DNA of 64,000 nt from Synergistaceae bacterium. GTDB lineage: Bacteria > Synergistota > Synergistia > Synergistales > Aminobacteriaceae. The position numbers and the translations under genes were made by a program. Below the pieces are notes generated by a model that saw nothing but the letters and a program-made list of their open reading frames with translations, was not told the DNA's origin and searched no databases. Position 1 is the first letter of the stretch. Each line of letters opens with the position of its first letter. Location of the stretch: the NCBI GenBank assembly GCA_017454625.1, contig JAFTCP010000116.1, positions 2,917 to 66,916 on the forward strand. The letters are read 5' to 3'. Positions 1-64,000 of the stretch are shown here, piece after piece.

Positions 1-1989
1 TATCCGACGAGTGAGAGATATTTTGTGATTTACGAGGCCTTAAGGAAGGGCGCAACGATTGATGAAATTCACGCTCTGACACACGTAAAAAATTATTTCC
101 TTGAGCAATTCAAAGAGTTAGTTGACGAGGAAGAGAAGATTTTGACGTTTAAAGCATCCGCGCCTTCTGCTGAAAAACATGACGGTGAGAAAGGAACGTT
201 CAAAAACGAGAGACTTCCTGATGAGATATTAATTCAGGCTAAACATGACGGCTTCGCTGACAAGTATTTAGCGTTGTTACTGGGAATTTCTGAGCAATCC
301 ATACGTGAAAGACGCGAGGCACTCGGACTTATCGAAACTTGGGAAGGCGTTCACGTCAGCGGAACTCAAAACGGAGCGTATTATTACTCCAGCTACAACA
401 ATCCCGGCGCGAAAAATCATGTCTCGTTACGCAAAAAAGTAATGATACTCGGCGGCGGCCCCAATCGAATTGGACAGGGAATTGAATTTGATTACTGCTG
501 TGTTCATGCCGCGCAGAGCTTAAAGAAACTCGGTTTTGAGACAATCATTGTCAACTGCAACCCTGAGACGGTCTCGACGGATTACGACACGAGCGATAAA
601 TTATACTTTGAGCCGCTCACTCTTGAAGACGTTTTGAGCATTTACCGCGAAGAAAAACCCGTTGGAGTTATCGCGCAATTCGGAGGACAAACGCCGCTTA
701 ATTTAGCTTCGGAATTGGAGAAAAACGGCGTAAAAATTCTCGGAACGTCGCCTGAAATTATCGACTTGGCAGAAGACAGAGGACGTTTCAAAGCCGTAAT
801 GGACAGCTTGGATATCCCCATGCCGGAGTCAGGAATGGCGGCAACACTCGAAGAAGCTCACGCGGTCGCGAACAAAATCGGTTATCCCGTCATGGTCAGG
901 CCGTCTTACGTTTTGGGCGGGCGTGGAATGGAAATTGTTTACGACGAAGCAAGCCTCGAAAATTACGTGCGCGCTGCAGTTGGAGTTACTCCGGACAGGC
1001 CAATTCTGATTGACAGGTTTCTTAATCACGCGCTCGAATGTGAAGCTGATGCAATTTGCGACGGCAAACATGCTTACGTCCCGGCTGTCATGGAGCATAT
1101 TGAACTTGCAGGAATTCACTCCGGAGATTCTGCGTGCATTCTTCCGTCAAGACATATAAGCGATGAAGCACTTGCAACGATTAAGGATTACACGCGCAAG
1201 ATAGCCGAAGAGATGAACGTTGTGGGCCTGATGAATATTCAATATGCCATCGAGAACGGAAAAGTTTTTGTGCTTGAAGCTAACCCGAGAGCGTCGCGAA
1301 CTGTCCCGTTAGTGTCGAAAGTTTGCGGTATTCGTATGGTCCCGCTGGCTGTCGAGGCAATTACTCAGGAACTCACAGGGAAAAATTCACCGCTTGAAAC
1401 GTTAAACGAGCGAGTAATCCCGTATTACGGCGTGAAAGAGGCTGTATTCCCATTTAATATGTTCCAGGAAGTTGACCCCGTTTTAGGGCCTGAGATGCGT
1501 TCAACCGGTGAAGTTCTCGGCTTAGCTGTCGAAGCAGGAGAAGCATTTTTCAAGGCTGAGGAGGCGGCTAATGCGAAACTTCCACTTAGCGGAACGGTTT
1601 TAATGGCTGTCAGCGATTCCGATAAAAGCGTGATTGCCCTAGTCGCTGAGAAATATATTAATGCGGGCTTCAAGATTTTAGCGACCGAAGGGACATACGA
1701 AGCGTTAAGAAATGGCGGGATTGAGTGTGAAAAAGTCGGCTCAAAACGTCCTGATGTCCTCGACCACGTAATCAACGGCCAAGTTCAGTTAATCGTAAAT
1801 ACTCCACGCGAAAAAGCATTTACCCAAACAGGGAGCGCGTTACGTCGTGGAGCTGTAAAAGCAGGAATTCCATATATTACGACATTGGCCGGAGCTTTAG
1901 CGGCGGTTGAAGGGATTATGACGGTGAAGGAGCAGAACAACTCGCAATCCCTGAAGAGCATAAAAGAGTGGCATAACCTAATTCATTAA
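1..1989 (+). CDS. carB: carbamoyl-phosphate synthase large subunit, C-terminal ~660 aa (5' end outside window)
   Basis: The frame is open from nt 1. An oligomerisation-domain sequence is followed by a second ATP-grasp half (KVMILGGGPNRIGQGIEFDYCCVH, VMVRPSYVLGGRGMEIV) and an MGS-like C-terminal domain. Confidence 0.9.
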   Translation, partial: YPTSERYFVIYEALRKGATIDEIHALTHVKNYFLEQFKELVDEEEKILTFKASAPSAEKHDGEKGTFKNERLPDEILIQAKHDGFADKYLALLLGISEQSIRERREALGLIETWEGVHVSGTQNGAYYYSSYNNPGAKNHVSLRKKVMILGGGPNRIGQGIEFDYCCVHAAQSLKKLGFETIIVNCNPETVSTDYDTSDKLYFEPLTLEDVLSIYREEKPVGVIAQFGGQTPLNLASELEKNGVKILGTSPEIIDLAEDRGRFKAVMDSLDIPMPESGMAATLEEAHAVANKIGYPVMVRPSYVLGGRGMEIVYDEASLENYVRAAVGVTPDRPILIDRFLNHALECEADAICDGKHAYVPAVMEHIELAGIHSGDSACILPSRHISDEALATIKDYTRKIAEEMNVVGLMNIQYAIENGKVFVLEANPRASRTVPLVSKVCGIRMVPLAVEAITQELTGKNSPLETLNERVIPYYGVKEAVFPFNMFQEVDPVLGPEMRSTGEVLGLAVEAGEAFFKAEEAANAKLPLSGTVLMAVSDSDKSVIALVAEKYINAGFKILATEGTYEALRNGGIECEKVGSKRPDVLDHVINGQVQLIVNTPREKAFTQTGSALRRGAVKAGIPYITTLAGALAAVEGIMTVKEQNNSQSLKSIKEWHNLIH

Positions 1990-2003
1990 CGATAAATTTT
2001 TAC

Positions 2004-2029
2004 GGCACCTCGCAAGGGGTGCTTTTTTT
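2004..2029 (+). terminator. rho-independent terminator after carB
   Basis: GGCACC-tcgcaag-GGGTGC hairpin followed by a T7 run. Confidence 0.6.
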
Positions 2030-2137
2030 GTGATAACATGAGGCGGGATTTAGGGGCAATAAGATATTATGAGCTATGATTTTTGGATTTTAGCGACGAC
2101 AACAGAAATATTTTTGAGAGAACAGGAGTGATACTAA

Positions 2138-2971
2138 ATGAAGTGTGATTATCATATGCATTCGGACTTCAGCGACGACAGCCGTACTCCGATGGAAGTT
2201 CAGGTTGAACGTGCTATTGAACTCGGACTTGATGAGATTTGTTTTACTGAACACGTCGATTATGGGATTAAAGAGGACTGGGGAAGCGAGAAAGTTTTTT
2301 ACAGGGACGGCAAGCCGATATTGAACGCGAATTATCCGGAATATTTTCACGCCATCGAGATTAATCGTGAGAAGTTTGCGGGGAAAATTAAGATTAAAGC
2401 CGGGCTGGAGTTCGGAGTTCAGACGCATACGATTAAACGTTTTCAGGACTTATTCGCGAAATATCGTGATAAACTTGATTTTACACTGCTCAGCATTCAT
2501 CAGGTCGGCGATAAAGAATTCTGGCTTCCGGAATTTCGACGAGGTCAAACTTGTATTGATTGCAACGAGGAATATTATAATGAGATGCTTGAAGTCGTGA
2601 AAAATTTTCATGATTATTCAGTTCTGGCCCATATGGATTTGCTGAGACGTTACGGATTGGCCGGAGATTTCCCGTTTGAGAATAACCGTGATGTAATCGC
2701 AGAAATTTTGACGCTCGCGATTAATGACGGCAAAGGATTAGAGATGAACACAGCAAGCTGGCGTTATAAGCTCAATGATACTCAGCCTTGCCGCGAAATT
2801 CTGAAACTTTACCGGGATTTAGGCGGAGAAATTATTACGCTCGGCAGTGATGCTCATTCTCCGGAATATCTCGGCGTTCACATGGACGAGGCTAAAGCTA
2901 TTCTGCGTGAACTGGGCTTCAAGACTTTTTGCACGTTTACAATGATGCGGCCCGAATATCATGTATTATGA
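2138..2971 (+). CDS. PHP-family histidinol phosphatase (HisJ/HisK type)
   Basis: N-terminal CDYHMHSDFSDDS metal-binding motif, internal HxD/H motifs, and a length (277 aa) typical of the family. Confidence 0.75.
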   Translation: MKCDYHMHSDFSDDSRTPMEVQVERAIELGLDEICFTEHVDYGIKEDWGSEKVFYRDGKPILNANYPEYFHAIEINREKFAGKIKIKAGLEFGVQTHTIKRFQDLFAKYRDKLDFTLLSIHQVGDKEFWLPEFRRGQTCIDCNEEYYNEMLEVVKNFHDYSVLAHMDLLRRYGLAGDFPFENNRDVIAEILTLAINDGKGLEMNTASWRYKLNDTQPCREILKLYRDLGGEIITLGSDAHSPEYLGVHMDEAKAILRELGFKTFCTFTMMRPEYHVL

Positions 2972-3054
2972 TGCTGAGAAAATATGCAAAGATGTCATGA
3001 GGAGAAAAAACGGCTTCGGAAAATTTAATAGAATGCCGTCTGTCTTTCATGATT

Positions 3055-3645
3055 TTATCTAGTGAACATGCCTATAATCGCTGTGATTGATTTTACCGGC
3101 ATCATCATTAATGACTTCGTTACGCTTAGGCCAATTCGTTTTTGAGCATTCAGGATTGCTAAAATATCTTCCGTTATGCTCATGCTCAAATCCCCGTAAC
3201 CTGGACTGAAACGCGACGTTAAATACTCTCCTTCATGAAGTCCCGGAATAATCTCATGTTTCGTGAACTCGTCAGCAAACTCATCGATTAAGACGCTCGC
3301 GCATGCATCAAGAGCTAACCCGTCGAGCATGTTTTTCTGTTGAGCAAGTGAGATTTGCCGGTCTACTTCATGCCCTAAGGTTGCGGCCAATAAAAAGCAT
3401 TCATCGCTTCGAGCTGTCAGACGCGCAATATCCTTGCTGTTAATGGCGGCTCCCTCAATCTCAATGCCGTTGTCAAGTCGTGCAATATGAAATCTGCCCC
3501 ACACACATCGAGGAGTTATGAAGCCGTCGAGTTTCTCGAAAGCCTCCGTAACTGTCCTCACAAGCTCCGGAGTATGTGAACTCGGCGGAACTTTCATGTA
3601 GCGCAGGGCATCTGTGATTAATTTATCGTTAAGAGCGAGCCTCAT
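3055..3645 (-). CDS. stand-alone methionine synthase (MetH) activation-domain-like protein
   Basis: ~196 aa with RFSPGYGD...KSITAIIG motifs. It overlaps the metF stop, which suggests translational coupling. Confidence 0.5.
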   Translation of the reverse strand: MRLALNDKLITDALRYMKVPPSSHTPELVRTVTEAFEKLDGFITPRCVWGRFHIARLDNGIEIEGAAINSKDIARLTARSDECFLLAATLGHEVDRQISLAQQKNMLDGLALDACASVLIDEFADEFTKHEIIPGLHEGEYLTSRFSPGYGDLSMSITEDILAILNAQKRIGLSVTKSLMMMPVKSITAIIGMFTR

Positions 3646-4510
3646 AACGTTTCACGTAAAGTACTGAGCGAATGCCCGCATCAATCCTTCTGACTGTGTC
3701 GGCCTGGTTCATCGTGTATAAGTGGATGCCTTCAACTCCGCGTGCGAGCAAGTCAATAATCTGTTCGGTGGCGTATGCAATTCCGGCTTCTTTCACGGCT
3801 CCTTGATGATGACCGTACGCGTTCACAAATCTTCGTACACGTTCAGGCACGGAAGCTCCGCACATCTCGACGACTTTCTCAATTTGGGCGGCTGAAGTTA
3901 TCGGCATAATTCCGGCGATAATCGGCTGAGTTATTCCCATCGCGCGCGCTCGTTCACGCCATGCACAGAAAATATCGTTGTCAAAGAATAATTGCGAGAT
4001 TAAGCCTTTCACTCCGAGTTCGCATTTTTCTTTCAGGTGAATTAAGTCCTCTTCAACCGAATTAGCTTCCGGGTGTTTCTCAGGATAACAGGCCGCGAAT
4101 ACGTCAAAATCATCGCCGTAATTATCCTTGATGAACTTGATTAACTCGCTGGCATGATGAAAATCTCCCAAGTCGGATTTATCTTTCAGGTCGCCTCGTA
4201 ACGCTAAAATATTTCTCACGTTGTTAGCCTTGAGCTCGTCAAGAATTGCTTTGATGTCAGCTCTCGTTGTCCCGACGCAGGTTAAGTGAGCAACTCCGCA
4301 AGTCTTGTATTTATTCTGAATGCCCGAAGTAATCTCGACCGTGTTATCCCTGCTTGAACCGCCCGCGCCGTAAGTTACGCTGATTAAGTCGGGATTGAAG
4401 CTCACGAGGCTGTCAATAACTCCGTAAGTTGCTTCGGTGCTTTTATTCCCTTTTGGCGGGAAAATCTCAAATGTATAACTCGGTGCGAGTTTCTCGAAAA
4501 AGTTTTCCAT
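3629..4510 (-). CDS. metF: 5,10-methylenetetrahydrofolate reductase
   Basis: FEIFPPK...SVTYGAGGSSR...LALRGD motifs over 293 aa. Confidence 0.85.
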   Translation of the reverse strand: MENFFEKLAPSYTFEIFPPKGNKSTEATYGVIDSLVSFNPDLISVTYGAGGSSRDNTVEITSGIQNKYKTCGVAHLTCVGTTRADIKAILDELKANNVRNILALRGDLKDKSDLGDFHHASELIKFIKDNYGDDFDVFAACYPEKHPEANSVEEDLIHLKEKCELGVKGLISQLFFDNDIFCAWRERARAMGITQPIIAGIMPITSAAQIEKVVEMCGASVPERVRRFVNAYGHHQGAVKEAGIAYATEQIIDLLARGVEGIHLYTMNQADTVRRIDAGIRSVLYVKRYEARS

Positions 4511-4640
4511 GTTAATAATTTTACTCCCCTCTCTATAATTCTAACGCCGGTGCTGCTTTACAGGAAACCAGTGTTAATGATTGTGATACTTGCAATTATT
4601 TTAGCCTTAAGTTCAGAGACTTTGTCTAGTTTCGTTCACG

Positions 4641-5537
4641 TTAATTCTGCTTTACTTGAGACAAAAGCCATTCCCTGAGTTCAGAAATTTTATAGGCGTA
4701 ATCAAATGATGTCATATGCTCAGAGTAATTTTGTTCGTTGTCGTTTCCGTCTGGAAGAGTTGAGCCTTTTGTGAAAGTTATGAAATTGGCCCGCTGTTCA
4801 TGAGAAAGTTTTACGTCCGGATTTTTCGCGTTAATGTTCTTGTACCAGACACACGGGACTTTTTCAGCGTCGAACATGTCAATAACTTCTTTTTGTCCGG
4901 TTGAAGCCTTATCGTCTCCGGCAGAAGTTATGTAGATAAATTTTTGTCCGGCCAATTTTCCGAGCGTGTTAATGTCCCACTGCCCTGACACGAATAAACA
5001 TGCTGTGAACAAGTCCGGGTATTCCGAAGCTAACACAAGAGAAGTCATACATCCCATTGATTGGCCGGTCGCGTAAACTCGGTTTTCGTCAATCGCGTAA
5101 TTCTTCACTGCCCAGCGTACAAATCTTCCCGTCGGTTCGATATAATCACTGAGAATAAAGCCGTTGTGATCATCTAAAACTGTAACATTATAGAATGGGT
5201 TAATCACGATACAATCATATTCGCTCCAGACGAGAGCGCCGTAACCCTGTTTGAGCGAAAATTCCGGTTCTTTTCCGATCGAGCTCGCATCAGCTATGAA
5301 GAACACGACGGGATATTTTTTCTCAGGTGAATAATTTTCAGGCAAGTATAAATTGTAACTGAGCGTTAAGCCCGTAACGTCATCGCTGAAAGTTTGAACG
5401 CTGAACTTACCGGCTTTGTCGCTAATTAATGCCTGTAAAACTTCGTCGCCGGATTTATCAAGATGAAATAAATTTGCGGCATAACTCGTTGATGAAATTG
5501 CGAGGATTAATAACGTCAGAAAAATTTTGAGCTTCAT
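4641..5537 (-). CDS. secreted alpha/beta-hydrolase (esterase / PHB-depolymerase-like)
   Basis: Signal peptide and a GQSMGC nucleophile elbow (GxSxG). Confidence 0.5.
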   Translation of the reverse strand: MKLKIFLTLLILAISSTSYAANLFHLDKSGDEVLQALISDKAGKFSVQTFSDDVTGLTLSYNLYLPENYSPEKKYPVVFFIADASSIGKEPEFSLKQGYGALVWSEYDCIVINPFYNVTVLDDHNGFILSDYIEPTGRFVRWAVKNYAIDENRVYATGQSMGCMTSLVLASEYPDLFTACLFVSGQWDINTLGKLAGQKFIYITSAGDDKASTGQKEVIDMFDAEKVPCVWYKNINAKNPDVKLSHEQRANFITFTKGSTLPDGNDNEQNYSEHMTSFDYAYKISELREWLLSQVKQN

Positions 5538-5583
5538 ATGTCAAGCCTCCTTGTGTTATTGTGTGTGAGAAAAATTTTCAATC

Positions 5584-5997
5584 TCACTTCTTCACTCCGT
5601 CAACTCTATCTTCTTCCCAAGTTATGAATGAGTGATAAAAAGTTTCATCGTTATCATCAAGCCCGCGAGTAATCTCCGTAACGTGAATATGTCTCGCCTT
5701 GACTTTTTCGAGGACGTAATCGACGGCTAACATTGGTTCGGTGTGAGCTCCGCAGGTATAAATGTCCAGAGCCATGTAATTAACTTCAGGCCAAGTATGA
5801 CACGATAAATGAGACTCGCTTATTACGACAACGCCGCTTACTCCATTAGGCGGGAATTTGTTAAACGAGACGGACCAAACTTGAGCGTGTGCGCGATTAG
5901 CAGCTTCAACAAGAATATCTTGTAACTTCGGAACGTTAGTGATAGTGTCATCACAGCCGGAAACTTCTACGATATAATGAACACCTTTAGGGGACAA
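5584..5997 (-). CDS. speH: S-adenosylmethionine decarboxylase proenzyme (pyruvoyl type)
   Basis: Self-cleavage motif ISESHLSCHTWPE. The start codon is TTG. Confidence 0.8.
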   Translation of the reverse strand: MSPKGVHYIVEVSGCDDTITNVPKLQDILVEAANRAHAQVWSVSFNKFPPNGVSGVVVISESHLSCHTWPEVNYMALDIYTCGAHTEPMLAVDYVLEKVKARHIHVTEITRGLDDNDETFYHSFITWEEDRVDGVKK

Positions 5998-6058
5998 TTT
6001 AACTTCTCAGCCTCCTGACAATTATAATGAAGAATTAGTAAATTGTATCATACATCAT

Positions 6059-6091
6059 AAAAAAATCTCCCCTGCACGGAGCAAGAGAGAT
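6059..6091 (-). terminator. rho-independent terminator after the flavoprotein gene
   Basis: ~11-bp stem (with G:U pairs) and a 5-nt loop, followed by a U run on the minus strand (A run 6059-6065 on plus). Confidence 0.5.
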
Positions 6092-6106
6092 AATTTTTGC
6101 ACGTTA

Positions 6107-7936
6107 TTACTTCGCTAAATCTGACATAATCACATCAGCCGCGTAAATTCCTGACCCGAACGCTAAACCTACTGCTGTTCCTTCAACCTGATAATAAGGC
6201 TGGCAGTATAAAGATCCTGCGTCAACTCCGGCAACATAAAGTCCTTTAATCGGCGTTAAGTCCTTGCGTAAAACTCTTAATTCACTATCCGTACGAACTC
6301 CGCCCAAAGTTCCCCAAGCTGAAGGCTCATACTCAACGACATAGAACGGAGCTTTTGCAACTGACTTTAAGAACGTGGGATTTTTGAAGTATTCTTCATC
6401 TTTGCCGGCCTCACAGTAAGCGTTGTAATTCTTCACGGTCTCAGCAAGTTTGCTCATATTGAAGAATTTCGCGCATTCCTCGATTGTGTCAGCTTTAACA
6501 GCCCAGCCCTGAGCTACTGCCTTGTCCAAGTCTTCCTGAAGAGTTTTGAGAATTACACCTTTAGCGGTCATTTTTCCGACGTACCAATCCTCAGGATTGC
6601 CTAAATACTCAAATAATCCGACTGTGCTGATTGCGTCAACGAAGGCTTGATCCACAACAGCGTAGAATTTTCCGGCACGCAGAACAGCTTCACCGCCGAC
6701 GGATAAGGGCTGATTAGCCATGTAATACTCGTTGAAGAAGCGTTCACCGTTGGGGTCAACAAGAAGTCCGCCGTAAATTCCTATTGTCATTGCTCCGTTT
6801 GAACGCTGCCAGCCGCCTCCCTTTTTATTCGAGCCGCCGAACTCGTTAGAGATCATCGCAAAGCTGCTCTCTTCGGTCATGCCGCCAGCTTCCTGAGCCA
6901 TTCTTAAGCCGTCGCCGGTGGATAAAGTGTTGCCGAGAGGATTAACGACTATATCGCCCCAATGTTCCTTGATAATGCTGTTGTTGCCGAGATAGCCTCC
7001 TGTTGCGAGTAAGACAGCTTCAGCCTTAATGTTGAGCTTGCTTCCGTCGGATTTTCCCGCTCTAATTCCTACAACGTCGCCATTTTCCATGATTAATGAT
7101 TCGCCGGTCGTCTCGCACATTAATCTTCCGCCAGCTTTGAGATAAAAATCTTTAATGAAAGCCGGACGGTCGCCTTTAGCTGTCTTGTAGCCATGACGAG
7201 AACGATAGCCAGCTCCGTAATTGTCCGGGCGTAAGAACATTTCAAGTCCTGTTTCAATTTGAAGCTCTACAGCCTCACCGGTTCTTGCAAGCACACGACG
7301 TAATAATCTGCTGTCGCTCGTTAAATATGCGTCTTCGGTCAAGTCGTTGAATAACATCTCATCGGTGATAGTTACGCCTTCCGCCTTCTGAACGCTCGTG
7401 TTCGAGGCCATAGGTCCGCCGCAATTCCAGCCGTTAGCGACACCGATTGTTGCGCCCTTTTCGATTACGAGGACATCAACGCCATTTTTCGCAAGTTTGA
7501 TAGCGGCCATCATTCCCGAAGCACCACCGCCGACGACTACGACTTTCGCGGATTCTTCGTTGACGATGCCTTCTCCGGCTTTAGCTACTGCTTTGTTGAA
7601 ATCGCTGACGTTGAGACCGGCCAATGTAAGAGCTTTCGTAACGGCTTCTTTGATTGCGTCTGAAGTCATCGTAGCGCCTGAGACGGCATCAACATTGACT
7701 GATTGATTAGCGATTATAGCTTGAGGAACTTTTTCTGCGGCTGTCTCGAAAATTCCCGGAGTTTCCTGATGTTCTCCGAGCTTAACGCTGACAATCTTAC
7801 CGTCTGCAATTTCGACAAGAACATGAACATCGCCGTTTTTCCCTGTACCGACGACATCATAAGTCTCAGCCGAAGCGATTACTGAGCACGACAACACGAC
7901 AAGACAAGCTAAGAGTAACAACATAACTTTTTTCAT
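6107..7936 (-). CDS. secreted FMN-bind + FAD-dependent reductase (fumarate/urocanate-reductase-like flavoprotein)
   Basis: Signal peptide, an FMN_bind flavinylation motif (DAVSGATMTSDAI), then a Rossmann motif (VVVVGGGASGMMAA) and an FAD_binding_2-like body. Confidence 0.75.
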   Translation of the reverse strand: MKKVMLLLLACLVVLSCSVIASAETYDVVGTGKNGDVHVLVEIADGKIVSVKLGEHQETPGIFETAAEKVPQAIIANQSVNVDAVSGATMTSDAIKEAVTKALTLAGLNVSDFNKAVAKAGEGIVNEESAKVVVVGGGASGMMAAIKLAKNGVDVLVIEKGATIGVANGWNCGGPMASNTSVQKAEGVTITDEMLFNDLTEDAYLTSDSRLLRRVLARTGEAVELQIETGLEMFLRPDNYGAGYRSRHGYKTAKGDRPAFIKDFYLKAGGRLMCETTGESLIMENGDVVGIRAGKSDGSKLNIKAEAVLLATGGYLGNNSIIKEHWGDIVVNPLGNTLSTGDGLRMAQEAGGMTEESSFAMISNEFGGSNKKGGGWQRSNGAMTIGIYGGLLVDPNGERFFNEYYMANQPLSVGGEAVLRAGKFYAVVDQAFVDAISTVGLFEYLGNPEDWYVGKMTAKGVILKTLQEDLDKAVAQGWAVKADTIEECAKFFNMSKLAETVKNYNAYCEAGKDEEYFKNPTFLKSVAKAPFYVVEYEPSAWGTLGGVRTDSELRVLRKDLTPIKGLYVAGVDAGSLYCQPYYQVEGTAVGLAFGSGIYAADVIMSDLAK

Positions 7937-8047
7937 TGAGAATATGCCCTCTTTCGTTAAAAATTTTTATGGATGTGTTAATTATGCCATAAATCGCGCA
8001 ACTGAGACGATAAAATTTAACGCTTAAACGGTAATTGCAAGTATGAT

Positions 8048-9696
8048 TTATACTCTCCTCCGCAAAAATCCCTTATTGTCCGGCTTAATCGGAGCAGTTC
8101 CCGGCATCATTGAGCCCGCTTCATCACTCGCGCTGACGACAAGCCGCAAACTCTCACCAGGATATAAAATTAATCCCGTCGGGTACATCTCAATCTCAAC
8201 CGGCACAATCTCTCCAGCATTGAGCTTCTCGACACGGTCAAAGCTGTGATAAGGAATTTCCGGAGTAGATTTTTCCTCGTCAAGATGACGCATCGAAACT
8301 CTGAGCCTTCCTGTGCTTCCTCGATAACGTAAAATACTTCCGCCCCGTTCAGTCAAGTCATGATTAATCGCGCTGTGATTAGGAACGGTGAACTGCTGAA
8401 GCATATTCCCTAACTAGTCGAGCTTGTAAAGTGAAATGTAAACGTCCATATCGTTATAGCCCTCAGCTTCAAGCCACAACTTAACTTTTGGATAGCCGAT
8501 AATCTCCGTTCATTCGCTGACAGTGTAAATGAAAGACGCGAGAGTAACGACACCTTCAGAATTATATTTAACGGGAAAATCTTTATCCTGAGAATTGGCC
8601 GTGCTGGTTTTGCCGTCAAGTTTTGAGTTTGCAGGGGCGTTTTCCTGTGAATTAATGCTCTCAGGTTCATCATATTTAGAACTCGGAATAAGGGTTCGTG
8701 TCATACCGTCAAGATATAATTTCTCGTACTTCACGCCTTCAGGAGGAAAAGTTTTTGCAGGAATTCCCGTAATATTGCCGCCCTCGAAGTCATGAAGAGA
8801 GTAGCGAATTATCGGCGTATCTTCCCAACCGTTATTAATCCCTTTGAGATAATAATCAAAAAATTTCTTCCTATCATCAATATATTCTTGTGTGTAGAAA
8901 TCCGGCCACTCCTGTCCATCATGAATACGCATCCACTTTTTGCCGTCTGGAATTGCGCGCCAGGCCCTGAAAGTTCCCATCGTGTGAAGAGTATTGCTGT
9001 AGCTCGCGACGACATAAGCAGGACACGTGATTTTCTCAGGCTTAGCAATTTTGTCCTGCCAGAGTTCGTTATCAGCGAGCGGATATTTCAGACCTTCAGC
9101 GGCTAAATCTTCCCATTGAACGGGTTCTCCCTCGTGAGCTTGGCTGAACTGAATACGTGCCGCAAATCCCACGTCCGTAATTTCTATGAGAGAACGCGAG
9201 ATATGATGTACCGCTGAGTGCGACTTTTCCATTGCACCAATCCTGAACAGCGAGCCATTCGATTAAATCATAGCCGTCTTTAGCCTCGTGTGTCGGGATT
9301 GCAGACCGCGTAACCTTGAGCGCACCAATAAGCCGGATCGCTTCCCTCGAACTTCTGAAGTCCTGATAATTTGCTGTCGGGAATTCCGATTACCTTAAAC
9401 AGGCTTTTATAGCTTGGACGTGTTCCGTTGTCTTTGCCGTACGGGCTCCATGAGATTAACACAGGAACTTTCTCGCTCGTTACGGGCCTGAAAATATCAA
9501 CGCAGAGTGATACGCCGTCCCTCATTTTCACGCAAACATCCTTCTCAACGACAATATCACAAGGAAGCGGCATAAATCCCTCTTCAACCTGCCAGCCTTT
9601 TGGGAGTACGCTTTTTCCAGGCTTGATAAGCTGGGGACATTCGGGCTTGTACTGCTTCGACGGCTTGAATATCATTAATTCTTCAAGTTTTGACAT
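8048..9696 (-). pseudogene. CocE/NonD (S15 X-Pro dipeptidyl-peptidase family) hydrolase, broken by several frameshifts and stops
   Basis: Three collinear ORF fragments (9696-9280, 9232-8510, 8404-8048) cover the N-terminus, cap and C-terminal beta-sandwich. The catalytic-Ser segment NGKVALSGTSYLAFS and the segment EIIGYPKVKLWLEAEGYNDMDVYISLYKLD are readable only in other frames. Confidence 0.7.
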
Positions 9697-9705
9697 AGTT
9701 ACCTC

Positions 9706-10098
9706 CTAAGTTATATCTTCGACTACATCGCCGGGACTATGAAGCTCTGCACGTGAAACTTTAATTCCGAAGACAGCGAGCAAAGGATTTTCCGAAGTCC
9801 CAAATCTCTCAACCTCCATAGGTATCCTGATTAAATATTCCTCGCGTATAATTTTATCGTGAGTTTCGTCGGCTTTACCGTAAATGCGAATCCACCTGTC
9901 TTTGCTGAAACCCACAATGCAGACATTAGGATTTTTCTTAATCTGACAATAACACGGTTTCTCTGTTATTGCGCCGAAATACATAATTCCGTCCTTCTCA
10001 AGTATTCGGTTTATCGGTCTTCCTGAGGGATAATTGCCGTCAACCGTCAAAAGGTAATAAAATCCGCATTCGTTCAAGAAATCATATGCTTTGCTCAT
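9706..10098 (-). CDS. pyridoxamine 5'-phosphate oxidase-family (FMN-binding split-barrel) protein
   Basis: 130 aa. The pattern YLLTVDGNYPSGRP...MYFGAITEKPCYCQIKKNPNVCI is typical of the family. Confidence 0.6.
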   Translation of the reverse strand: MSKAYDFLNECGFYYLLTVDGNYPSGRPINRILEKDGIMYFGAITEKPCYCQIKKNPNVCIVGFSKDRWIRIYGKADETHDKIIREEYLIRIPMEVERFGTSENPLLAVFGIKVSRAELHSPGDVVEDIT

Positions 10099-10101
10099 TG
10101 T

Positions 10102-10404
10102 TTATTCTCCTCTCAAAGTATCTCGCAAATTTTCAATACAATTCCGTAATCCTCGCAACACGCAAAGGACATAACATTTTCCGCCGACGTTATCCGAAAG
10201 CTCAATGCTAGGCTGACCGAACACGCTATCCGGGCCAATTCTGGACGCAACGCCTTCAACAGCAAGACGCTTCATGTCAAATTCTGCGATTGCTTTATCG
10301 GGATTGCTGAGAAAATATTCGTGAAGCTCTTTAACGTTGAACGGAGCTTCCTGCTGAATTAACGGCTGTAAATTCGTCTCGATCTCCGATAACATCATAA
10401 TCAA
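10102..10404 (-). CDS. hypothetical protein
   Basis: 100-aa ORF that overlaps the upstream gene by 74 nt. No motif recognised. Confidence 0.3.
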   Translation of the reverse strand: MIMMLSEIETNLQPLIQQEAPFNVKELHEYFLSNPDKAIAEFDMKRLAVEGVASRIGPDSVFGQPSIELSDNVGGKCYVLCVLRGLRNCIENLRDTLRGE

Positions 10405-10927
10405 CGTAATGAGGCCGATTGCCTAAATCTCCCGCCGAACTGAAATAAGCTGCCTGTAATGGGTCATTCCCCGGAGAACTCAGCCACCACGCGCATAATC
10501 CTCTCCCGTTTGTGTAAGCTCCGCGAGTTTTTGCGTAAACTGTCGGCGAACATTGACGCTGTGAGACCTCAGGAAGATACTTCATTGCTTCGTCAAGCGT
10601 TAAGAGTGAGAGTGAAATTATTGCGGCCTGCTCCTGAGAGTTAAAAGCTGTGTTGAGAAACTCATTGTTGAGCCATTTACGAAGAGTTGAGTTTTCCAAA
10701 GTTACAACTATTCTTCGCTCGTTATAAGGCAGACAGTCAACGCAATCTTTCGTGAGAAGCAGAAGACTATCATCATCCTCATCAAGCACAAGCCACTGAA
10801 CCGGCGTTAACTCTCTGGAAGCCTGATAATATCTCCCAAACTGAACCTCACGAAATGCCCCGAAAGAGCTAGAGGCTGACAGAATGACAAATAATAACGT
10901 GAGAGCGAATAATTTTCGTCTTGTCAT
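10331..10927 (-). CDS. secreted DUF6273-like protein
   Basis: I placed the start at ATG 10927, behind a GGAGGA RBS. Signal peptide; motifs WLVLDEDD...LLLTKD and CAWWLSSPG are typical of this family. Confidence 0.45.
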   Translation of the reverse strand: MTRRKLFALTLLFVILSASSSFGAFREVQFGRYYQASRELTPVQWLVLDEDDDSLLLLTKDCVDCLPYNERRIVVTLENSTLRKWLNNEFLNTAFNSQEQAAIISLSLLTLDEAMKYLPEVSQRQCSPTVYAKTRGAYTNGRGLCAWWLSSPGNDPLQAAYFSSAGDLGNRPHYVDYDVIGDRDEFTAVNSAGSSVQR

Positions 10928-10944
10928 GATTAATCCTCCATAAG

Positions 10945-12036
10945 TTATTTTGCTTTCAATGTCCACGTCAAAAAGTTCTTGCAAACCTGAGCTATGAATT
11001 TTCCGGGCAAGTAAATTTTTCCGTCCTTAATTTGCGCAGGAGCTTCCATATCCATTTTAAAGCCGTCAAAATCCGCATCCGAGCTTCCGACGTTGACTTT
11101 CAGGCGGCTGACGTTCGGAAGATATATTACTGCCTCGTTATCGCGCTGGAAGTATGAAGTCTTAAGAATTTTCGCGGCATCATTAACCGGAAGCATGAGA
11201 GTATCGCCGTCAAAGTATAAATCTTCGAGTTCAACAAAATCTTCGCTGAGAGCAAGAGTTTTTGTGAAACACTCGAAGTTTTCAAGCATGTATTCATAGC
11301 TGACGTATTCGCCGTGTCCGAAGAATATTTTTGTGTCGCCTGGAACGTCAAGGGCCTTCAACTTCATTAACGATTCAAATAAAGCCGGGACGTTGCTGTT
11401 CATGAGGTCATGACGTGGAACTCGCCGAAAAGCTACGCTGTCGCCCAAGAATAATAAGCCTTCATCAGCAAAGTAAAATAATGAGCTTCCCGGAGAATGA
11501 CCAGGCGAAGGAATAACTTTTACGCTAAACCCCGCAAACTCATAATCTCCGGCTTCAAGCGGCAATGCTTCACTCTCAATCACAAAGGGTTCGGACAAAA
11601 CGCGCTCGAAAGAATTATTTGCGTAGATGTCATAAAGTCCGTCGCGGTCGAGTGCGTGAATATAAATTTTCGCGTCAGGATAATCCTTTTTCAAAGCGTC
11701 AAGACCGATTATGTGGTCAACGTGGCAGTGTGATAAAAGTATAGTGTCAACGCCGCCGATTGATTTAATATACTCCTTGAAGTCGCCATCATAATATCCC
11801 GGATCTATTACGATATTTCCGTTCTTGGAACTTATGACGTGAGCATAGCACGAGAAATTTACGGGGTTAGTGAAGCTCCTGACCGTGCAAGTTTTAGTCT
11901 CGTAAAATCTCTCAGGTGAAGAGTTGCTAATATCCGAAAGGAGCGCGGCCCTGAACTGCTGAGCATTTGCAAACGAAACACTCAGCAGGACAACGAGCAG
12001 GACTAAAATATTTCTGCAAAGTTTTCTGTATTTCAT
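10945..12036 (-). CDS. secreted MBL-fold metallo-hydrolase with C-terminal copper-amine-oxidase-N-like (stalk) domain
   Basis: Signal peptide, LLSHCHVDHIIG (HxHxDH), and a C-terminal LMLPVNDAAKIL...KDGKIYLPGKFIAQ domain. Confidence 0.7.
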   Translation of the reverse strand: MKYRKLCRNILVLLVVLLSVSFANAQQFRAALLSDISNSSPERFYETKTCTVRSFTNPVNFSCYAHVISSKNGNIVIDPGYYDGDFKEYIKSIGGVDTILLSHCHVDHIIGLDALKKDYPDAKIYIHALDRDGLYDIYANNSFERVLSEPFVIESEALPLEAGDYEFAGFSVKVIPSPGHSPGSSLFYFADEGLLFLGDSVAFRRVPRHDLMNSNVPALFESLMKLKALDVPGDTKIFFGHGEYVSYEYMLENFECFTKTLALSEDFVELEDLYFDGDTLMLPVNDAAKILKTSYFQRDNEAVIYLPNVSRLKVNVGSSDADFDGFKMDMEAPAQIKDGKIYLPGKFIAQVCKNFLTWTLKAK

Positions 12037-12048
12037 GGCATTAATACT

Positions 12049-13419
12049 TTACTTGTTCAGCGCATCAAGAACAGCGAGCGTTAAATCATCGATGCCGATT
12101 GTTGCTCCGGAAATCAAATCGACGTTCTCAGCTTTCCCGGACTTGTCATATTTCACGGCTTCAATTCCATTCTTTAACACCCATTCTTCGTAATAGGCGA
12201 CTTGCTCCCACCAATCTTTATTGAGCGTGCTCACTGGCTTAATCCCGTAATTGTCGTGAAGTTCCTTGCTGCTTTTTCCGTTAGCGAGACGGTCAATTAT
12301 CACGTTGGAGACTGCGCCATCCTTCTCAATTACATTAGCGATATAAAGCCCCCATTGTTTGCTGAAGGAAATTCCAGACTTGACACTGCATGAAGGCTTA
12401 TTAGAATTTCCTATCAACTCTCGCAACTTTTTCAAGGCTTCGGCGGCTTGAACGTCATCGCTAATCCATTTATCTTGGACATTCTCATAATCCGTCGAAT
12501 TTTCCCAGAAGGAGACTTCATCGTCATTCATAATTCTTACTTCTGCGCCGTCAGCTCTGAGAATTTCAATTTGGCGAGTAAAAGACGTATTCATGATTTC
12601 ACCGAGCACTGAATACGAACTTTCTGCGGCACGTTCGATTGCGTCTTTGTCGGCTTTAGCGAGATTGTCCCAGATTGATTTGTTCAGCGCGATGATGTAT
12701 TCATGTCCGAGCCATAACTTTTGCGAGACTAGAATATTCGGCGCTGGCTTGTGAGCGTTGATGTCATAACCGCTGTCGATATTCACAATTAAACCGTCAA
12801 GAGTTCCGTCTTTGAGAGCGTCGGAAACTCCGGGTCCCCAAGCCATTGTTACAGGTTCAGCTCCGGCATTGCTGAGAAAATCCTTGTGCCAGAAACTCGC
12901 GCTCCTCCATCGCTGGCCCTTGATTGCTTGAAGATTTGATAATGGCTTTGCGCTGAAGAATGCCGCCGGATAACCTGTTGCGATAATTACGGCGTGAAGG
13001 TTATTAGCTTCGAGTTCATTTACGAGTTCGGGGATTTCATGATAGACGTTGCGGAAAAAGTTAACTTACTCCTGCCCTGTCGGTCCAACCGGAAAACTCT
13101 TAAACAGTTGGTGAAGATGAAGATCTTTCATGCAATATTCCGGAACAACAACGGCTAAGTCCGCGCTTTCCTGATTAATCGCTTTGATTGCGTTGTAACC
13201 TGTGCTGATTTCGGCGTTCCAGTGAGTTTTAATCTTCACTCGTCCTTGAGTTTCACGTTCGATTGCCGGGAAAAATACATCGTTCAAAAAAGTTGTCCGC
13301 ATATTCCCCAGAGGCTCATGATCTGAATAATCAAGCTCAAGCGTGGAACCTGAAACTTCACCGGCAAAAGCAGATCCGGCCAATGTCAAAAATATCAATG
13401 TGAACGCAAAATATTTCAT
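12049..13419 (-). pseudogene. TRAP/DctP-like periplasmic binding protein fused to a C-terminal FMN_bind domain, interrupted by one in-frame TAA
   Basis: ORFs 13419-13066 and 12846-12049 are in the same frame. The only interruption is TAA at 13066-13068 (...GPTGQE*VNFFRNVYHE...). The C-terminus carries DLISGATIGIDDL. Confidence 0.6.
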
Positions 13420-13485
13420 ATTATCCACCTCCATAAAAATTAAGGGAACCGAGACAAAATCGATCCCCTGTCTTTTCACGATTAT

Positions 13486-14124
13486 TTACGGTTTAGGGCC
13501 GAAGCACTGCATGAGAGTAAAATTATGATTTTCCGTAAGCCCAAGTAATTTCGTCAAACCTTCGCGGTCAAAGTTCATTCTTGTACGTGCTCCCCAGCCT
13601 AGCGATGCCGCATAGAGATAAACATTCTGCATTGAAAGTCCGGCATGAGCAAATCCGCAGTTCAGAATATCTTCAGCAGGAGCTTTGAACGGTAATTTTT
13701 CCCATTTCCCAGCGTCCTGAATGTAAAGCAAATCAACGGCAGCTTTCGCAACAAACGGCTGTCCTCCGGTCAACTTGCGATAATCACCTTCGGCAATGAC
13801 CGTAACGCTGTGATTTTCAGGATTGTAACGATAAACTTTTTCACGAGTGAACGCGAAAATTATCATGTCCTGATTGTTCATAGCCGTAGCATAAGTTAAT
13901 TTGCCATTTTCACGGTTAATTCCTCCGGCTACCCAGAGTAAATTTGAGAGCTGTTGAAGCGAAATTTCCTTGTCAACGAAATCACCGGCAGACTGACGAG
14001 CCGCAATCGCATCAACTACGGGAATTCCTCCTGACTTCTCAGGTTCAGGAAGCGCAATATCCTCAGCAAACGCAACCGAACAAACCATAACGACCAACAA
14101 TAAAGCAATAAGTAACTTCTTCAT
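13486..14124 (-). CDS. secreted nitroreductase-family (SagB-type) protein
   Basis: Signal peptide and a nitroreductase-fold sequence pattern (LSNLLWVAGGINR..., C-terminal GWGARTR). Confidence 0.6.
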   Translation of the reverse strand: MKKLLIALLLVVMVCSVAFAEDIALPEPEKSGGIPVVDAIAARQSAGDFVDKEISLQQLSNLLWVAGGINRENGKLTYATAMNNQDMIIFAFTREKVYRYNPENHSVTVIAEGDYRKLTGGQPFVAKAAVDLLYIQDAGKWEKLPFKAPAEDILNCGFAHAGLSMQNVYLYAASLGWGARTRMNFDREGLTKLLGLTENHNFTLMQCFGPKP

Positions 14125-14254
14125 TAAAAAATTCCTCCTGTAATATTTATACGTTTACCCATGAAGGGGCATTACGTCAGTGAACTTTAGCGAGCGTGTA
14201 TAATCTCTAAAACTTAATGTGATAACGCTCACTTCTTCATTAATTTTTGCTATC

Positions 14255-15202
14255 CTAGTGATATACGGGCATTCCGCCTGTGAACGTGAGAGAACGCATC
14301 TCATTCCCATAAACTTTGTGTGATGCCGCAATCTCCTCAATCTCGCTAATATCCTTATAACTCAGCTCAACTTTCAGCGCGTCAATATTCTGTTGTAAGT
14401 GTTCGGGGCTTGTTGTTCCGACGAGACACATTGCATCAGGATATTTTGAGAGTGCCCAAGCTGTCATTAACTGGCTTAGTGAAACCCCCTTAGTCTCTGC
14501 AAAATTCTTCAAGGCTCTAACCAACGGCAAATTTTTCGGCAGATTTTCAGGAGAAAGCGCGGGTGAAGGAATTGCTCCTGACGCTTTGCCTTCGAGGGTT
14601 CTATCGTTCAACAATCCGTGTCCCCGAACTCCGAACAACAAAACTTTTATTCCTAACTCCTCAGCCGCCGGGATAATTTCTTTTTCAATGCTCCTGTCAA
14701 GCAAAGAATATTCAAGCTCGACCGTATGAATTGGAGCAACCTTGTGCGCGCGTCTTAGAGTTTCAGCGTCAATCTCGGTCATTCCGATGTTGCGGATATA
14801 TCCTTCCTGCTTGAGTTCAGCGAGAACGCCGATAATATCTTCAACGGGGATTGCCGAGTCCATTCGTGAAGGTTGATATAAATCTACGTAGTCAAGCCCC
14901 AGACGATGAAGCGAATACGTCAACTGAGCTTTGATGTGGTGAGGATGAACGTCAAGCCCGTAGAGTTTTCCCGAAGGTTCAAACAATACGCCGAACTTTA
15001 CGGAGACGAAAAATCTCTCGCGCGAAATTCCCTTTAGAGCCTGACCAAGAAGCATTTCACTTTCTCCAGTCTGATAGAAATTGCCGGTGTTGAAGAAAGT
15101 TATTCCAGCGTCAAGAGCCGCATGAATTGTTAAAATTGACATCTCAGGGTTACGCCGTAAGTTCATCCCCATACAGCCAAGCCCTAACCTGTTAATGTTC
15201 AT
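14255..15202 (-). CDS. aldo/keto reductase
   Basis: Typical AKR layout: LGLGCMGM, GITFFNTGNFY, LDYVDLYQ. Confidence 0.8.
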   Translation of the reverse strand: MNINRLGLGCMGMNLRRNPEMSILTIHAALDAGITFFNTGNFYQTGESEMLLGQALKGISRERFFVSVKFGVLFEPSGKLYGLDVHPHHIKAQLTYSLHRLGLDYVDLYQPSRMDSAIPVEDIIGVLAELKQEGYIRNIGMTEIDAETLRRAHKVAPIHTVELEYSLLDRSIEKEIIPAAEELGIKVLLFGVRGHGLLNDRTLEGKASGAIPSPALSPENLPKNLPLVRALKNFAETKGVSLSQLMTAWALSKYPDAMCLVGTTSPEHLQQNIDALKVELSYKDISEIEEIAASHKVYGNEMRSLTFTGGMPVYH

Positions 15203-15216
15203 GTAAAGTTCCTCCT

Positions 15217-15633
15217 TTAATGCAATAATTTCTTAAGAAGCCTCAAAAGCTCCTGTTTCTCATCAGAAGTCAATACGTCCGTCAACTTTGCTTCTAGTTC
15301 CTCACTCAGCGAATAAAGCAAATCTTTCATGTCAAGAGTTTTTTGTGTCGGCGATAAAATTTTGCTCCTGTTGTCATTGGGATTAACTTTACGTTCAAGC
15401 ATTCCCTTTTTCTCGAGATTATTGACGAGGCCCGTTACTGTCGGATTAGTCATCGAAAAATAATGCTCTATGTCAACCTGTCGCACGGAGTTTTCAGGAT
15501 TAATCAATAAATATTTGAGTATCTTGAACTGCGAATGAGTGAGGTCATAAGGCTCAAGAATGGGATTAGAGAGTTTATCAATCTCCAGGCTTAACTTCTT
15601 TATTAATATCGCGATTTTGTCAACGTTATTCAT
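15217..15633 (-). CDS. MarR-family transcriptional regulator
   Basis: Winged-HTH pattern (LTHSQFKILKYL...VRQVDIEHYFSMTNPTVTGLVNNLEKKGMLER). The ATG at 15633 overlaps the upstream stop by 8 nt. Confidence 0.8.
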   Translation of the reverse strand: MNNVDKIAILIKKLSLEIDKLSNPILEPYDLTHSQFKILKYLLINPENSVRQVDIEHYFSMTNPTVTGLVNNLEKKGMLERKVNPNDNRSKILSPTQKTLDMKDLLYSLSEELEAKLTDVLTSDEKQELLRLLKKLLH

Positions 15634-16630
15634 GAATGTGTAAAATTCGCTCGGCGTTCTTGTGAGCAATTAACTCTTTCTCGTCCTGAGTGAGATTTGA
15701 ATTAGCGAGAAACTCATAGACATTATCAGGCTGCATATAAGGATAATCGACGGAGTAAAGGATATGCTCTGCTCCCATGAGTTTAACGAGATATTCAAGC
15801 TGCATTGATGATAAAATTCCGCTGGGCGTGAGATAAATATTCGTCTTGTAATACTCTGATATGCTTCTCTTTAAGCCCGTAATTTTATGAGGGAACATGT
15901 AATCCATTCTTTCAAGGAAAGCCGGTATCATCTCGCCCCAATGTCCGGAGATAATCTTCAAGTTAGGGAGTTTGTCGAATATTCCCGATAAAATCATGCG
16001 GACAACATGAATTCCAACGTCCATGTGCCAGCCGAAACCAGCCGAAGCGAACTCACCAGCGACAATTATATTCCAGCTCGGCGACGTAAAATAATGATCC
16101 TGAATTTCTTTAGCGATTACAGCCGGATGAAAATAAACAGGCACGTCTAACTCTTCGGCTTTCTTGAATATCGGGAAAAATTGCGGCTCATCATAAAAAT
16201 GTCCCTGAAATTGGCCGGCAACGAGAACTCCGCAGAAATTATAATTTTTCACACAGCGTTCAAGTTCATTAGCCGCCGCTTCTGGGTCAGCCATCGGAAT
16301 TGTCGCGAAACCCGCAAATCTATCCGGATATTCGGCTATTCTTTCAGCGAGAATGTCATTAGCACGTCTGCAAATTTTTATCGCTTCCGAACTCGGCACT
16401 TTATCAGAGACCGGCGACGTATAAGATAAAACTTGCATTGTAATTCTGCACTTGTCCATGAAAGGAAGCCTCATCTTCTCAATATCGAACAAGGCTTCAC
16501 CGAACATCATTCTTGACTTGTAAAACTCAATTAATTCTTTGGGCTGATTTGGGGCAGGAGGATTATATTTAGCGTTGGCTTCTGAAATTTCTCGCGATGT
16601 AAAATGTTCCTCAAGCGTGATAACTCTCAA
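15626..16630 (-). CDS. amidohydrolase-2 family (ACMSD-like decarboxylase/hydrolase)
   Basis: N-terminal ITLEEHF and a C-terminal DYPY motif; 334 aa. Confidence 0.7.
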   Translation of the reverse strand: MRVITLEEHFTSREISEANAKYNPPAPNQPKELIEFYKSRMMFGEALFDIEKMRLPFMDKCRITMQVLSYTSPVSDKVPSSEAIKICRRANDILAERIAEYPDRFAGFATIPMADPEAAANELERCVKNYNFCGVLVAGQFQGHFYDEPQFFPIFKKAEELDVPVYFHPAVIAKEIQDHYFTSPSWNIIVAGEFASAGFGWHMDVGIHVVRMILSGIFDKLPNLKIISGHWGEMIPAFLERMDYMFPHKITGLKRSISEYYKTNIYLTPSGILSSMQLEYLVKLMGAEHILYSVDYPYMQPDNVYEFLANSNLTQDEKELIAHKNAERILHIHE

Positions 16631-16697
16631 TTCATAGCCTCCTATTTATTTTGTTGCGCGAATTTTAACATAGGAAGCTATGTATATCAATATGCAC

Positions 16698-16728
16698 AAA
16701 AAATCCCCCGCTCCGAAACAACGGGGGA
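16698..16728 (-). terminator. rho-independent terminator after the S9 peptidase gene
   Basis: TCCCCCG/CGGGGGA 7-bp stem followed by a U run on the minus strand. Confidence 0.6.
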
Positions 16729-16733
16729 AAACT

Positions 16734-18617
16734 TTATCTTGAGCCTAAATGTTTCTTGAAGAATGCTTCGAGTTCCCGGTAAAAATCAAACCTGTTCTCC
16801 TCATTATGGAAACCGTGCCCCTCGTTATCCTTCACCATATAAACGACATCTTTACCCGTCTTCTTCACAGCTTCCACGATTTGATCTGATTCAGCCTTAT
16901 TCACACGGACATCATTAGCTCCCTGCGCAACGAATAAAGGTATCTTGATTTTGTCAGCATGAAACACAGGCGATACAGCTTCAAGTAATTCTTTATCCTT
17001 CGACGGGTCGCCAATCATCTCATATTCCATGTCCCTGAACGGCTCCCAATAAGGCGGAATACTCTCAAGTAATGTAAAAATATTCGACGGCCCTACGTAA
17101 CTCACAGCACAGGCGTATAAATCTGGAGTGAACGCGGCTCCGGCCAATGCCGCATATCCGCCGTAACTTCCTCCGTAAATCGCAAGTCTCGACTTATCAG
17201 CAATTCCCTGTTCGACTGCCCATAAAACTCCGTCAGTAACGTCATCTTGCATCTTCAATCCCCACTGCTTAAAGCCAGCCTGCCAAAACTCTTTGCCGTA
17301 ACCCGTTGAACCTCGATAATTCACCTGTAAAACCGCAATTCCCCTGTTCGCTAAAAACTGAGCTTCGGAGTCAAATCCCCAGCCGTCGCGTGCGCTAGGT
17401 CCTCCATGAGGAATTACGACCAAAGGAAGATTGCTTGAGGAAATCCCGACGGGAAGCGTGATATAACCGTTAATCTTCAAGCCGTCGCGTGCCTTAAAGT
17501 TTATCGGCATCATCGGGGCCATTTGTTCTTCTTTGAGCCATGATGACAAATCAGCGAGTTTCGACAACGAATTATCCTGCCTGTCATAGAGATAATAAGT
17601 TCCTCGCGTTTTGTCGCTGTATGTTCGGACTATTACGCGGCGTTCGTCATCGTCCATGTCAACCGCAGCAACCTCATAATTCGGGAAAAATGCCTCAAGT
17701 GATTTCTGTAACTCCTCACGTTCAGCGTCAAAAAATTTGTAATGCCGCTTATCCGTCGTGTATGTAACTCCCGTTATAATCTTGCGTTTCTTGGAATGCA
17801 TAATTCCTCCAACGTCGACTTCGGGATGCTCAAATATTAAGTCAAGCGTCTTGTTCTCTTCCGGGTCAAACGTGTAAATTGCGTCCTTATCACGGCTCAA
17901 ATTCGAGACTACATACATTAACTTGTTGTCGTAAGCGAATAAAACCGGCGAAAAAGTTTCCTTAAAGTTCGTAGTGATTAACTTTCTGAACGGGTCAGCT
18001 TCTGTTGTCCTGTAAAGAAAGCTCGTGTTAACTCCGTCGGTCTCGAAAGCACAACGCAATTTTCCGTCGTGATCCGTCATCCAGCCCGTAATATTTCCGG
18101 GATTTTCGGCGATTAATTCAAGTTCTCCGGTGTTAATATCGCATCTATAAACGTCAAAAATTTCCGGGTTGATTTTATTCATCTCGATTAACATGTGAAC
18201 TGGGTCATCTTCCAAGTCATCAAGAATTCCCGCGCGGACTTTCTCAAACGGTGTTAAATCTCGTGCTTCCGAGCCGGTTATATCAGTTACATAGACGTGA
18301 AAGTTTTCATCTCCTCCAGAGTCCTGAGCAAATATAATCTTATCGTTCCCCTTCCAGAAAAATCCGGCGATGTCTCGTTCTGTCGCTGAAGTTATGCGTT
18401 TCTCGTTCCCTGTTGCGATTTCCCGAATATATACGTTCATACGATGCTCCCAAGGCTTGGCGAATGCTAGACGTGTCCCGTCAGGTGAAATTGAGAATGC
18501 TGCGGTGTCTGGGTTTCTGAAAAAGTCTTCCATTGGCAAGAGAGGCGGAATTGCGGCGAGGGCGAAACCTGCGGGCATAGAGGCTAAAATAATCAGCGCG
18601 ATAAATAATATTTTCAT
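16734..18617 (-). CDS. secreted S9 prolyl oligopeptidase / dipeptidyl aminopeptidase
   Basis: I placed the start at ATG 18617, behind an AAAGGAG RBS. Signal peptide, beta-propeller half, then GGSYGGY nucleophile and DVRV...H motifs. Confidence 0.8.
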   Translation of the reverse strand: MKILFIALIILASMPAGFALAAIPPLLPMEDFFRNPDTAAFSISPDGTRLAFAKPWEHRMNVYIREIATGNEKRITSATERDIAGFFWKGNDKIIFAQDSGGDENFHVYVTDITGSEARDLTPFEKVRAGILDDLEDDPVHMLIEMNKINPEIFDVYRCDINTGELELIAENPGNITGWMTDHDGKLRCAFETDGVNTSFLYRTTEADPFRKLITTNFKETFSPVLFAYDNKLMYVVSNLSRDKDAIYTFDPEENKTLDLIFEHPEVDVGGIMHSKKRKIITGVTYTTDKRHYKFFDAEREELQKSLEAFFPNYEVAAVDMDDDERRVIVRTYSDKTRGTYYLYDRQDNSLSKLADLSSWLKEEQMAPMMPINFKARDGLKINGYITLPVGISSSNLPLVVIPHGGPSARDGWGFDSEAQFLANRGIAVLQVNYRGSTGYGKEFWQAGFKQWGLKMQDDVTDGVLWAVEQGIADKSRLAIYGGSYGGYAALAGAAFTPDLYACAVSYVGPSNIFTLLESIPPYWEPFRDMEYEMIGDPSKDKELLEAVSPVFHADKIKIPLFVAQGANDVRVNKAESDQIVEAVKKTGKDVVYMVKDNEGHGFHNEENRFDFYRELEAFFKKHLGSR

Positions 18618-18887
18618 GTTGGGATAAACTCCTTTCGATAAATTTATTGAGATTGTATCACGCGGGAAATAATTACACACTGAAATTCTACGTGAGAGAT
18701 TTTACCTGCTTGATAAACCTTTTTAATTTTCAGGATATAATATTTATGTGTAAAATTTGCGAAAAATTGACGTGTAACCTAAAAAATTGCTAGTGAGTTT
18801 ATGAAGTGATTAACAGTTGAAGAATTTTTGCGTGTGAATTTTTGTCGTTGCGAGTAAAATTTATATCATGAATGGCAAATGAAGACA

Positions 18888-19022
18888 CGAAATTTTGATT
18901 GGCTAATCTTGTCGTTTCACGGCTGGAAATGATAATTTATTCTCGTTGAGATTTACACAAGAAAGAACAGCGAAATTTTGATTAACTAGTTTTCGTATTA
19001 ACTCTTGTGGTTTCGAGGCTGA
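18888..19022 (+). repeat. degenerate direct duplication in the folP leader
   Basis: CGAAATTTTGATT...CTTGT(C/G)GTTTC(AC/GA)GGCTG occurs at 18888-18927 and again at 18971-19022. The second copy has a 12-nt insert. Confidence 0.4.
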
Positions 19023-19050
19023 AGACTAAACTTTAAGGAGTGAAGGGATT

Positions 19051-20265
19051 TTGATTTACCCATTAAATATCGAGAATGACAATGACATTAAGAGAGTGTG
19101 CGAGAAAATTGGGACGGACACGCGAGCATTGGCCTATCTTGTGCCGAAATCGAGAATGTTACACTTTTACGCTGAGAATATAGATTATCGGGCGGCGGGA
19201 TTTCTGAAGCAGGAATTACTTGCGCGCGGCGGAGACGTGATTGTAACCAAGCATGTGATTGACGGTAAGACTGAGACGAGCGATATTTTGTTGATGGCGA
19301 CGGCTTCACAGTTACGGAGCTTACGGGAAAAACTCAAAGCTATGGACATATGGGGAATTAAAGAATTTCGCGAGGAGTTATCACGTGTCCTTCATAATAT
19401 AAATCTTCACGAATGGGAAATAGTTTCACCGAACGGCCATAAATTAACGCTGAATAATCAGACAAAGTTGATGGCGATAATTAATCTCACTCCGGACTCT
19501 TTTTATGCTGGAAGCCGAGTTAATGATGGGGAAATTCTTAGTAAAGCCGAAAAATTTTTGTCCGAAGGTGCGGCTGTTCTTGATATCGGAGCAGAGTCGA
19601 CGCGTCCGGGTTCGAGCAAAATTACGGCGGATGAGGAACTCGAAAGATTACTGCCGGGCTTAAGACTTTTGCGTCGAGAATTTCCGGAAGCGATAATCTC
19701 TGTCGACACGTATAAACCTGAAGTTGCGAGGATTTCAGCCAATGAGGGAGCAGATATTATTAATGACATTAGCGGCTTTGAGTTCTCTCAAGAGATGCCC
19801 GAAGTTGCGAAAATTTCATACGATGAAGGAGCTGACATAAGCGGCGTTATTTTTAGTCAAGAAATGCCGGAGGTCATAAGCGAGCTGAATATTCCTTATG
19901 TTCTCTCACACTTCAAGACCGATGATGAGCCATTAGGAAACATACATGAATATTTTGCGGCTAAACTTGAGGCGTTAAAATTGGCCGGAGTTAAGCAGGT
20001 GATAATAGATCCGGGATTAGGTTTCGGAAAAAATGTTGATGAAAATTTTGCGCTGATAAAGAATATTGAGAGCTTGAAAGTTTTCGGGCTTCCGATTTTG
20101 GTCGGACATTCACGAAAGAGATTAACGGGGCCGGAGAATTTTGCGGGAACGTTGGCGGTTACGGCGTTGTTGTCTGGACGAGTGAGTTTGCTTCGGGTTC
20201 ATGATGTGAAGGAAAACTTACAGGCTCTGAGGATTGCTGAGGAGATAACAAACGGGGGATTATAG
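19051..20265 (+). CDS. folP: dihydropteroate synthase with N-terminal extra domain and an internal 23-aa partial duplication
   Basis: TTG start behind an AAGGAG RBS. Pterin-binding motifs LMAIINLTPDSFYAGSR, VLDIGAESTRPG, SVDTYKPEVA, GADIINDISG, IDPGLGFGK. Confidence 0.85.
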   Translation: MIYPLNIENDNDIKRVCEKIGTDTRALAYLVPKSRMLHFYAENIDYRAAGFLKQELLARGGDVIVTKHVIDGKTETSDILLMATASQLRSLREKLKAMDIWGIKEFREELSRVLHNINLHEWEIVSPNGHKLTLNNQTKLMAIINLTPDSFYAGSRVNDGEILSKAEKFLSEGAAVLDIGAESTRPGSSKITADEELERLLPGLRLLRREFPEAIISVDTYKPEVARISANEGADIINDISGFEFSQEMPEVAKISYDEGADISGVIFSQEMPEVISELNIPYVLSHFKTDDEPLGNIHEYFAAKLEALKLAGVKQVIIDPGLGFGKNVDENFALIKNIESLKVFGLPILVGHSRKRLTGPENFAGTLAVTALLSGRVSLLRVHDVKENLQALRIAEEITNGGL

Positions 20266-20322
20266 ACAAAAATACTCCCCTTTTTTCAGGGAAGTAATTT
20301 CATCTACACGTGTTCATATAAT

Positions 20323-20604
20323 CTAAGATAAATCAGTTAATAAAACGAGGTCATCCTCAGGAACATAAAACTCAAAACTGTCATCCTTATTTTCATTACA
20401 ATCTGCACAAAGAGGAACTATATAGCGTCTCTTATCAGCATTTCCAACCTTTATTACATGACCGCCATGTACTGCTTCATTAATACAAGAGATATTCGAA
20501 CAAAACGGAACTGTATCATAATCTTTGTATTCCATCCAACGCCTCAACCAACCTTTACCGCCCGTATCACCACTATGAAGATTTTTAACTTTTACTGCAG
20601 ACAT
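20323..20604 (-). CDS. small Cys4 zinc-ribbon / minimal HNH-like protein
   Basis: 93 aa with the pattern C-x4-C-x5-HGGH-x7-N-x10-C-x2-CN (CSNISC...HGGHV...N...PLCADCN). Confidence 0.4.
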   Translation of the reverse strand: MSAVKVKNLHSGDTGGKGWLRRWMEYKDYDTVPFCSNISCINEAVHGGHVIKVGNADKRRYIVPLCADCNENKDDSFEFYVPEDDLVLLTDLS

Positions 20605-20892
20605 TTATGCACCTTCCTAAAAAAATTGTGGAGATAAGGAACTCCGAATAAAATACATAAAACCTTACTGTAAGGGCTATCTACTCAAGTACTCCGTTAT
20701 CCACTTGTACGGTTTTTTGTACGGTCAACATCTACTTTGTAGCTTAGCGGCTTCTTGCTATAATAATCAGCAGAGGATGTCGCCGGATTAAGCGAGGGTT
20801 CGTGAACCAGTGTAGCATTGTATTTCTAGCGAGTTGCTACGCGGCAGTCGCTCCGGGCATTCTTTATTTTACTCAGACTATAATAACAATCA

Positions 20893-21180
20893 TCATGCCC
20901 CAACTAGGCCAAGTTCACGAACAGATACACACGCATCTTCAAACCAGTCTTCCGGATTAGGTTCAGGAATTTTCACGCCTTCTTCAAGCCACATTTCCAG
21001 ATAGTCCCGTTTTACGGCTTCAAGCTCACTCCGAGCCTCAGCATACGTATCACCGTATGCACATACAGCCATCACACCGAGTAATGGAATAGAAAGAAAA
21101 AATCCCCCGCCGTCATCCTCAGTGAGTTCTTGCACTTTAATATCATATGGCAGTGACATGTAATAATCTAAATTCTTCAT
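20893..21180 (-). CDS. HicB-family antitoxin-like protein (N-terminal domain only; no HicA seen)
   Basis: The pattern YDIKVQELTEDDGGGFFLSIPLLG...YGDTYAEARSELEAVKRDYLEMWLEEGVKIPEP matches the HicB N-domain. There is no DNA-binding tail. Confidence 0.6.
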   Translation of the reverse strand: MKNLDYYMSLPYDIKVQELTEDDGGGFFLSIPLLGVMAVCAYGDTYAEARSELEAVKRDYLEMWLEEGVKIPEPNPEDWFEDACVSVRELGLVGA

Positions 21181-21244
21181 GGTCGCTCTTTCTCTGGCAA
21201 TTCTATAGCATTCAAAAATATGGTTACACTCTAACTAGGCAAGT

Positions 21245-21478
21245 TTACAATCTCGCGGGACTTAAATTACCCAGTTTTCGTATTTTGACAGGGACATCGC
21301 ACCATGTACTAGGAACGAATGTGCGGGCTAAATTAACCTTATTTGCGTACACAAATATACACGGAGTTCCATCATCTGAACCTATGCCTATAACTTGCAA
21401 CCATTCAGGATTGTTCAAATATGCTTTCAAAGCAGCTGCCTTATCCTGAAGTGTTGGGGATTCTATGTCGTGTAACAA
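21245..21478 (-). CDS. small protein paralogous to the N-terminal region of the adjacent S1 protease
   Basis: 77 aa. VIGIGSDDGTPCIFVYANK...VPVKIRKLGNLS resembles protease residues VGYENL...KPAVYVYVSKG...FTVRYRRLTPLS. It overlaps the protease stop by 38 nt. Confidence 0.45.
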   Translation of the reverse strand: MLHDIESPTLQDKAAALKAYLNNPEWLQVIGIGSDDGTPCIFVYANKVNLARTFVPSTWCDVPVKIRKLGNLSPARL

Positions 21479-22592
21479 TTCGAGCCCCTCCTAGTTTATC
21501 CAGAACTGTTTGAATAGGTATTATGCACCCATATCTTGAATTATCTGCGGCGAAAAGTAAGCCCACAGTCGCGCTTCCATCCTCTGTAACAACTAAACTA
21601 CCCGAATCACCTTCCATAGCAAAAGGTTTGTCCTTTTCTCCAAGCACGAGCCAGAAATTCTTGAAATATACTGTAGCATTAAAACCTTTAGCCGTATAAG
21701 CTAGCTTAGAACACTTTACTATTTGTGCTTCAACTGTGCCAAAAGTTAATCCTGTTGTACGTCCAAATTTCTTGACTTTCATTCCTGACATCAATGGCAT
21801 AACTTGTGAAGGCGAGTCGTATCCTTCGGAAATAGTACCCTGCCACGATGTAACTCGCTCAGGATACGTTACCCTGCCAATAGCGGCATCCACTTCACAT
21901 GCTTCAACAAAATCAGGATTGCCGCTCTCAAGCGATACAATTGATGATAATTTCCCGACTTCAAGAGAAGCAAATTTTTGTGAGTCTATATGAGCTGGCA
22001 CATTTATTATCGCATCCTTTTCGGCATGGTTACAACCGCCTATAACATGATTGTTCGACAACACGTAAAGGTGTTTATCATCGCCGTCCAACTTAAGCAG
22101 AGCCCCCATAGTACCAGCTAAATTCTGGGTAGATAAAGCACATGAACTTCCGCATGCAAGTTCACCATTAGGGCAACAATACAGAAATGGAATATTCGTT
22201 ATATATCTAGAACTCTCTGGCTTGACTGATAACGGAGTTAAGCGTCTGTATCTAACAGTGAAACCTTCAAATTCATGCTCATTCTTTTCATCTCTTTTTG
22301 TTACCCCTTTGGAAACATACACATATACAGCAGGCTTTTCGTCAGAACTTAGCGGTAAATTCTCATAGCCTACGGACTGTACGGCTTTGCTTGCAAAGGC
22401 AATATCACCTTGCCATGACGGCGTAGCCTCTTCACTTGAGGCTGGAGTAAATCCACCGTCTGTATAAGCTGAAGAACCACAGGAAGCATTAAGCATTCCT
22501 GTGGCCGCAAAATATTCATATAAATGTTCAGCGACATCTTTTGCTGTATTCACGTAAGTTGTTATCCTTTCATCATTATTTTGTAAAGGCAC
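21441..22592 (-). CDS. trypsin-like (S1) serine protease with ~170-aa N-terminal domain of unknown function
   Basis: His-Asp-Ser occur in the canonical order: LSNNHVIGG, EVDAAIGRV, GDSGSLVV. GTG start; no signal peptide. Confidence 0.7.
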   Translation of the reverse strand: MPLQNNDERITTYVNTAKDVAEHLYEYFAATGMLNASCGSSAYTDGGFTPASSEEATPSWQGDIAFASKAVQSVGYENLPLSSDEKPAVYVYVSKGVTKRDEKNEHEFEGFTVRYRRLTPLSVKPESSRYITNIPFLYCCPNGELACGSSCALSTQNLAGTMGALLKLDGDDKHLYVLSNNHVIGGCNHAEKDAIINVPAHIDSQKFASLEVGKLSSIVSLESGNPDFVEACEVDAAIGRVTYPERVTSWQGTISEGYDSPSQVMPLMSGMKVKKFGRTTGLTFGTVEAQIVKCSKLAYTAKGFNATVYFKNFWLVLGEKDKPFAMEGDSGSLVVTEDGSATVGLLFAADNSRYGCIIPIQTVLDKLGGARIVTRHRIPNTSG

Positions 22593-22760
22593 GACGTATA
22601 ATGCACCATATCACGCCGTAACTGCCTTTTGCATAAGAATTTCACGGAACAGCGCATACCATTTATAGGACTAATAGAACTATAACAAGTAATAAACTGT
22701 AAAAACGTTTTTTCAAAATAACCGTCCCTTTCCCTAAGAATGTGTCATTTTGAAAAATAT

Positions 22761-23345
22761 TTAAGATGTGGTACTTGCGACAAAATACCGCCATGCAACC
22801 AGTAAGTACAATTTTTCCCATCGTTTTTTTTTCGTGAGAAGAAAATGTAAATCGGTATTATCGAGTTTATCCCACGATATTTCCTGTATGGCCTTGCGAG
22901 TAAAAAATACTTTGCTAATATTGTCTTCGGTGACGTTCCCGTTTCTATCTCTCATAGGCAGAGAGCCATACAAGCGAAATTCGTTATATCCCTCCAGCTT
23001 CTTTTCCGCTATAAATCTAGGGAATAGTTTTTTGACATGGTCGAGCAATCCGTTCCAAACTCCATACTCATTAGCCCCTTCGATATGTATTCTCATATCT
23101 AGCGCGAGTGTTCCATCAACTTGCGGAATAGTTTTTACAGATTCAACTCTAGTAATAGGTTCTTTCTCACCTGTTCTATGACTTTTAGCTCCCCATACAT
23201 CACGTATGAGGTCTTCGGCTACGCGCTCTGCTGTCCCTTCAGAAGTCACATATGCGACAGTCTCATTATTTGCTGACCAATCCTGAAAAAATGCATAGAC
23301 TAAAACAATAACGACACACAAAAAAACAACTTTTCTCAAAATCAC
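22761..23345 (-). CDS. membrane-anchored protein (single N-terminal TM), function unknown
   Basis: GTG start behind an AGGAGA RBS, 26 nt downstream of the repressor gene. N-terminal hydrophobic helix VVFLCVVIVLVYAFF. Confidence 0.5.
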   Translation of the reverse strand: MILRKVVFLCVVIVLVYAFFQDWSANNETVAYVTSEGTAERVAEDLIRDVWGAKSHRTGEKEPITRVESVKTIPQVDGTLALDMRIHIEGANEYGVWNGLLDHVKKLFPRFIAEKKLEGYNEFRLYGSLPMRDRNGNVTEDNISKVFFTRKAIQEISWDKLDNTDLHFLLTKKKRWEKLYLLVAWRYFVASTTS

Positions 23346-23371
23346 CGCGTTCTCCTTTCTTCCTTTATGTT

Positions 23372-23806
23372 TTATGTCTGAACTGCAGGAGTCCCTGTTA
23401 TAGCAGCTTTAACCAATTCTCTAAACCATGCTTGATTTTCTTTCGTAGCTGGAAATACATAACGCTTTCCCTTGTCTTCATACATTAAAACACGACCACT
23501 GCCTATAAAATCTCCTTCACGAATAAAAGAAGGATTTTTTATTGTATTTGTAGAATTTATTGCGGGTGAATGCATGTTCTCTTCGTCAGCATATTCACGC
23601 TGTGGGGCATCGGTCTCACCTGAGAGATATGCTACAGTCGTATCTAGTGCATCTGCGAGACGCTCCAGCTTGTTTATATCAGGAACTTGTTTTCCCTGTT
23701 CCCAGCGTCTTATAGTATTCACATGAACATCAAGCTCTTCTGCTAGAAGCTCTTGCGACAGATGTAATGCCGTTCTCTGTTGTTTTAACCTGCTTCCCTC
23801 AAACAT
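23372..23806 (-). CDS. CI-like phage repressor (XRE HTH)
   Basis: HTH_3 pattern LKQQRTALHLSQELLAEELDVHVNTIRRWEQGKQVPDINKLERLADAL. It is divergent from a second XRE gene. Confidence 0.75.
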   Translation of the reverse strand: MFEGSRLKQQRTALHLSQELLAEELDVHVNTIRRWEQGKQVPDINKLERLADALDTTVAYLSGETDAPQREYADEENMHSPAINSTNTIKNPSFIREGDFIGSGRVLMYEDKGKRYVFPATKENQAWFRELVKAAITGTPAVQT

Positions 23807-23960
23807 AAAATCACCTCCACTTTGTTAAGTAAAAATAACAATTTTAGTAGATTTTTACCAGACAAAATTTGAGGGATAGATAAAGCGAATTTTGTAGTTA
23901 TATCTTGACTTAAACTAAATATAGTAGTATTTCTACCATCAAATTTGGGAGGTGATACGA
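23807..23960. promoter_or_regulatory. divergent lysogeny/lysis switch region
   Basis: Lies between divergent XRE genes. The motif ATTTT(A/G)GTAG occurs at 23841-23850 and 23889-23897. There is a CAAAATT/AATTTTG inverted repeat and a TTGACT -35-like hexamer facing the + strand genes. Confidence 0.5.
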
Positions 23961-24392
23961 ATGTACCTTCGAGATTATAGGAAACGCAGCAATCTAACAC
24001 AAGCTGAATTAGCAGACAAGATAGGAGTTCATGAAAACACCATTCGTCGCTGGGAAACAGGAGATTTTGAACCACGTTCCAATGACTTAATGAAGCTATG
24101 TGAGATTCTTGGTTGCACGGAGGCCGAATTGTTGAATGGCCCTACCAAACAGGAATTTGAGGTAAAAATCATTATGGGGGTGAAGAATTTGACTGGTTTA
24201 GCAGGAGTAGAAGTTATGGATAACACTTTTCTTTATGGTGTACAGGATGATGAGCCGTTAATTCATTTGGCTGGAAAAGTCAGGATTGATACGCAGGAAG
24301 AGCGCGACAAGGCACTTGAGCAGATTATCAAGAAATTCAAAGCCGCTTGCTGGATGTTTGAGCATAAAGACACAGCTGAGGTGGAGTGCTAG
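23961..24392 (+). CDS. Cro/early XRE-family regulator
   Basis: ATG at 23961 behind a GGGAGG RBS. HTH_3 pattern SNLTQAELADKIGVHENTIRRWETGDFEPRSNDLMKLCEILG. Confidence 0.7.
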   Translation: MYLRDYRKRSNLTQAELADKIGVHENTIRRWETGDFEPRSNDLMKLCEILGCTEAELLNGPTKQEFEVKIIMGVKNLTGLAGVEVMDNTFLYGVQDDEPLIHLAGKVRIDTQEERDKALEQIIKKFKAACWMFEHKDTAEVEC

Positions 24393-24472
24393 TTCATTTA
24401 GCGGCAAAGACTGTAGGCAATAAGTTTTCTGAGAAATCAGGCATATTGACAACTGAATATTGGGAGAATTGA

Positions 24473-24631
24473 AATGCTGAAAACACTCTTTTATGAAGTA
24501 ATAGGAGCTCGTATCAGTGATAATTTCGCACTTTGGCTTAAGAGTAAGGGCTTCAAAGAAGAAGGGAACATTATCATTGAAGCCCTCGCAAGTTGGGCAG
24601 AAAAAGAAACTAAACTTTTGAAGTATCGTTA
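24473..24631 (+). CDS. hypothetical small protein (52 aa)
   Basis: Short ORF (MLKTLFYEVIGARISD...) that I read myself. It converges on and overlaps the Abi-alpha 3' end. Confidence 0.25.
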
Positions 24632-25266
24632 GAGCCGCCGATGCAGGCACGTATAAACAGTATTCCTAGCGCGGTTAAATTCTTGATGATGTTTTCGTCT
24701 TCATCAGTCTCATTCCATCGAGGAGCAGGACGAGAAATCAGCTGGCAACGCTCCAGATTATCCAGTGAAGCACCACAAGTAAGAGCATCGATTTTAAGGT
24801 CATTCATAGCTTTTGCACAGTTAACGTGCACTTCGATACTCGTGTCGCTTAATAGATCATTCGGAGCTACGGAATTGTAAATTTGTCTGAGGATTTGAGC
24901 ATCAATCGGTGTAAGCGTTTTGATGATGTCGATGAAGGCAACTCTGATTTCAGATGTGAAGTTAGCATATGCGGCGTTCAACAATAAGCGTGCCCAGATA
25001 TCCTGTATGACATCATCTTCCTCAAGAGAAGCGGCATCAAGTAGCGGTATTCCAAGTTTCGGGGAAACGGTACGCATATTTTCTTGCATTATGCGCTTTT
25101 TTTCTTTCTGCTTCTGAAACTTGTCGTTAAGCCTAGCAAGATTTTTCAGGCGGTAATACCAAAGATAATCACCTATGATGTTTTCTAGTTCTTTTGCAGG
25201 AACATTCAGAAGGTCATAAAGCAAAGCGGCAGCACTGGATTCCCAGTTGGTAATAATAGGTATCAT
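24610..25266 (-). CDS. Abi-alpha (DUF4393) family abortive-infection-like protein
   Basis: ATG at 25266 behind an AAAGGAGAA RBS. Family-typical core LGIPLLDAASLEEDDVIQDIWARLLLNAA. It is oriented against the early operon. Confidence 0.6.
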   Translation of the reverse strand: MIPIITNWESSAAALLYDLLNVPAKELENIIGDYLWYYRLKNLARLNDKFQKQKEKKRIMQENMRTVSPKLGIPLLDAASLEEDDVIQDIWARLLLNAAYANFTSEIRVAFIDIIKTLTPIDAQILRQIYNSVAPNDLLSDTSIEVHVNCAKAMNDLKIDALTCGASLDNLERCQLISRPAPRWNETDEDENIIKNLTALGILFIRACIGGSNDTSKV

Positions 25267-25291
25267 GATAATTCTCCTTTCTTCTTGGTAG

Positions 25292-25477
25292 GTGAAACTT
25301 TTGGCAAACAAACAGAACAAAACGATAGAAGTCAGCTACACAATCAGGTTTTCCCCTGAATTACACCGATCGCTGAGGATACTGGCGGCCTACAAGGATA
25401 CATCCATCAACAAGCTGATACAGGATATTCTCAGTCAGGCAGTTGAAGAGGCCCGTGCTCAGATTCCCACTTTGTGA
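25292..25477 (+). CDS. ribbon-helix-helix (CopG/Arc-like) protein
   Basis: RHH pattern VSYTIRFSPELHRSLRILAAYKDTSINKLIQDIL. Confidence 0.5.
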   Translation: MKLLANKQNKTIEVSYTIRFSPELHRSLRILAAYKDTSINKLIQDILSQAVEEARAQIPTL

Positions 25478-25592
25478 TGCAGTCCTTGAACAGCTCCATG
25501 ATAAGGGAGTTTAACGAAAGGCCTTTATAGGCGGCAATGACCTTCAGCTTTCGGTGTTCAAGGTCATCATAACGGATTGTAAGTGCTGGCAA
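25431..25592 (-). CDS. ribbon-helix-helix protein (53 aa), convergent with and overlapping 25292..25477
   Basis: ORF I read myself; it is too short for the supplied track. TTG start behind a GAGGA RBS. RHH pattern LTIRYDDLEHRKLKVIAAYKGLSLNSLIMELF. Confidence 0.45.
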   Translation of the reverse strand: MPALTIRYDDLEHRKLKVIAAYKGLSLNSLIMELFKDCITKWESEHGPLQLPD

Positions 25593-25703
25593 TATATCTC
25601 CTCCCTGTGATGGTTGACATGGTTACAATTATTGACATTTTAACAATCGGCTTGTAATTATTCATAGCTGCAATAGTTGTAATGCAACCCACAAGGAGGA
25701 AAA

Positions 25704-25853
25704 ATGACAGGAGTACAAATATCGCAGGTACGCTGGCCGGTTGAGCTTTACCAATGGTTACAAGACACAGCGTATAAAAAACGTCAGAGTATGAATAAGA
25801 CAATTATCGAGATTGTAGAAAATGCGAGAAATCATGAGGAGGCGAAACAATGA
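25704..25853 (+). CDS. ribbon-helix-helix protein (49 aa)
   Basis: ATG behind an AAGGAGGA RBS. RHH pattern VRWPVELYQWLQDTAYKKRQSMNKTIIEIVE. Confidence 0.5.
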   Translation: MTGVQISQVRWPVELYQWLQDTAYKKRQSMNKTIIEIVENARNHEEAKQ

Positions 25854-26026
25854 ACGTACAGCTTGCGAACACTTATAACTCAGCAAAAAATTATAAGGTT
25901 GTTTCATGGTGGGCTTCACCTAAATTTGATGGTGTAAGAGCAGTTTTCATTCCTGAGCAGGGGGTGTTCACCAGAAATAACAAGCCACTACGCGCTCAAA
26001 TATTTATGCCTATGAACGAGGGCTGA
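25850..26026 (+). pseudogene. N-terminal stub of an ATP-dependent DNA ligase
   Basis: 58 aa containing adenylation motif I (ASPKFDGVRAV) and FTRNNKPL. The sequence then becomes unrelated and stops. Confidence 0.55.
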
Positions 26027-26343
26027 ATATTACCCCTTTGCAGGCTTTAATGAAACTTGCGGAGCTTTTCGGCGTGAACCTGTCCGCAAGCATTAACTAT
26101 AAATTTTTCTACAGGAAGTTTTGTCCCGACAAGCTGAGACAGCAGATTTACCGTTATGGTTTGACGTATGCAGAGCTATCGAAATTGACGGGTTACACAG
26201 AAAGTCGAATTAGTGAGTCAGTTCGTATGAGGCCGCGCGGGACTGCGTTATGTTTGTCGGCGGTGCTAGAAGTGCTTAAATCTGAGATGGAAGCATATAA
26301 ATTCAGGAACAAGATTTGCAGGAACAAGACAAGGAGGAGCTAA
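25981..26343 (+). pseudogene. XRE-type HTH gene lacking its N-terminal helices, fused to the ligase stub region
   Basis: The frame opens at 25981 with ...NIYAYERGLNITPLQALMKLAELFGVNLS, which is only the C-terminal half of an HTH_3 domain. A second HTH-like stretch (LTYAELSKLTGYTESRISE) follows. Confidence 0.4.
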
Positions 26344-26870
26344 AATTGCGGCAGTCTCGAAAAAGTTCTTGGGCACATTTGAACAGGGTAACCGACCTAA
26401 TCGAGCTATTAATCATGTGTCATCCGCAGGGTTTCCAGATATTATTAGGCAAGGCCGACGAGCCGACCTCAAGGGAAATTCACGAGATGATGAATGCAGG
26501 GAGAACGAAATTGCCTGAAGATTACATTGCGACGATGCCCAACCTTGAGACTGAAGCCGAGCGCATAATTTTTGACCGTGAATATTTTGACAAGTCTGTA
26601 GAGTTTGCGGGAGGCTGGCCGCATATACATTTTGTATCGCAAGAATTTTACTCGTCCGACTCGCGAATGTGGTCTGTAGTTTCTGACCATATAAAATTTG
26701 TCGGGAATGCAGTATCACGTTATGCTTCAAAGCTGGGCTATGTTGCAGTTCGCTACGGATTATCTCCGAACACAGTGATGAAATACCGGCGCGAGTTTTC
26801 GAGTAAATTAGCTGAGATGCTTTTGATGCCGACGGGTGAGGGTGATGATTTTTATCTCATGCCTGGCTGA
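26316..26870 (+). CDS. putative phage transcriptional activator (C-terminal sigma-70 region-4-like HTH)
   Basis: 184 aa. The C-terminus YGLSPNTVMKYRREFSSKLAEMLL resembles RinA/ArpU-type activators. It sits just before the packaging genes. Confidence 0.35.
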   Translation: MQEQDKEELKLRQSRKSSWAHLNRVTDLIELLIMCHPQGFQILLGKADEPTSREIHEMMNAGRTKLPEDYIATMPNLETEAERIIFDREYFDKSVEFAGGWPHIHFVSQEFYSSDSRMWSVVSDHIKFVGNAVSRYASKLGYVAVRYGLSPNTVMKYRREFSSKLAEMLLMPTGEGDDFYLMPG

Positions 26871-26958
26871 AAAAGAGCGATGTGATATTAACATTGATTA
26901 TAACGTTCATCATAATTCAGGAAATGCGATAAAATATTATCATTCAAGAATACTATTA

Positions 26959-26991
26959 AGAGAGTACCTAAAGGCGGGTGCTCTCTTTTTT
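26959..26991 (+). terminator. rho-independent terminator
   Basis: AGAGAGTACC/GGTGCTCTCT stem with one mismatch, followed by a T6 run. Confidence 0.55.
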
Positions 26992-27016
26992 GTGCATAAA
27001 ATCAGGAGAGGTGAGC

Positions 27017-28336
27017 ATGATTAACAGGCTAGAGATTGAGCAAATACCGCCGACCGAGTTAGTCCCTTATGATGGCAATCCGCGCGTACACAGCGAGGAG
27101 CAAATCAAAAAGTTAATGGCGAGCATTCAGGAATACGGAATAGTTTTGCCGGTTTTAATAGATGCTAACAACGTAATAATCGCGAGGCATGCAGTCGTTC
27201 AAGCGTGTGTAAATCTTGCAATCCCTGAAATTCCCTGTGTTCGTGCGTCTCACTTAACGGAAGCTCAGACCAAAGCCTATATTCTCGCGGATAACCGGCT
27301 TGCGGAGGACTCGACATGGGACAGAGAAAAGCTCAAGACCGAGATGTTGAGATTGCGGGATGAATACGGCCTTGAACTTGCTCACACAGGATTTGCGAAG
27401 CGTGAAATTCTGCGTTTGAGAATGGACGTTGCAGAAGTTCCCAAAGATGAGGACGCAACACCTGAAGAGGTCAAGAATGTCGTCTCAAAAACTGGCGATT
27501 TATGGATACTTGGCGACCATCGTTTAATTTGCGGGAGCAGCATTGACAAAGACACAGTGAATAAATTATTGGCCGGAGAGAAGCCTCATCTTATGGTTAC
27601 AGATCCGCCCTATGGAGTAAATTACAATCCTGAATGGCGAAACGATTTCAACGATACGCAATCCGCTAGAACTGGGCGCGTCTTAAACGACGACAAGGAC
27701 GACTGGCGCGAGGCTTGGAAGTTGTTTAGCGGAGATGTCGCGTACATATGGCATGCGTCGTTACATTGCCGTGCTGTTGCTGACAGCTTAGAGGTTAATG
27801 GTTTCATTATTCGCAATCAAATCATCTGGGTAAAACCTAACTTTGCGCTCTCACGCGGCGATTATCACTGGCAGCATGAGTGTTGCTGGTACGCTGTTCG
27901 TGAAGACAACTCGGAATGCCCGGAAATTGCCGATTACTGCGAGGGTTATGATGGATGTCTCTACGCAGTACGGAGAAATCAAAAAAGTCATTGGCAGGGA
28001 AGCCGGAGCGAGTCAACTGTGTGGGAGATTGGTTTCAAGGATCAGGACACGCAGACCACGCACAGCACACAAAAGCCGGTTGAATGCATGCGCCGCTCAA
28101 TGCTGAATAATTCCGAGCCCGACGAAATAATTTACGAGCCGTTTTGCGGAAGCGGGACGACAATCATAGCCGCCGAGTCATGCCGCCGGAGATGTTTTGC
28201 AGTTGAGCTTAACCCTGAGTATGTCGATATGGCCGTGAGACGTTTTCAGGATTACACAGGTCAGCAGGCCATACTTGAAGAAGACGGCCGCACTTTTGAT
28301 GAGATAGCCGAGTTGCGGAGTGAGGCCGGTGAATGA
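27017..28336 (+). CDS. ParB-like nuclease domain fused to N6/N4 DNA methyltransferase
   Basis: ATG at 27017 behind an AGGAGAGG RBS. ParB-N pattern (LVPYDGNPRVHS), then MTase motif IV DPPYG and an FCGSGTT SAM-binding motif. Confidence 0.8.
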   Translation: MINRLEIEQIPPTELVPYDGNPRVHSEEQIKKLMASIQEYGIVLPVLIDANNVIIARHAVVQACVNLAIPEIPCVRASHLTEAQTKAYILADNRLAEDSTWDREKLKTEMLRLRDEYGLELAHTGFAKREILRLRMDVAEVPKDEDATPEEVKNVVSKTGDLWILGDHRLICGSSIDKDTVNKLLAGEKPHLMVTDPPYGVNYNPEWRNDFNDTQSARTGRVLNDDKDDWREAWKLFSGDVAYIWHASLHCRAVADSLEVNGFIIRNQIIWVKPNFALSRGDYHWQHECCWYAVREDNSECPEIADYCEGYDGCLYAVRRNQKSHWQGSRSESTVWEIGFKDQDTQTTHSTQKPVECMRRSMLNNSEPDEIIYEPFCGSGTTIIAAESCRRRCFAVELNPEYVDMAVRRFQDYTGQQAILEEDGRTFDEIAELRSEAGE

Positions 28337-28763
28337 TGCACGCAGTCAGGGGTTGTACCCGAAAGAGACAATTGCAAATCTGTTGAATGTTTCAGAGCGT
28401 CGAATTGAACAGCTTGCGAGGAAAAAGATAATCCCGAAGGCTGGGCGTGGAGTTTTCGACTTAGGGCCGACAGTTCAGGCATATGTACGATATTTGCAGG
28501 GCTTATGCAGTGGCACAATCCGAAGTGAAGAGCCGTCGGAATTAGATAAACGTCTTCTTGAAGCGAAAGTGCTTGAGCGCGAATCAAAAGCTCGACAGGC
28601 GAAATACCGAGCTGACGCGATGGAGTATGAAATCCGAGAACGCAAGCTGAGCACAGAAATTCCCCAGAAGTTAAGAGAGAAATTGACGGAGCGAGTTTAT
28701 GACGAGGATGATATTGAGGAAATTGTCGAGATTGTACGTGAAATTCTCGGTGATAGCTCATGA
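28320..28763 (+). CDS. Nu1/terminase-small-subunit-like HTH protein (first of two paralogous-looking copies)
   Basis: N-terminal HTH TIANLLNVSERRIEQLARKKIIPKAGRGVFDLGPTVQAYVRYL followed by a coiled coil. The start codon is uncertain. Confidence 0.45.
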   Translation: MRPVNDARSQGLYPKETIANLLNVSERRIEQLARKKIIPKAGRGVFDLGPTVQAYVRYLQGLCSGTIRSEEPSELDKRLLEAKVLERESKARQAKYRADAMEYEIRERKLSTEIPQKLREKLTERVYDEDDIEEIVEIVREILGDSS

Positions 28764-29383
28764 GGCAAAAAATCAACAAGACAGTACAGCCGATACGCTC
28801 GCAGTCTGACCGCGATGCGATTGATGCTTACTTTATGCACAGAAATTTACGCGACAGAGTAATGTTTGCGCTTGGAATTTACACGGGCCGGAGAATTTCC
28901 GACTTAGTGAGGCTGAACGTAAGGGACATTGCGCACATCGACAGAAAAGGCAGATTGTGCATAGTGGAGCGTCTGATGATACATGAACAGAAGACGGGAA
29001 AATTTGCTGACCCTTTGCTTCATCCCAAAGTCCGACGAATTTTAAGCAAGTATTTACGTCAGAGGCGTAAACATTCGCCTTCGTTAGGAGCTTTGTTGAA
29101 TGAACCATTATTGAAGTCGCGAAAGGCACGACATGACGGCCAGTATCGAATTACGAAGCGTCATGCGTTGCGTGTGTTGACGAATGCGGCGCGTGCTTGC
29201 GGTCTGAACTATAAAATCGGTACGCATTCATTGCGCAAGACGTTTGGATATATTCAGTATCAGAACGGCACGAGCATTGAATTAATACAACGAATGCTAA
29301 ATCATAGCTCGCCTGAGATTACCCTTAGCTACATTGGCATAACGCGGGACGACATGGACGAGGCAATTTTGAGTATGGATTGA
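28760..29383 (+). CDS. short (207 aa) tyrosine recombinase, catalytic domain only (FimB/FimE-size)
   Basis: R (YTGRRISDL), HxxR (HSLRKTFGY) and H...Y (LNHSSPEITLSYI). There is no N-terminal SAM-like arm-binding domain. Confidence 0.8.
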   Translation: MRQKINKTVQPIRSQSDRDAIDAYFMHRNLRDRVMFALGIYTGRRISDLVRLNVRDIAHIDRKGRLCIVERLMIHEQKTGKFADPLLHPKVRRILSKYLRQRRKHSPSLGALLNEPLLKSRKARHDGQYRITKRHALRVLTNAARACGLNYKIGTHSLRKTFGYIQYQNGTSIELIQRMLNHSSPEITLSYIGITRDDMDEAILSMD

Positions 29384-29394
29384 GGAGAAGAATT

Positions 29395-29682
29395 ATGAAC
29401 TTAAATGAAGCGCAAAGACAATCATTGATAACAAGTTTATTAGGATTTGTGAGGCGTGTATCGTTTCACGGGGCTGATTGGCCGGAGGAAGCAGACGCTT
29501 TTTCTACGATTGCGTGTTTGCTGCTTGGATGTCCAGTATGGTGGAGCACTGGCGAGGACGTTTCAGTTTCAGATTTATGTGATGAGACTGCAGAATTGGA
29601 CGAATTGCAAAAATCGGAAAACAGCGGGAAGGTGCGTTGTTGTGAATGCGGTAGCTGTCGATGTTTTATACGTGAAGAGTGA
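29395..29682 (+). CDS. hypothetical Cys-rich protein
   Basis: ATG at 29395 behind a GAGGAG RBS. The C-terminus reads CCECGSCRC. Confidence 0.4.
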   Translation: MNLNEAQRQSLITSLLGFVRRVSFHGADWPEEADAFSTIACLLLGCPVWWSTGEDVSVSDLCDETAELDELQKSENSGKVRCCECGSCRCFIREE

Positions 29683-29762
29683 TGTCCGAGTTTGCCAAAA
29701 AAGGACATTCGATTTTTTGAGGGGGCTTGACAAAGAAAATCCCGATGACTGCTGAGAAAAAA

Positions 29763-29825
29763 GGTACTGGGACGCGATTTTTGGCTTGCGGTCGGCCCGC
29801 TGACCCCAAAATTTGGCTAGGTACA
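29763..29825. other. candidate cos region
   Basis: GC-rich, partly symmetric core GCGGTCGGCCCGCTGACC, flanked by ATTTTTGG / CCAAAATT arms and by GGTAC repeats. It lies ~110 nt upstream of the Nu1-like/GpA genes. Confidence 0.25.
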
Positions 29826-29929
29826 GAATTTTTAAGCTGTCGGAGAAAATAACCTTGTCGTAATCCGGCTTTATCTTTTATTCTGCGAATTGTTCCGCCA
29901 AAATCTTTTTAGGCATAAGGAAGTATATC

Positions 29930-30439
29930 ATGACACGAGGAAGAAAAGAAAAAGAACGCAGAGATTTCTATTCTCAGGTCATATCAGCTCCTGAAGCTGC
30001 GGCTTTCTTGAAGATTTCCGAACGTACATTTAACCGTTTAGTTGCAAGTGGCATCATTCCCAAAGATGACTACGGAGAATACATTCTCGGTGAAGTTGTC
30101 GAAGCGTATTGGCGTAATCAATTCGACTCTGAAGGTTTGAAAGCGGCACAAACAAGGCTCGTAACAGCGCAGGCCGAATTGAAAGAGGCTGAACTTGCAG
30201 AACAACGCGGAGAATTGCACCGAGCTTCAGCAATTGCCAAAGTCTGGACGGATAACGTTTTGAATGCAAAGACACGTTTACTTGCTATTCCTACAAAGGT
30301 CGGCCCTTTGCTTGTGGGGCAGGAATTGCAAATAATCGTAGCAAAACTTAAAGATGCTATTAACGAAACACTGAAGGAGTTAGCTGACTATGACGGCGAA
30401 AAAATCACCCGAACAGCAGCTATTTTGCGCAATCAGTAA
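29930..30439 (+). CDS. terminase small subunit (Nu1-like)
   Basis: HTH (EAAAFLKISERTFNRLVASGIIPKD) plus a coiled coil (AQAELKEAELAEQRGELH). It overlaps the large-subunit start. Confidence 0.6.
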   Translation: MTRGRKEKERRDFYSQVISAPEAAAFLKISERTFNRLVASGIIPKDDYGEYILGEVVEAYWRNQFDSEGLKAAQTRLVTAQAELKEAELAEQRGELHRASAIAKVWTDNVLNAKTRLLAIPTKVGPLLVGQELQIIVAKLKDAINETLKELADYDGEKITRTAAILRNQ

Positions 30440-32312
30440 CGCATGGCTGCCACCGCCGGATTTAACTGTTTCTGAATGGGCCGATGAATTTCGGAGAATT
30501 CCACCTGAAGCCTCAGCCGAGCCGGGCACATGGAGAACTTCAAGGGCAGAATATCAGCGCGAAGTCATGAACGCTGTGAGCAATCCTCTAACCGAACGAG
30601 TTGTTATGATGACAGCCGCGCAGGTTGGGAAAAGTGAGATTTTATTAAACGTCATCGGTTATTTCATCGACCAAGAGCCCAGCCCGATATTGTTGATACA
30701 GCCTACGATCGAAATGGGCGAGAGTTTTTCAAAGGACAGAGTTGCGCCGATGGTGAGAGATACACCGTGTTTGCGTGAGAAAATTCAAGACAGCAAGACC
30801 AGATTTAGCGGCAACACAATCAAGGAGAAGAAATTTCCCGGCGGTCAGATAACCATAGCCGGAGCAAATTCGCCCGCGTCATTGGCCTCACGTCCCATCA
30901 GAATATTATTATGCGATGAGGTTGACCGTTACCCTGCATCAGCCGGAAGTGAAGGCGATCCGTTAAGTCTAGCGATGAAACGTACACAAAATTTCTGGAA
31001 CAGGCGCATAGTCTGGGTAAGCACGCCGACATTGCTGGGAGTTTCACGAATTGAGAAGGCTTACAGCTCAAGCAGTCGTGAAAAGTGGTGCGTTCCATGT
31101 CCGACTTGCGGGGAATATCAGCCGTATTCATGGGAACAGATAACGTTTAAGGACTTGCCTGAACCCGTCATGACCTGTGCGAAGTGCGGAGCAAAACACA
31201 ATGAAGTTGAGTGGAAGGCCGGGCAGGAACGCGGAAAGTGGATTGCTGAAAATCCCGACGAGAAGAAATCACGCGGCTTTCACGTAAATGCTTTTGCGTC
31301 AGCGTGGGTAACGTGGAAAAGTCTTATTGAGCAGTATCAAGAGGCATTCAGGAACGGCGAAGAAGAATTAAAAGTTTGGTGGAATACAGTTCTCGGATTG
31401 CCATATGAGAACACGAGCGGCACAATTGAAGCTGAGGCGTTAGAGTCTCACCGTGAGGAATATCCCGCTGAATTACCCGACGGCGTTTTAGTTTTGACCT
31501 GCGGAGTTGATACACAGGATGACCGTCTCGAAGCTGAAGTTGTAGGCTGGGGAGTTGGTCATGAGAGCTGGGGGATTGAGTATCGTGTATTTTACGGCGA
31601 TCCCGGCTTAAAAGAAGTTTGGCAGGCCCTCGATGATTTTCTTTCTAAGACTTGGAGCTATTCAAACGGCGACAAATTGGGACTTGCTTGTACATGCATT
31701 GACAGCGCGGGACATTTCACAGATGAGGTCTACAGATTTTGCAAAACCCGCGTGCGCAGGAATATTTTTGCAATTGTTGGACGTGGTCGTGAGGGAATGC
31801 CCAGTGTCAGCAAGCCGAGCCGGAATAATCGCAGGCACGTTGTGTTGTTCACGCTCGGAGTAACGACGATTAAGGGCACGTTGTTTTCACGCCTGAAAGT
31901 TGAGAAACACGGAGCGGGTTTTTGCCATTTTCCATTGGACGCGAAACATAATCATCGGGGCTATGACGCTGTTTACTTCAAGGGCTTGTTGTCTGAGCGA
32001 ATGGTTGTAAAACGGGTTAAAGGCCGGGACACAATCACTTGGGAGCCTCGAAGTCCGGGCATTCGCAATGAACCGTTAGATACGAGAGTTTACGCGACCG
32101 GAGCGCTTGAATTGTTCAATCCTAATTTTGAGATGCACAGACGACGCAGAAGCAAGAGGCTGGAAACAACACCGATGCCGAAGCTGAAACAGCCTGTGTA
32201 TCAAGAAAAGCAGGAGGAGAAACAGATTGAAGCCGCCCCAGAAGTGAAGAAACCAATTGCGAAAAGCAGCAGTGCATTATCAGGATTTTTCAAGCGAGGG
32301 TTGAGAATGTGA
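30390..32312 (+). CDS. terminase large subunit, lambda GpA family
   Basis: 640 aa with GpA-type motifs (LTVSEWADEFRRIP, Walker A-like AAQVGKS, LLCDEVDRYP, zinc-ribbon CPCPTCG...CAKCG). Confidence 0.9.
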   Translation: MTAKKSPEQQLFCAISNAWLPPPDLTVSEWADEFRRIPPEASAEPGTWRTSRAEYQREVMNAVSNPLTERVVMMTAAQVGKSEILLNVIGYFIDQEPSPILLIQPTIEMGESFSKDRVAPMVRDTPCLREKIQDSKTRFSGNTIKEKKFPGGQITIAGANSPASLASRPIRILLCDEVDRYPASAGSEGDPLSLAMKRTQNFWNRRIVWVSTPTLLGVSRIEKAYSSSSREKWCVPCPTCGEYQPYSWEQITFKDLPEPVMTCAKCGAKHNEVEWKAGQERGKWIAENPDEKKSRGFHVNAFASAWVTWKSLIEQYQEAFRNGEEELKVWWNTVLGLPYENTSGTIEAEALESHREEYPAELPDGVLVLTCGVDTQDDRLEAEVVGWGVGHESWGIEYRVFYGDPGLKEVWQALDDFLSKTWSYSNGDKLGLACTCIDSAGHFTDEVYRFCKTRVRRNIFAIVGRGREGMPSVSKPSRNNRRHVVLFTLGVTTIKGTLFSRLKVEKHGAGFCHFPLDAKHNHRGYDAVYFKGLLSERMVVKRVKGRDTITWEPRSPGIRNEPLDTRVYATGALELFNPNFEMHRRRRSKRLETTPMPKLKQPVYQEKQEEKQIEAAPEVKKPIAKSSSALSGFFKRGLRM

Positions 32313-32371
32313 ATGATATAATTACCGACAATTTCACGTATCAAAATTTATATGCAAGGAGAGATGGTTAT

Positions 32372-32551
32372 TGAGCGCATATTTTAGTCGTGAGCTTGTC
32401 GAACAAGTTAATTCGCGAATGAAATCAGGACATGCAGCTTCTCGTGTTATCCCGACAAAGATTCAATCTTATGTTGAACGCAAAACACGGCAAGAAATCT
32501 CTGATGCTTTGTCTAGTGCGTGGAGGAAAAATGCCTACAGAGACATCTAAT
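32372..32551 (+). CDS. hypothetical small protein (59 aa)
   Basis: ORF I read myself. TTG start behind an AAGGAGAG RBS. It overlaps the next gene by 21 nt. Confidence 0.25.
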
Positions 32552-33025
32552 AATTTAGAGGAGCATTCATACAGCAAAGTATACAGATTGCTTGTGAACG
32601 GAGAAGACGATTTAGTCGGGCAGATTGCTTATGCTATTTACAAGCAGCAAAAAATCGAGAAGATAACGCGATTTACGACCCAGAATAAACGTCCGCCTAG
32701 TGATGAAGAGCTTTCGTCTTTTATGGAGAATGCTGAATCAGAAACTCAGCGGCGTTTTTACAATGATCGTGCTGTTAGCATACTAAAAGAGTTTCTGGAA
32801 CAGTCGCTCACAGCCGAAGTTGACGAAATGAATGCTCAACTCAAGTCAGAATATGATGCTAAGATTAAGGAACTGTTAAAGGATTTGAAGCCCAAAGGTT
32901 TTATGTATGGTGTCTGGCAAGGAGTCTTTGCGTCGTTCATCTTCTTTGCGGCAGGTATTTTGTTATTGCTTGCGACTGGAGGATGGGCACGTATCGGGCA
33001 GGCTCTAATTCAGCTCGCGCAGTAA
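32531..33025 (+). CDS. membrane protein of unknown function (moron-like)
   Basis: ATG at 32531 behind a GGAGGA RBS. Soluble N-domain (DDLVGQIAYAIYKQQK) and a C-terminal TM hairpin (FMYGVWQGVFASFIFFAAGILLLLATGGW). Confidence 0.5.
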   Translation: MPTETSNNLEEHSYSKVYRLLVNGEDDLVGQIAYAIYKQQKIEKITRFTTQNKRPPSDEELSSFMENAESETQRRFYNDRAVSILKEFLEQSLTAEVDEMNAQLKSEYDAKIKELLKDLKPKGFMYGVWQGVFASFIFFAAGILLLLATGGWARIGQALIQLAQ

Positions 33026-33123
33026 TTATGATGATATTGCCCTGTTGCTGTTGAAGGGCTACGTACTACGTAGTCGGATTATGTAGGCAGAACTGGGGCT
33101 TTATTAGTTCTACGTAGAATGTT

Positions 33124-33146
33124 GCTCCCTTCGGGGAGCTTTTTTG
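33124..33146 (+). terminator. strong rho-independent terminator
   Basis: GCTCCC-ttcg-GGGAGC hairpin followed by a T7 run. Confidence 0.75.
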
Positions 33147-33159
33147 TTGGAGGGAGCAT

Positions 33160-33345
33160 ATGAAGACAACTATAAAAGGGCAGGATAAATCTATATTCTT
33201 TACAGAGTTGGCAAAGAATTTTGCTGAAAGCTGTAGAAAGATTACCGAATTATGGAAGGTTTATATGGCTTTCGCAGATGGGAAAATATCCCTTGACGAG
33301 TTTAGTGAACTCCGCCGCATGATTTTGGAGGAGCAATCAGGATGA
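33160..33345 (+). CDS. hypothetical protein
   Basis: 61-aa ORF behind a GGAGGGAG RBS. Its stop overlaps the following ATG (ATGA). Confidence 0.4.
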   Translation: MKTTIKGQDKSIFFTELAKNFAESCRKITELWKVYMAFADGKISLDEFSELRRMILEEQSG

Positions 33346-33395
33346 CTACGACCATTAAGGAGCAAATACAGGTTGCTGAAGCCCGCTTAACTCTT
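33342..33395 (+). pseudogene. 5' fragment of head-tail joining gene gpW (first ~18 codons), cut by the inversion breakpoint
   Basis: MTTTIKEQIQVAEARLTL is coupled to the upstream gene. Beyond 33395 the frame runs antisense to a fibre-gene fragment. The rest of gpW lies at 53350-53165 on the other strand. Confidence 0.55.
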
Positions 33396-33662
33396 ATTCT
33401 GAAAATCAAGAACTTCACGAATAGCCGTGTCCTGCTTGGCCCGCTGTTCTGTCTCAAGCTGTATCTTCTCAGCGTTGCGGTTAATCTGTTCCTGCAGGGC
33501 TGTATCTCCCGCAATTCTGGCCTGTACCTCACGCTTCAGTGCTTCTTTTCGACGTTCTAGTGCCTCATGCAAACTCAGCGCGTCTCTCAGGAATGAATCA
33601 GCCAGTGTATTAATCTCTCTTTGCAGGCTGTCATCACCAATTAATCGTCGTCCTGACTTCAT
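33387..33662 (-). pseudogene. 5' fragment (~90 codons) of the repeat-containing CotH fibre gene, separated from its body by the inversion
   Basis: MKSGRRLIGDDSLQREINTLADSF...ALERRKEALKREVQARIAGDTALQEQINRNAEKIQ carries the same repeat type as 53400-54500. It ends 2 codons past the breakpoint. Confidence 0.55.
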
Positions 33663-35724
33663 GAATACCAACAAAATACGCCTCACCTAATGTGAATGTG
33701 CCTTGAAGTTTCACTAACTTTGTGCCGGTCGGAATTCCTTCGGGGATTGTGAATTTCCCGCTGAATATTCCTGAACCGTTCGCGCTGGTCGATGAACACG
33801 CTACCTCTATTCCATCAAAGATAACTTTCACTGCCTCGTTCGGGCCGAAACCGCTCGCACTCACTTGAACTTCAATCTGCCGTATAGTCCCTTCGACTTC
33901 CTCAGTTGTAGTTGTCGAGCTGTCTAAAACTTGGCCGCTCCTTCTGGTTGAGCGTACAGTTCGCAGGATTACCGACTTCACAATATTTTCTGTCCACCTG
34001 TCGACCGATGGGGTAAGTGTAACTTCAACAGGCATGGGCTCAAAAGCCTGATAGGGATTAACCTTCATATCCCGCGTGTGTGTCGGCTGGTCAATCAAAA
34101 TTTCAACGTCATAGTCAAGCACAGTATCTTTAGCGAGAGCTAATTCCGAAATTTCCGCCGTCATTGGAAGCTGTAATGTCTGGTCGGCAATTAAAGCGGT
34201 CTGCGGTATGCCAGCGTCCCTCATGTCATCGTCGAATAATGGGTCAACGAAAACGTTATACGCGCTCGTCGGAGCATGAAGCGTCGCGTCAAACCGTAAT
34301 TCCTGCCTCGCTAAAAGCCCGTAAAGGTCGAGTATTTGACTTCTCATTTCATTTAGAACGTCAGCATGCACACACTTAATCGCTACGTTTCGGACTTCAG
34401 GCAAGCCCAGCCATGTTTGCGTTACCTGTGCAAGGCATATAGCTTCCGGCGGAGTTCCAGGCAAAACAGGGTCGTAACGATGAGAAATTCCACGAACAAT
34501 TCCGATTGAGCAATCTTTATACATTACGATAATGTCTTTTCGCGGCATCCTGTAATAGTAACTGGCTTCAATCACCGAATTTTCAAACAGACCTGATACT
34601 GTGATGCTCGTCGTGTTAAATAAATCAGGCTTAATATTCGTTCGGTAATGATAAGTCGCTGTGTATGTTGCGCCGGGCTGAGGCTCTTCACCGCTTGGAC
34701 TCCAGTCAAGATTATCGCCGTCAAGCAGAAAGTCTGTACCTTCAACGAAAATTAACGCACCCTGTTTAACTTCGACGACCTCAAAAACTGAATCATTCGG
34801 CAAGCCGTCAACACATCCTGAATAATTCCCGTGTGTCAGCGTAACTGTCCGCTCTTTCGTAACTCTAACCTGCGTTACGTTTTCTATGGGCGTGTGAGAC
34901 ACATTGAAAGACATCCTGCCCGTCCCGCCGCTGTTGAACCTGTGAACTTCCGATTGAACTTCTGCAAGGTCAAAAGCCTCATCGATTATGAGCCTCACGG
35001 AGTGCCCTATTTCAGCTTCGTAGCCGTTTATGTGCGCAAGCCCTTCTGAAATGCTGTAAGTTTGCTTGCCTGTCTCTGAGCTTTGAAGGGCCGTAACATT
35101 CAAGCCTTCAACAACATAATGACCGTTTGCGTGCCGATCGTAACGTGCTGTAGTGTTAAGATACTCAGGGTTAATTTTCTGGAGCTGAGTAACAATTTCA
35201 CCCCCGCTGATACCATAAACGGGGAAAAATGGCATATCAATATTATCTGTGCTTAATCCCCATTCCGCGACGGTGATAACTCTATATGCGCCGGGCATCA
35301 TGTATTGCGGTGTATTTCTTGCCGGTTCATTCAGGGTTTCGTCCTCATATTCTGTGAGGGCGCTGGATTTTTTCCATATGCCGACTTGAATATCTTCATC
35401 GTTGGGAATGTCTAAAACTTTTTCTGCAACTTCATACACAAGGCCGTCTATAAATATTCTTCCTGCCTCAAGGCTTGCCTTCTTCGTTCCTGTGTCAAGC
35501 GTGATAGCACAACCCTTAATTATTGTGCCGTCTGCGTATAATGAACTGCCGATAGCCTTAATTTTTTCTTCCGCTATGCTCTGAATTTCGTTGAACTCCG
35601 CTGACTGCATCGCTCTTCCTGAAAGTACAGCAACAGCGTCCCAGTTTTTAGATTTTTCATAGCGGTTGTAATACTCCGGCACTTTCAGCAAGGTTTTAAT
35701 TTCTTCACCTGTCAAATATCTCAC
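33634..35724 (-). CDS. tail fibre / baseplate-distal protein (DUF4815-like)
   Basis: 696 aa, positioned after the gpI-like gene. The N-terminus YYNRYEKSKNWDAVAVLSGRAMQSAEFNEIQSI is recalled from the DUF4815 family. Confidence 0.5.
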   Translation of the reverse strand: MRYLTGEEIKTLLKVPEYYNRYEKSKNWDAVAVLSGRAMQSAEFNEIQSIAEEKIKAIGSSLYADGTIIKGCAITLDTGTKKASLEAGRIFIDGLVYEVAEKVLDIPNDEDIQVGIWKKSSALTEYEDETLNEPARNTPQYMMPGAYRVITVAEWGLSTDNIDMPFFPVYGISGGEIVTQLQKINPEYLNTTARYDRHANGHYVVEGLNVTALQSSETGKQTYSISEGLAHINGYEAEIGHSVRLIIDEAFDLAEVQSEVHRFNSGGTGRMSFNVSHTPIENVTQVRVTKERTVTLTHGNYSGCVDGLPNDSVFEVVEVKQGALIFVEGTDFLLDGDNLDWSPSGEEPQPGATYTATYHYRTNIKPDLFNTTSITVSGLFENSVIEASYYYRMPRKDIIVMYKDCSIGIVRGISHRYDPVLPGTPPEAICLAQVTQTWLGLPEVRNVAIKCVHADVLNEMRSQILDLYGLLARQELRFDATLHAPTSAYNVFVDPLFDDDMRDAGIPQTALIADQTLQLPMTAEISELALAKDTVLDYDVEILIDQPTHTRDMKVNPYQAFEPMPVEVTLTPSVDRWTENIVKSVILRTVRSTRRSGQVLDSSTTTTEEVEGTIRQIEVQVSASGFGPNEAVKVIFDGIEVACSSTSANGSGIFSGKFTIPEGIPTGTKLVKLQGTFTLGEAYFVGIHEVRTTINW

Positions 35725-35728
35725 CTCC

Positions 35729-36217
35729 TCATAATGTCAATATTGTTCCGTAAAATCCTTTTTTCTTAGGAGTAAACATCTCCGCTGTCTCCAGATGTTC
35801 AAGCAGAATTAAACTGCCCGGATTTTGTATCTGGTCGGGCGTGAAGTAGCTTTGCGTTGATGGAAGCCCAGCCTTGATTTGTGTATCTATGAATACTCCG
35901 ACTTCTCGGATTGGTTCAGCAACTCCCTCACCGTAATTGAACATACAGCTCAAATATACGTGCCGCGTTGGGGTTTCTGAGTATGAATATTTCCTGCCGC
36001 CGGGCATATCTATATCGCCGTCATCATCTTCATTAACGAAAAATGAGCGCGTCAATTTCTTCCGGCCAATTTCCTTTACAAGTGCTGTAGCTTCGTAATC
36101 CGCCTCTTTCGGAGTTGTGTCCCAGCTGTCTTGTCCTTTACCGATTGCAAGAAACAACGGACGGGATAAAAGATATTTCGCCCAAGCTACACGCGCTAAA
36201 AATGTCAATACTGCCAT
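35729..36217 (-). CDS. phage tail-associated hypothetical protein
   Basis: 162-aa ORF tightly packed between the gpI-like and fibre genes. Confidence 0.4.
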   Translation of the reverse strand: MAVLTFLARVAWAKYLLSRPLFLAIGKGQDSWDTTPKEADYEATALVKEIGRKKLTRSFFVNEDDDGDIDMPGGRKYSYSETPTRHVYLSCMFNYGEGVAEPIREVGVFIDTQIKAGLPSTQSYFTPDQIQNPGSLILLEHLETAEMFTPKKKGFYGTILTL

Positions 36218-37429
36218 CTATACAACCTCTTGAATTTCCCATGTTCCAACTTCCCACGTTCCGGCCTGCTCTGTTGTGTTTTCCCATGTGTCGCTGCCTT
36301 CCCAAGTTTTTTGGGAACTCCAGCGCGGTATAGGCGGCTCATTTCCCCATGCTAAAGACGCTGTAAGTCCAATCTTCAAACCTGACGCGATGGGCTGCTG
36401 CTCTTTCTCCTCAGTCCATGTGTAATGTTCATCCCACGAATACATATCCCAATAAGGCCGTGCATCGTAGACAATGCCGATGAATGGAATTAAGCCGAAA
36501 ACAACGCCTGAATCTTCAAGCTCAAGCTCCGCCGGAAATGTGCTTTCAATTGTCAGACCGACGGGCCGGTAAAATCTGCGCGGGTCGTTCCATGTGAAGC
36601 CGCCCCAGTCTGAGGGAATTAGCCAAGTGTCAATGTCATCTTCAAGTTCAGCGAAAATTCCCGTCTCTGAGGCAATGCCGACTTCCTGCAACCTGTAAGG
36701 CATGCTTCCCCACGTTCCGAAATCCCAATATTGAATATCGCTAAGTGTCAAAATTCCGCGCTCGGTGAAACTGAACATTGGAGCTTCATCCTCAAACAAA
36801 GGGTTTGAAGGTGTCAGCATTCCCCAGTCATACCGCCGCCATTCGACATGTTCCCAGTTGCAAATATCCCAATAACAAATATGCTTCGTCATGTCGATTG
36901 GAATCGGCGCAACTGTCAGCTTTAATAGTTTTGAACGCGCGGGCTTCGTAAGCTCAATGATGCGGGTTAAAATTTCGTCCGTCTTAGGGCCGAGAAAATC
37001 AACGTTAATATGGTCGTCTTTGTAGTAGCCTCTGACGCTGAATGTATGCGGCTCTGTGCGTAATTCCGGCTCAAACCATTCCTTAATCGTGGGGACAAAG
37101 TTTAACTTTTCGAGTGCGCTGATTATCGCGGCTTTCGTGCCTTTCTTCCGATGCCACTTTATGGAGTCAAGAACAAGTTCACGCTTGGTTGCAAGCGGCA
37201 ATTCCGGCTCGTAAAAATCAACATGCCACTGCCATGCAAGCAGGTCAATAACATTTTCAGGAAGCTCATTAATCCGCGAAATAATAAAAGCCTCCCTGAT
37301 GTTTCGGGAGACTTCTTGCAATTGCGGGTCGGTCGCTTTGATTATTGCCTGTACGTTTTCGTCGCCTGCTATGGAACTGGGAATTATATCCTTCAAGGAG
37401 ATAACTTCCAGCTCTTTAGCCATCTTCAA
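36218..37429 (-). CDS. baseplate/tail protein, P2 gpI family with C-terminal extension
   Basis: LPENVIDLLAWQWHVDFYEP...KRELVLDSIKWHRKKGTKAAI is typical of tail_P2_I. Confidence 0.7.
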   Translation of the reverse strand: MKMAKELEVISLKDIIPSSIAGDENVQAIIKATDPQLQEVSRNIREAFIISRINELPENVIDLLAWQWHVDFYEPELPLATKRELVLDSIKWHRKKGTKAAIISALEKLNFVPTIKEWFEPELRTEPHTFSVRGYYKDDHINVDFLGPKTDEILTRIIELTKPARSKLLKLTVAPIPIDMTKHICYWDICNWEHVEWRRYDWGMLTPSNPLFEDEAPMFSFTERGILTLSDIQYWDFGTWGSMPYRLQEVGIASETGIFAELEDDIDTWLIPSDWGGFTWNDPRRFYRPVGLTIESTFPAELELEDSGVVFGLIPFIGIVYDARPYWDMYSWDEHYTWTEEKEQQPIASGLKIGLTASLAWGNEPPIPRWSSQKTWEGSDTWENTTEQAGTWEVGTWEIQEVV

Positions 37430-38555
37430 GCCCTCCGAATGTTATCGTCGTCGATGATGGAATTGCAAGCTGTGAAGCTGATAAAACCTTGAAAGCCGGT
37501 GAATTTATCTCTGTGCGTTTTGCTCCGGCGGCTATCATTCGGTGATTTAATTCGCTAGGGTTCAGGTCGCGCCCTAATTTTGAACGCTGCCATGTTACCC
37601 ACTCACGCACTGACGCTTCAATAGCCGCTTGAAGCTCCGTTGATTGTGTCGCTTTTGCACGGTCAATAAAATATTTCACGTTCAAAGCATAATTCACAAC
37701 TTCCGGCGCATGGACGCTCACGCAGTCTGTCAAGGGCCTCACGTCGTCAGCATTGCAGATTGAGAGCACCGTATCAAGCACCTCACGTGATGGCAATTCT
37801 CCGTTTCGCATGAGAGGATATATCCGCACATAACCCGCTTGTATATCGGGCGGCCCAACCACAGCCACATCAATAATATCCTGATGAGCACTCCTCGCAT
37901 AAAACTCATAAGCCCCGCGAGGCCCGGCAACTGAAAAACTTTCAGGCGCAATCTGTATTCGTTCTCTAAAATTTTCATCGTTCTCATCATCACTGCCTCC
38001 GTAAGTCTCTGTTGTGTTTATTACGGACATCTCAAACGGGAAAGGGTCAACAAGTTTCTTCAATTGGCCGATAACAAAACCATTGCCCTGACTTCCTGCC
38101 GTTGTGCATTCCGCTGTTATTAATGCTTCGGTGTCGCCCGCTGAAATTTCCCCCGCTTCAATTGTCGCAAAAATTATGTCTCCTCCGCCCGCTGATACGC
38201 GCGTGCCCGCAGGAATTGTTACAACTGACGCTTGAGCTTCGGAGAGAGCGAATTTCAGTATCGTCATTGCCTTTGACGCTTCAAGCCTCGTAACTTCGAG
38301 CAATGCCCCCAAGTGGTCGAGATAATCACCTTCAGCATAGGCCAATAAATTCTGTTTTGCCGCGTAATCGATGAGGCTTCGTTGATGAATGATGATAAGA
38401 ATAAAAGTGTTGAGCAATAATCTTATCGGGTCGCCTTTAGCAAGTGTGCGTTCTGAGAGCTGTTCATAAAGGGTGATAATTTCGCTCTCGATTTCTTCAG
38501 CGGACTTCTCAGCAAAAATTATGTCAGCAAGTCCGGGAAATAAATCACTCTTCAT
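37416..38555 (-). CDS. baseplate protein J
   Basis: gpJ-like pattern and position. The ATG at 38555 overlaps the gp25-like stop. Confidence 0.8.
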   Translation of the reverse strand: MKSDLFPGLADIIFAEKSAEEIESEIITLYEQLSERTLAKGDPIRLLLNTFILIIIHQRSLIDYAAKQNLLAYAEGDYLDHLGALLEVTRLEASKAMTILKFALSEAQASVVTIPAGTRVSAGGGDIIFATIEAGEISAGDTEALITAECTTAGSQGNGFVIGQLKKLVDPFPFEMSVINTTETYGGSDDENDENFRERIQIAPESFSVAGPRGAYEFYARSAHQDIIDVAVVGPPDIQAGYVRIYPLMRNGELPSREVLDTVLSICNADDVRPLTDCVSVHAPEVVNYALNVKYFIDRAKATQSTELQAAIEASVREWVTWQRSKLGRDLNPSELNHRMIAAGAKRTEINSPAFKVLSASQLAIPSSTTITFGGLEDG

Positions 38556-38865
38556 TAATCTCAATCCTCACTCTCGCGGTTAATTTTCCGTCAACATCGC
38601 CGTCAAAACTTATCTTCTTAACTCGACATCGCGGCTCATATTTCCTGATGGCCTGTGTAAGTTCAGCCTGTAATGTCGCAATCGCTTTCGGAGTCGGACG
38701 GTCAAGCATCACGGCTTCAACTCCGAAAAGTCTGTCCAAAGGCACGCTGTATTTCGTCGTTGTGCAAATCGTCCTGACATTCTGCGCAACCTCCTCAATC
38801 AAGTTCTCAGGCGCAAAATTTATCTCCTGTTGTGAGGCTAATACTTCAATTTCCATTGGCCTCAA
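38545..38865 (-). CDS. baseplate wedge protein (GPW/gp25 family)
   Basis: 106 aa with YSVPLDRLFGVE...QAELTQAIRKYEPR, typical of gp25-like proteins. Confidence 0.75.
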   Translation of the reverse strand: MRPMEIEVLASQQEINFAPENLIEEVAQNVRTICTTTKYSVPLDRLFGVEAVMLDRPTPKAIATLQAELTQAIRKYEPRCRVKKISFDGDVDGKLTARVRIEINEE

Positions 38866-39256
38866 CCTCGATATATTCTTTCAGCTTTAACGAAACTTCG
38901 ACAGCTATTGAAGTCCCGCGATTATCAATAATTTCATAGTTTTCATCTAATCCCTCTAACACCCACAGCCCATCACCCTGCGGCTCACCGTCGAGGATAA
39001 AGGGCACGGCCTGATGTTTGTTCAGAATGTCATGTAACGAGTTCAGCTCCTCTTTTGGGTTTATTCCAAGCCCAGCGTCTAATCTTATGCTGAGGCTCAT
39101 TGATGCCGGTGCAAGCCCTGTGAACTCTAAAAGGCTTTTGCGCCCGTGAATTGAATGCTCTGAATATTTCGCGCTTCTTTGTATCTGCAAGTCCCGAAAA
39201 GTTCTCACCTTATCCGATGAGACTTCAAAGACTACTTCGCCGAGTGAACCTATCAT
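38846..39256 (-). CDS. phage tail protein (P2 GpU-like fold family)
   Basis: 136 aa with GEVVFEVSSDKVRTFRDLQIQRSAKYSEH...LEFTG...PFILDG. Confidence 0.45.
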   Translation of the reverse strand: MIGSLGEVVFEVSSDKVRTFRDLQIQRSAKYSEHSIHGRKSLLEFTGLAPASMSLSIRLDAGLGINPKEELNSLHDILNKHQAVPFILDGEPQGDGLWVLEGLDENYEIIDNRGTSIAVEVSLKLKEYIEVEANGN

Positions 39257-39262
39257 GAAGTA

Positions 39263-39565
39263 TTAATCCCCCGCAAAAACATTTTCACTCCCAGTTGCAA
39301 CGCTTGAGCCACAAGAAACAGGATCGCCGATACGTCCGAGCTGTCTATTATTCACATATACTGAGCCGCTTCCTGATGAAAGAACTCCGCCGTGTGAACC
39401 ATGCGGGACTTCTGGATGTGTGCAGGTATGAACTGCCCAGCCGTCGCCTAATCTGTGAACGGGTAAGCCGTTACAAAACACGTTAGGGCTTCCTTCTATG
39501 CTTTCACGAGGAGGGAAGCATTCATGACCTGTGCATATATCGCCTTGTCTGGTTACTGCTGGCAT
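39263..39565 (-). CDS. PAAR-domain spike tip protein
   Basis: PAAR-like repeats (GDICTGHE, HRLGDGW, RIGDPVSCGS). Confidence 0.75.
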   Translation of the reverse strand: MPAVTRQGDICTGHECFPPRESIEGSPNVFCNGLPVHRLGDGWAVHTCTHPEVPHGSHGGVLSSGSGSVYVNNRQLGRIGDPVSCGSSVATGSENVFAGD

Positions 39566-39732
39566 TTCTCCCATTCCTCTCTTATGCGTTCTGCTCTTTG
39601 TTCGTGCCATTGCTTTAACAAAAATTCAATACAGGCTTGATTACGCTTCACCTGAAAATAAACTTGTGCAAGTATCGAAAGCGTTATCAAAGAGAAACAT
39701 ACTGTGAATACTGCTAATCCTGTTATCTGCAT
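39553..39732 (-). CDS. small single-TM protein
   Basis: ~59-aa ORF between the gpV and PAAR genes with a hydrophobic N-terminus (ITGLAVFTVCFSLITLSILAQVYF). Confidence 0.3.
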   Translation of the reverse strand: MQITGLAVFTVCFSLITLSILAQVYFQVKRNQACIEFLLKQWHEQRAERIREEWEKCQQ

Positions 39733-39743
39733 AAAAATCTCTC

Positions 39744-40196
39744 CTAATTCCAATCTATTCGCTTTGCTGTCAGTTTAATATTATCGTCAGCAAAGATATT
39801 TATGTGGCCTTTAGCGTGTATCTCAATATCTCCGACGCTTTCAATTTTCAATAAGTGATTTTCTCGGTCATAGAGAATTTCTGTGCCGTCATCAAACGTA
39901 ACTTTGCGCGTGTCCTTATCTCCTAAAGGCGGCTTGTTTTTATCGTCGTAAATTGAGCAAAGCACAACACCACTTTCAAGTCCGTTGCCCATCATGTTGC
40001 AATAAACATGCTCGCCAATATCAAGATGAACTTCGTCCTTGTTTTTCTGGGAATTTGGGACAGCAACAGGAAGCCACGCTGAAACTAAATCGCCTTTATC
40101 GGGAAATTTTATACGTGCCATATGCCTCACTGGGTCATAGTCCGAAACATAACCAAACCGTCCGTGCGCTCCTGCTTCTTCATCGTTATTTGTCAT
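39744..40196 (-). CDS. baseplate assembly protein V / central spike
   Basis: gpV-like OB-fold N-terminus (GYVSDYDPVRHMARIKFPDKGDLVSAWLPV) and a beta-helix tail. Confidence 0.7.
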   Translation of the reverse strand: MTNNDEEAGAHGRFGYVSDYDPVRHMARIKFPDKGDLVSAWLPVAVPNSQKNKDEVHLDIGEHVYCNMMGNGLESGVVLCSIYDDKNKPPLGDKDTRKVTFDDGTEILYDRENHLLKIESVGDIEIHAKGHINIFADDNIKLTAKRIDWN

Positions 40197-41328
40197 TGGG
40201 AATTAATACCTGCCTTTCTCCGAAATATACGTTACTCACTGTGTCCGTAGTAGTGATGCGTCTGTTGTGTTTCTTAGCCTTTGATTTCTTTTTCTTGCGA
40301 GATTTCTTCTTAGCTTCTTTTCCCATGCTCAAATCAAGTTTCGTAGTGTATGAGCCGCTGATGCTGTGCGTCGCCTTCTCAATCACATATTCACCGTCGA
40401 ACGCGCCAAATCCAGAGATTTTTACGTTACTGCCTCCGACAAATCGCAGGTCTCCCATTAAAGTAATATTGCCCGTGATTTCGCGTTTATTGGCCTTGCG
40501 TAATTTCTCCTTCGCAATTTTCTTAGCGTCCGCAATTGTGTCGGCTTTCTGGTTAATCTCAAGCGTCCGGCCTGTGCCCTCTGCGTCGTCGTTCTCTTCG
40601 ACATCGAAAGTTTCATCCTTAACGGGATCGTGATACTGCAACTTCGCGGCTTTATAAGTTCCGGCGGCCTTACTTGAAAAACTCCAGCTGATTAACTTTT
40701 TATCGCCGAATGAAAACTCACCAACCGGCGAATGCTGCTCGTATTCCTCTTCGCCGTAACAAACAAGCTGTGTATCCGTAACTTTTACAGCAATTCCGTA
40801 ATCGCGTGCAAGCCCTGAAAAAAATTCCAAGTCCGATGTTTCGACCTGATCGCGCCGCTCAAAAAATGGGTCATCTTTGCAATCCCAAAACAATGAAAGC
40901 CCGTTTTTTCCTGCAACGTCTCCGGCAATCGTGGAGAGCTTCACATTTTCCCATGCCTTTGTGTGTTTTTCCTGACGCATGGGCTTTGATACGAGCGTAG
41001 AAATTGCTTTTATCGTTACCTGATTGGGCGGGCCTGAACAATCTATTTGGTCAACCTCAAACGTTCCGCACGGTAAAGATTGAGTTCTGTTGACAGCCTC
41101 CCAGTCATGAACGACTATGCTTACCTTGATTTTGTCGCCCTTCGTCGGAAACCAGTCATTAACCCAGAGCCTTTCGCGGTCTTCAAGGCTGAATGAAATA
41201 TCATCGGCCTTATCTTTTGCGTTATCCGTGTATGTGAAGCTCAGCAAATACGGGGCTATATCCCTTGAGATGTTCACGCCTTCGTAATAGATTACGACTT
41301 CAGCCCATCTTGCCTGGTGTGCGTCCAT
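40186..41328 (-). CDS. late control protein D (gpD) family tail protein
   Basis: 380 aa, positioned between gpX and gpV, with a gpD-like sequence pattern. Confidence 0.7.
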   Translation of the reverse strand: MDAHQARWAEVVIYYEGVNISRDIAPYLLSFTYTDNAKDKADDISFSLEDRERLWVNDWFPTKGDKIKVSIVVHDWEAVNRTQSLPCGTFEVDQIDCSGPPNQVTIKAISTLVSKPMRQEKHTKAWENVKLSTIAGDVAGKNGLSLFWDCKDDPFFERRDQVETSDLEFFSGLARDYGIAVKVTDTQLVCYGEEEYEQHSPVGEFSFGDKKLISWSFSSKAAGTYKAAKLQYHDPVKDETFDVEENDDAEGTGRTLEINQKADTIADAKKIAKEKLRKANKREITGNITLMGDLRFVGGSNVKISGFGAFDGEYVIEKATHSISGSYTTKLDLSMGKEAKKKSRKKKKSKAKKHNRRITTTDTVSNVYFGERQVLIPNDK

Positions 41329-41335
41329 GTGTCAA

Positions 41336-41545
41336 TTACCTCTTCCATGCTGGCAGGCTGGAAATCACCGGCACTGAAACTTCGGGAATGTTCAAGATTA
41401 CATTAGCTGGAAAAATCACCGTGTGTATGTGTTCAGGATTATATTCAAGGAGAAAATCCATGAGCTGCTCGGCTCCGATTTTTGGGTACATTCTCAGCGC
41501 AATTAAATCCCACGTGTCGCCCTGTTCTGTCCTGTAAGTTCTCAC
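41336..41545 (-). CDS. tail protein X (LysM-like)
   Basis: YRTEQGDTWDLIALRMY...ANVILNIPE is typical of P2 gpX. Confidence 0.75.
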   Translation of the reverse strand: MRTYRTEQGDTWDLIALRMYPKIGAEQLMDFLLEYNPEHIHTVIFPANVILNIPEVSVPVISSLPAWKR

Positions 41546-44500
41546 TTGAAAGTTGTCCTCTCTATATCATTCTTTATGTCGTATAAAGTATCCTCAATAA
41601 TCTGCCGAAATCTCTGCTCAATGCCCAGCTCGCCCCCGTTGACCGTGATGTTGTAGACCGGCGAGAAATTCATTGAACTGTTGCGGTTATGCCTTTGGCG
41701 CGCTACGCTAACATTATTAGTCGTTGTGTTTCCGAACAATAATCCCATTTCCTCGCCTGCCGCTTTCCACAGGGGAATTCCGCGTGCTTTATTTTCGAGT
41801 GGGATAACTGCCTCGCGTCCGGCCTCACCGATTAAAGCAATTTCTGGTTGTGTGATTATTCCGCCTTTTGCACGTTTTCTGCCTCCCCATGTGCCTCCGA
41901 CTGTCTGACTGTAGCTTGTATTTATTGAAGTAGCTGGTGTCCTGACTTCAACTTCAAGCATTCCAGCCTGCACGATTGAGGATATTTCAGTTGCAATTTT
42001 GCTCAAAGCACCGGCCAATTCATTAATTGCGGGGATCGTTACGCCGCGAATTTTATCGGCTATGCCCTGCATTGTGTTGTAAATTTGCTCGAAACCTTCA
42101 CCGAGTGAAGCCTTGAACGGCTGCCATGCTGATGTCATTTCGGCCACACGCTGGGAAAATTCCTCGCTCATCTTGTTTAAGGCCGTGATGTCCTGTATCT
42201 GTGTCTGTAAATCTTCCGCGCCGGTGTCGAAGCCGAAAAGCTCCTTCGTCCATTTCCAAGCTCCAGAAACATACTCAGAAGCCGTGTTCCATGTATCTTT
42301 AATGAAGCCCGTTACACCATTCCAAGCACCTTTTATTGTGTCGCAAACAGCCGCAAATCCAGATGAAAGAGTATCCCAGAAACCTGAAAAATCCATGTGA
42401 AGAAATCCCTTTAGCTTCTCAAAACCCGCGCTGACTAATCCGCTTGCAACATTCCAGCCTTCAACTAAAGCGTTCCACGAAAACTTCAGGACAGGAGAAA
42501 TTACCTTGCCGACAATTATGCTTCGCGCTTGCTCATAAGCAGTTACTGTTCCGTCCCATATCTTGGCGAGTTTCTCGGAGGCTAGGTTTTTCACGGTCTC
42601 AACTGTTGCGCTAAACTTGTCCCATACAGCTTTACCTTTCTCCAATAATGGCGAGAATACATCCGCAAACGACCACGAATCCCACCATGCTTTGAGGCTA
42701 TCCCATTTTTCAATTACATACTCTTCTGCGCTTTCGACATATCCCTTGACGGGTGCAAAAACATCCCAGATTGTCCAAGAGTCCCACCATTCCCAGAAAT
42801 CATTCCAAAGCTGTTTGACGTATGACCATGCACGAGCCGCGTAATCTTTTACCACAGCAAAGACATCTTTTAGCGTCCATGAGTTCCACCATGCTTTTAT
42901 CTTGTCCCAGTTCTTATAAAGCAAATATCCTGCCGCTATTGCTCCTGCTATTGCTGTAATAAGTAAGCCGATAGGGTTTGCGTTCATGGCAGCATTCCAT
43001 AACCATTGGGCGGCTGTCCATGCTTTAGTTGCTCCAGCGATTAATAACTGTTTCGTGTAATACAGAGCAAGTTTTCCAGCATCAAGTAAACCTCTTCCGG
43101 CTTTCATTACGAGCTGCCACGATTTTTGAGCCGCTGATAATATTTTTGTCTTTGCCGCAGTCAAAATAGAGGTCTGGCCTAATATGATTAGTTTTGCATT
43201 AGCTAAATCCATAGCAACACGTACACTCTGAAACGGAAGTTTTATTCCTAACCACGCATATTTTAAGGCCGTAATTCCAACATTAAGGGCGGCTATTGCA
43301 CTGACAGTTCCGATTATTAGCTTCGTCGCTTCGGGGTGTTCATTCGCTAATTTCCCTAAGCTGGCCGTCCATTCTGCGAAGGTCTTTACAATTTCTTCAA
43401 CAGACGGTAAAAGCACATTACCGATGGTTATCATGAGGTCGCTGATTGCGGATTTCGCAAGCTCCTTTTGTCCCCAGAATGTTGCAAGCACCTTATCCGC
43501 CATCTCCTTGCTGACACCCGTAGCACTATTCGCAACTTTTGAATATTCATCGTAAAGGCCGTTGGTCATACCCTGCATTAAGGCTTGAACTGCCTGCGCC
43601 CCATCCTTGCCGAAAATCTTAGTCAAGGCTTTCAACTGGTCAGGCGGTTTCATATCCTTCATCGCATTGTTCAGGTCTGCAAGTATCATATTGAAGTCTC
43701 GCATTTGCCCTTTGTCGTTTAAGAGAGCTATGCTATATGAATTCAATGCTTTCTGTACTTCTTTGGGCTTATCTTTCATGCGGGCGAATGCCTGTGTCAA
43801 CATTTTATCGGCTTCCGCTCCCTTGATGCTGTTTTGAGCTAGCATAGACGTATAGACGCTCAAATCTCCGAATGATATTCCCAAAGACCGCGCATATTTA
43901 TCGGCCTTCTCCATTCCAGCGCGTAAATCCTCGATGCTTACACCTGTGTGTTTGCTCATGGCTTGAAGCTGTCCACTCGACTCACGATTAAGCTGTGTCA
44001 ATTTTTGCAGTGAACCGTCAACTGCGGCTTCCATTACTGCGAGCATTCCGGAGGCAGCTTCACTTCCGAATATGTTGCTGAGATATTTCATCTTATCCGC
44101 TGAACCCATATTCTTCATTTTGTTACTCAGAGCTTGCATTAGTTCGGGCATCTCACGCATATTCCCTTGTGCATCTCGCGCGCTGATACCTAACTGAGCG
44201 AGAGCTTTAGCAACTGCCTTCGGTTCTTTGCTCAATCTCAAAAATGCCGCCCGCAATGCCGTACCGCCTTGACTGCCCTTAATTCCTGCATTAGCCATGA
44301 TACCAAGCATCGCGTTTGTCTCTTCAACCGAAACTCCTAAACCTTTTGCAACAGGCGCAACGTATTTCAAACTTTCGCCCAATCCTGTAATGCTTGAATT
44401 ACTAGCCGCGCTTGTCTGTGCAAGAATATTGCTTACACGGCTTGCATCCTTCGCTTCAAGTCCGAAACCCCGCAATGAACTCGCCATGATGTCAGCCGCT

Positions 44501-45348
44501 GTTGGTAAATCCATTCCCTCAGCCGCCGCCATATCGAGCAATCCTGGCATTGCCGCTATAATTTCATTCGCGTCGAAACCGGCACGAGCCAAATTTTCCT
44601 GAGATTGTGCCGCCTGAACCGCCGTGAATTGTGTATCTCGTCCGAGTTGTCTCGCTTGTGCTTGAAGTTTCTTGAACGATTTTGCATCTTCTACAGCGTT
44701 TCGTCCGCCTCCTGAAAATGCTACAGCGTTCAAACGAGCGGCGGCATGTTCAAACTCTGCGGCCTGCATTACTGGTGCGCCCAAACTCAGGCCAATTCCA
44801 GCGGCTTTTATCAAATCACCCTTGACGTTATCCCATGATAATTTTTGTCTCGTCTCCTGAAGTGCGGCGCGGGAATTTTGCAATCGTGTCTGTGCATTTG
44901 CAAGTTTCTGGGACTGTTGCATAAGTCTTGACTGCTCTGACGCAAGATGATTTGTATCTACTCCTGCACCCTTCAGCTCAGTGCGTAACTCTCCGAGTTT
45001 CTTTCTCTGACTGCCTAATGCGACCTCAAGGCGATGTGCCTCCTGCTGAGCGGCCGTGAACTGTTTCTTCAAAGCGGCTGTAGGTGTCCCCGCAGACTTC
45101 ATCTGCTGGCCGAGTTCCTTCACTCGCATTCGCGCGGCATTCAGCTTCTCCGATCCCTGCTGAACAGCCCCCTGCATTTTCTGGTACGCGCTTATCTGAC
45201 CAGATACTTTTTGCAAACTTGAAGTCTGCTTCTGTAATTCACCGAGTGCATGCACTGCTTTTCCGAATGTTCCAGAAAAACTACCGGCCAATGCCGCACC
45301 GATCGCAAAAGTCATTTCGACCATATTATTAGCCATTGGGGAAATCAC
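41542..45348 (-). CDS. tail tape measure protein
   Basis: 1268 aa, helical and Ala/Gln-rich, with a central TMP core (GESLKYVAPVAKGLG) and W-rich repeats. It lies downstream of gpE/E'. Confidence 0.85.
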   Translation of the reverse strand: MISPMANNMVEMTFAIGAALAGSFSGTFGKAVHALGELQKQTSSLQKVSGQISAYQKMQGAVQQGSEKLNAARMRVKELGQQMKSAGTPTAALKKQFTAAQQEAHRLEVALGSQRKKLGELRTELKGAGVDTNHLASEQSRLMQQSQKLANAQTRLQNSRAALQETRQKLSWDNVKGDLIKAAGIGLSLGAPVMQAAEFEHAAARLNAVAFSGGGRNAVEDAKSFKKLQAQARQLGRDTQFTAVQAAQSQENLARAGFDANEIIAAMPGLLDMAAAEGMDLPTAADIMASSLRGFGLEAKDASRVSNILAQTSAASNSSITGLGESLKYVAPVAKGLGVSVEETNAMLGIMANAGIKGSQGGTALRAAFLRLSKEPKAVAKALAQLGISARDAQGNMREMPELMQALSNKMKNMGSADKMKYLSNIFGSEAASGMLAVMEAAVDGSLQKLTQLNRESSGQLQAMSKHTGVSIEDLRAGMEKADKYARSLGISFGDLSVYTSMLAQNSIKGAEADKMLTQAFARMKDKPKEVQKALNSYSIALLNDKGQMRDFNMILADLNNAMKDMKPPDQLKALTKIFGKDGAQAVQALMQGMTNGLYDEYSKVANSATGVSKEMADKVLATFWGQKELAKSAISDLMITIGNVLLPSVEEIVKTFAEWTASLGKLANEHPEATKLIIGTVSAIAALNVGITALKYAWLGIKLPFQSVRVAMDLANAKLIILGQTSILTAAKTKILSAAQKSWQLVMKAGRGLLDAGKLALYYTKQLLIAGATKAWTAAQWLWNAAMNANPIGLLITAIAGAIAAGYLLYKNWDKIKAWWNSWTLKDVFAVVKDYAARAWSYVKQLWNDFWEWWDSWTIWDVFAPVKGYVESAEEYVIEKWDSLKAWWDSWSFADVFSPLLEKGKAVWDKFSATVETVKNLASEKLAKIWDGTVTAYEQARSIIVGKVISPVLKFSWNALVEGWNVASGLVSAGFEKLKGFLHMDFSGFWDTLSSGFAAVCDTIKGAWNGVTGFIKDTWNTASEYVSGAWKWTKELFGFDTGAEDLQTQIQDITALNKMSEEFSQRVAEMTSAWQPFKASLGEGFEQIYNTMQGIADKIRGVTIPAINELAGALSKIATEISSIVQAGMLEVEVRTPATSINTSYSQTVGGTWGGRKRAKGGIITQPEIALIGEAGREAVIPLENKARGIPLWKAAGEEMGLLFGNTTTNNVSVARQRHNRNSSMNFSPVYNITVNGGELGIEQRFRQIIEDTLYDIKNDIERTTFK

Positions 45349-45354
45349 CTGCCT

Positions 45355-45839
45355 TTATTTCTGATTTTTCTTCATCTCGCGCTCTAAACGTTTTGCCTCA
45401 TCGCTGACGATATTAACCCACTCAAATAAATCTGTAAGTGTCATCCTCAGCCATTCAATAACGGGCGTTCCTATGTCCGCGCGGGCTAATCTCACTGCTA
45501 TTCGCCGGAGAATGTTTCGAGGGGCTTCTCCGGAATTTCTTCTTCCTCGTTCTCGTCGGAGTCCGAAAGTGTCAAAAAATTACGTACCTCGTTAGTGATT
45601 TTTGTGAAGTCCTTCGCGCTCGTGAACTTCAAAATTTCTACGGGAATATGTGCCGCTTTTGCCGCAATGTTAATCAAATATGTCTTGTTGAAATCCGTAA
45701 CAAAAGGGACTTCCCCCGTTTGCATAAGCTGTTTCTCGACATCGATTAAGTCATTACCTGTCAGTTCTTCAAGCGGCATGTCGAGCGTGAAAATCTCCTG
45801 CCCCTTGTGTTTTATTGCTTTACTGAGTTTTATTTTCAT
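45355..45839 (-). CDS. tail assembly chaperone gpE+E' (-1 programmed frameshift product)
   Basis: The -1 frame is open from the slippery heptamer to TAA at 45355-45357 (...IEWLRMTLTDLFEWVNIVSDEAKRLEREMKKNQK). Confidence 0.6.
45498..45839 (-). CDS. tail assembly chaperone gpE
   Basis: 113-aa acidic-tailed protein immediately upstream of the tape measure gene. Confidence 0.7.
   Translation of the reverse strand: MKIKLSKAIKHKGQEIFTLDMPLEELTGNDLIDVEKQLMQTGEVPFVTDFNKTYLINIAAKAAHIPVEILKFTSAKDFTKITNEVRNFLTLSDSDENEEEEIPEKPLETFSGE
45573..45579 (-). other. T-TTT-TTG slippery heptamer for the E/E' frameshift
   Basis: In the gpE frame the sequence reads AA[T TTT TTG] ACA. This is the heptamer I recall for P2 E/E'. 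Confidence 0.6.
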
Positions 45840-45853
45840 TGTTAAGCCTCCTG

Positions 45854-46133
45854 TTACGATTTTCCGAGTGCAGTCCTGACATCCGCAAGCTGGTCTACTC
45901 CGTTCACTTTGTAGATGTAGTTGTATTTATCAAGCTCAATCCACTCTTTGCCGTCAAGCTCTATCTTCATGTACGGGACTTCAAATTCCATCTGCGTATC
46001 CATTAAGTCGCCGACTACAAGATTGCCGGGCGTGCGGGTCTTCGTTATAGCCTTCATGTACACGTGAAGCTGTACCTTTTTGTACTCGCCAAGTCCCGCG
46101 TCGTACCATTGCAACGCAGAAAAAAGCTCTAAA
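45854..46133 (-). pseudogene. tail tube protein (P2 FII-like), C-terminal ~94 aa only
   Basis: ...MKIELDGKEWIELDKYNYIYKVNGVDQLADVRTALGKS matches the FII C-terminus. Upstream of ~46134 the same frame is merely the out-of-frame reading of the sheath gene. Confidence 0.6.
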
Positions 46134-46958
46134 TCATTCGTAGTTATTGCGATTTTTCCATTCGGGGGCTTCACTGTATCTGTCAGCTCCTGCGCTGTCG
46201 CTGGGAATATCAACGACAGAAACGCACGTAAACAGCCCGTTGATGTTCTCAGCCTTCGCACGCATGACGGCCGCAACTTCGGGCTTCTCACTCCACTTTG
46301 GAGAGCCTAATAATCCCGGCACAATTCTGAACTTCGGGAACACTGAATTGACAAGCTCAAAGCCGGTTTTCTGGTTCGTAGTCGCGTCAATGCCGCCGAT
46401 TATGTCGTATGAAGTTATCATGTCGGGCTTCAATCGCGTAAATCCTACCTTAACTTTTGAGGAATTTGCTAATCTCCCGCCGCTTAATACCGAGAAAATA
46501 GCGTTGCCGTCATCATCATAGCCGAGCGAATAATCAACGCCAGCTGTGTATTCAGTTGTTCCGTCAAAGGTTACGCCGTTCGCAAGAATTACGTCCTGCC
46601 CTAAGTTTGCTTCACCGTCGGTTATCGTAAAATCAGCAGGGCTTACATTCTCTTTGTGTTTAGTCGGGTCAAGAACATTGATTAACACGCAAGGAGACAT
46701 CGCGAATAACGCAAACTGCGAATAAATGAACTCACAGAGCGTGTATTTTTCCCAGTTTCGAGAAAAGCCGAACAAACTCACAGCCTCGTTGTAATTGTAA
46801 ATTAGCTGAGGCTTGTTGACGTTTTGCAGGGCTTCATCGTCTGAGCCTAAATGTATCGGTGCTGTTCCGACAATTACGGGCAATCCCGCTTCGGTCTGCA
46901 CAGGCGCAATCAACGATGTAGGGACTTCTGATTTGTATACTCCGTGCCTGAATGCCAT
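46134..46958 (-). pseudogene. tail sheath protein (P2 FI-like), N-terminal 274 aa only
   Basis: The sheath N-terminus MAFRHGVYKSEVPTS...GLPVIVGTAP is present. The gene ends at ...YSEAPEWKNRNNYE*, where sheaths normally continue with the conserved C-terminal domain. Confidence 0.6.
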
Positions 46959-47276
46959 TTATCTCCGCCTCCTTCCGTTCAGTTTTCTGTATTCAGCATT
47001 GAATTTCTCGGCTTCCGTCTGTACCGTATAAAAAAGCCGGGCTTCATTCGTTCCCGGCCTGCTAATTTTCTGTCTCATGCTTTCAAGTTCTCTAACTGGA
47101 ACTATCAGCCCTCGTATTTCGGGGATTTTCTCAATCGCTCGCTCAACATACGGCGGCAATCCCCCTCTGAATACTTGAAATTTCTGCAATGCAAACGCTA
47201 AAATGTTCGGGCCTGTGTAGATTTCAGGCTCATTTTCCGCGTCAAATTCTTCCTGTATAATCTCATCCTCTGGCAT
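46959..47276 (-). CDS. hypothetical phage structural-module protein
   Basis: ORF with ATG at 47276 behind an AGGGAGG RBS. It abuts the sheath start. Confidence 0.35.
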   Translation of the reverse strand: MPEDEIIQEEFDAENEPEIYTGPNILAFALQKFQVFRGGLPPYVERAIEKIPEIRGLIVPVRELESMRQKISRPGTNEARLFYTVQTEAEKFNAEYRKLNGRRRR

Positions 47277-47883
47277 ATGGCGGTAACCTCCCTTCAAAGT
47301 TTCTAGGCATTAATGGCCGTCCTGTCTCCCAGACTGTTTCAAGCTGCCCGACATATATCGGCCAAATTTGCTCATCAAACAGATAATTTTTCATTGGCAT
47401 CTCTAATCTGTATCTCTTATCAAGAACACGACCGGGCAGTGTTAAAAGCTCCTGACGAATTGCCTCAATAATATTTAGAACATCGCGGTAACCCTGACAA
47501 TCCGGCGACTCGTCATAAACATAAACGAGCAAACGCATATTAATACGTGTCGCATTCATTGAGCCTTCTTCACGGTCAGTTGCTTCATCAACTTTCACAA
47601 TCACGCAGGGAAAATTACTCTCAATATCTGCGGCTGTGTATCCTTGAGGTTCAACAGCTTCTTCGTTGTCTTCTGTCGTTACCGGCTGAGGCTGGGGCAA
47701 ATACTGCGCGAATACTCTAACATTCTGCAATAATCCGCTCTTAGCCGTAAGCTCGTAATTCTTAAACAGCTCCGTTAATCTCGCAACAAGTGCATCAAGC
47801 AAATCTAATTCTGTCATTCCGTCTCCTCTGTCTAATGCCCATAATCCTGTGCTGACGTTCATATAAGGCTTATAATTTCTCAT
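47263..47883 (-). CDS. putative tail completion / terminator protein
   Basis: Called from position (between the Z-like and sheath genes) only. Confidence 0.3.
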   Translation of the reverse strand: MRNYKPYMNVSTGLWALDRGDGMTELDLLDALVARLTELFKNYELTAKSGLLQNVRVFAQYLPQPQPVTTEDNEEAVEPQGYTAADIESNFPCVIVKVDEATDREEGSMNATRINMRLLVYVYDESPDCQGYRDVLNIIEAIRQELLTLPGRVLDKRYRLEMPMKNYLFDEQIWPIYVGQLETVWETGRPLMPRNFEGRLPPYARG

Positions 47884-48455
47884 GGTAACGCCTCTAATAA
47901 GCGCATTACTTCATGGTCTAAACGTTTCGCAAAACGCTCTTCCGCTCCACGTTCCATGACGTTAACAGTCTCCTCATTCTTGATAATCTGAGGCATTGAC
48001 GGCGAAATTAACGAATGCATGTCATATTTTCCCTTGCCTGTTCGGAAAAACGGGAAATATCTTCCGCCTGCACGCTTAACCAAGAATGCCGGGCCTAAAG
48101 ACTTTAAGCCCCCTTCACGTTTCACAGCTCCTTTAAGCGGAGTTCTCCGGCCAATTTTAGGAGTTGACGGCGTAAGTTGATAATCAGCGAGCGAATGACG
48201 TTTACCCTTTGAAACCATCGCGCCCATCAAGTTACCGGCTGAAGCCTTACGAAAACTTATGCTGGCTCGGACATCTTTAGCACTCACAAAATATTTCTTG
48301 TGTGTCTCGCTAACTGCGTCAGTCCTCATGCCGTCCATCGTTCGATTTACAGCTCTGGCAACTGCACGGGGAGTTTCAGCAAGAATTGACATCAAAGCTG
48401 AGTTTGCACGCGCAAGCCCCTCATTAGAAATTTGCAAATTTATCATGCCGTTCAT
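47880..48455 (-). CDS. minor tail/neck protein (lambda gpZ-like)
   Basis: 191 aa; called from position and overall pattern. Confidence 0.4.
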   Translation of the reverse strand: MNGMINLQISNEGLARANSALMSILAETPRAVARAVNRTMDGMRTDAVSETHKKYFVSAKDVRASISFRKASAGNLMGAMVSKGKRHSLADYQLTPSTPKIGRRTPLKGAVKREGGLKSLGPAFLVKRAGGRYFPFFRTGKGKYDMHSLISPSMPQIIKNEETVNVMERGAEERFAKRLDHEVMRLLEALP

Positions 48456-48823
48456 TAATTATTCGCCTCCAGTACAATACGCCACACCTGATCCTGAATT
48501 AATCTCGCCTCAGAAACTGTGTATAGCTTACTGTTCAGCTTCAATGACTGCCCCGCCGCAAAATTCTTCATGTCCTGCGCTCGGCAAAATAAAATCCCCC
48601 GACTTCGTGAAATTCCTTCGAGGGTTTTTCCGTTGAAATTCAGGTTGAGCGTCTGAGTTTTTATGTCTGACGTGAAGATTGAGAGAATTTTTTTGCCGTT
48701 AATGTCGTGAAATCTCGCAAACTCCGAGTTATTGAACCAGACGGCGGCATCATCAAGGTCATGTGCTAAAAAATCAAGAAACGTCTCATCTCGCGAGTAA
48801 ATATCATGAATTGCCTTCAACAT
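48455..48823 (-). CDS. head-tail connector protein (lambda FII-like)
   Basis: C-terminal pattern GQSLKLNSKLYTVSEARLIQDQVWRIVLE. I chose the start at ATG 48823. Confidence 0.4.
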   Translation of the reverse strand: MLKAIHDIYSRDETFLDFLAHDLDDAAVWFNNSEFARFHDINGKKILSIFTSDIKTQTLNLNFNGKTLEGISRSRGILFCRAQDMKNFAAGQSLKLNSKLYTVSEARLIQDQVWRIVLEANN

Positions 48824-49001
48824 TTTCCTGTGCTGTTTCGGCTTCTCGTTTCTTCGCGGCTTTCGTCGCCTTGACATCCGCAATAACCTCAGCCATTCCC
48901 CGCGCCACAAGCTCCCGTACTCTGGGAGTATCCGGCAATATTTCTCCCGCCTTAAATATTCTCGAACCGGAAATAAAGCGTCCATGTCTCAAAATAATCA
49001 T
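48804..49001 (-). CDS. hypothetical head-module protein
   Basis: 65-aa ORF coupled to the major capsid gene stop. Confidence 0.35.
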   Translation of the reverse strand: MIILRHGRFISGSRIFKAGEILPDTPRVRELVARGMAEVIADVKATKAAKKREAETAQENVEGNS

Positions 49002-50062
49002 GCTGCACCTGTGATTACGCCCTTCAATACGTACCAGCTCTTAAGGTCATGAGGCATCGGCAAGGGACGCGATGAAATTGATATGAACTTCTGCGGCGGG
49101 TCTTCCGTAAACCATTTATGCGGGACATATGGGCGCATATAAGTTACATGATTGCCGGTTTTGTCGATCGTCGTGATAGCTCCATAAAGCATTGAATTTT
49201 TCTCGCTTGAGTTCTGAATTATCACGGTTTCAGGGTCAATAATGGGCTTTAATTTAGGCTCGCCGTTCTCGTCAAGGTCGCTTGTGTCTGGTATCCATTC
49301 TTCGTAAGTGTATAAATCGAACATCGCACCTGGCACAATCATTCGGCCTAAATAACCTATTCCATGTTCAAGTTCTCCTGGCTTAATCTCCCCGATTTCA
49401 ACGCGCCGATTGTCTAATAACTTCAAATATCGTTCATTCTTCAAGAGCATTGAGGCCGCTTCAGAGCCAAGAATTAACATGTCGGGATTAATTCCGTCCT
49501 TGCGCATTTCTCGTGCTATAGCTTGAAGCTGACCCATAATGTCAAATGTCGGTGTCCAACGGTCAGAGGCATCAAGCACAGCGATATTTTCAAAGCCGTA
49601 ATCTACTATTTCACTGACACCCTTCCCCTTTATTATGAGTTTGCCGTCCTGCTTCACGCGCGAACACATGTATTCTTCACGCCTCCAGATAGTATCTTGA
49701 AGGTCAAGAATATCCTGCGCGGCAATTCTCGCGGCTCTGTCCTCCGGCGTAAGTCCTGAATTATAGGTAGGTTCACTGAGTAATTTTTGCATTAACGTGT
49801 CATTCGTTATCGTTCGTTTCGGGGAAATAAACGGCGTTCCGTAAGTCCTCACTGTGTATTCATCACGGCCAATATCTTCTGAGCCAACACGAGGATTTAC
49901 AAAAGGTGCTAATCTGCGCCGCTTCTCCTGAAATTCAAAGCTGACTTTTTCCGTCGGAAATACTACAGGATTATTGAAATATCTCGTCTTAAAGAATGTC
50001 CGAAGGGGTAAAGTCTTCTCAATAACCCCCATAACCATTTTAGGCTCGTAATAATCTTTCAT
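48998..50062 (-). CDS. major capsid protein, lambda gpE family
   Basis: 354 aa. The N-terminus YEPKMVMGVIEKTLPLRTFFKTRYFN...FEFQEKRRRLAPFV is typical of Phage_cap_E. Confidence 0.85.
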   Translation of the reverse strand: MKDYYEPKMVMGVIEKTLPLRTFFKTRYFNNPVVFPTEKVSFEFQEKRRRLAPFVNPRVGSEDIGRDEYTVRTYGTPFISPKRTITNDTLMQKLLSEPTYNSGLTPEDRAARIAAQDILDLQDTIWRREEYMCSRVKQDGKLIIKGKGVSEIVDYGFENIAVLDASDRWTPTFDIMGQLQAIAREMRKDGINPDMLILGSEAASMLLKNERYLKLLDNRRVEIGEIKPGELEHGIGYLGRMIVPGAMFDLYTYEEWIPDTSDLDENGEPKLKPIIDPETVIIQNSSEKNSMLYGAITTIDKTGNHVTYMRPYVPHKWFTEDPPQKFISISSRPLPMPHDLKSWYVLKGVITGAA

Positions 50063-50499
50063 CTCGCAGCTCCTTTATCGTGAATGTGTCTCAAGAATAT
50101 TTTTGCTTTTCGCAACGGCTCACGAACCGTCTCAACAATTGCATCATGATCGTCGTCTTCGCCCTCAAACGGGAAAATCACGCGCTCATCGTTAAATTCT
50201 CCCTCAAAATAGGCCGCCGTCTCCGCGTATTCATTCTCGCCGATTTCAACATCATCACAAAGAATGCAAATCCCGCTTGCCGTCGCTAATCCTGCCTGAG
50301 TTGAAGCAACGTAGCCGTCAGCTCCAGCCATTAAGAGAGTGCCGCGCTTAAATTCCCCTGCAACGGAGATTTTCACAATGTCGCGGTAAACTGCTCCTCT
50401 GTTGCCGGAAATTAAATCGTCGGGCGGCGGGACTGTCCCCTCTGTTTTGATTAATTGCATTGATACCTGTGTTTTTTCAACTGGTGTAGGGTCTGGCAT
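50059..50499 (-). CDS. head decoration protein (lambda gpD-like)
   Basis: 146 aa between the protease and capsid genes, with GTLLMAG...GICILCDDV...AAYFEGEFN. Confidence 0.7.
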   Translation of the reverse strand: MPDPTPVEKTQVSMQLIKTEGTVPPPDDLISGNRGAVYRDIVKISVAGEFKRGTLLMAGADGYVASTQAGLATASGICILCDDVEIGENEYAETAAYFEGEFNDERVIFPFEGEDDDHDAIVETVREPLRKAKIFLRHIHDKGAAR

Positions 50500-51593
50500 T
50501 ACTTATAACCTCTCATTCTGTTTAACTCGTTCACGACAGCATTAATCGCGGCTTCCTCTTCAGCTTGGGATTTGGGCGTGTCTTTTCTCGGCGGTAATGC
50601 TTCGTCAATAACTCCCGCGTCTTGGTGCAGTGCGTTCAATTTTGCCTGTGCCGAATCAGCTTGCAAAAGTTCAATCGCAATATCACGCGCATCTTTCGGG
50701 TCTTCGTACTTAGCCTTTGCAATAATTTCTTCACGGCCCGGAGCATTCAGGCTGTCGAGAGCTTTTAACCGCTCACGTTCGGCCATAATTCCGCGCTGAT
50801 ACCCTGCTTCATCAGCTGTGTTTTTGATTGTTCCGACAAAATCAGGGTATGCATTCTCAAGTTCTGCTGTATTCTTTATATCCATTTCGGTTTTATTCTC
50901 CTTCGTCTCATGTTTTATGACCGCTAAAGGTGAGATTTTGACGGTGTTTTTCGGCAGTTTCGCGCTCAGAAATTCATCAACGCGAGAGAAACCGAAACCA
51001 TTCCTAAAAATTGTTCCGCCTTGAACTGCCATCGCAGTAACTTCAACGGCTTCTGCAACTTCATCGCAGAATTTCAGGTCGTGCGCTTCGGTTGCTGTCA
51101 TCCATGTTTCAGCGTCCATCATCGAGATAACTTTTTCACGGTCAAGCCCTGTCTTAGCAATATAAACATTCGCGATTGTGTCTCGAATTTTGTCGAGGAT
51201 TTCCGCTGTGTCTCTCATGTCCTCAGCTTCTCCCCAAACTCCTCCGGCAGGATTGTGTATCATCATGAGTGCGTTTGACGGCATGATTATCTTATTCCCT
51301 ACCATAGCTATCAAACTCGCCGCACTTGCTGCAAGCCCGTCAATCCTGACCGTGATATTCGCAGGGTGAGACTTCAAATAGCTGTACATTGCCTGTGCCT
51401 CAAAAACATCACCGCCGACGCTGTTAATCCTGAGCGTTATATTCTGTATATTTCCGAGTGCCTTGATTTTATTGATGAGACTTTTAGCGTTTACAAGCCC
51501 CCAGTTTTCATCATTGAACGCTGAGATTTCATCATAAAGCAAAATCTCGGCTTCACTTTCACTCTTAGCTGTTACCTTCCACACTCGCATCAT
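50499..51593 (-). CDS. ClpP/S49-type head maturation protease with C-terminal scaffold region (lambda gpC/Nu3-like)
   Basis: INSVGGDVFEAQAMYSYL, GLAASAASLIAM and MIHNP motifs, plus an acidic helical tail. Confidence 0.85.
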   Translation of the reverse strand: MMRVWKVTAKSESEAEILLYDEISAFNDENWGLVNAKSLINKIKALGNIQNITLRINSVGGDVFEAQAMYSYLKSHPANITVRIDGLAASAASLIAMVGNKIIMPSNALMMIHNPAGGVWGEAEDMRDTAEILDKIRDTIANVYIAKTGLDREKVISMMDAETWMTATEAHDLKFCDEVAEAVEVTAMAVQGGTIFRNGFGFSRVDEFLSAKLPKNTVKISPLAVIKHETKENKTEMDIKNTAELENAYPDFVGTIKNTADEAGYQRGIMAERERLKALDSLNAPGREEIIAKAKYEDPKDARDIAIELLQADSAQAKLNALHQDAGVIDEALPPRKDTPKSQAEEEAAINAVVNELNRMRGYK

Positions 51594-53160
51594 CCCTCTC
51601 GTTTATTTGGTCGCCTGGCGTGCTGGTAAATCCTGCTTCTCTGCGCAGATTTTCTTCTTTCACTCGCTGACGATGATTAAGCTCCCAATCTCCGCCGGTG
51701 AGTTCTGCCGTCTCCTTCTGGCGTGTACTGAAGCCGTTTTCAACTCTGAGAATTGCCGCTTTGACTTCTTTCACTGGGTCAAGCTGTCCCTGCGACGGCC
51801 CTGTCCAATCCGCCCATGAATAGGCGTAACGTATCATCGGATCGTCAAAAAAGCCCGGAGCTTGCACACGTCCACGCAAAACAGCCTCGTACAGCCATTC
51901 TTCATAGACGGGCTGACAGAAATTTATTACCCACCAATTGCGCCAATAATTAAACAGCTTCCATGCTTCGAGTAATGCTCCGCGTGATGCCGAATATGAA
52001 CTCGTGAAATTCAGGAATAAGACTTCAGCAGGTATGCTTAAAGAACTGCCGATTTGACGGACTAATGACATCACGAACGCGTCAAAGGCTGAATTTGGCC
52101 GTGATGGTGAAACGGATTTTGCGCGGGTTCGTTCAGGTAAGTCCGCAATCATTCCGTACATATCGCCAACTCTAACTTCTTCTAATTTATCACGCCACTT
52201 TTTAAGTTCCTTTTCTTTGTCTTCTCTAAGCCCCAAATCACTGGCCATTGACTCCTCGCCCACAAAATCAGAGCTGTCATCGTCATCAACTCCGTGTTCA
52301 AAGAAAATCGCGAATATTCCGCCGATGACTGCCGCCATTAACTCAGCATAGCTGTATCTTCCTAACTGTTTTAACGTCTCAATCACAGGTGCGAGGAATG
52401 GAACGCCTCTGTGCTGGCCAATTCGTTCAAGCGGTAAGAGGTGCAAAACATTTCTGCGGCCTGTTTTTGCTCCGAATGCTGGCACTCTCACGTATTCAAG
52501 TCGCGGCAACCCTGATAACTCACTCAAAGGATGATGATTAGCTATGTGATAGGCTACAGGTCTCCCGTCATTGTGCCTTCGGCGTGCTCTGCAACCGAAC
52601 TCAACTCCGCCGTCGATTAGCGCGTTGTATGTTCTAAGCGGCGGGTCTTGCAGTCTGTCGCCCTCAATCAATGCAATTCGCAGGTCATAAGGAAAATCCT
52701 TTGTGTGTCTCATTGGGAGCATTACGAGAGCGTCGCCGTTCAATAACACGGACTTGAAACAGAGATTTTGAAGCTCGTAAAAATTCATACCTCGTGCAAT
52801 GTCGCATTCCTTACTCTCAGCCCAAAAACAAAATTCGCGCTCCGTGTTTTCTTCCCATTCGGCGGCTTCTTCCTCTGAAAGTCCGAGTGTTTCCGCGCTA
52901 ATCCTGCAATTCAGGGTTAAACCTGCGCCGACAGAGTTAAGAACAATTCTGTCAATTGCTCCACGTCCGAGCGGGCCGCCTCCTGCGTATAAATCTCTTG
53001 AACGTTCACGCAAAAGTTCAAGATTATCTGTGATGTCCTCGCTGGGAGATTTCGAGAGTGTATACCAAGCTGAAACGCTCGGTTTCGTTCGGCTTGCTCC
53101 GTAGTGAGAATAGCCGGAATTCTTGATGCTGATTTGTTGTTTACGATTTCGTCGGCTCAT
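51565..53160 (-). CDS. portal protein, lambda gpB family
   Basis: 531 aa with a lambda-family portal pattern, positioned between gpW and the protease. Confidence 0.9.
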   Translation of the reverse strand: MSRRNRKQQISIKNSGYSHYGASRTKPSVSAWYTLSKSPSEDITDNLELLRERSRDLYAGGGPLGRGAIDRIVLNSVGAGLTLNCRISAETLGLSEEEAAEWEENTEREFCFWAESKECDIARGMNFYELQNLCFKSVLLNGDALVMLPMRHTKDFPYDLRIALIEGDRLQDPPLRTYNALIDGGVEFGCRARRRHNDGRPVAYHIANHHPLSELSGLPRLEYVRVPAFGAKTGRRNVLHLLPLERIGQHRGVPFLAPVIETLKQLGRYSYAELMAAVIGGIFAIFFEHGVDDDDSSDFVGEESMASDLGLREDKEKELKKWRDKLEEVRVGDMYGMIADLPERTRAKSVSPSRPNSAFDAFVMSLVRQIGSSLSIPAEVLFLNFTSSYSASRGALLEAWKLFNYWRNWWVINFCQPVYEEWLYEAVLRGRVQAPGFFDDPMIRYAYSWADWTGPSQGQLDPVKEVKAAILRVENGFSTRQKETAELTGGDWELNHRQRVKEENLRREAGFTSTPGDQINERDDASVEGNS

Positions 53161-53164
53161 GTAA

Positions 53165-53350
53165 TCACCATCCCGGCCGTACTACTCTGAATTTCGCGCG
53201 GCCTCTCTGTTTCGCTTTCAAGGCTGAGATTTTATTTTCAAGTGTAGCAATCATATTCTGAACGTCTTTCAAGTTTGCGCGGGTTAATTTCAAGCCCTCA
53301 GCCTCGTAGGATTGACCGGACAATATTGCTTTCTCAGCCTTGTAATAAAG
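53165..53350 (-). pseudogene. 3' part (~61 codons) of head-tail joining gene gpW, cut by the inversion breakpoint
   Basis: ...YYKAEKAILSGQSYEAEGLKLTRANLKDVQNMIATLENKISALKAKQRGRAKFRVVRPGW is gpW-like. There is no plausible start codon or RBS. Upstream in frame is the antisense of the fibre repeats. Confidence 0.6.
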
Positions 53351-56308
53351 ACTATTAATCTCCGTAAAGACGAAATCAACACGGAGACAAAAGCCCGCAC
53401 AGAAGATGACGCAGGACTTGCACGTCAGGCAAACGAAAACGCAGAAGCGAACATGCGGACAGCCTTCAATCTGCAAGAGATTAACAACCGGCGTAAAACT
53501 GACTTACACCGCGAAGAGCAAGAGCGAATTGTAAATGACATAGACCAGCAAGGGCAAATCAACAGGGCCGCAACAGCCGACATCGAAAACGCCTTAAATC
53601 TGCATGAAATCAACGCGAGGCGTAAATCAGACCTGACGCTTGAAAAGCAGGAACGCATAACTCATGATGACAACCTGCAAAGACAGATAAATGAAGCCGT
53701 AAATGCCAGTCTAGAAAACGCACTAGGCATTCATCAAGAAGCCGAACAACGGCGAAAATCTGACGAGCGAATAAAAATCATAAGCGACGAGACGGCTCGG
53801 CGAATTGATATTGACGAGTATCACCAATTACAGATTGACAAGGCGATATACGCAATACTGCAAAATTCCCTTGCGCTGAGTGAAGCCTTAGAACGAAGAA
53901 GGGCGGCCTTAATTCTTGAAGAGCAATCCCGAACCGAAGAGGACGCAGGATTGCAGGGACAAAGCGACACAAACGCGGCGGCAATAATGCAAAACGCCCT
54001 GAACATTCAACAAGAGGCTGAAAATCGCAGAAAACTCTTAGACGAAATTGCGGCGGAAGCTCAGGAGCGAGAGCGTCAAATTCAGAATGTGCGCTCGGAG
54101 ATAAGCGAACTCTACGAAATTCCTCTGCCCGGCCTTCGTGAGGAACTTGCAAAACTTCAAGAGCAAACCGACACGAACGCTGAGGCTAATATCTGGACAG
54201 CTTTGAATATTCACTCTGCATTGGCCCGGCACACAGACACATTAATTCAAGAGACACAAAGCCGAGTTTCGGAGTATGTCGTGACGCAGAGACAGATTAA
54301 CGCAAACGCAGACGGAATTTTGCAGAACGCTCTGAACCTTAGCGATGCTTTCGACAGGTACAGGAATGCATTAACTCAGGAAGCCCGCGCCCGTGTGGAA
54401 GAAGACGCAAATCTTCAAACACAACAGGGCGTAAATGCTGCGGCTATTTTGGAGCTTTCAGCTAATCTTTCAAGTGAAGCCGAAAAACGCCGTGAGCTTT
54501 CAAAAGCTATATCGGGTATTAAATCGCCGGTTGATTGGAGCAAATCCTCAAGCCTTGCGATACCAGAGCCGCGCTGTGCAGTTGTGAACTTCACGGGGCT
54601 AAAGTCCATGCCTACGAGCAAGACCGCCGAAATTCCCGCAGTAATGGAATTTTGGGACATGCAGGGTAATTTTTTCAGGAAAAATATTACGTGTTCAGCG
54701 CAGGGCAGTTCATCATTGGGCTACGTAAAAAAGAACGTGAAATTTGACCTGCTCAATGAAGACGGCTCAGAATTTGACCTGAAAATTGGAAACTGGGTAG
54801 TTCAGGACGGTTTTCACCTGAAAGCTTATTACACGGACTTTTTCAGGGGAGTTGCAGTAACAAGCTATAAATTCTGGGATGAAGTCATGAGGTATAACGG
54901 CCTTGACAAAGACAGGCCATACAAGCGGGCAATGATTAACGCATCAGAGATACAGCCGAGCGGTACGAGCCTAAACAATCCCGATGATATGACCCTGCAA
55001 CTAGACACTGGAGCATTGTGTCATCCTGACGGCTTCCCTTGCATTGTTTATTTGAACGGCCAATTTTACGGGATATTCTCATGGCAGATTAAGAAACAGC
55101 GCAAGAATTACCATATGGATAAAAGCACTGTTGAGCATATTCACCTTGACGGCTCGCTTTACACACAGTATTTCTGGAACGGCGTAATCAACTGGACGAC
55201 GTTTGAAATTCGCAACCCGAACAAGCTCTACACGATGGACGGGAAGAAATATGACGGCGACGCTCCCAAAGAATTAATTGATGAGACTTCGGAGAAGTAC
55301 AACCCAGACGATAAAAATCACGTCCGAAGCGCGACGGTCAAGAAATATATTCAAGACTTTGTGCAGAATTTCGGCGTGTTGAAAACTCTCTACTCGGTTT
55401 ATCGTTCATCACCGAGTGAAGAAACTTTTGCGGCTGTAAAAGCAAAATATGAAGAGCTCTTCGACTGGGAAAATCAGCGCGACTATCTAATTTTCTCGGA
55501 CGTTGTGAAGAACTCAGACGGTTTCGGCAAAAATTGGCAGTGGACGACTTATGACGGCGTGAAATGGTTTGTGAATGCGTATGACCTCGATATGTCTTAC
55601 GGCGGCCACTGGCAGGGGATACAGATAACCGCCCCTTTGACAGGCCATATCACAGCAAGCACTGCCATTCCTACAGGATACGTTGCGTTGCTGTATAAAT
55701 CAGAGCTGGAGGCCAGATACAGGGAGTTACGGGACGCGGGAATAATCAGCGTCAACAATATTCTCTCAAAATTGGCCGATTGGACAGCAAGGATCGGAGT
55801 TGGCAATTATGAACTTGAATATGAACGCTGGCCGAACAGTCCGTGTATTCTTAACTACACAGACAGCATATACCGCGTCAAGAGGTGGCTTGAAGTCGAA
55901 ATTGCGAACATGGACAAAATTTATGGCTACAAGCCCGACGAAGAGCCTGCGGCTGTTGAAGTCTTCGATGATTTTGAGGCTCAAATCCGAGCTGCGGAAG
56001 ATGCGGGTATTTTGAGGCAAGTAAACGCTTTAGCTGTTTCCGACATCGAAAGCGAATTGAACCGAGCAGAGGCCAATTCTGAACGCAGACGCGAAGAAAC
56101 ACAGGAGCGTTATATCCGAGACGACCAAGACTCCGGCTTACAAACACAGATAAACAAGCTGGCGGAGGCGAACATGCTGGCGTTGCTTAAAGAACACGAG
56201 ACGCATAAAAAGTTAAGCGAAATAACGCAGTCGCTGGAAGAAATTCCCCGACACTCTGCCACAGACGAAGAAGTCGACGAAATGCTCGACGAAATTTATA
56301 ACTCATGA
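53312..56308 (+). CDS. CotH-domain tail fibre protein with N-terminal ~43-aa coiled-coil repeats; 5' end displaced by the inversion
   Basis: The first 12 codons are antisense of gpW. Repeats follow. The CotH-like core includes CIVYLNGQFYGIFSWQIKKQRKNY and NWQWTTYDGVKWFVNAYDLDMSYGGHW. Repeats recur at the C-terminus. Confidence 0.6.
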   Translation: MTGQYCFLSLVIKTINLRKDEINTETKARTEDDAGLARQANENAEANMRTAFNLQEINNRRKTDLHREEQERIVNDIDQQGQINRAATADIENALNLHEINARRKSDLTLEKQERITHDDNLQRQINEAVNASLENALGIHQEAEQRRKSDERIKIISDETARRIDIDEYHQLQIDKAIYAILQNSLALSEALERRRAALILEEQSRTEEDAGLQGQSDTNAAAIMQNALNIQQEAENRRKLLDEIAAEAQERERQIQNVRSEISELYEIPLPGLREELAKLQEQTDTNAEANIWTALNIHSALARHTDTLIQETQSRVSEYVVTQRQINANADGILQNALNLSDAFDRYRNALTQEARARVEEDANLQTQQGVNAAAILELSANLSSEAEKRRELSKAISGIKSPVDWSKSSSLAIPEPRCAVVNFTGLKSMPTSKTAEIPAVMEFWDMQGNFFRKNITCSAQGSSSLGYVKKNVKFDLLNEDGSEFDLKIGNWVVQDGFHLKAYYTDFFRGVAVTSYKFWDEVMRYNGLDKDRPYKRAMINASEIQPSGTSLNNPDDMTLQLDTGALCHPDGFPCIVYLNGQFYGIFSWQIKKQRKNYHMDKSTVEHIHLDGSLYTQYFWNGVINWTTFEIRNPNKLYTMDGKKYDGDAPKELIDETSEKYNPDDKNHVRSATVKKYIQDFVQNFGVLKTLYSVYRSSPSEETFAAVKAKYEELFDWENQRDYLIFSDVVKNSDGFGKNWQWTTYDGVKWFVNAYDLDMSYGGHWQGIQITAPLTGHITASTAIPTGYVALLYKSELEARYRELRDAGIISVNNILSKLADWTARIGVGNYELEYERWPNSPCILNYTDSIYRVKRWLEVEIANMDKIYGYKPDEEPAAVEVFDDFEAQIRAAEDAGILRQVNALAVSDIESELNRAEANSERRREETQERYIRDDQDSGLQTQINKLAEANMLALLKEHETHKKLSEITQSLEEIPRHSATDEEVDEMLDEIYNS
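53400..54500 (+). repeat. ~8 degenerate tandem coding repeats (~129 bp / ~43 aa)
   Basis: Repeat unit: E(D/E)D.GLQ.Q.N.NA.A.L.NALN(L/I).(E).(A/N).RR...L..E.Q.R. Confidence 0.7.
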
Positions 56309-56369
56309 TGTTAACACGGGGTGCGCAACCGTTTTGACATAAATTATCTTTATTTTGGAGGTTTTAATT

Positions 56370-56984
56370 ATGGCGTATGACCTTAGCGATGTTGTTACTG
56401 TGAAGCAGTTGCAGAAGTCTTCACAAAAAGCATTTAGTAAGGCGGCGGCCCTTGAAGAGGCAATCAATAACAAGCTGACCAGCGTATATAAAATCAAAGG
56501 CTCATTAGCGTTTGCGTCTTTAACAAGTGCTTTGCTCGTAAAGGCGAATGAGGGCAACGTATATAACATCACCGACGCATTCACGACCACTGCTGATTTT
56601 ATCGAGGGCGCGGGTAAGAAACATACAGCCGGTTCAAACGTTGTTATTGTTGAAACTACACCGGCGGTTTATACGGCTTCCTCAGACACCAGCGTGAACG
56701 CGGAAAAAACTTACTACGTTAATCAGGACAACGTCTACAGTATAGTTACTCCGGCAGGAAATGAAGACCCATCGGACGAAGGCTGGTATGAAATTACGAC
56801 ACCTGCGGCTTACAAGTTTGATGTTCACGCAGGAGACCTTTCAAACGTTCAGGTGCTTGCGGCTCCTTCGGCGGCGAACAATATCGCGTTACTCGATATA
56901 AACGGTCAGGTTATTGACAGTACGATAGCGATAGCGAGCGATGCAGAAGTTGACGAGATGCTTGCAGAAATCTACGGAGAATAA
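56370..56984 (+). CDS. fibre-associated protein
   Basis: ATG at 56370 behind a GGAGG RBS. It shares the C-terminal motif SDAEVDEMLAEIYGE with the CotH fibre. Confidence 0.45.
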   Translation: MAYDLSDVVTVKQLQKSSQKAFSKAAALEEAINNKLTSVYKIKGSLAFASLTSALLVKANEGNVYNITDAFTTTADFIEGAGKKHTAGSNVVIVETTPAVYTASSDTSVNAEKTYYVNQDNVYSIVTPAGNEDPSDEGWYEITTPAAYKFDVHAGDLSNVQVLAAPSAANNIALLDINGQVIDSTIAIASDAEVDEMLAEIYGE

Positions 56985-57009
56985 CCCAAAGGGATAACAT
57001 GACGACAGG

Positions 57010-57035
57010 CGGGGCTTAAGGGCTCCGTCTTTTTT
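57010..57035 (+). terminator. possible rho-independent terminator
   Basis: CGGGGC-ttaagg-GCTCCG hairpin followed by a TCT5 run. Confidence 0.45.
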
Positions 57036-57052
57036 ATACAGGAGGTTGCTCT

Positions 57053-57550
57053 GTGGCTTATCAGGAAAACAGTCTAACCACTGTAGGACATCTCAAGAAA
57101 ATAGCGGGGAAGAACAAGGACGAGGCGGACGCGCTGACTTTAGCCCAAGCAGTATTAAGTGCTCGGATGGACGCTCAAGTAATGGCCTCGACGGATGGCG
57201 ATGCAGATTACGCGTCAGAAGTTGTTGATGGTCGAATAGACACGTGGGGCAATATTCAGGGAAGTTTAGGGGTGAATGTTCGGAGCGGTCAAAATCGTTT
57301 GCAGGAAGCGTTAAACGTTGCGCAGATATTATTGCAGGCTGAGATTGAAGCCGTCTCGGAAGCGCGTCTAGAAAATACTTTGAACATAGCCGAAGCGAAC
57401 GAGACGCGCCGCCGTGAGTTAGCGAAAGAAGAGGAAGACCGCACCTCTGATGATAATTCCCTGCAGGAGCAAATTAATTCATTATCAGAGGCAGTGTTAG
57501 GAATATTAACAATAATCTCGGAAAATCGGGAACGACAAAAAGGAGGATAA
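57053..57550 (+). CDS. fibre-associated coiled-coil protein carrying the same repeat type
   Basis: GTG start behind an AGGAGG RBS. ENTLNIAEANETRRRELAKEEEDRTSDDNSLQEQINSLSEA matches the repeat consensus. Confidence 0.45.
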   Translation: MAYQENSLTTVGHLKKIAGKNKDEADALTLAQAVLSARMDAQVMASTDGDADYASEVVDGRIDTWGNIQGSLGVNVRSGQNRLQEALNVAQILLQAEIEAVSEARLENTLNIAEANETRRRELAKEEEDRTSDDNSLQEQINSLSEAVLGILTIISENRERQKGG

Positions 57551-57554
57551 ACCA

Positions 57555-58889
57555 ATGGCGGAAACAGCGCATACAGGTTGGTATCGTCAAGGGACAGTAT
57601 CAGTAACGAACGGGAGCACAAAGGTATCTGGAAACGGAACGAAATTTCTTACGGCCGGAATAAATCCCGGAGCGACATTCAGGCTTGATGCAAAATCGGA
57701 TTATGCATGTGAAGTTGCGAGCGTAGTAAGTGATACGGAACTGCAGTTAGTGAAGCCATATTACGGCCAGAGTGCGAGCGGACAGACGTATTCAATCGAT
57801 CGTAATCATCAATCAACATTGCTTGCAGACCTTGCGGCGAGATTATCAAAGGCGATGGGCAACTGGGAGGCTCGCTATGACTTGGACATGGCGACAATCA
57901 CGGGCGAGAGTGCGTATGAAATTGCGAAGAGGCTGGGAAAGACGAGTGCGGCGACGGAAGCGGCTTGGATTGATGAATTGAAAGCTGGCTCGGAGCTTGT
58001 AGCATTGAAGGCGTTAGTAGATCCGATACTTGTTCACAACTCAGGAGCGCATAACGCATTATACAGAGGTAAAAATCTGGGAGTATTCTCGGATGCACAG
58101 AGCGCGGCGATACGTTCAGGAGAATTTGCGGGAACGACCGGCGGGGTATATGCAGATATATATCCTGGTGATTTTTGGGTGTTTAGCAACATTCCTTATT
58201 CGTACATCGATGAGAACGACGAGGAGAAATCAAGTACGTACAGCGGTACAATGAGGGTTGCGGACTTAGATTATTATTTACGGAGTGGTGATAATATAGA
58301 TTTAGGAGTGCACCATGCCGTAGTAATCCCAGACACGAATATGTTTACTGCGCCGATGAATGATACGAATACGACAGAGGGCGGCTATGTTGGCTCAAAG
58401 ATGCGCACGAAGTATTTGAGGAGAGCGGAAGCAATCTTCAAGGCGTGCTTTGGAGAAAATCACATACTGTCTCATCGTGAATACTTAGTGAACGCCGTAG
58501 CGAATGGCCGAGCCTCCGGTGGAGCGTGGTGCGACAGTGTTGTTGAGTTGCTGGACGAGAGAATGGCATACGGAGCTCCGATATTCGACAGTGCGAGCAC
58601 GGACGGCGGAGATACAATTCCGAACAGATACAGCGTAGGTTGCAAGCAGTTGAATTTATTCCGCCATCGCCCTGACCTGATTAGCAACAGACAGTGGTAC
58701 TGGCTAAGAAACGTTGTTTCTGCTGCTTATTTCGCTGATGTCATCAGCATTGCGAATTGTAGCTACAATTCTGCTTCGACTGCTGGCAGCGGTGTTCGCC
58801 CTGATTCACTACCCGCACGATTATCGGGCTTGTTCCTGTGTGCGTGTGAAGGGAAGGAAGAGACATCCTTTCTGCCGCAAGGTGGATAA
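57555..58889 (+). CDS. tail fibre / receptor-binding protein, DGR target (C-type-lectin-like C-terminus with variable region)
   Basis: The C-terminus QWYWLRNVVSAAYFADVISIANCSYNSASTAGSGVRP has the WLR...GVRP framework of DGR variable proteins. A DGR-type RT gene follows directly. Confidence 0.7.
   Translation: MAETAHTGWYRQGTVSVTNGSTKVSGNGTKFLTAGINPGATFRLDAKSDYACEVASVVSDTELQLVKPYYGQSASGQTYSIDRNHQSTLLADLAARLSKAMGNWEARYDLDMATITGESAYEIAKRLGKTSAATEAAWIDELKAGSELVALKALVDPILVHNSGAHNALYRGKNLGVFSDAQSAAIRSGEFAGTTGGVYADIYPGDFWVFSNIPYSYIDENDEEKSSTYSGTMRVADLDYYLRSGDNIDLGVHHAVVIPDTNMFTAPMNDTNTTEGGYVGSKMRTKYLRRAEAIFKACFGENHILSHREYLVNAVANGRASGGAWCDSVVELLDERMAYGAPIFDSASTDGGDTIPNRYSVGCKQLNLFRHRPDLISNRQWYWLRNVVSAAYFADVISIANCSYNSASTAGSGVRPDSLPARLSGLFLCACEGKEETSFLPQGG
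58695..58802 (+). repeat. DGR variable region (VR)
   Basis: 14 codons (TAT GAT ATC AGC ATT AAT TGT AGC TAC AAT TCT ACT GGC AGC) are interspersed with fixed codons. All keep a pyrimidine in position 3, as expected for diversified AAY codons. Confidence 0.65.
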
Positions 58890-58947
58890 ATGCCAATCGC
58901 CACGCCGCCAGTTACGACTGACGCGGCTATAGGGCGGTTTTCTTTTT

Positions 58948-60186
58948 ATGGATGAGAATATTTTTCTTGACGCTGATGTAATATACGATGCCGGAACTAA
59001 AGCGATGAGGGGCAGCAAGTTCAAGTATGCAACTCAGCTTTTTGAAATGAACCATCTGCTTTATACGGCAATGCTTCAACAATCCCTGCGCGACGGCACA
59101 TATACACCTTCGCAGGGTAATAAATTTCTCATACGTGAACGCGGAAAGCCCAGATACATCACGAGTAATACAATGGCCGATAAGACTATTAATCATATTA
59201 TTTGTGATGAAATTCTTACGCCTACCTTGAGTAAGTTTTTGATTTATGACAACGGAGCTTCTCAGAAGGGAAAGGGAGTAGATTTTCACCGCCGACGTTT
59301 TGAGTTTCATATGCACAAATACTTCATGAGGCACGGAACGAATGACGGTTTTATCATGCTGGGTGATTTCTCAGGTTATTACGCGAATATCCCGCACGAT
59401 AAATGTCTCAAAGTTTTAGAGCATTTCCTGATGCGCTCGGTGATTAATCCCGCCAATTTAAGAATGACGCTCAGCCTTATAGCAAAAATATTCATGACCT
59501 TTCGCATCGACGTGAGCAGATTTACTGACGCGGAAATTCAGGCGATGCGTGAGGGTAAGGTTGACCAGATGCTGAATTTGAATGTTAATCCTGAGACTTT
59601 AACAGGTCAGAAATTTCTTGATAAAGGCGTGGATATCGGCAATCAAATATCACAGAATATTGGCCTGATTTATCCATACAGGTTTGATAATTACGCGAAG
59701 ATTATTGCTGGCATTCAAGGTTACGGCAGATACACGGATGATTTCTACGCAATTTCTGAAAGCCGCGAGACCTTGAAGAATTTGCTTGACGGGCTGAGAG
59801 GAATTGCGCGGGAGTTTGGAATAATCATCAATGAGCGGAAGACAAGAATTGTAAAACTATCGAGCTTTTACCGGCACTTGCAGAACGGCTACAGCCTGAC
59901 TGAAACGGGGCGTGTAATTCGCAAGATTAACTCTAAGAGCATAACGCGCGAGCGTAGAAAGCTGAAGGCGTATAAGAGACTGCTTGACGCTGAGAAAATC
60001 ACATACAGCGAAGTTGAAAATATTTTCAAGAGCTGGCTGGGCGGCAACTATAAAAGGATGTCGCGACGGCAAATCTACAACATGACGGATTTATACATAA
60101 AATTATTCAGGAGGAAACCGAAATGGAAAAAGGGACACTCACGATTAAGCTGGCTGATGGAACACAGCTCGACGGACTGGAGCTGA
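58948..60186 (+). CDS. DGR-type reverse transcriptase
   Basis: Motifs FLIRERGKPRYI, NGASQKGKG, the DGR-diagnostic DIGNQISQ, and catalytic YGRYTDDF. Confidence 0.85.
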   Translation: MDENIFLDADVIYDAGTKAMRGSKFKYATQLFEMNHLLYTAMLQQSLRDGTYTPSQGNKFLIRERGKPRYITSNTMADKTINHIICDEILTPTLSKFLIYDNGASQKGKGVDFHRRRFEFHMHKYFMRHGTNDGFIMLGDFSGYYANIPHDKCLKVLEHFLMRSVINPANLRMTLSLIAKIFMTFRIDVSRFTDAEIQAMREGKVDQMLNLNVNPETLTGQKFLDKGVDIGNQISQNIGLIYPYRFDNYAKIIAGIQGYGRYTDDFYAISESRETLKNLLDGLRGIAREFGIIINERKTRIVKLSSFYRHLQNGYSLTETGRVIRKINSKSITRERRKLKAYKRLLDAEKITYSEVENIFKSWLGGNYKRMSRRQIYNMTDLYIKLFRRKPKWKKGHSRLSWLMEHSSTDWS

Positions 60187-60470
60187 ACGGAAATAACTTC
60201 ATCAGCAAAAAAGAAGTAACAGCCGAGACGTTCAGGGGCAAACTTGGACACGTAACGATTACCGGCGACGCGGAGACAGACGAGGCCGGATTAATCGGCG
60301 AGCATGGGCAAATGGAACTCGTGCAGGTTGCTCATTACACACAGGCCACACACGGCATTAAAGACGGGTATTATTTCGTGCTCAGAGATATTTCGGCGGA
60401 TGAGCTGGAGAGACTTCAAAATCGCGGTGATATTGAATATATCGCGATGATGACGGGTGTAACACTCTAG
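60123..60470 (+). CDS. XkdW-like phage protein
   Basis: 115 aa immediately upstream of an XkdX-like gene. It overlaps the RT 3' end by 64 nt. Confidence 0.4.
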   Translation: MEKGTLTIKLADGTQLDGLELNGNNFISKKEVTAETFRGKLGHVTITGDAETDEAGLIGEHGQMELVQVAHYTQATHGIKDGYYFVLRDISADELERLQNRGDIEYIAMMTGVTL

Positions 60471-60482
60471 GAGGTTAAAGAC

Positions 60483-60617
60483 ATGTTTGAGAAAATCAAG
60501 AAGTTTTACGACTGCGGCGTATGGAGCGAGCAGAAGGTTCGTGATGCAGTAGCAAAGAACGTAATCACGGCGGAAGAGTTCAAGGAAATTACGGGAAAAG
60601 GATTGCTCGGCGAATAG
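60483..60617 (+). CDS. XkdX-family phage protein (44 aa)
   Basis: ORF I read myself: MFEKIKKFYDCGVWSEQKVRDAVAKNVITAEEFKEITGK. This is typical of XkdX. Confidence 0.6.
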   Translation: MFEKIKKFYDCGVWSEQKVRDAVAKNVITAEEFKEITGKGLLGE

Positions 60618-60633
60618 TCGGGCTTTTATTTTG

Positions 60634-60667
60634 CGGGGAGGCTCATTGCGGGTCTCCCTCTTTTTTA
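60634..60667 (+). terminator. rho-independent terminator
   Basis: GGGAG...CTCCC stem followed by a T6 run. Confidence 0.5.
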
Positions 60668-60680
60668 TAGGAGGCCGCGA

Positions 60681-60983
60681 ATGTTTGAACAGATAAAAAT
60701 ATGGACGATTGAGCAAGTACTTTGGGCAGAAAAGAACCTGAAAGGCAAAAGCGGAGCGGAGAAAAAAGCGGCTGTAGTTAAGAAACTGGACGATATGATA
60801 ACACTGCCGTCATATTTTGAATGGGTAGACGATATATTGCTCTCATGGTTCGTAGATAAGGTTTGCGACAAACTAAACTCAATCACGGGGCATAATTTCG
60901 GCGATTTGATTTTGAGCGAAAAACGAGAGCGTGAATTGGCCGAAGAAATCGCCGATCCAGAACAAACAAAAGAGGTGAGCTAG
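60681..60983 (+). CDS. lysis-cassette protein (LL-H holin-family-like?)
   Basis: 100 aa directly upstream of the endolysin, with SGAEKKAAVVKKLDDMITLP. I saw no clear TM segment. Confidence 0.3.
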   Translation: MFEQIKIWTIEQVLWAEKNLKGKSGAEKKAAVVKKLDDMITLPSYFEWVDDILLSWFVDKVCDKLNSITGHNFGDLILSEKRERELAEEIADPEQTKEVS

Positions 60984-61559
60984 ATGGATGAACAAGAAAA
61001 ATTCATGCGTTCAATTGATTTTGCCCTGAAGTGGGAAGGCGGAAGAAATTTTATAGTCATCAACGGCAAGCCCGTAGTCAAAGGAGCGGCTAAGAACGAT
61101 GCGGGCGGGGCTACAGCTTACGGCATAATCATTCCCACTCTGAAAACCGCATACAGGGCCGGTATTGTCGGACATCAGGATATTTGCAAGCTGACACTTG
61201 ACGAGGCGAAGGAGATTTACCGCGTTAATTTCTGGGACAAGTATAACTGGGGACAGCTGGATTGGCCGGTTTGTTTATGTTGTCTGGACTGTTGCATTAA
61301 TCACGGCGGCTTTGCGTCAATCCTTCAACGCGCAGTAATTGATTGCGGGCAGTCCGTAGTAATTGACGGGAAATTTGGGCCTAAGACATTTGCGGCTTTG
61401 AAGGCGTGCGATCCTCATGAATTGGCCGGAGCAATTTACACTCAGCGTAAGAGGTACTATGAAAAAATCGTTGCCGCTAATCCTAAACAAAAAGTGTTTC
61501 TTAAGGGCTGGATGAGACGCGCCGATGAGATGGCAAAAACGGCAGGTGTTAAACCATGA
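60984..61559 (+). CDS. endolysin, GH108 N-terminal domain + PG_binding_3
   Basis: FALKWEGG...GGATAYGI catalytic region and a C-terminal peptidoglycan-binding pattern (DGKFGPKTFAAL). Confidence 0.8.
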   Translation: MDEQEKFMRSIDFALKWEGGRNFIVINGKPVVKGAAKNDAGGATAYGIIIPTLKTAYRAGIVGHQDICKLTLDEAKEIYRVNFWDKYNWGQLDWPVCLCCLDCCINHGGFASILQRAVIDCGQSVVIDGKFGPKTFAALKACDPHELAGAIYTQRKRYYEKIVAANPKQKVFLKGWMRRADEMAKTAGVKP

Positions 61560-61999
61560 ATTTTGACTCTTACCTCGAAACAGGCGCGGGGTTGCTGGGG
61601 GCTTTCCTGTCGTGGTTTTTTGGCGGTCTAAATGGCGGCATACTTGTACTGGCCACGTTCATGATTATTGACCAAATTACTGGTGTCATGAAAGGCTATG
61701 TTCTTAAACGTTGGAGCAGTGATGTCGGTTTTCATGGCATCTCTAAGAAAGTCTGTATGTTTTTGTTCGTCGGCATAGCTAATATTATTGATAAAAATTT
61801 GCATATAGATTTTCTAGGACACTCTGATATTTTGAGGGACTTTGTAATATGTTTTTACGTAGCAAATGAAGGGTTGAGCATAATCGAAAATGCTATTGAA
61901 CTTGATGCGCCTGTTCCTCACGGCCTTAAAGAACATTTTATGTCATGGCGTAACAAGCAGTTAATGAGTAAAAATTCTCCAGGTGAGGAAGAAGATTAA
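61556..61999 (+). CDS. holin (Phage_holin_4_1 / TcdE-like)
   Basis: Three TM segments, with IIDQITGVMKG and NEGLSIIENAIELDAPVP motifs. Confidence 0.75.
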   Translation: MNFDSYLETGAGLLGAFLSWFFGGLNGGILVLATFMIIDQITGVMKGYVLKRWSSDVGFHGISKKVCMFLFVGIANIIDKNLHIDFLGHSDILRDFVICFYVANEGLSIIENAIELDAPVPHGLKEHFMSWRNKQLMSKNSPGEEED

Positions 62000-62111
62000 A
62001 ACTTGCCAATCGTGAAGTTTCTGCGTAAAAATCGCCTGAGATACTGACTTGCGGGAAAAATAAATCAGAGTAAACATACAGCTATTAAGACATGGAGGAG
62101 GTTTACCCGCG

Positions 62112-62366
62112 ATGAAAAATCCCGAAATTATGAACAGGAACGGCGTACCTGAAAGCCTCACGATTATGTTTCATAAGGACAATTGCAGTGTGATTGCTAT
62201 TCAGGACGCTACGGAAGAGAGCTTAACAGGGGCGGAACTTGTTGCAAACCTAAATCAATTAAGATTATTCAGCAAATTCCGCCTAGACCGTGAGACTTCA
62301 GAATATGCCCGTCTGGTAACGACAGACTGTTTCGGCGACATTCACTATTTCAAAGCATGGAAGTAA
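62112..62366 (+). CDS. hypothetical protein
   Basis: 84-aa ORF behind a GGAGGAGG RBS. Confidence 0.3.
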   Translation: MKNPEIMNRNGVPESLTIMFHKDNCSVIAIQDATEESLTGAELVANLNQLRLFSKFRLDRETSEYARLVTTDCFGDIHYFKAWK

Positions 62367-62382
62367 TACAATATCGCACAGG

Positions 62383-62766
62383 TTAAGAATTGGCCTTTTC
62401 CTGTGCAATAATTTTTTCCAGCCTGCCAATTTTCCTTGCCAGAATTTTCATGTAATACAAAATTTCCCGTTCAAGCTCCTCCTTGCTGTAATTGGCCTCA
62501 TCGAAGCCTTCCATTGTTTCCTCAAGAACCGCATCATCGGCTTTTTGCTGTTCTTTTTCAGCTTCACGCCTGCGCTGCCAGACTGCCGCGAAACCCTGCG
62601 CGCCTTTTTCGTAATTCTCAATGGTTTTTCTGGGCACAAACCACTGATGACCTACTTTAACCGCCCCTTCTAATTTTCCCTGACGGCAAAGCAGAGCTAC
62701 GGAGCTTTTGATGTAACCTAAAATCTTTGCGGCTTCTTCTGATGAAATCATATCGCTCAAATCCAT
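62383..62766 (-). CDS. excisionase-type (MerR-like) HTH DNA-binding protein
   Basis: SSEEAAKILGYIKSSVALLCRQGKLEGAVKVGHQWFVPRKTIENY is typical of the HTH_17/excisionase family. Confidence 0.55.
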   Translation of the reverse strand: MDLSDMISSEEAAKILGYIKSSVALLCRQGKLEGAVKVGHQWFVPRKTIENYEKGAQGFAAVWQRRREAEKEQQKADDAVLEETMEGFDEANYSKEELEREILYYMKILARKIGRLEKIIAQEKANS

Positions 62767-62827
62767 TTTCTAATCACCTCCATTATTTATTGGTTTATAT
62801 TTTATCATATTATCGATAAAAATATAG

Positions 62828-62904
62828 TTGTATTTTATTCTTTTAGAGTTATACTACATACATAAAGCGGAAACGCAGTAATCATCAGGAAGGAGAACAA
62901 AAAA
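62828..62904 (+). promoter_or_regulatory. promoter + conserved 5' leader, copy 1
   Basis: TTGTAT, 16-nt spacer, TATACT; then AAGCGGAAACGCAGT (GCG-GAAA-CGC hairpin) and an AGGAG RBS. Confidence 0.5.
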
Positions 62905-63258
62905 ATGAAAAAAGCATTATTCATCGAAGAGTTTGAGAGCATTATCAAGGACAGAAGCAAAGGCAACACAGCGGGAATTAACAGCACGATGTTTTCGGCG
63001 TACTGCAGGAGCAAAGAAAAAGGCAAGGAGAGGCTTGATTTCGACGACATAATCTTCGACAGCGACATTGAGCCCATCGCAGAATCAGCCCGCAGGTTCG
63101 GCCTCAAGGAATTTACAATTTCGGTGAGGCAGGGCAACCTGACGGACATTTTGGCGGCGTTTCAGGAACTCGGAATATTCATTAAAGGCACGATACAGAT
63201 TAAGAGCCGCTATACGGAGCACAACGTTATATCAGCAATTCTCATGGAGTTAGCTTAA
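62905..63258 (+). CDS. hypothetical protein
   Basis: 117-aa ORF behind a strong RBS. No motif recognised. Confidence 0.4.
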   Translation: MKKALFIEEFESIIKDRSKGNTAGINSTMFSAYCRSKEKGKERLDFDDIIFDSDIEPIAESARRFGLKEFTISVRQGNLTDILAAFQELGIFIKGTIQIKSRYTEHNVISAILMELA

Positions 63259-63275
63259 TCGGTCAGAAATTCACG

Positions 63276-63301
63276 CGGCGGTGCTTTTTCCCGCCGTTTT
63301 C
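63276..63301 (+). terminator. rho-independent terminator
   Basis: CGGCGG/CCGCCG stem followed by a T run. Confidence 0.55.
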
Positions 63302-63352
63302 TTATGCTCCAAAATCCTCCATATTTTTCATGAAAAAGAATTAAAATATTAC

Positions 63353-63429
63353 TTGCATTTTCACGTTTTAGAGTTAAGATACGTACATCAAGCGGAAACG
63401 CAGTGATAATCACAAAGGAGCAAAGAAAA
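63353..63429 (+). promoter_or_regulatory. promoter + conserved 5' leader, copy 2
   Basis: TTGCAT, 16-nt spacer, TAAGAT; then the same TTTTAGAGTTA and AAGCGGAAACGCAGT blocks as copy 1. Confidence 0.5.
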
Positions 63430-64000
63430 ATGACAGATAAGACAGCACGACAGATTGAAAACATGAAGAAGCAGACGATCGGCGTAGAAGTTGAAATGAA
63501 CAACATCAACCGGGAGAAAGCCGCGAGAACAGCCGCCGATTTCTTCAAGACCGGCAGATACGAGTTCACAGCCCCCCGCAACGGTTACGTAACTTGGAGC
63601 GCATGGGACATGCAAGGCAGAGAGTGGAAATTTCAGCGCGATGTCAGCATTGAAGGCCCGGACGATGAAAAATGCGAACTTGTTACTCCGATACTTACTT
63701 ACGGCGACATCGAAACACTGCAGGATTTACTCAGAGCGTTAAGGAAAGCCGGAGCAATGAGCAGTGCATCAAGAGGATGCGGAGTTCATATCCATATCGG
63801 ACTTAAGAGCGAAGCCGGAGACCACACAGCGCAGACGCTCACAAATCTTGCGAACATCATGGCCGCGCACGAAGAGCAGATTGGACGCGCAATTAAAATC
63901 GACGAGCGCAGGTCTGATGAATATTGTATGACAGTTTCACGTGATTTTCTGAACATGTTACACGCCGAAAAACCCAAGACTATGGATGAGCTTGCGGATG
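63430..64000 (+). CDS. amidoligase-family (Amidoligase_2) protein, 3' end outside window
   Basis: ORF I read myself: TIGVEVEMNNI ... CELVTPIL ... GCGVHIHIG. This matches my recollection of the putative amidoligase family found on mobile elements. Confidence 0.6.
   Translation, partial: MTDKTARQIENMKKQTIGVEVEMNNINREKAARTAADFFKTGRYEFTAPRNGYVTWSAWDMQGREWKFQRDVSIEGPDDEKCELVTPILTYGDIETLQDLLRALRKAGAMSSASRGCGVHIHIGLKSEAGDHTAQTLTNLANIMAAHEEQIGRAIKIDERRSDEYCMTVSRDFLNMLHAEKPKTMDELAD

Follow-up and report, generated by a model that had tools for sequence, protein, structure and literature searches.

Gene content and orientation of the prophage region

The window, by which we mean the whole 64,000-nucleotide stretch of DNA that was analysed, belongs to a 107.9 kb contig of a Synergistaceae metagenome-assembled genome (MAG). 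From position 1 to about 20.3 kb it carries chromosomal genes (carbamoyl-phosphate synthase, oxidoreductases and a pterin-binding enzyme), and the prophage described here is integrated in that chromosome. The terminase genes of the window are encoded on the + strand, and the portal, protease, capsid, tail, baseplate and DUF4815 genes all lie on the − strand. The main landmarks are:

29930-30439, + strand: terminase small subunit (TerS), outside the inversion
30390-32312, + strand: terminase large subunit (TerL), outside the inversion; GpA_ATPase and GpA_nuclease, E about 1e-81
33160-33345, + strand: orf61, with a stop that shares ATGA with the start of gpW
33396-53347, − strand: inverted segment of 19,952 bp; when precisely this interval is flipped back, the window is collinear with the related loci L045, L048, L052, L057 and L058
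51565-53160, − strand: portal protein of the lambda family; Phage_portal_2, E 3e-80

Genes of the inverted block follow the lambda order. On the head side are the 3′ part of a gpW-like gene, the portal, the protease, the decoration and capsid proteins and the head-tail genes; on the tail side are a truncated sheath, a tube remnant, the tape measure, the baseplate, a truncated DUF4815 gene and an internal fibre fragment. An earlier sequence-only reading had proposed that a head-tail-fibre module of about 20 kb was flipped, with breakpoints inside the gpW-like and CotH fibre genes, and our analysis bears this out. That reading was also right to exclude an invertible host-range segment of the tail-fibre type.

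Two genes are split at the ends of the inversion

Each end of the segment falls within a gene, the parts of which are found about 20 kb apart:

33342-33395, + strand: 5′ fragment of the gpW-like adaptor gene, codons 1-18 (from the translation)
53165-53347, − strand: 3′ fragment of the gpW-like adaptor gene, codons 19-78 plus stop (61 codons), without a start of its own
33396-33638, − strand: internal fragment of the CotH fibre gene, approximately residues 195-279 of full-length homologues (from tblastn of P0140-P0142 and DNA alignment to L052)
53348-56308, + strand: body of the CotH fibre gene, outside the inversion; CotH domain, E 1e-9; homologues P0140-P0142 are 70-72% identical

As had been proposed, the gpW start is coupled to the upstream gene: it shares the ATGA with the orf61 stop, an overlap also present in the relative L047, and after 18 codons the frame enters antisense sequence. 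Joining 33342-33395 (+) to 53347-53165 (−) rebuilds a 78-aa protein with 267 homologues, which among the matches listed are 77-129 aa long (mostly 78 aa) and up to 96% identical. The rebuilt protein aligns to positions 5-71 of 76 in PHROG 118 (phrog_118; E 1e-18) and to positions 9-70 of 74 in Pfam DUF6148, the latter at the gathering threshold (27.6 bits vs 27), so that, in keeping with the earlier proposal, both families are matched end to end. In relatives the gpW gene immediately precedes the portal and, with one short ORF intervening in those examined, is located downstream of TerL. Judged by its full-length match and its position between TerL and portal, the rebuilt 78-aa product fits the family of gpW-like head-tail adaptors.

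The fibre fragment (..DFQNKS*) terminates at 33387 on the − strand and the CotH body resumes at 53348 on the + strand. Homologues P0140-P0142 run uninterrupted across the rebuilt fibre junction. What had been taken for the 5′ end of the fibre gene turned out to be an internal piece, with homologues extending ∼150-195 residues further N-terminally; the ATG at 33662 belongs to DUF4815 coding sequence read in a different frame, and lies shortly upstream of a separate deletion scar at ∼33638. The claim that flipping restores both genes in frame therefore holds fully for gpW (78 aa), and for the fibre it holds only as continuity at the breakpoint: an independent deletion leaves the gene short of some 190 N-terminal residues.

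The exchange was base-precise and reciprocal at both ends, with zero bases lost. Ungapped alignments to relatives span both rebuilt junctions: the L047 contig crosses the gpW junction without gaps (88% nucleotide identity), as does L052 the fibre junction (92%). Both the inversion and its precision are direct observations. The uninverted junctions expected from flipping the segment back read ...GCCCGCTTAACTCTTTATTACAAGGCTGAG... and ...TTTTCAGAATAAGACTATTAATCTCC...

The inverted orientation in assemblies of the strain

Both junctions are found in assembly ERZ27256806 (MEGAHIT k141 contigs) at 99.8-99.99% identity, and the Logan assembly of run SRR12529381 matches the left junction at 100% identity; these assemblies come from other pipelines and represent the same strain, possibly from the same or related samples. 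Contigs pass through both junctions without breaking, and the three assemblies contain the inverted form only, as judged from assembled contigs, which could miss a rare opposite orientation. No uninverted form of the strain was found in the assemblies, and the exact rebuilt gpW is absent from about 15 billion proteins.

Because the source is a short-read MAG, we considered that the true genome might be collinear and the inversion an artefact of assembly or scaffolding. For a de Bruijn graph to yield a false inversion, an inverted repeat of about k length is needed. We found no repeat at the junctions long enough to mislead such an assembler, only 4 bp being common to both, and the exact collinear gpW product was found nowhere. 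With the junctions also reproduced by the other pipelines, an artefact is highly improbable; artefactual junctions were rejected on the basis of those public contigs, and the inversion is real.

Related loci are collinear

Approximately 30 IMG/VR relatives carry TerS, TerL and portal all on one strand, and in the closest of them, L001, a full gpW immediately precedes the portal. L045 and L046 show the same collinearity, as do L057-L059, whose recombinase is at least 90% identical to the one encoded in the window (below). In L048-L052 the baseplate, DUF4815, fibre and diversity-generating retroelement (DGR) share a strand. With the segment flipped back, the window has the gene order of all these relatives. 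Neither breakpoint occurs among ∼45 related loci. Since all relatives examined are collinear and none has the split arrangement, an outcome that agrees with the earlier proposal, the inverted state is derived, and this too is observed directly.

Close matches were absent from the phage collection. A search with exact junction flanks yielded no match in GTDB genomes or IMG/VR, and a single match in JGI metagenomes was rejected as an unrelated chance match.

The junctions share only a 4-bp core

The sequences at the two crossover points are:

33392-33395, + strand: left crossover core TCTT, the sole sequence common to both junctions
53348-53351, + strand: right crossover core AAGA, the reverse complement of TCTT

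Beyond this core, an ungapped comparison of the junction flanks matched 17 of 54 positions (null, 16.8 ± 3.1), and a gapped comparison scored 6.0 (null, 6.8 ± 1.6). The short imperfect inverted repeat that had been described at the junctions is therefore not supported, similarity outside TCTT/AAGA being at chance level. By the same ungapped and gapped comparisons, no paired inverted-repeat recombination sites exist at the two boundaries; this lack of similarity is a direct observation. The core is not kept in relatives, which have TCTC (L047) or GAGG (L052 and L048) instead. The crossover shows the pattern of microhomology, with 4-bp TCTT identity and no extended homology. By our own calculation, random joints share 4 bp or more with a probability of about 1.5%.

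Homologous recombination through inverted repeats was also considered and rejected: the longest pair near the junctions, 33609-33648 and 53653-53692 (80%), lies off the breakpoints. This pair is an internal coiled-coil repeat of the fibre gene.

The prophage carries additional lesions

Further damage is directly visible in the inverted block and elsewhere in the prophage:

33634-35724, − strand: truncated DUF4815 protein, 696 aa vs 1038 aa in relatives; ∼1.6-kb deletion scar at ∼33638
46134-46958, − strand: truncated tail sheath of 274 aa, positions 21-259 of 496 in phrog_23
from ∼46147 downwards, within 45854-46958, − strand: tail tube remnant, positions 75-165 of 165 in PF04985

The 1.6-kb deletion removed the C-terminus of DUF4815 along with some 190 N-terminal aa of the fibre, and because of this loss the fibre remains truncated even after flipping. 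A second scar, at ∼46142, marks a deletion of ∼0.9 kb across sheath and tube; the sheath and tube proteins of L045 cover both profiles fully. The deletion scars likewise have only 2-4 bp of shared sequence. Compared with relatives, the replication module has been lost, with DnaB, DnaG and the IstB-like loader all absent and a truncated HTH gene next to the gap. Additionally, the VR and TR of the DGR have collapsed into one hybrid copy. An active DGR as the cause of differences between assemblies was rejected, with the variable patch lying outside the VR and no separate TR in the window.

The prophage is thus defective, with gpW split, the sheath, tube, DUF4815 and fibre truncated, and replication genes missing. 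It is decaying and was very likely inactivated recently, the inversion being one of at least five lesions. We regard the decay as recent because the fragments keep open reading frames and reach 96% identity to intact homologues. Of the two explanations offered by the sequence-only reading, the one supported is the fixed, inactivating rearrangement: the inversion is derived and precise, splits two genes and is accompanied by at least four other inactivating lesions.

A tyrosine recombinase upstream of the inversion

The recombinase mentioned above is encoded upstream of the terminase genes:

28760-29383, + strand: YR207, a 207-aa tyrosine recombinase comprising only the catalytic domain; Pfam Phage_integrase, E 3e-18; PHROG 216 integrase

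Matches of YR207 to Xer and FimB/E-type ('tyrosine-type DNA invertase') models are weak and sub-threshold only. In our reading of the translation it carries the R..K..HxxR..H..Y residues and appears intact. Its presence 4 kb upstream of the inversion is an observation that runs against a microhomology origin, as is the fully reciprocal exchange without indels, a hallmark of conservative site-specific recombination.

The other explanation in the sequence-only reading was a reversible site-specific on/off switch. Under such a scheme YR207 would programme a phase switch, uncoupling packaging from the virion genes and converting the prophage between competent and incompetent forms. A precise, in-frame exchange, such that flipping back restores gpW, and a small recombinase of FimB/E size just upstream of the late operon are what this scheme would lead one to expect. 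Several findings oppose it. The junctions have no paired inverted-repeat sites and their core is not conserved in relatives. Site and linked recombinase are not conserved jointly: the core is missing from L047, L052 and L048, and YR207 orthologues are kept at the same position in the collinear L045 and, at ≥90% identity, in the strictly collinear L057, L058 and L059. Only the inverted orientation was found for the strain, on contigs continuous through both junctions. Finally, neither orientation is predicted to give a functional output; the inverted form splits gpW and the fibre, and the flipped-back phage would still be without sheath/tube, fibre N-terminus and replication genes, leaving nothing functional to switch on. 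We did not find the switch tenable, and consider it very unlikely. There is equally little chance that YR207 recognises degenerate TCTT-core sites and reversibly flips the whole morphogenesis module, with most cells holding a locked-off prophage and the other damage being later decay of such a locked copy. YR207 is probably unconnected to the inversion.

Two further candidates were rejected. The sole nearby recombinase is of the tyrosine type and no hix/gix-like repeats were found, which excludes a serine invertase (Hin/Gin-type), and an inverton beside YR207 was dismissed for want of convincing inverted repeats in 27.8-30.6 kb.

Proposed origin of the inversion

We conclude that the inversion is very likely fixed and recent, and that it probably arose by illegitimate recombination at microhomology in a Synergistaceae prophage that was recently inactivated and is decaying. 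A single event of illegitimate (microhomology-mediated) recombination would have joined two unrelated sites, one inside the gpW-like gene and the other inside the CotH fibre gene, which by chance share TCTT in inverted orientation. Reciprocal exchange without loss of bases would then have split both genes and turned the head-tail-baseplate module antisense to the terminase/late operon. From this antisense placement and the two split genes, virion production is predicted to be impossible in the inverted orientation. The enzymatic route may have been template switching or break-and-join at the microhomology; this and the order of events are suggested by the sequence.

A single irreversible inversion in which a site-specific recombinase used two chance pseudo-sites would be equally fixed and inactivating, differing only in the enzyme, for which YR207, the prophage integrase beyond the right window end or a host Xer-type enzyme would be candidates. 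Tyrosine recombinases normally require overlap regions of 6-8 bp that are identical between the two sites and lie between inverted binding arms. The present junctions have only 4 bp in common, their flanks match no better than chance, and neither falls at an att site. The two deletions of this prophage also have similar junctions, of 2-4 bp, with no recombinase logic to them. On the other side, both junctions show a fully conservative exchange, the tyrosine recombinase at 28760-29383 seems catalytically plausible, and Int-promoted inversions between att and secondary sites that 'ground' prophages are on record, by the account in PMC6379469 of Dorgai et al. 1993. On balance we consider a recombinase acting at pseudo-sites unlikely, though less so than a switch.

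Comparison with known systems

Microhomology-mediated inversion in a decaying prophage is an ordinary phenomenon, and the present case makes no conceptual change. The invertible fibre segments of Mu (G/Gin), P1 (C/Cin) and e14 (P/Pin) are 2-4 kb long, are bounded by conserved 26-34-bp inverted repeats, adjoin a serine invertase and encode functional fibres in both orientations. The inversion described here resembles them in having one breakpoint in a tail-fibre gene and shares none of their other features. FimB/FimE-type switches and gut-bacterial invertons flip promoters on segments of a few hundred bp, between perfect inverted repeats adjacent to the recombinase. A catalytic-domain-only recombinase of ∼200 aa is likewise encoded nearby in our case, but there are no such repeats at the junctions or around YR207.

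Inversions at microhomology have been observed experimentally in E. coli, often with small indels at their ends (Lin et al. 2011, PMC3161906). Like those events, ours has non-recurrent breakpoints, an identity of a few bp, near-reciprocal positions and accompanying deletions with similar junctions; unlike them, both joints are exact, and the mechanism is deduced from sequence alone. Int-promoted inversion between att and a secondary att within a prophage leads to irreversible lysogeny, according to the citation of Dorgai et al. 1993 in PMC6379469. In the features mentioned there, that process is similarly intra-prophage and conservative, and differs in that our breakpoints lie off att sites with only 4 bp in common.

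The case calls for caution: on gene content the region passes for a complete lambda-like/P2-like prophage, one that would count as intact for many prophage finders, although it is predicted to make no particles. It also shows an early stage of prophage decay at base resolution in an uncultured gut lineage, where five lesions are present and the open reading frames are still undegraded. The closest parallels are cryptic or 'grounded' prophages, which decay by deletions, inversions and insertions, as in DLP12, Rac, Qin and e14 of E. coli K-12 (PMC6379469). As in those elements, the prophage is integrated beside chromosomal genes, has independent lesions in replication, tail, fibre and head-tail joining, and contains an internal inversion predicted to make induction unproductive. 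It differs from these examples in its uncultured Synergistaceae host, in the recency of its decay, and in the extent of its inversion, which takes in the entire morphogenesis block and not just a small region.

Gene layout and breakpoints

The sequence-only reading had placed the terminase genes on one strand and the entire head-tail-fibre module, inverted, on the other, with gpW and a fibre gene split at the ends. Our ORF map and direct reading of both junctions bear out this layout and both split genes. The features below come from these and from Pfam and gene tables.

Features of the prophage (window coordinates)
21441-22592, minus strand: Nal1_C peptidase-like gene, early region (20400-26500)
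23372-23806, minus strand, and 23952-24392, plus strand: cI/cro-like HTH genes, early region
24610-25320, minus strand: Abi_alpha abortive-infection gene, early region
28760-29383, plus strand: YR207, tyrosine recombinase of 207 aa, catalytic domain only
TerS and TerL, plus strand
33342-33395, plus strand: gpW-like start, 18 codons, then antisense DNA
within 53.16 to 33.63 kb, minus strand: portal, ClpP-like protease, decoration protein, major capsid protein, head-tail genes, sheath, tube, chaperone, tape measure, baseplate, DUF4815
46134-46958: sheath ORF, 274 aa, profile positions 21-259 of 496 only
53347-53165, minus strand: remaining 61 codons of gpW
from 53348, plus strand: continuing part of the CotH fibre body
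58948-60186: intact reverse transcriptase gene, 412 aa

The minus-strand series between 53.16 and 33.63 kb is complete and in lambda order. The gpW-like start overlaps the stop of orf61, the short gene directly upstream, in an ATGA, and the fibre-gene fragment stops two codons past 33395. As now oriented, the morphogenesis genes are antisense to transcription from the terminase operon, so that the inversion by itself would prevent particles from forming.

Reconstruction of gpW and the fibre gene

We rebuilt the collinear form by joining window positions 1 to 33395, the reverse complement of 33396-53347 (an inverted interval of 19,952 bp) and the sequence from 53348 onward. As had been claimed, flipping restores gpW as a 78-aa protein, which matches PHROG 118 'head-tail adaptor' (positions 5-71 of 76) and Pfam DUF6148 (positions 9-70 of 74) and has 267 homologues. 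Among the 120 matches listed, lengths are 77-129 aa, mostly 78 aa, with 78-96% identity and 95-100% coverage. L047, a 504-nt contig of a relative, aligns with the gpW joint at the DNA level without gaps (88% identity). Restoration of the fibre gene held in part. Three full-length homologues (P0140-P0142; 1220-1336 aa, 70-72% identity) are continuous over the joint and a 92% identical relative, L052, aligns with it gaplessly as DNA, but ∼190 N-terminal residues are still missing. Likewise, the fragment taken for the 5′ end does join the CotH body, although the ATG at 33662 that looks like its start arises by chance where DUF4815 sequence is read in another frame. The gapless alignments over both rebuilt joints indicate a reciprocal exchange with zero bases lost or gained at either end. 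The reconstruction was careful and the finding is real. The inversion is also recent, since every fragment still has an open reading frame and identity to intact homologues reaches 96%.

The inversion is derived

TerS, TerL and portal lie on one strand in ∼30 IMG/VR contigs, and in the related contig L001 gpW is immediately upstream of portal. Contigs L045, L046 and L057-L059 are collinear, and L048-L052 carry baseplate, DUF4815, CotH fibre, diversity-generating retroelement (DGR) and lysis genes all on one strand. Once un-inverted, the window is itself collinear with L045, L048, L052, L057 and L058 at 66-93% nucleotide identity. Since all examined relatives are collinear, the inversion is derived and confined to the window's lineage.

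The closest collinear relative, L052 (ERZ28655396 scaffold_876; 91-93% nucleotide identity), also has split genes: over 5108-12220 and 15189-16085, DUF4815 falls into pieces of 496 + 541 aa and the fibre into pieces of 587 + 739 aa, while its reverse transcriptase has 298 aa. This phage may be decaying too, or the scaffold may contain errors.

The junctions in other assemblies

The source of the window is a Synergistaceae MAG (proteins MBQ7594144, MBQ7594145 and MBQ7594170; contigs of 107.9 kb and 69.1 kb). Both junctions were found in MEGAHIT contigs of ERZ27256806, possibly the same or a related sample: L044 (99.99% identity) spans window 20390-37947 and L043 (99.82%) spans 63151-41565. A Logan assembly of run SRR12529381, again possibly the same or a related sample, carries the left junction at 100% identity. 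The break between the two ERZ27256806 contigs is at ∼37.9 kb, away from both inversion junctions. The two junctions have only 4 bp in common, too little for a mis-join in a de Bruijn graph to be credible.

At this break both contigs end at ∼37869-37947, inside the baseplate genes, with an overlap of ∼79 nt; a strain variant or a drop in coverage may account for these ends.

Switch or single event

The more interesting interpretation in the sequence-only reading, a reversible site-specific switch, is not supported. The sites share only TCTT (33392-33395) and AAGA (53348-53351). Within 25 nt on either side, 17 of 54 positions match, compared with 16.8 ± 3.1 in random site pairs sharing a 4-mer. 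The imperfect inverted repeat reported at the flanks does not stand out: random pairs give gapped scores of 6.8 ± 1.6, and 72% of them reach its score of 6.0. Nor is the TCTT core kept in relatives: L047 reads TCTC at the gpW site, and L052 and L048 read GAGG at the fibre site. YR207, proposed as the invertase, belongs to a 90% cluster of 82 members and is kept between the ParB-N6/N4 methylase gene and TerS across the phage family (window, L045, L057-L059); its orthologues of at least 90% identity occupy this same place in strictly collinear phages. No inverton-like inverted repeats were found around YR207, and the exact collinear gpW product is absent among ∼15 billion catalogued proteins. 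The inversion fails most of the tests for membership of the invertible-segment or phase-switch family, and only the inverted orientation was seen in the three assemblies.

From their sequence, the joints are best explained by one illegitimate recombination event at the 4-bp microhomology, later fixed. It could have proceeded by template switching or by break-and-join, and the inversion would have become fixed in a prophage disabled by deletions, already then or soon after. That a recombinase instead acted once on pseudo-sites is improbable. The single feature that fits it better is that both joints are perfectly conservative: the ends of experimental microhomology inversions in E. coli tend to carry small indels (PMC3161906), and neither joint here has one. 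For this difference we retain the recombinase as a rival, for which PMC6379469 cites a precedent, lambda Int acting within prophages.

Further lesions in the same prophage

Window 1 to ∼20.3 kb is ordinary chromosome, so the element is integrated. Besides the inversion, it has lost ∼0.9 kb at a scar near 46142 (window 45854-46958), which removed the sheath's C-terminal half together with ∼74 profile positions at the start of the tube; the tube remnant matches positions 75-165 of 165 only, whereas the sheath (487 aa) and tube (174 aa) of L045 cover both profiles fully. At ∼33638, ∼1.6 kb is deleted, taking ∼340 C-terminal residues of DUF4815 and ∼190 N-terminal fibre residues. DUF4815 is 696 aa in the window versus 1038 aa in relatives and ends in ...TTINW*, just beyond this scar (window 33634-33690). 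At each of the two deletion scars the joined ends have just 2-4 bp in common, so these joints resemble those of the inversion. The replication module of relatives (L045, L057-L059) comprises HTH_36 proteins, an IstB-like loader, DnaB and DnaG, none of which is in the window; the HTH gene adjoining the lost module lacks its N-terminal part and is broken across frames (26011-26494).

Downstream of the fibre gene lies a DGR (57555-60186). In L048, VR (16050-16147) and TR (16850-16947) form a classic pair that flanks a 175-aa ORF; they are 87% identical, and most differences are at adenines of TR. In the window the DGR has collapsed: one VR/TR hybrid (58713-58810) is left and the intervening 800 nt are gone, as in the contigs L055 and L052, a pattern as if VR had recombined with TR.

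Over 9 kb, 42 of the 43 differences between the window and the ERZ27256806 contig fall in a ∼90-nt patch (58567-58655) that lies in the DGR target gene shortly before VR. These differences include a 9-nt indel and are not adenine-specific, and L052 carries the window's version; a mixture of strains, or gene conversion with a co-resident relative as donor, may be the source.

Comparison with known prophage decay

The derived state, the split genes and the further lesions in the same prophage agree with the other option originally offered, a fixed inactivating rearrangement. We assign this case to prophage decay, or 'grounding', a well-known process (PMC6379469) of which the inversion is an instance.

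Follow-up and report, generated by a model that had tools for sequence, protein, structure and literature searches.

A prophage diversity-generating retroelement with a single repeat, probably the remnant of a deletion between its variable and template repeats

Introduction

How can a diversity-generating retroelement (DGR) carry a reverse transcriptase (RT) and a mutagenised variable repeat (VR), and no template repeat (TR) to be copied? Catalogues of DGRs mostly list complete cassettes; an RT that lacks a TR/VR pair is either dropped or labelled inactive. The question is raised by a prophage locus in the window analysed here, a stretch of 64,000 nucleotides from a Synergistaceae bacterium (GenBank assembly GCA_017454625.1, contig JAFTCP010000116.1); positions are counted from its first letter. 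An earlier note, made from the sequence alone, had described a fibre gene with a VR followed by an RT, and had proposed that VR x TR recombination removed avd and the TR or, alternatively, that the TR is remote or outside the window. Here we compare this locus with its relatives. All sequences used are metagenome or MAG assemblies, and the host of the prophage is most likely a rumen Synergistaceae.

Results

The RT gene (58948..60186, forward strand, like all features below) is a single uninterrupted ORF of 412 aa. As the earlier note had it, DIGNQISQ and YGRYTDDF are present, and the protein matches Pfam RVT_1 (4.4e-11) and phrog_1423 (1.5e-45). DGR-clade RTs have [I/L/V]GxxxSQ where other bacterial RTs have QGxxxSP, together with YxDD. 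The IGNQISQ and YTDD motifs, and homologues 55-86% identical that are flanked by canonical TR/VR pairs, point to a DGR-clade enzyme. Its matches to the NCBIfam group II, Drt and retron RT models all fell far under the cut-offs, and it weakly matches PDB entry 8ub7 ("Reverse transcriptase"), which we take to be the BPP-1 enzyme.

The partners of this RT are missing. A-tolerant ungapped scans of both strands, sensitive self-BLAST and BLAST with the TRs of relatives detected no TR, in agreement with the earlier search by eye; the span covered was the window plus 3.2 kb past its end (taken from contig L002), 67 kb in total, and it holds no second copy of the repeat on either strand or in either direction. 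Tried as a TR for some other VR in the same span, the window repeat gave a best off-diagonal score of 18 vs 14 for shuffles. No credible second RT was found there either; a weak RT-like tblastn match (10023-10196, E 0.005) is backed by no ORF and was taken as chance. The absence of an Avd-like gene was likewise borne out. No such ORF fits between 58889 and 58948, neither Avd nor an equivalent was found in the 67 kb, and tblastn with five accessory ORFs of relatives gave nothing credible there (best E 0.026 over 36 aa).

The target gene (57555..58889) encodes a tail-fibre-like putative receptor-binding protein of 444 aa with a C-terminus altered by fusion. Residues 9-165 match PHROG tail-fibre families (e.g. 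phrog_1980, 1e-19). Pfam gave no domain match on the target, and Pfam and NCBIfam were uninformative on the target and its neighbouring ORFs. The homologues of the target in related loci bear the VRs of canonical DGRs, and this homology, with the sequence resemblance seen in WYWLR...GVRP, would fit variable residues displayed on a C-type-lectin-like fold at the C-terminus. The segment runs from WYWLRN at 58695 to the end of GVRP at 58802, exactly as first described. The VR segment is present, although its TR-homologous part is 58713-58802 (90 nt) and not the whole of 58695-58802.

The ORF continues beyond GVRP: its C-terminus reads NRQWYWLRNVVSAAYFADVISIANCSYNSASTAGSGVRP, then DSLPARLSGLFLCACEGKEETSFLPQGG, then stop. 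This read-through tail (58803..58889), translated from spacer DNA, had been counted as 29 codons; the read-through is real and comprises 28 codons plus the stop, which sits within a conserved ATAAATGCC motif at 58886. DGR targets normally end soon after the VR, as the note had assumed, and 91 of the 119 clusters of target homologues stop a few residues past GVRP. In the window the native end of about five residues (AALIY-type, five being the commonest length) is replaced by the tail. The fused clusters among the 119 read DSLP... into the spacer.

What an undamaged locus looks like is given by about 76 related loci with RTs 55-86% identical to that of the window. They are arranged as target gene with VR, stop, hairpin, an accessory ORF of 175-180 aa, TR, spacer and RT, and the TR ends about 130 nt 5' of the RT. 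A clear TR/VR pair is found in 73 of them, and in three more the VR is cut by the contig start. The comparison with homologous loci that the note had called for thus yields intact ones that retain the whole order. Pfam, NCBIfam and a PDB profile search gave no match for their accessory ORF, so that we did not call it Avd and refer to it only as an accessory ORF in the Avd position. In 26 TR/VR pairs from these intact relatives, 362 of 379 mismatches (95.5%) lie at TR adenines. In the >95% clade of the window, one member, L009, is cut inside the spacer, and no intact member was recovered. Megablast of 56300-61600 against GenBank phages gave no match, and IMG/VR contributed a single, distant relative (L001).

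Aligned to the TRs of L010, L011 and L005, the single surviving repeat (58713..58802) has VR-type, adenine-mutagenised content. Its differences from these TRs cluster at TR adenines, where seven AAY template codons are altered (AAT>GAT, AAC>ATC, AAT>AGC, AAT>ATT, AAC>AGC, AAT>TCT and AAT>ACT). Fourteen mutagenised AAY codons had been proposed; against the TRs of the nearest relatives about 9-10 of them correspond to AAY template codons and the remainder do not, the TAT, TGT, GGC, last AGC and TAC of the repeat agreeing with the TR itself. Fisher tests of A against non-A mismatches were uninformative, as they took in non-homologous flanks and TRs about 15% diverged, and the adenine bias was judged site by site against L092 and L010, plus the 26-pair tally. 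The past activity that the earlier note read from this footprint belongs to the time before the deletion only.

This repeat fills the VR position and the TR position at once. Its 5' flank is of VR type, namely the target gene, and its 3' flank is of TR type: it runs into GATTCACTACCCGCAC..., as the TRs do in L005, L010, L011, L003 and L052. In intact relatives the 3' side of the VR has a stop and, in this order, GCTGCCCTTATCTACTAA, AATCAGTAAATC and a covarying hairpin. The window repeat lacks the stop, GCTGCCCTTATCTACTAA, the AATCAGTAAATC motif and the hairpin, so that the VR-side recognition elements (the IMH equivalent and the downstream hairpin) are absent and the TR-type flank GATTCACT (GATTCAC) stands in their place; the AATCAGTAAATC motif shows no enrichment elsewhere in the window. 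The switch from VR to TR can be located by aligning the VR and TR flanks of relatives to 58781..58803 (TGCTGGCAGCGGTGTTCGCCCTG), the interval between the last mutated template adenine and the first base that tells the VR flank from the TR flank.

The 145 nt between VR end and RT start, 58803..58947, were verified, and they have homologues in the spacers between TR and RT in 14 relatives, among them L001, with an RT only 37% identical. In the alignment of these spacers, 24 pairs are 97.8% paired over all cells and 17 of them have compensatory changes; 0 of 500 shuffles reach the score, and slid controls are 34-60% paired. The covarying helices lie at 58856-58858/58866-58868, 58871-58875/58882-58886, 58895-58901/58933-58939 and 58904-58912/58917-58927. 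The region thus matches a DGR spacer (Sp) RNA, normally found between TR and RT, and the earlier suggestion that the VR is fused to that spacer is confirmed. A promoter and terminator scan gave nothing above chance, and a helix with a T-run 5' of the RT start was left uncalled. Rfam at E<=1 on 58400-59200 had no match, the RT motifs of Weinberg et al. 2017 (PMC5737381) being among the families that the spacer structure did not match.

The locus therefore has one repeat, with the target gene 5' and the TR-RT spacer 3', and intact homologues keep the block in between. It could still be intact in trans, if a TR (and Avd) in another part of the host genome or in a different prophage diversified 58713-58802: the search covered 67 kb of the genome, and both the RT ORF and the spacer are intact. 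However, the TR lies directly 5' of spacer and RT in all of the roughly 76 intact relatives, and here the fused copy takes up that place. The repeat has the TR-type GATTCAC and is without the VR-type flank and hairpin, which were reported to be needed for target recognition in BPP-1 (PMC3240598), and it is identical across three contigs. We regard diversification in trans as very unlikely, and the proposal of a remote or out-of-window TR is not supported, the place beside the spacer being occupied and the 67 kb holding neither TR nor accessory gene.

The fused state was also found elsewhere. It recurs independently in L006, L067, L092, L099 and in about 10 of the 119 target clusters (about 8%), and single clusters at 90% identity contain fused and intact alleles together. 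The fused L006 has intact near relatives, and the spacer of the fused L067 is 100% identical to those of the intact L018 and L027. A matched pair is formed by L099 (fused) and L100 (intact), which are 96.5% identical and have the VR in common up to GGTGTGCGTCCTG; past this point L099 continues into spacer and RT and L100 into stop, hairpin and accessory ORF. Judged from these sequences, the deletion is recurrent in the DGR family of the window and not a one-off event.

An assembly artefact would give the same picture if the phage were intact and the assembler had jumped from the VR to the TR 3' flank through their common 3' block. Up to 23 nt (58781-58803) are identical between VR and TR, enough for a few shared 21-mers, every sequence comes from a metagenome or MAG assembly, and some fused contigs with pristine TR content (L097, L098 and the P0228 cluster) derive partly from gapped scaffolds. 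Against this, at least three contigs, which come from different assemblies and also differ in a nearby patch, have this junction. In the L099/L100 pair the equivalent junction interval is at most 13 nt, too short for a mis-join at k>=21, and neither contig has Ns. The usual outcome of assembly at these repeats is a contig break, seven contigs beginning exactly at the VR. We consider a mis-join unlikely, also in view of the decay of the sister locus described next, which fits a real relic.

This sister locus, L092, has 92.6% nucleotide identity to 55277-63122 of the window, and its RT fragment is 97.5% identical. Its repeat is a chimera with a VR 5' part and a TR 3' part: mutations occupy its first three AAY codons, and the next seven AAY codons and TAC are pristine TR. 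The target has a nonsense codon (TGG>TAG) and the RT is split into 83 and 298 aa. The RT is decayed in L006 as well, and lesions are found in two of the three fused lineages with a full RT vs about 6 of some 85 other loci. Further junction products were seen among the fused target clusters. P0121 is another 5'VR/3'TR chimera, with a long pristine TR tract, and the P0228 cluster consists of pure-TR products without mutagenesis. P0248 and P0316 are fused alleles of one cluster with differing VR content. In P0232, P0204 and P0239 the 5' part is pristine and codons in the middle or at the 3' end are changed, those of P0232 and P0204 being the 3'-most AAY codons only; a single simple crossover would probably not give such patterns. 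Between the window and L092 the repeat shows about 11 differences at ~24 template-adenine sites and about 4 at ~66 other sites, which implies either two independent deletions, in a clade about 7% diverged, or adenine-specific change after fusion.

Change after fusion would be expected if the single repeat were a working DGR, transcribed with the spacer and the fibre gene and copied by the RT with errors at adenines, the cDNA returning to that one copy. The RT ORF and spacer helices of the window are intact, sister fused alleles (window and L092; P0248 and P0316) differ almost only at template-adenine sites, and the 3'-most changes in P0232 and P0204 have the polarity expected of short cDNA tracts. 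Such a DGR would template itself and gradually spend its adenines, and it would either receive the accessory protein in trans or do without it. The fused alleles are, however, static. Over 15 kb the window and L002 differ by one SNP and one recombinant patch, and 58695-58950 is identical; the repeat is the same in the window, in the independent contig L002 and in P0291, though the nearby patch differs. (A silent cassette in the window was considered as the source of the patch at 58567-58655, and no donor copy was found.) Five identical contigs in cluster 3 and five in cluster 5 bring to three the clusters with unchanged repeats. The accessory gene is absent, the 3' flank is of TR type with no hairpin, target and RT are decayed in L092 and the RT in L006, and in L092 it is the 5' sites that are mutated, against the expected polarity. 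A repeat that templated itself would moreover use up its adenines irreversibly. We think it highly improbable that the single repeat still diversifies itself.

Discussion

We propose that the locus is the remnant of a canonical prophage DGR, produced by deletion between the VR and TR repeats, and we hold this reading to be probable. It is the mechanism that the earlier note had put forward, and it is supported by both flanks of the repeat, by the L099/L100 pair and by the L092 chimera. The ancestor would have carried a target gene with a C-terminal VR, a stop, a hairpin, the ORF of 175-180 aa, a TR, a spacer of ~130-145 nt and the RT. Deletion between the two direct repeats of ~90 nt, about 720-800 bp apart, would have taken out the accessory gene, the adenine-rich template and the VR 3' flank, in which the stop codon and hairpin lay. 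The remaining repeat would keep VR content, with the junction in the last ~23 nt common to VR and TR, and would now be joined straight to spacer and RT; consequently the fibre ORF runs 28 extra codons into the spacer. Having no template, accessory protein or VR-side recognition sequences, the element would be unable to diversify further. We infer this loss of activity for a locus in which RT and spacer are themselves intact: the receptor-binding tip would be fixed at its last VR state, and the RT would be an orphan, still undecayed.

Deletions between short diverged direct repeats arise by replication slippage, single-strand annealing or RecA recombination, and any of these, the last as RecA-type recombination, may have acted between VR and TR. 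It is also conceivable that the DGR made the deletion itself. A mutagenised cDNA would anneal to the VR 5' part and to the TR 3' end on replicating DNA, as in oligonucleotide recombineering, so that ~800 nt are looped out and a freshly mutagenised single repeat is left. Sister fused alleles do differ in adenine-site content (window and L092; P0248 and P0316), fused alleles are frequent among the target clusters, and in recent reconstitution papers the integration of cDNA is reported to require annealing of ssDNA and to be sensitive to host exonucleases (PMC12875486; bioRxiv 10.64898/2026.07.21.739853). Yet L099 holds exactly the VR of the intact L100, with no new sequence, and the L092 and P0121 chimeras and the unmutated pure-TR P0228 cluster fit host-mediated repeat deletion. 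Adenine-specific spacer changes from a long cDNA were looked for by eye and rejected, the window and L092 spacers differing at just two positions, neither of them adenine. A deletion bridged by cDNA thus seems improbable to us.

Repeat deletion would be a definite and, it seems, common route by which DGRs are lost, in which the working repeats double as deletion substrate. The position of the exchange would decide the fate of the tip, which may stay locked as it was last adapted, return to the Asn-rich template sequence or become chimeric, and a fused tip would always acquire a spacer-encoded tail of ~28 residues. This suggests a cost that may cap how long TR and VR remain similar and close. 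One repeat abutting a conserved spacer and RT could serve as a signature for DGR-finding software, and natural "locked" tail-fibre variants could provide material for host-range studies. In engineered DGR mutagenesis, template loss by repeat recombination would stop diversification.

Among the nearest known systems are the intact DGRs of the same family (L011, L005, L100, L093 and about 70 more, from Synergistaceae and gut metagenome prophages). Their target gene, spacer and neighbours (CotH-domain protein, XkdX, GH108 lysin and holin) are homologous to those of the window; they keep the VR-side stop and hairpin, the accessory ORF and an AAY-rich TR, whereas the window lacks this block of ~700-800 bp. 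The DGR of Bordetella phage BPP-1 (mtd-VR, avd, TR, spacer, brt), which serves as the reference DGR, likewise has an RT with [I/L/V]GxxxSQ and YxDD, a tail-fibre-type target with a C-terminal variable segment and a structured spacer just 5' of the RT, and the relatives of the window share its adenine-specific TR-to-VR differences. Unlike BPP-1, the window has no TR, accessory gene, VR-side 3' flank or hairpin, and for the accessory ORF of its relatives no similarity in sequence to known families or PDB chains could be detected.

As in other deletions between short direct repeats, the two repeats of intact loci are of ~90 nt, about 80% identical and ~750 bp apart, one repeat is kept, and the products fall into the classes pure first, pure second and 5'-first/3'-second chimera, a single simple crossover leaving P0232, P0204 and P0239 unfitted. 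What sets this case apart is that the repeats form the functional core of a retroelement, so that the deletion would inactivate it and at the same time rewrite the C-terminus of a receptor-binding protein. Large surveys of DGRs (Wu et al. 2018, PMC5758913; Roux et al. 2021, PMC8144416) would omit a DGR-clade RT for which no TR/VR pair is detected, or would score it as inactive, and natural VR x TR deletion products were not described in the searched passages of these surveys or of the other literature. In summary, sequence comparison indicates that the locus is a known system in decayed form, for which a recurring route of loss is reconstructed here.

The element and its prophage

The target gene (57555..58889, plus strand) encodes a 444-aa protein of tail-fibre type, with an N-terminus related to phrog_1980 (1e-19). 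No Pfam domain was matched in this ORF, which ends in NRQWYWLRNVVSAAYFADVISIANCSYNSASTAGSGVRP, then DSLPARLSGLFLCACEGKEETSFLPQGG and a stop. The reverse transcriptase (RT) ORF (58948..60186, plus strand, 412 aa) begins 58 nt past that stop, carries DIGNQISQ and YGRYTDDF, and matches Pfam RVT_1 (4.4e-11) and the PHROG reverse-transcriptase family (1.5e-45). The genes around this diversity-generating retroelement (DGR) form a prophage set: portal, protease and capsid genes lie upstream on the minus strand, a CotH-domain protein, XkdX, a GH108 lysin and a holin are nearby on the plus strand, and an integrase is found about 1.2 kb past the window end. The nearest relatives are from Synergistaceae genomes that were assembled from goat and deer rumen.

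Two other features of this prophage were observed. An unusual tail-associated protein of 998 aa is encoded upstream of the fibre genes (53312-56308): Pfam finds a CotH kinase-like domain in it (1.1e-09), with long degenerate heptad-like repeats on either side, seen in the DNA as internal repeats at 53.4-54.5 kb. Near the lysogeny end, a direct repeat of about 90 nt (62817-62908 and 63342-63433, 77-82% identical) precedes successive small DUF7698-type genes. Its position is kept in L006, a goat rumen MAG locus (4436-4512 and 5027-5103), and it looks like a repeated promoter or leader element.

Intact relatives

RT homologues numbered 2,733 at E<=1e-20. About 100 loci were fetched, and adenine-tolerant repeat pairs were sought beside each RT. 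The pair of template repeat (TR) and variable repeat (VR) was clear in 73 loci; in 3 more the VR was cut by the contig start. In intact relatives the TR ends about 130 nt before the RT start and the VR lies 720-800 nt upstream of the TR, at the 3' end of a homologue of the window target. In a tally of 26 TR/VR pairs, template adenines account for 362 of the 379 mismatches, and the VR departs from the TR at 54% of the TR's adenines. Such adenine-biased pairs beside the RT indicate a genuine DGR family. The earlier note had called a DGR-type RT at 58948..60186, which its motifs, the RVT_1 match and these canonical relatives confirm.

An ORF of 175-180 aa is conserved between TR and VR (L011 3209-3736, L005 4209-4736, L001 5160-5702 and 11 other loci), with N100, P104, R113, R114 and other residues invariant. 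No similarity to it was detected in Pfam, NCBIfam, PHROGs or PDB sequences. It is Avd-like by position only, and could be Avd in a diverged form or some other accessory protein.

Two loci have unusual arrangements. At L015 (2721-4721) the accessory ORF and RT, with a presumed TR, have non-phage neighbours, which encode a YbaK/EbsC-like protein and a periplasmic binding protein. The 3.5 kb upstream contain neither a target gene nor a VR. The locus is either a remnant of another kind or a DGR whose target is remote. Contig Ga0310695_10001079 (66.6 kb) holds two complete cassettes about 35 kb apart (L044, 2636-10838; L045, 37850-46052) with identical TR and VR coordinates, which could be tandem prophages or a large duplication.

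A single repeat with VR content and a TR-side flank

The earlier note had seen neither a TR nor an Avd-like ORF, and both absences held up. We searched the window and 3.2 kb past its end, taken from the independent near-identical contig L002; as this stretch reaches the integrase, the end of the prophage was covered. Ungapped scans of both strands with mismatches forgiven at adenines of the putative template, permissive self-BLAST of the whole window, BLAST with the TRs of four relatives, and a reverse scan taking the window copy as template for some other VR all recovered only the window copy itself. The best off-diagonal score over this range was 18, against 14 for shuffled queries, and corresponds to an 18-nt palindrome within the copy. 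The same range yielded neither a credible second RT nor a homologue of the accessory gene seen in relatives. The perfect palindrome (GAATTGTAGCTACAATTC, 58754-58771) arose via two of the adenine-site changes and, with about 0.24 palindromes of this kind expected per window by chance, is probably a coincidence.

We aligned the window copy with the TR side and the VR side of L005, L010, L011, L003 and L052. The TR of L010 (RT 86% identical) reads GCT AAT GTC AAC AAT AAT GGC AAT TGC AAC TAC AAT AAT GCT TCG AAT GCT GGC AGC GGT GTT CGC CCT, followed by GAT TCA CTA CCC GCA C. The window repeat reads GCT GAT GTC ATC AGC ATT GCG AAT TGT AGC TAC AAT TCT GCT TCG ACT GCT GGC AGC GGT GTT CGC CCT, followed by GAT TCA CTA CCC GCA CG. 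Against this TR the window repeat is VR-like, with about 8 of 20 template adenines changed. The earlier note had described a VR-like segment at 58695-58802 with 14 codons marked by adenine mutagenesis; the VR-like content and the mutagenesis of AAY codons stand, but homology to TRs begins at 58713 and the changed AAY codons are seven.

3' of CCT, the window has the sequence found after the TR in relatives. Intact relatives have, 3' of the VR, GCTGCCCTTATCTACTAA (stop), AATCAGTAAATC and a hairpin with a covarying stem, and none of these is found at the window copy in the alignment. The junction must fall within 58781-58803: the final adenine change is at 58780, and the first base to tell the two flanks apart sets the other limit. 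Compared with the 73 intact pairs, as the earlier note had suggested for prophages retaining target, avd, TR and RT, the window lacks the intervening block.

The spacer RNA

The 145 nt at 58803-58947 align with the TR-RT spacers of 14 relatives, as far as L001 (RT 37% identical), and this segment is, judged from the alignment, a DGR spacer. Its consensus fold has 24 pairs, with 97.8% of cells paired and compensatory changes in 17 pairs; none of 500 column shuffles reached these values, and slid controls gave 34-60% pairing. The spacer (window and L001-L086) ends in a helix and T-run directly before the RT start codon. The motif ATAAATGCC, invariant in spacers and located at 58886 in the window, supplies an in-frame TAA, so that fused ORFs gain a similar tail of about 28 codons wherever frame is kept. 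No Rfam 15 family matched the structure, although RT-associated motifs, that of phage BPP-1 (RT-10) included, are present there from Weinberg et al. 2017 (passages of PMC5737381). Modelling of this RNA, proposed in the earlier note, thus yields a covarying fold and a candidate new DGR spacer RNA family.

Inspection by eye shows, in the first spacer hairpin of the window (58814-58821 / 58839-58846, ACCCGCAC ... GTGCGTGT), one C-U mismatch at a pair kept in L092, a sister locus, and in intact relatives. It may be an early sign of relaxed constraint.

Other fused loci

The fused form, one repeat joined straight to spacer and RT, is found in other loci. L006 (RT 82% identical) aligns collinearly with the window over the whole span from target to RT; its VR content is unlike the window's, its tail is of the same kind (GVRPDSLHAHLSDLIPGAGRGKEGLSFVPEGS) and its RT is frameshifted near the C-terminus. 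L067 (human gut, RT 67% identical) mismatches the L018/L027 TR only at template adenines, and its spacer is 100% identical to those of L018 and L027, hence its deletion is very recent. The matched pair L099 (fused) and L100 (intact) is 96.5% identical over 1.6 kb without Ns and shares the VR up to GGTGTGCGTCCTG, past which L099 continues into spacer and RT, and L100 into stop, hairpin and accessory ORF. Target homologues formed 119 clusters. The protein stops a few residues past GVRP in 91 of them, most often after 5 (AALIY), and in about 10 it runs on into the spacer as DSLP...; single 90%-identity clusters include fused and intact alleles.

The sister locus L092, also fused, is 92.6% identical to window 55277-63122 (97.5% in the RT fragment). 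Its repeat reads GCT CAT GTG GAT TAC AAT GCG AAT TGC AAC TAC AAT AAT GCT TCG AAT GCT GGC AGC: AAY codons 1-3 are changed, and the next seven together with TAC are pristine template. Given that 54% of template adenines change in this family, a run of fourteen unchanged ones would be expected with a probability of about 2e-5, and the repeat is a 5'VR/3'TR recombinant. In the L092 target a TGG>TAG change hits the conserved NRQW, and the RT of this locus falls into two parts (83 and 298 aa). The earlier proposal that VR x TR recombination deleted avd and the TR, fusing the VR to the spacer, is thus supported by the 5' VR and 3' TR flank of the window copy, by L099/L100 and by L092, and extended by the recurrence of the fused form.

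Deletion products

Pure VR content is seen in the window, L006, L067, L099 and the target alleles P0178, P0248, P0316 and P0306; pure TR content in L097, L098 and five contigs of the P0228 cluster; and 5'VR/3'TR chimeras in L092, P0121 and P0247. These three classes are the spectrum expected from direct-repeat deletion and fit several routes alike: slippage at either repeat end (by fork direction), single-strand annealing with strand segregation, and ordinary crossing-over. Pure-VR products are probably favoured by selection where the phage still needs a working fibre. P0232, P0204 and P0239 have a pristine 5' part and changed 3' or middle codons. They do not fit a single crossover, and could reflect patchy heteroduplex repair, unusual TRs of their own lineages, or something more interesting.

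It is unlikely that the window's fused junction was created by assembly. The window junction is present in at least three contigs from different assemblies, which differ elsewhere too, the L099/L100 junction shares at most 13 nucleotides, and L092 carries independent lesions. Moreover, the usual artefact at these repeats is a contig break and not a join. The fused pure-TR scaffolds with Ns (L097, L098) are less secure.

Seven public contigs start exactly at the VR (L013, L014, L019, L041, L042, L082, L091), and the start of several others is a short way upstream of the TR. Breaks at the DGR repeats are routine when phages of this family are assembled, and will bias surveys of DGR completeness.

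Activity of the fused element

Some observations speak for a fused element that is still active. The window RT and spacer are intact, and between the window and L092 repeats there are differences at about 11 of about 24 template-adenine sites and at only about 4 of about 66 others, a contrast of the same kind as between P0248 and P0316. The simplest reading of these differences is that deletions are frequent and separate per lineage, each catching the VR of the moment. The L092 polarity (5' changed, 3' pristine) is also opposite to that of 3'-anchored cDNA tracts. Against activity, the window element has no adenine-rich template and no accessory gene, and its copy has a TR-type 3' flank without hairpin; in published work on BPP-1 the VR-side flank and hairpin are important for target recognition, and Avd and TR are essential (PMC3240598; PMC12875486).

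Window and L002 differ by 1 SNP over 15 kb, save for a patch of about 90 nt in the target gene just 5' of the repeat (58567-58655; L002 9611-9708), which holds about 40 differences and a 9-nt indel, with many changes of synonymous type (PIFDSASTDGGDTIPN-RYSVG versus PQFDSSAPDGSDNVVGMFHRYSVS). This patch looks like a recombination import of another polymorphic-loop allele rather than adenine mutagenesis; no donor copy was found in the window. Despite this exchange, the window, L002 and the target homologue P0291 carry one and the same repeat, and identical fused repeats occur in five contigs each of two further clusters. Decay in L092 and L006 points the same way. Of the fused lineages whose RT region is complete, 2 of 3 have RT lesions, versus about 6 of about 85 other loci; the numbers are small, and the excess is in the direction expected for an element no longer working. 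The evidence thus speaks, not conclusively, against continuing activity.

Conclusions

Our results support that the window locus is a DGR that lost its function through a deletion between VR and TR, and that decay by this route has happened repeatedly in a large DGR family of Synergistaceae and gut prophages. In the passages found by a limited open-access full-text search of DGR surveys and mechanistic papers, neither natural VR x TR deletion products nor single-repeat DGR remnants are described. The system is of a known kind, in a degenerate form that, as far as those passages go, was previously under-described.
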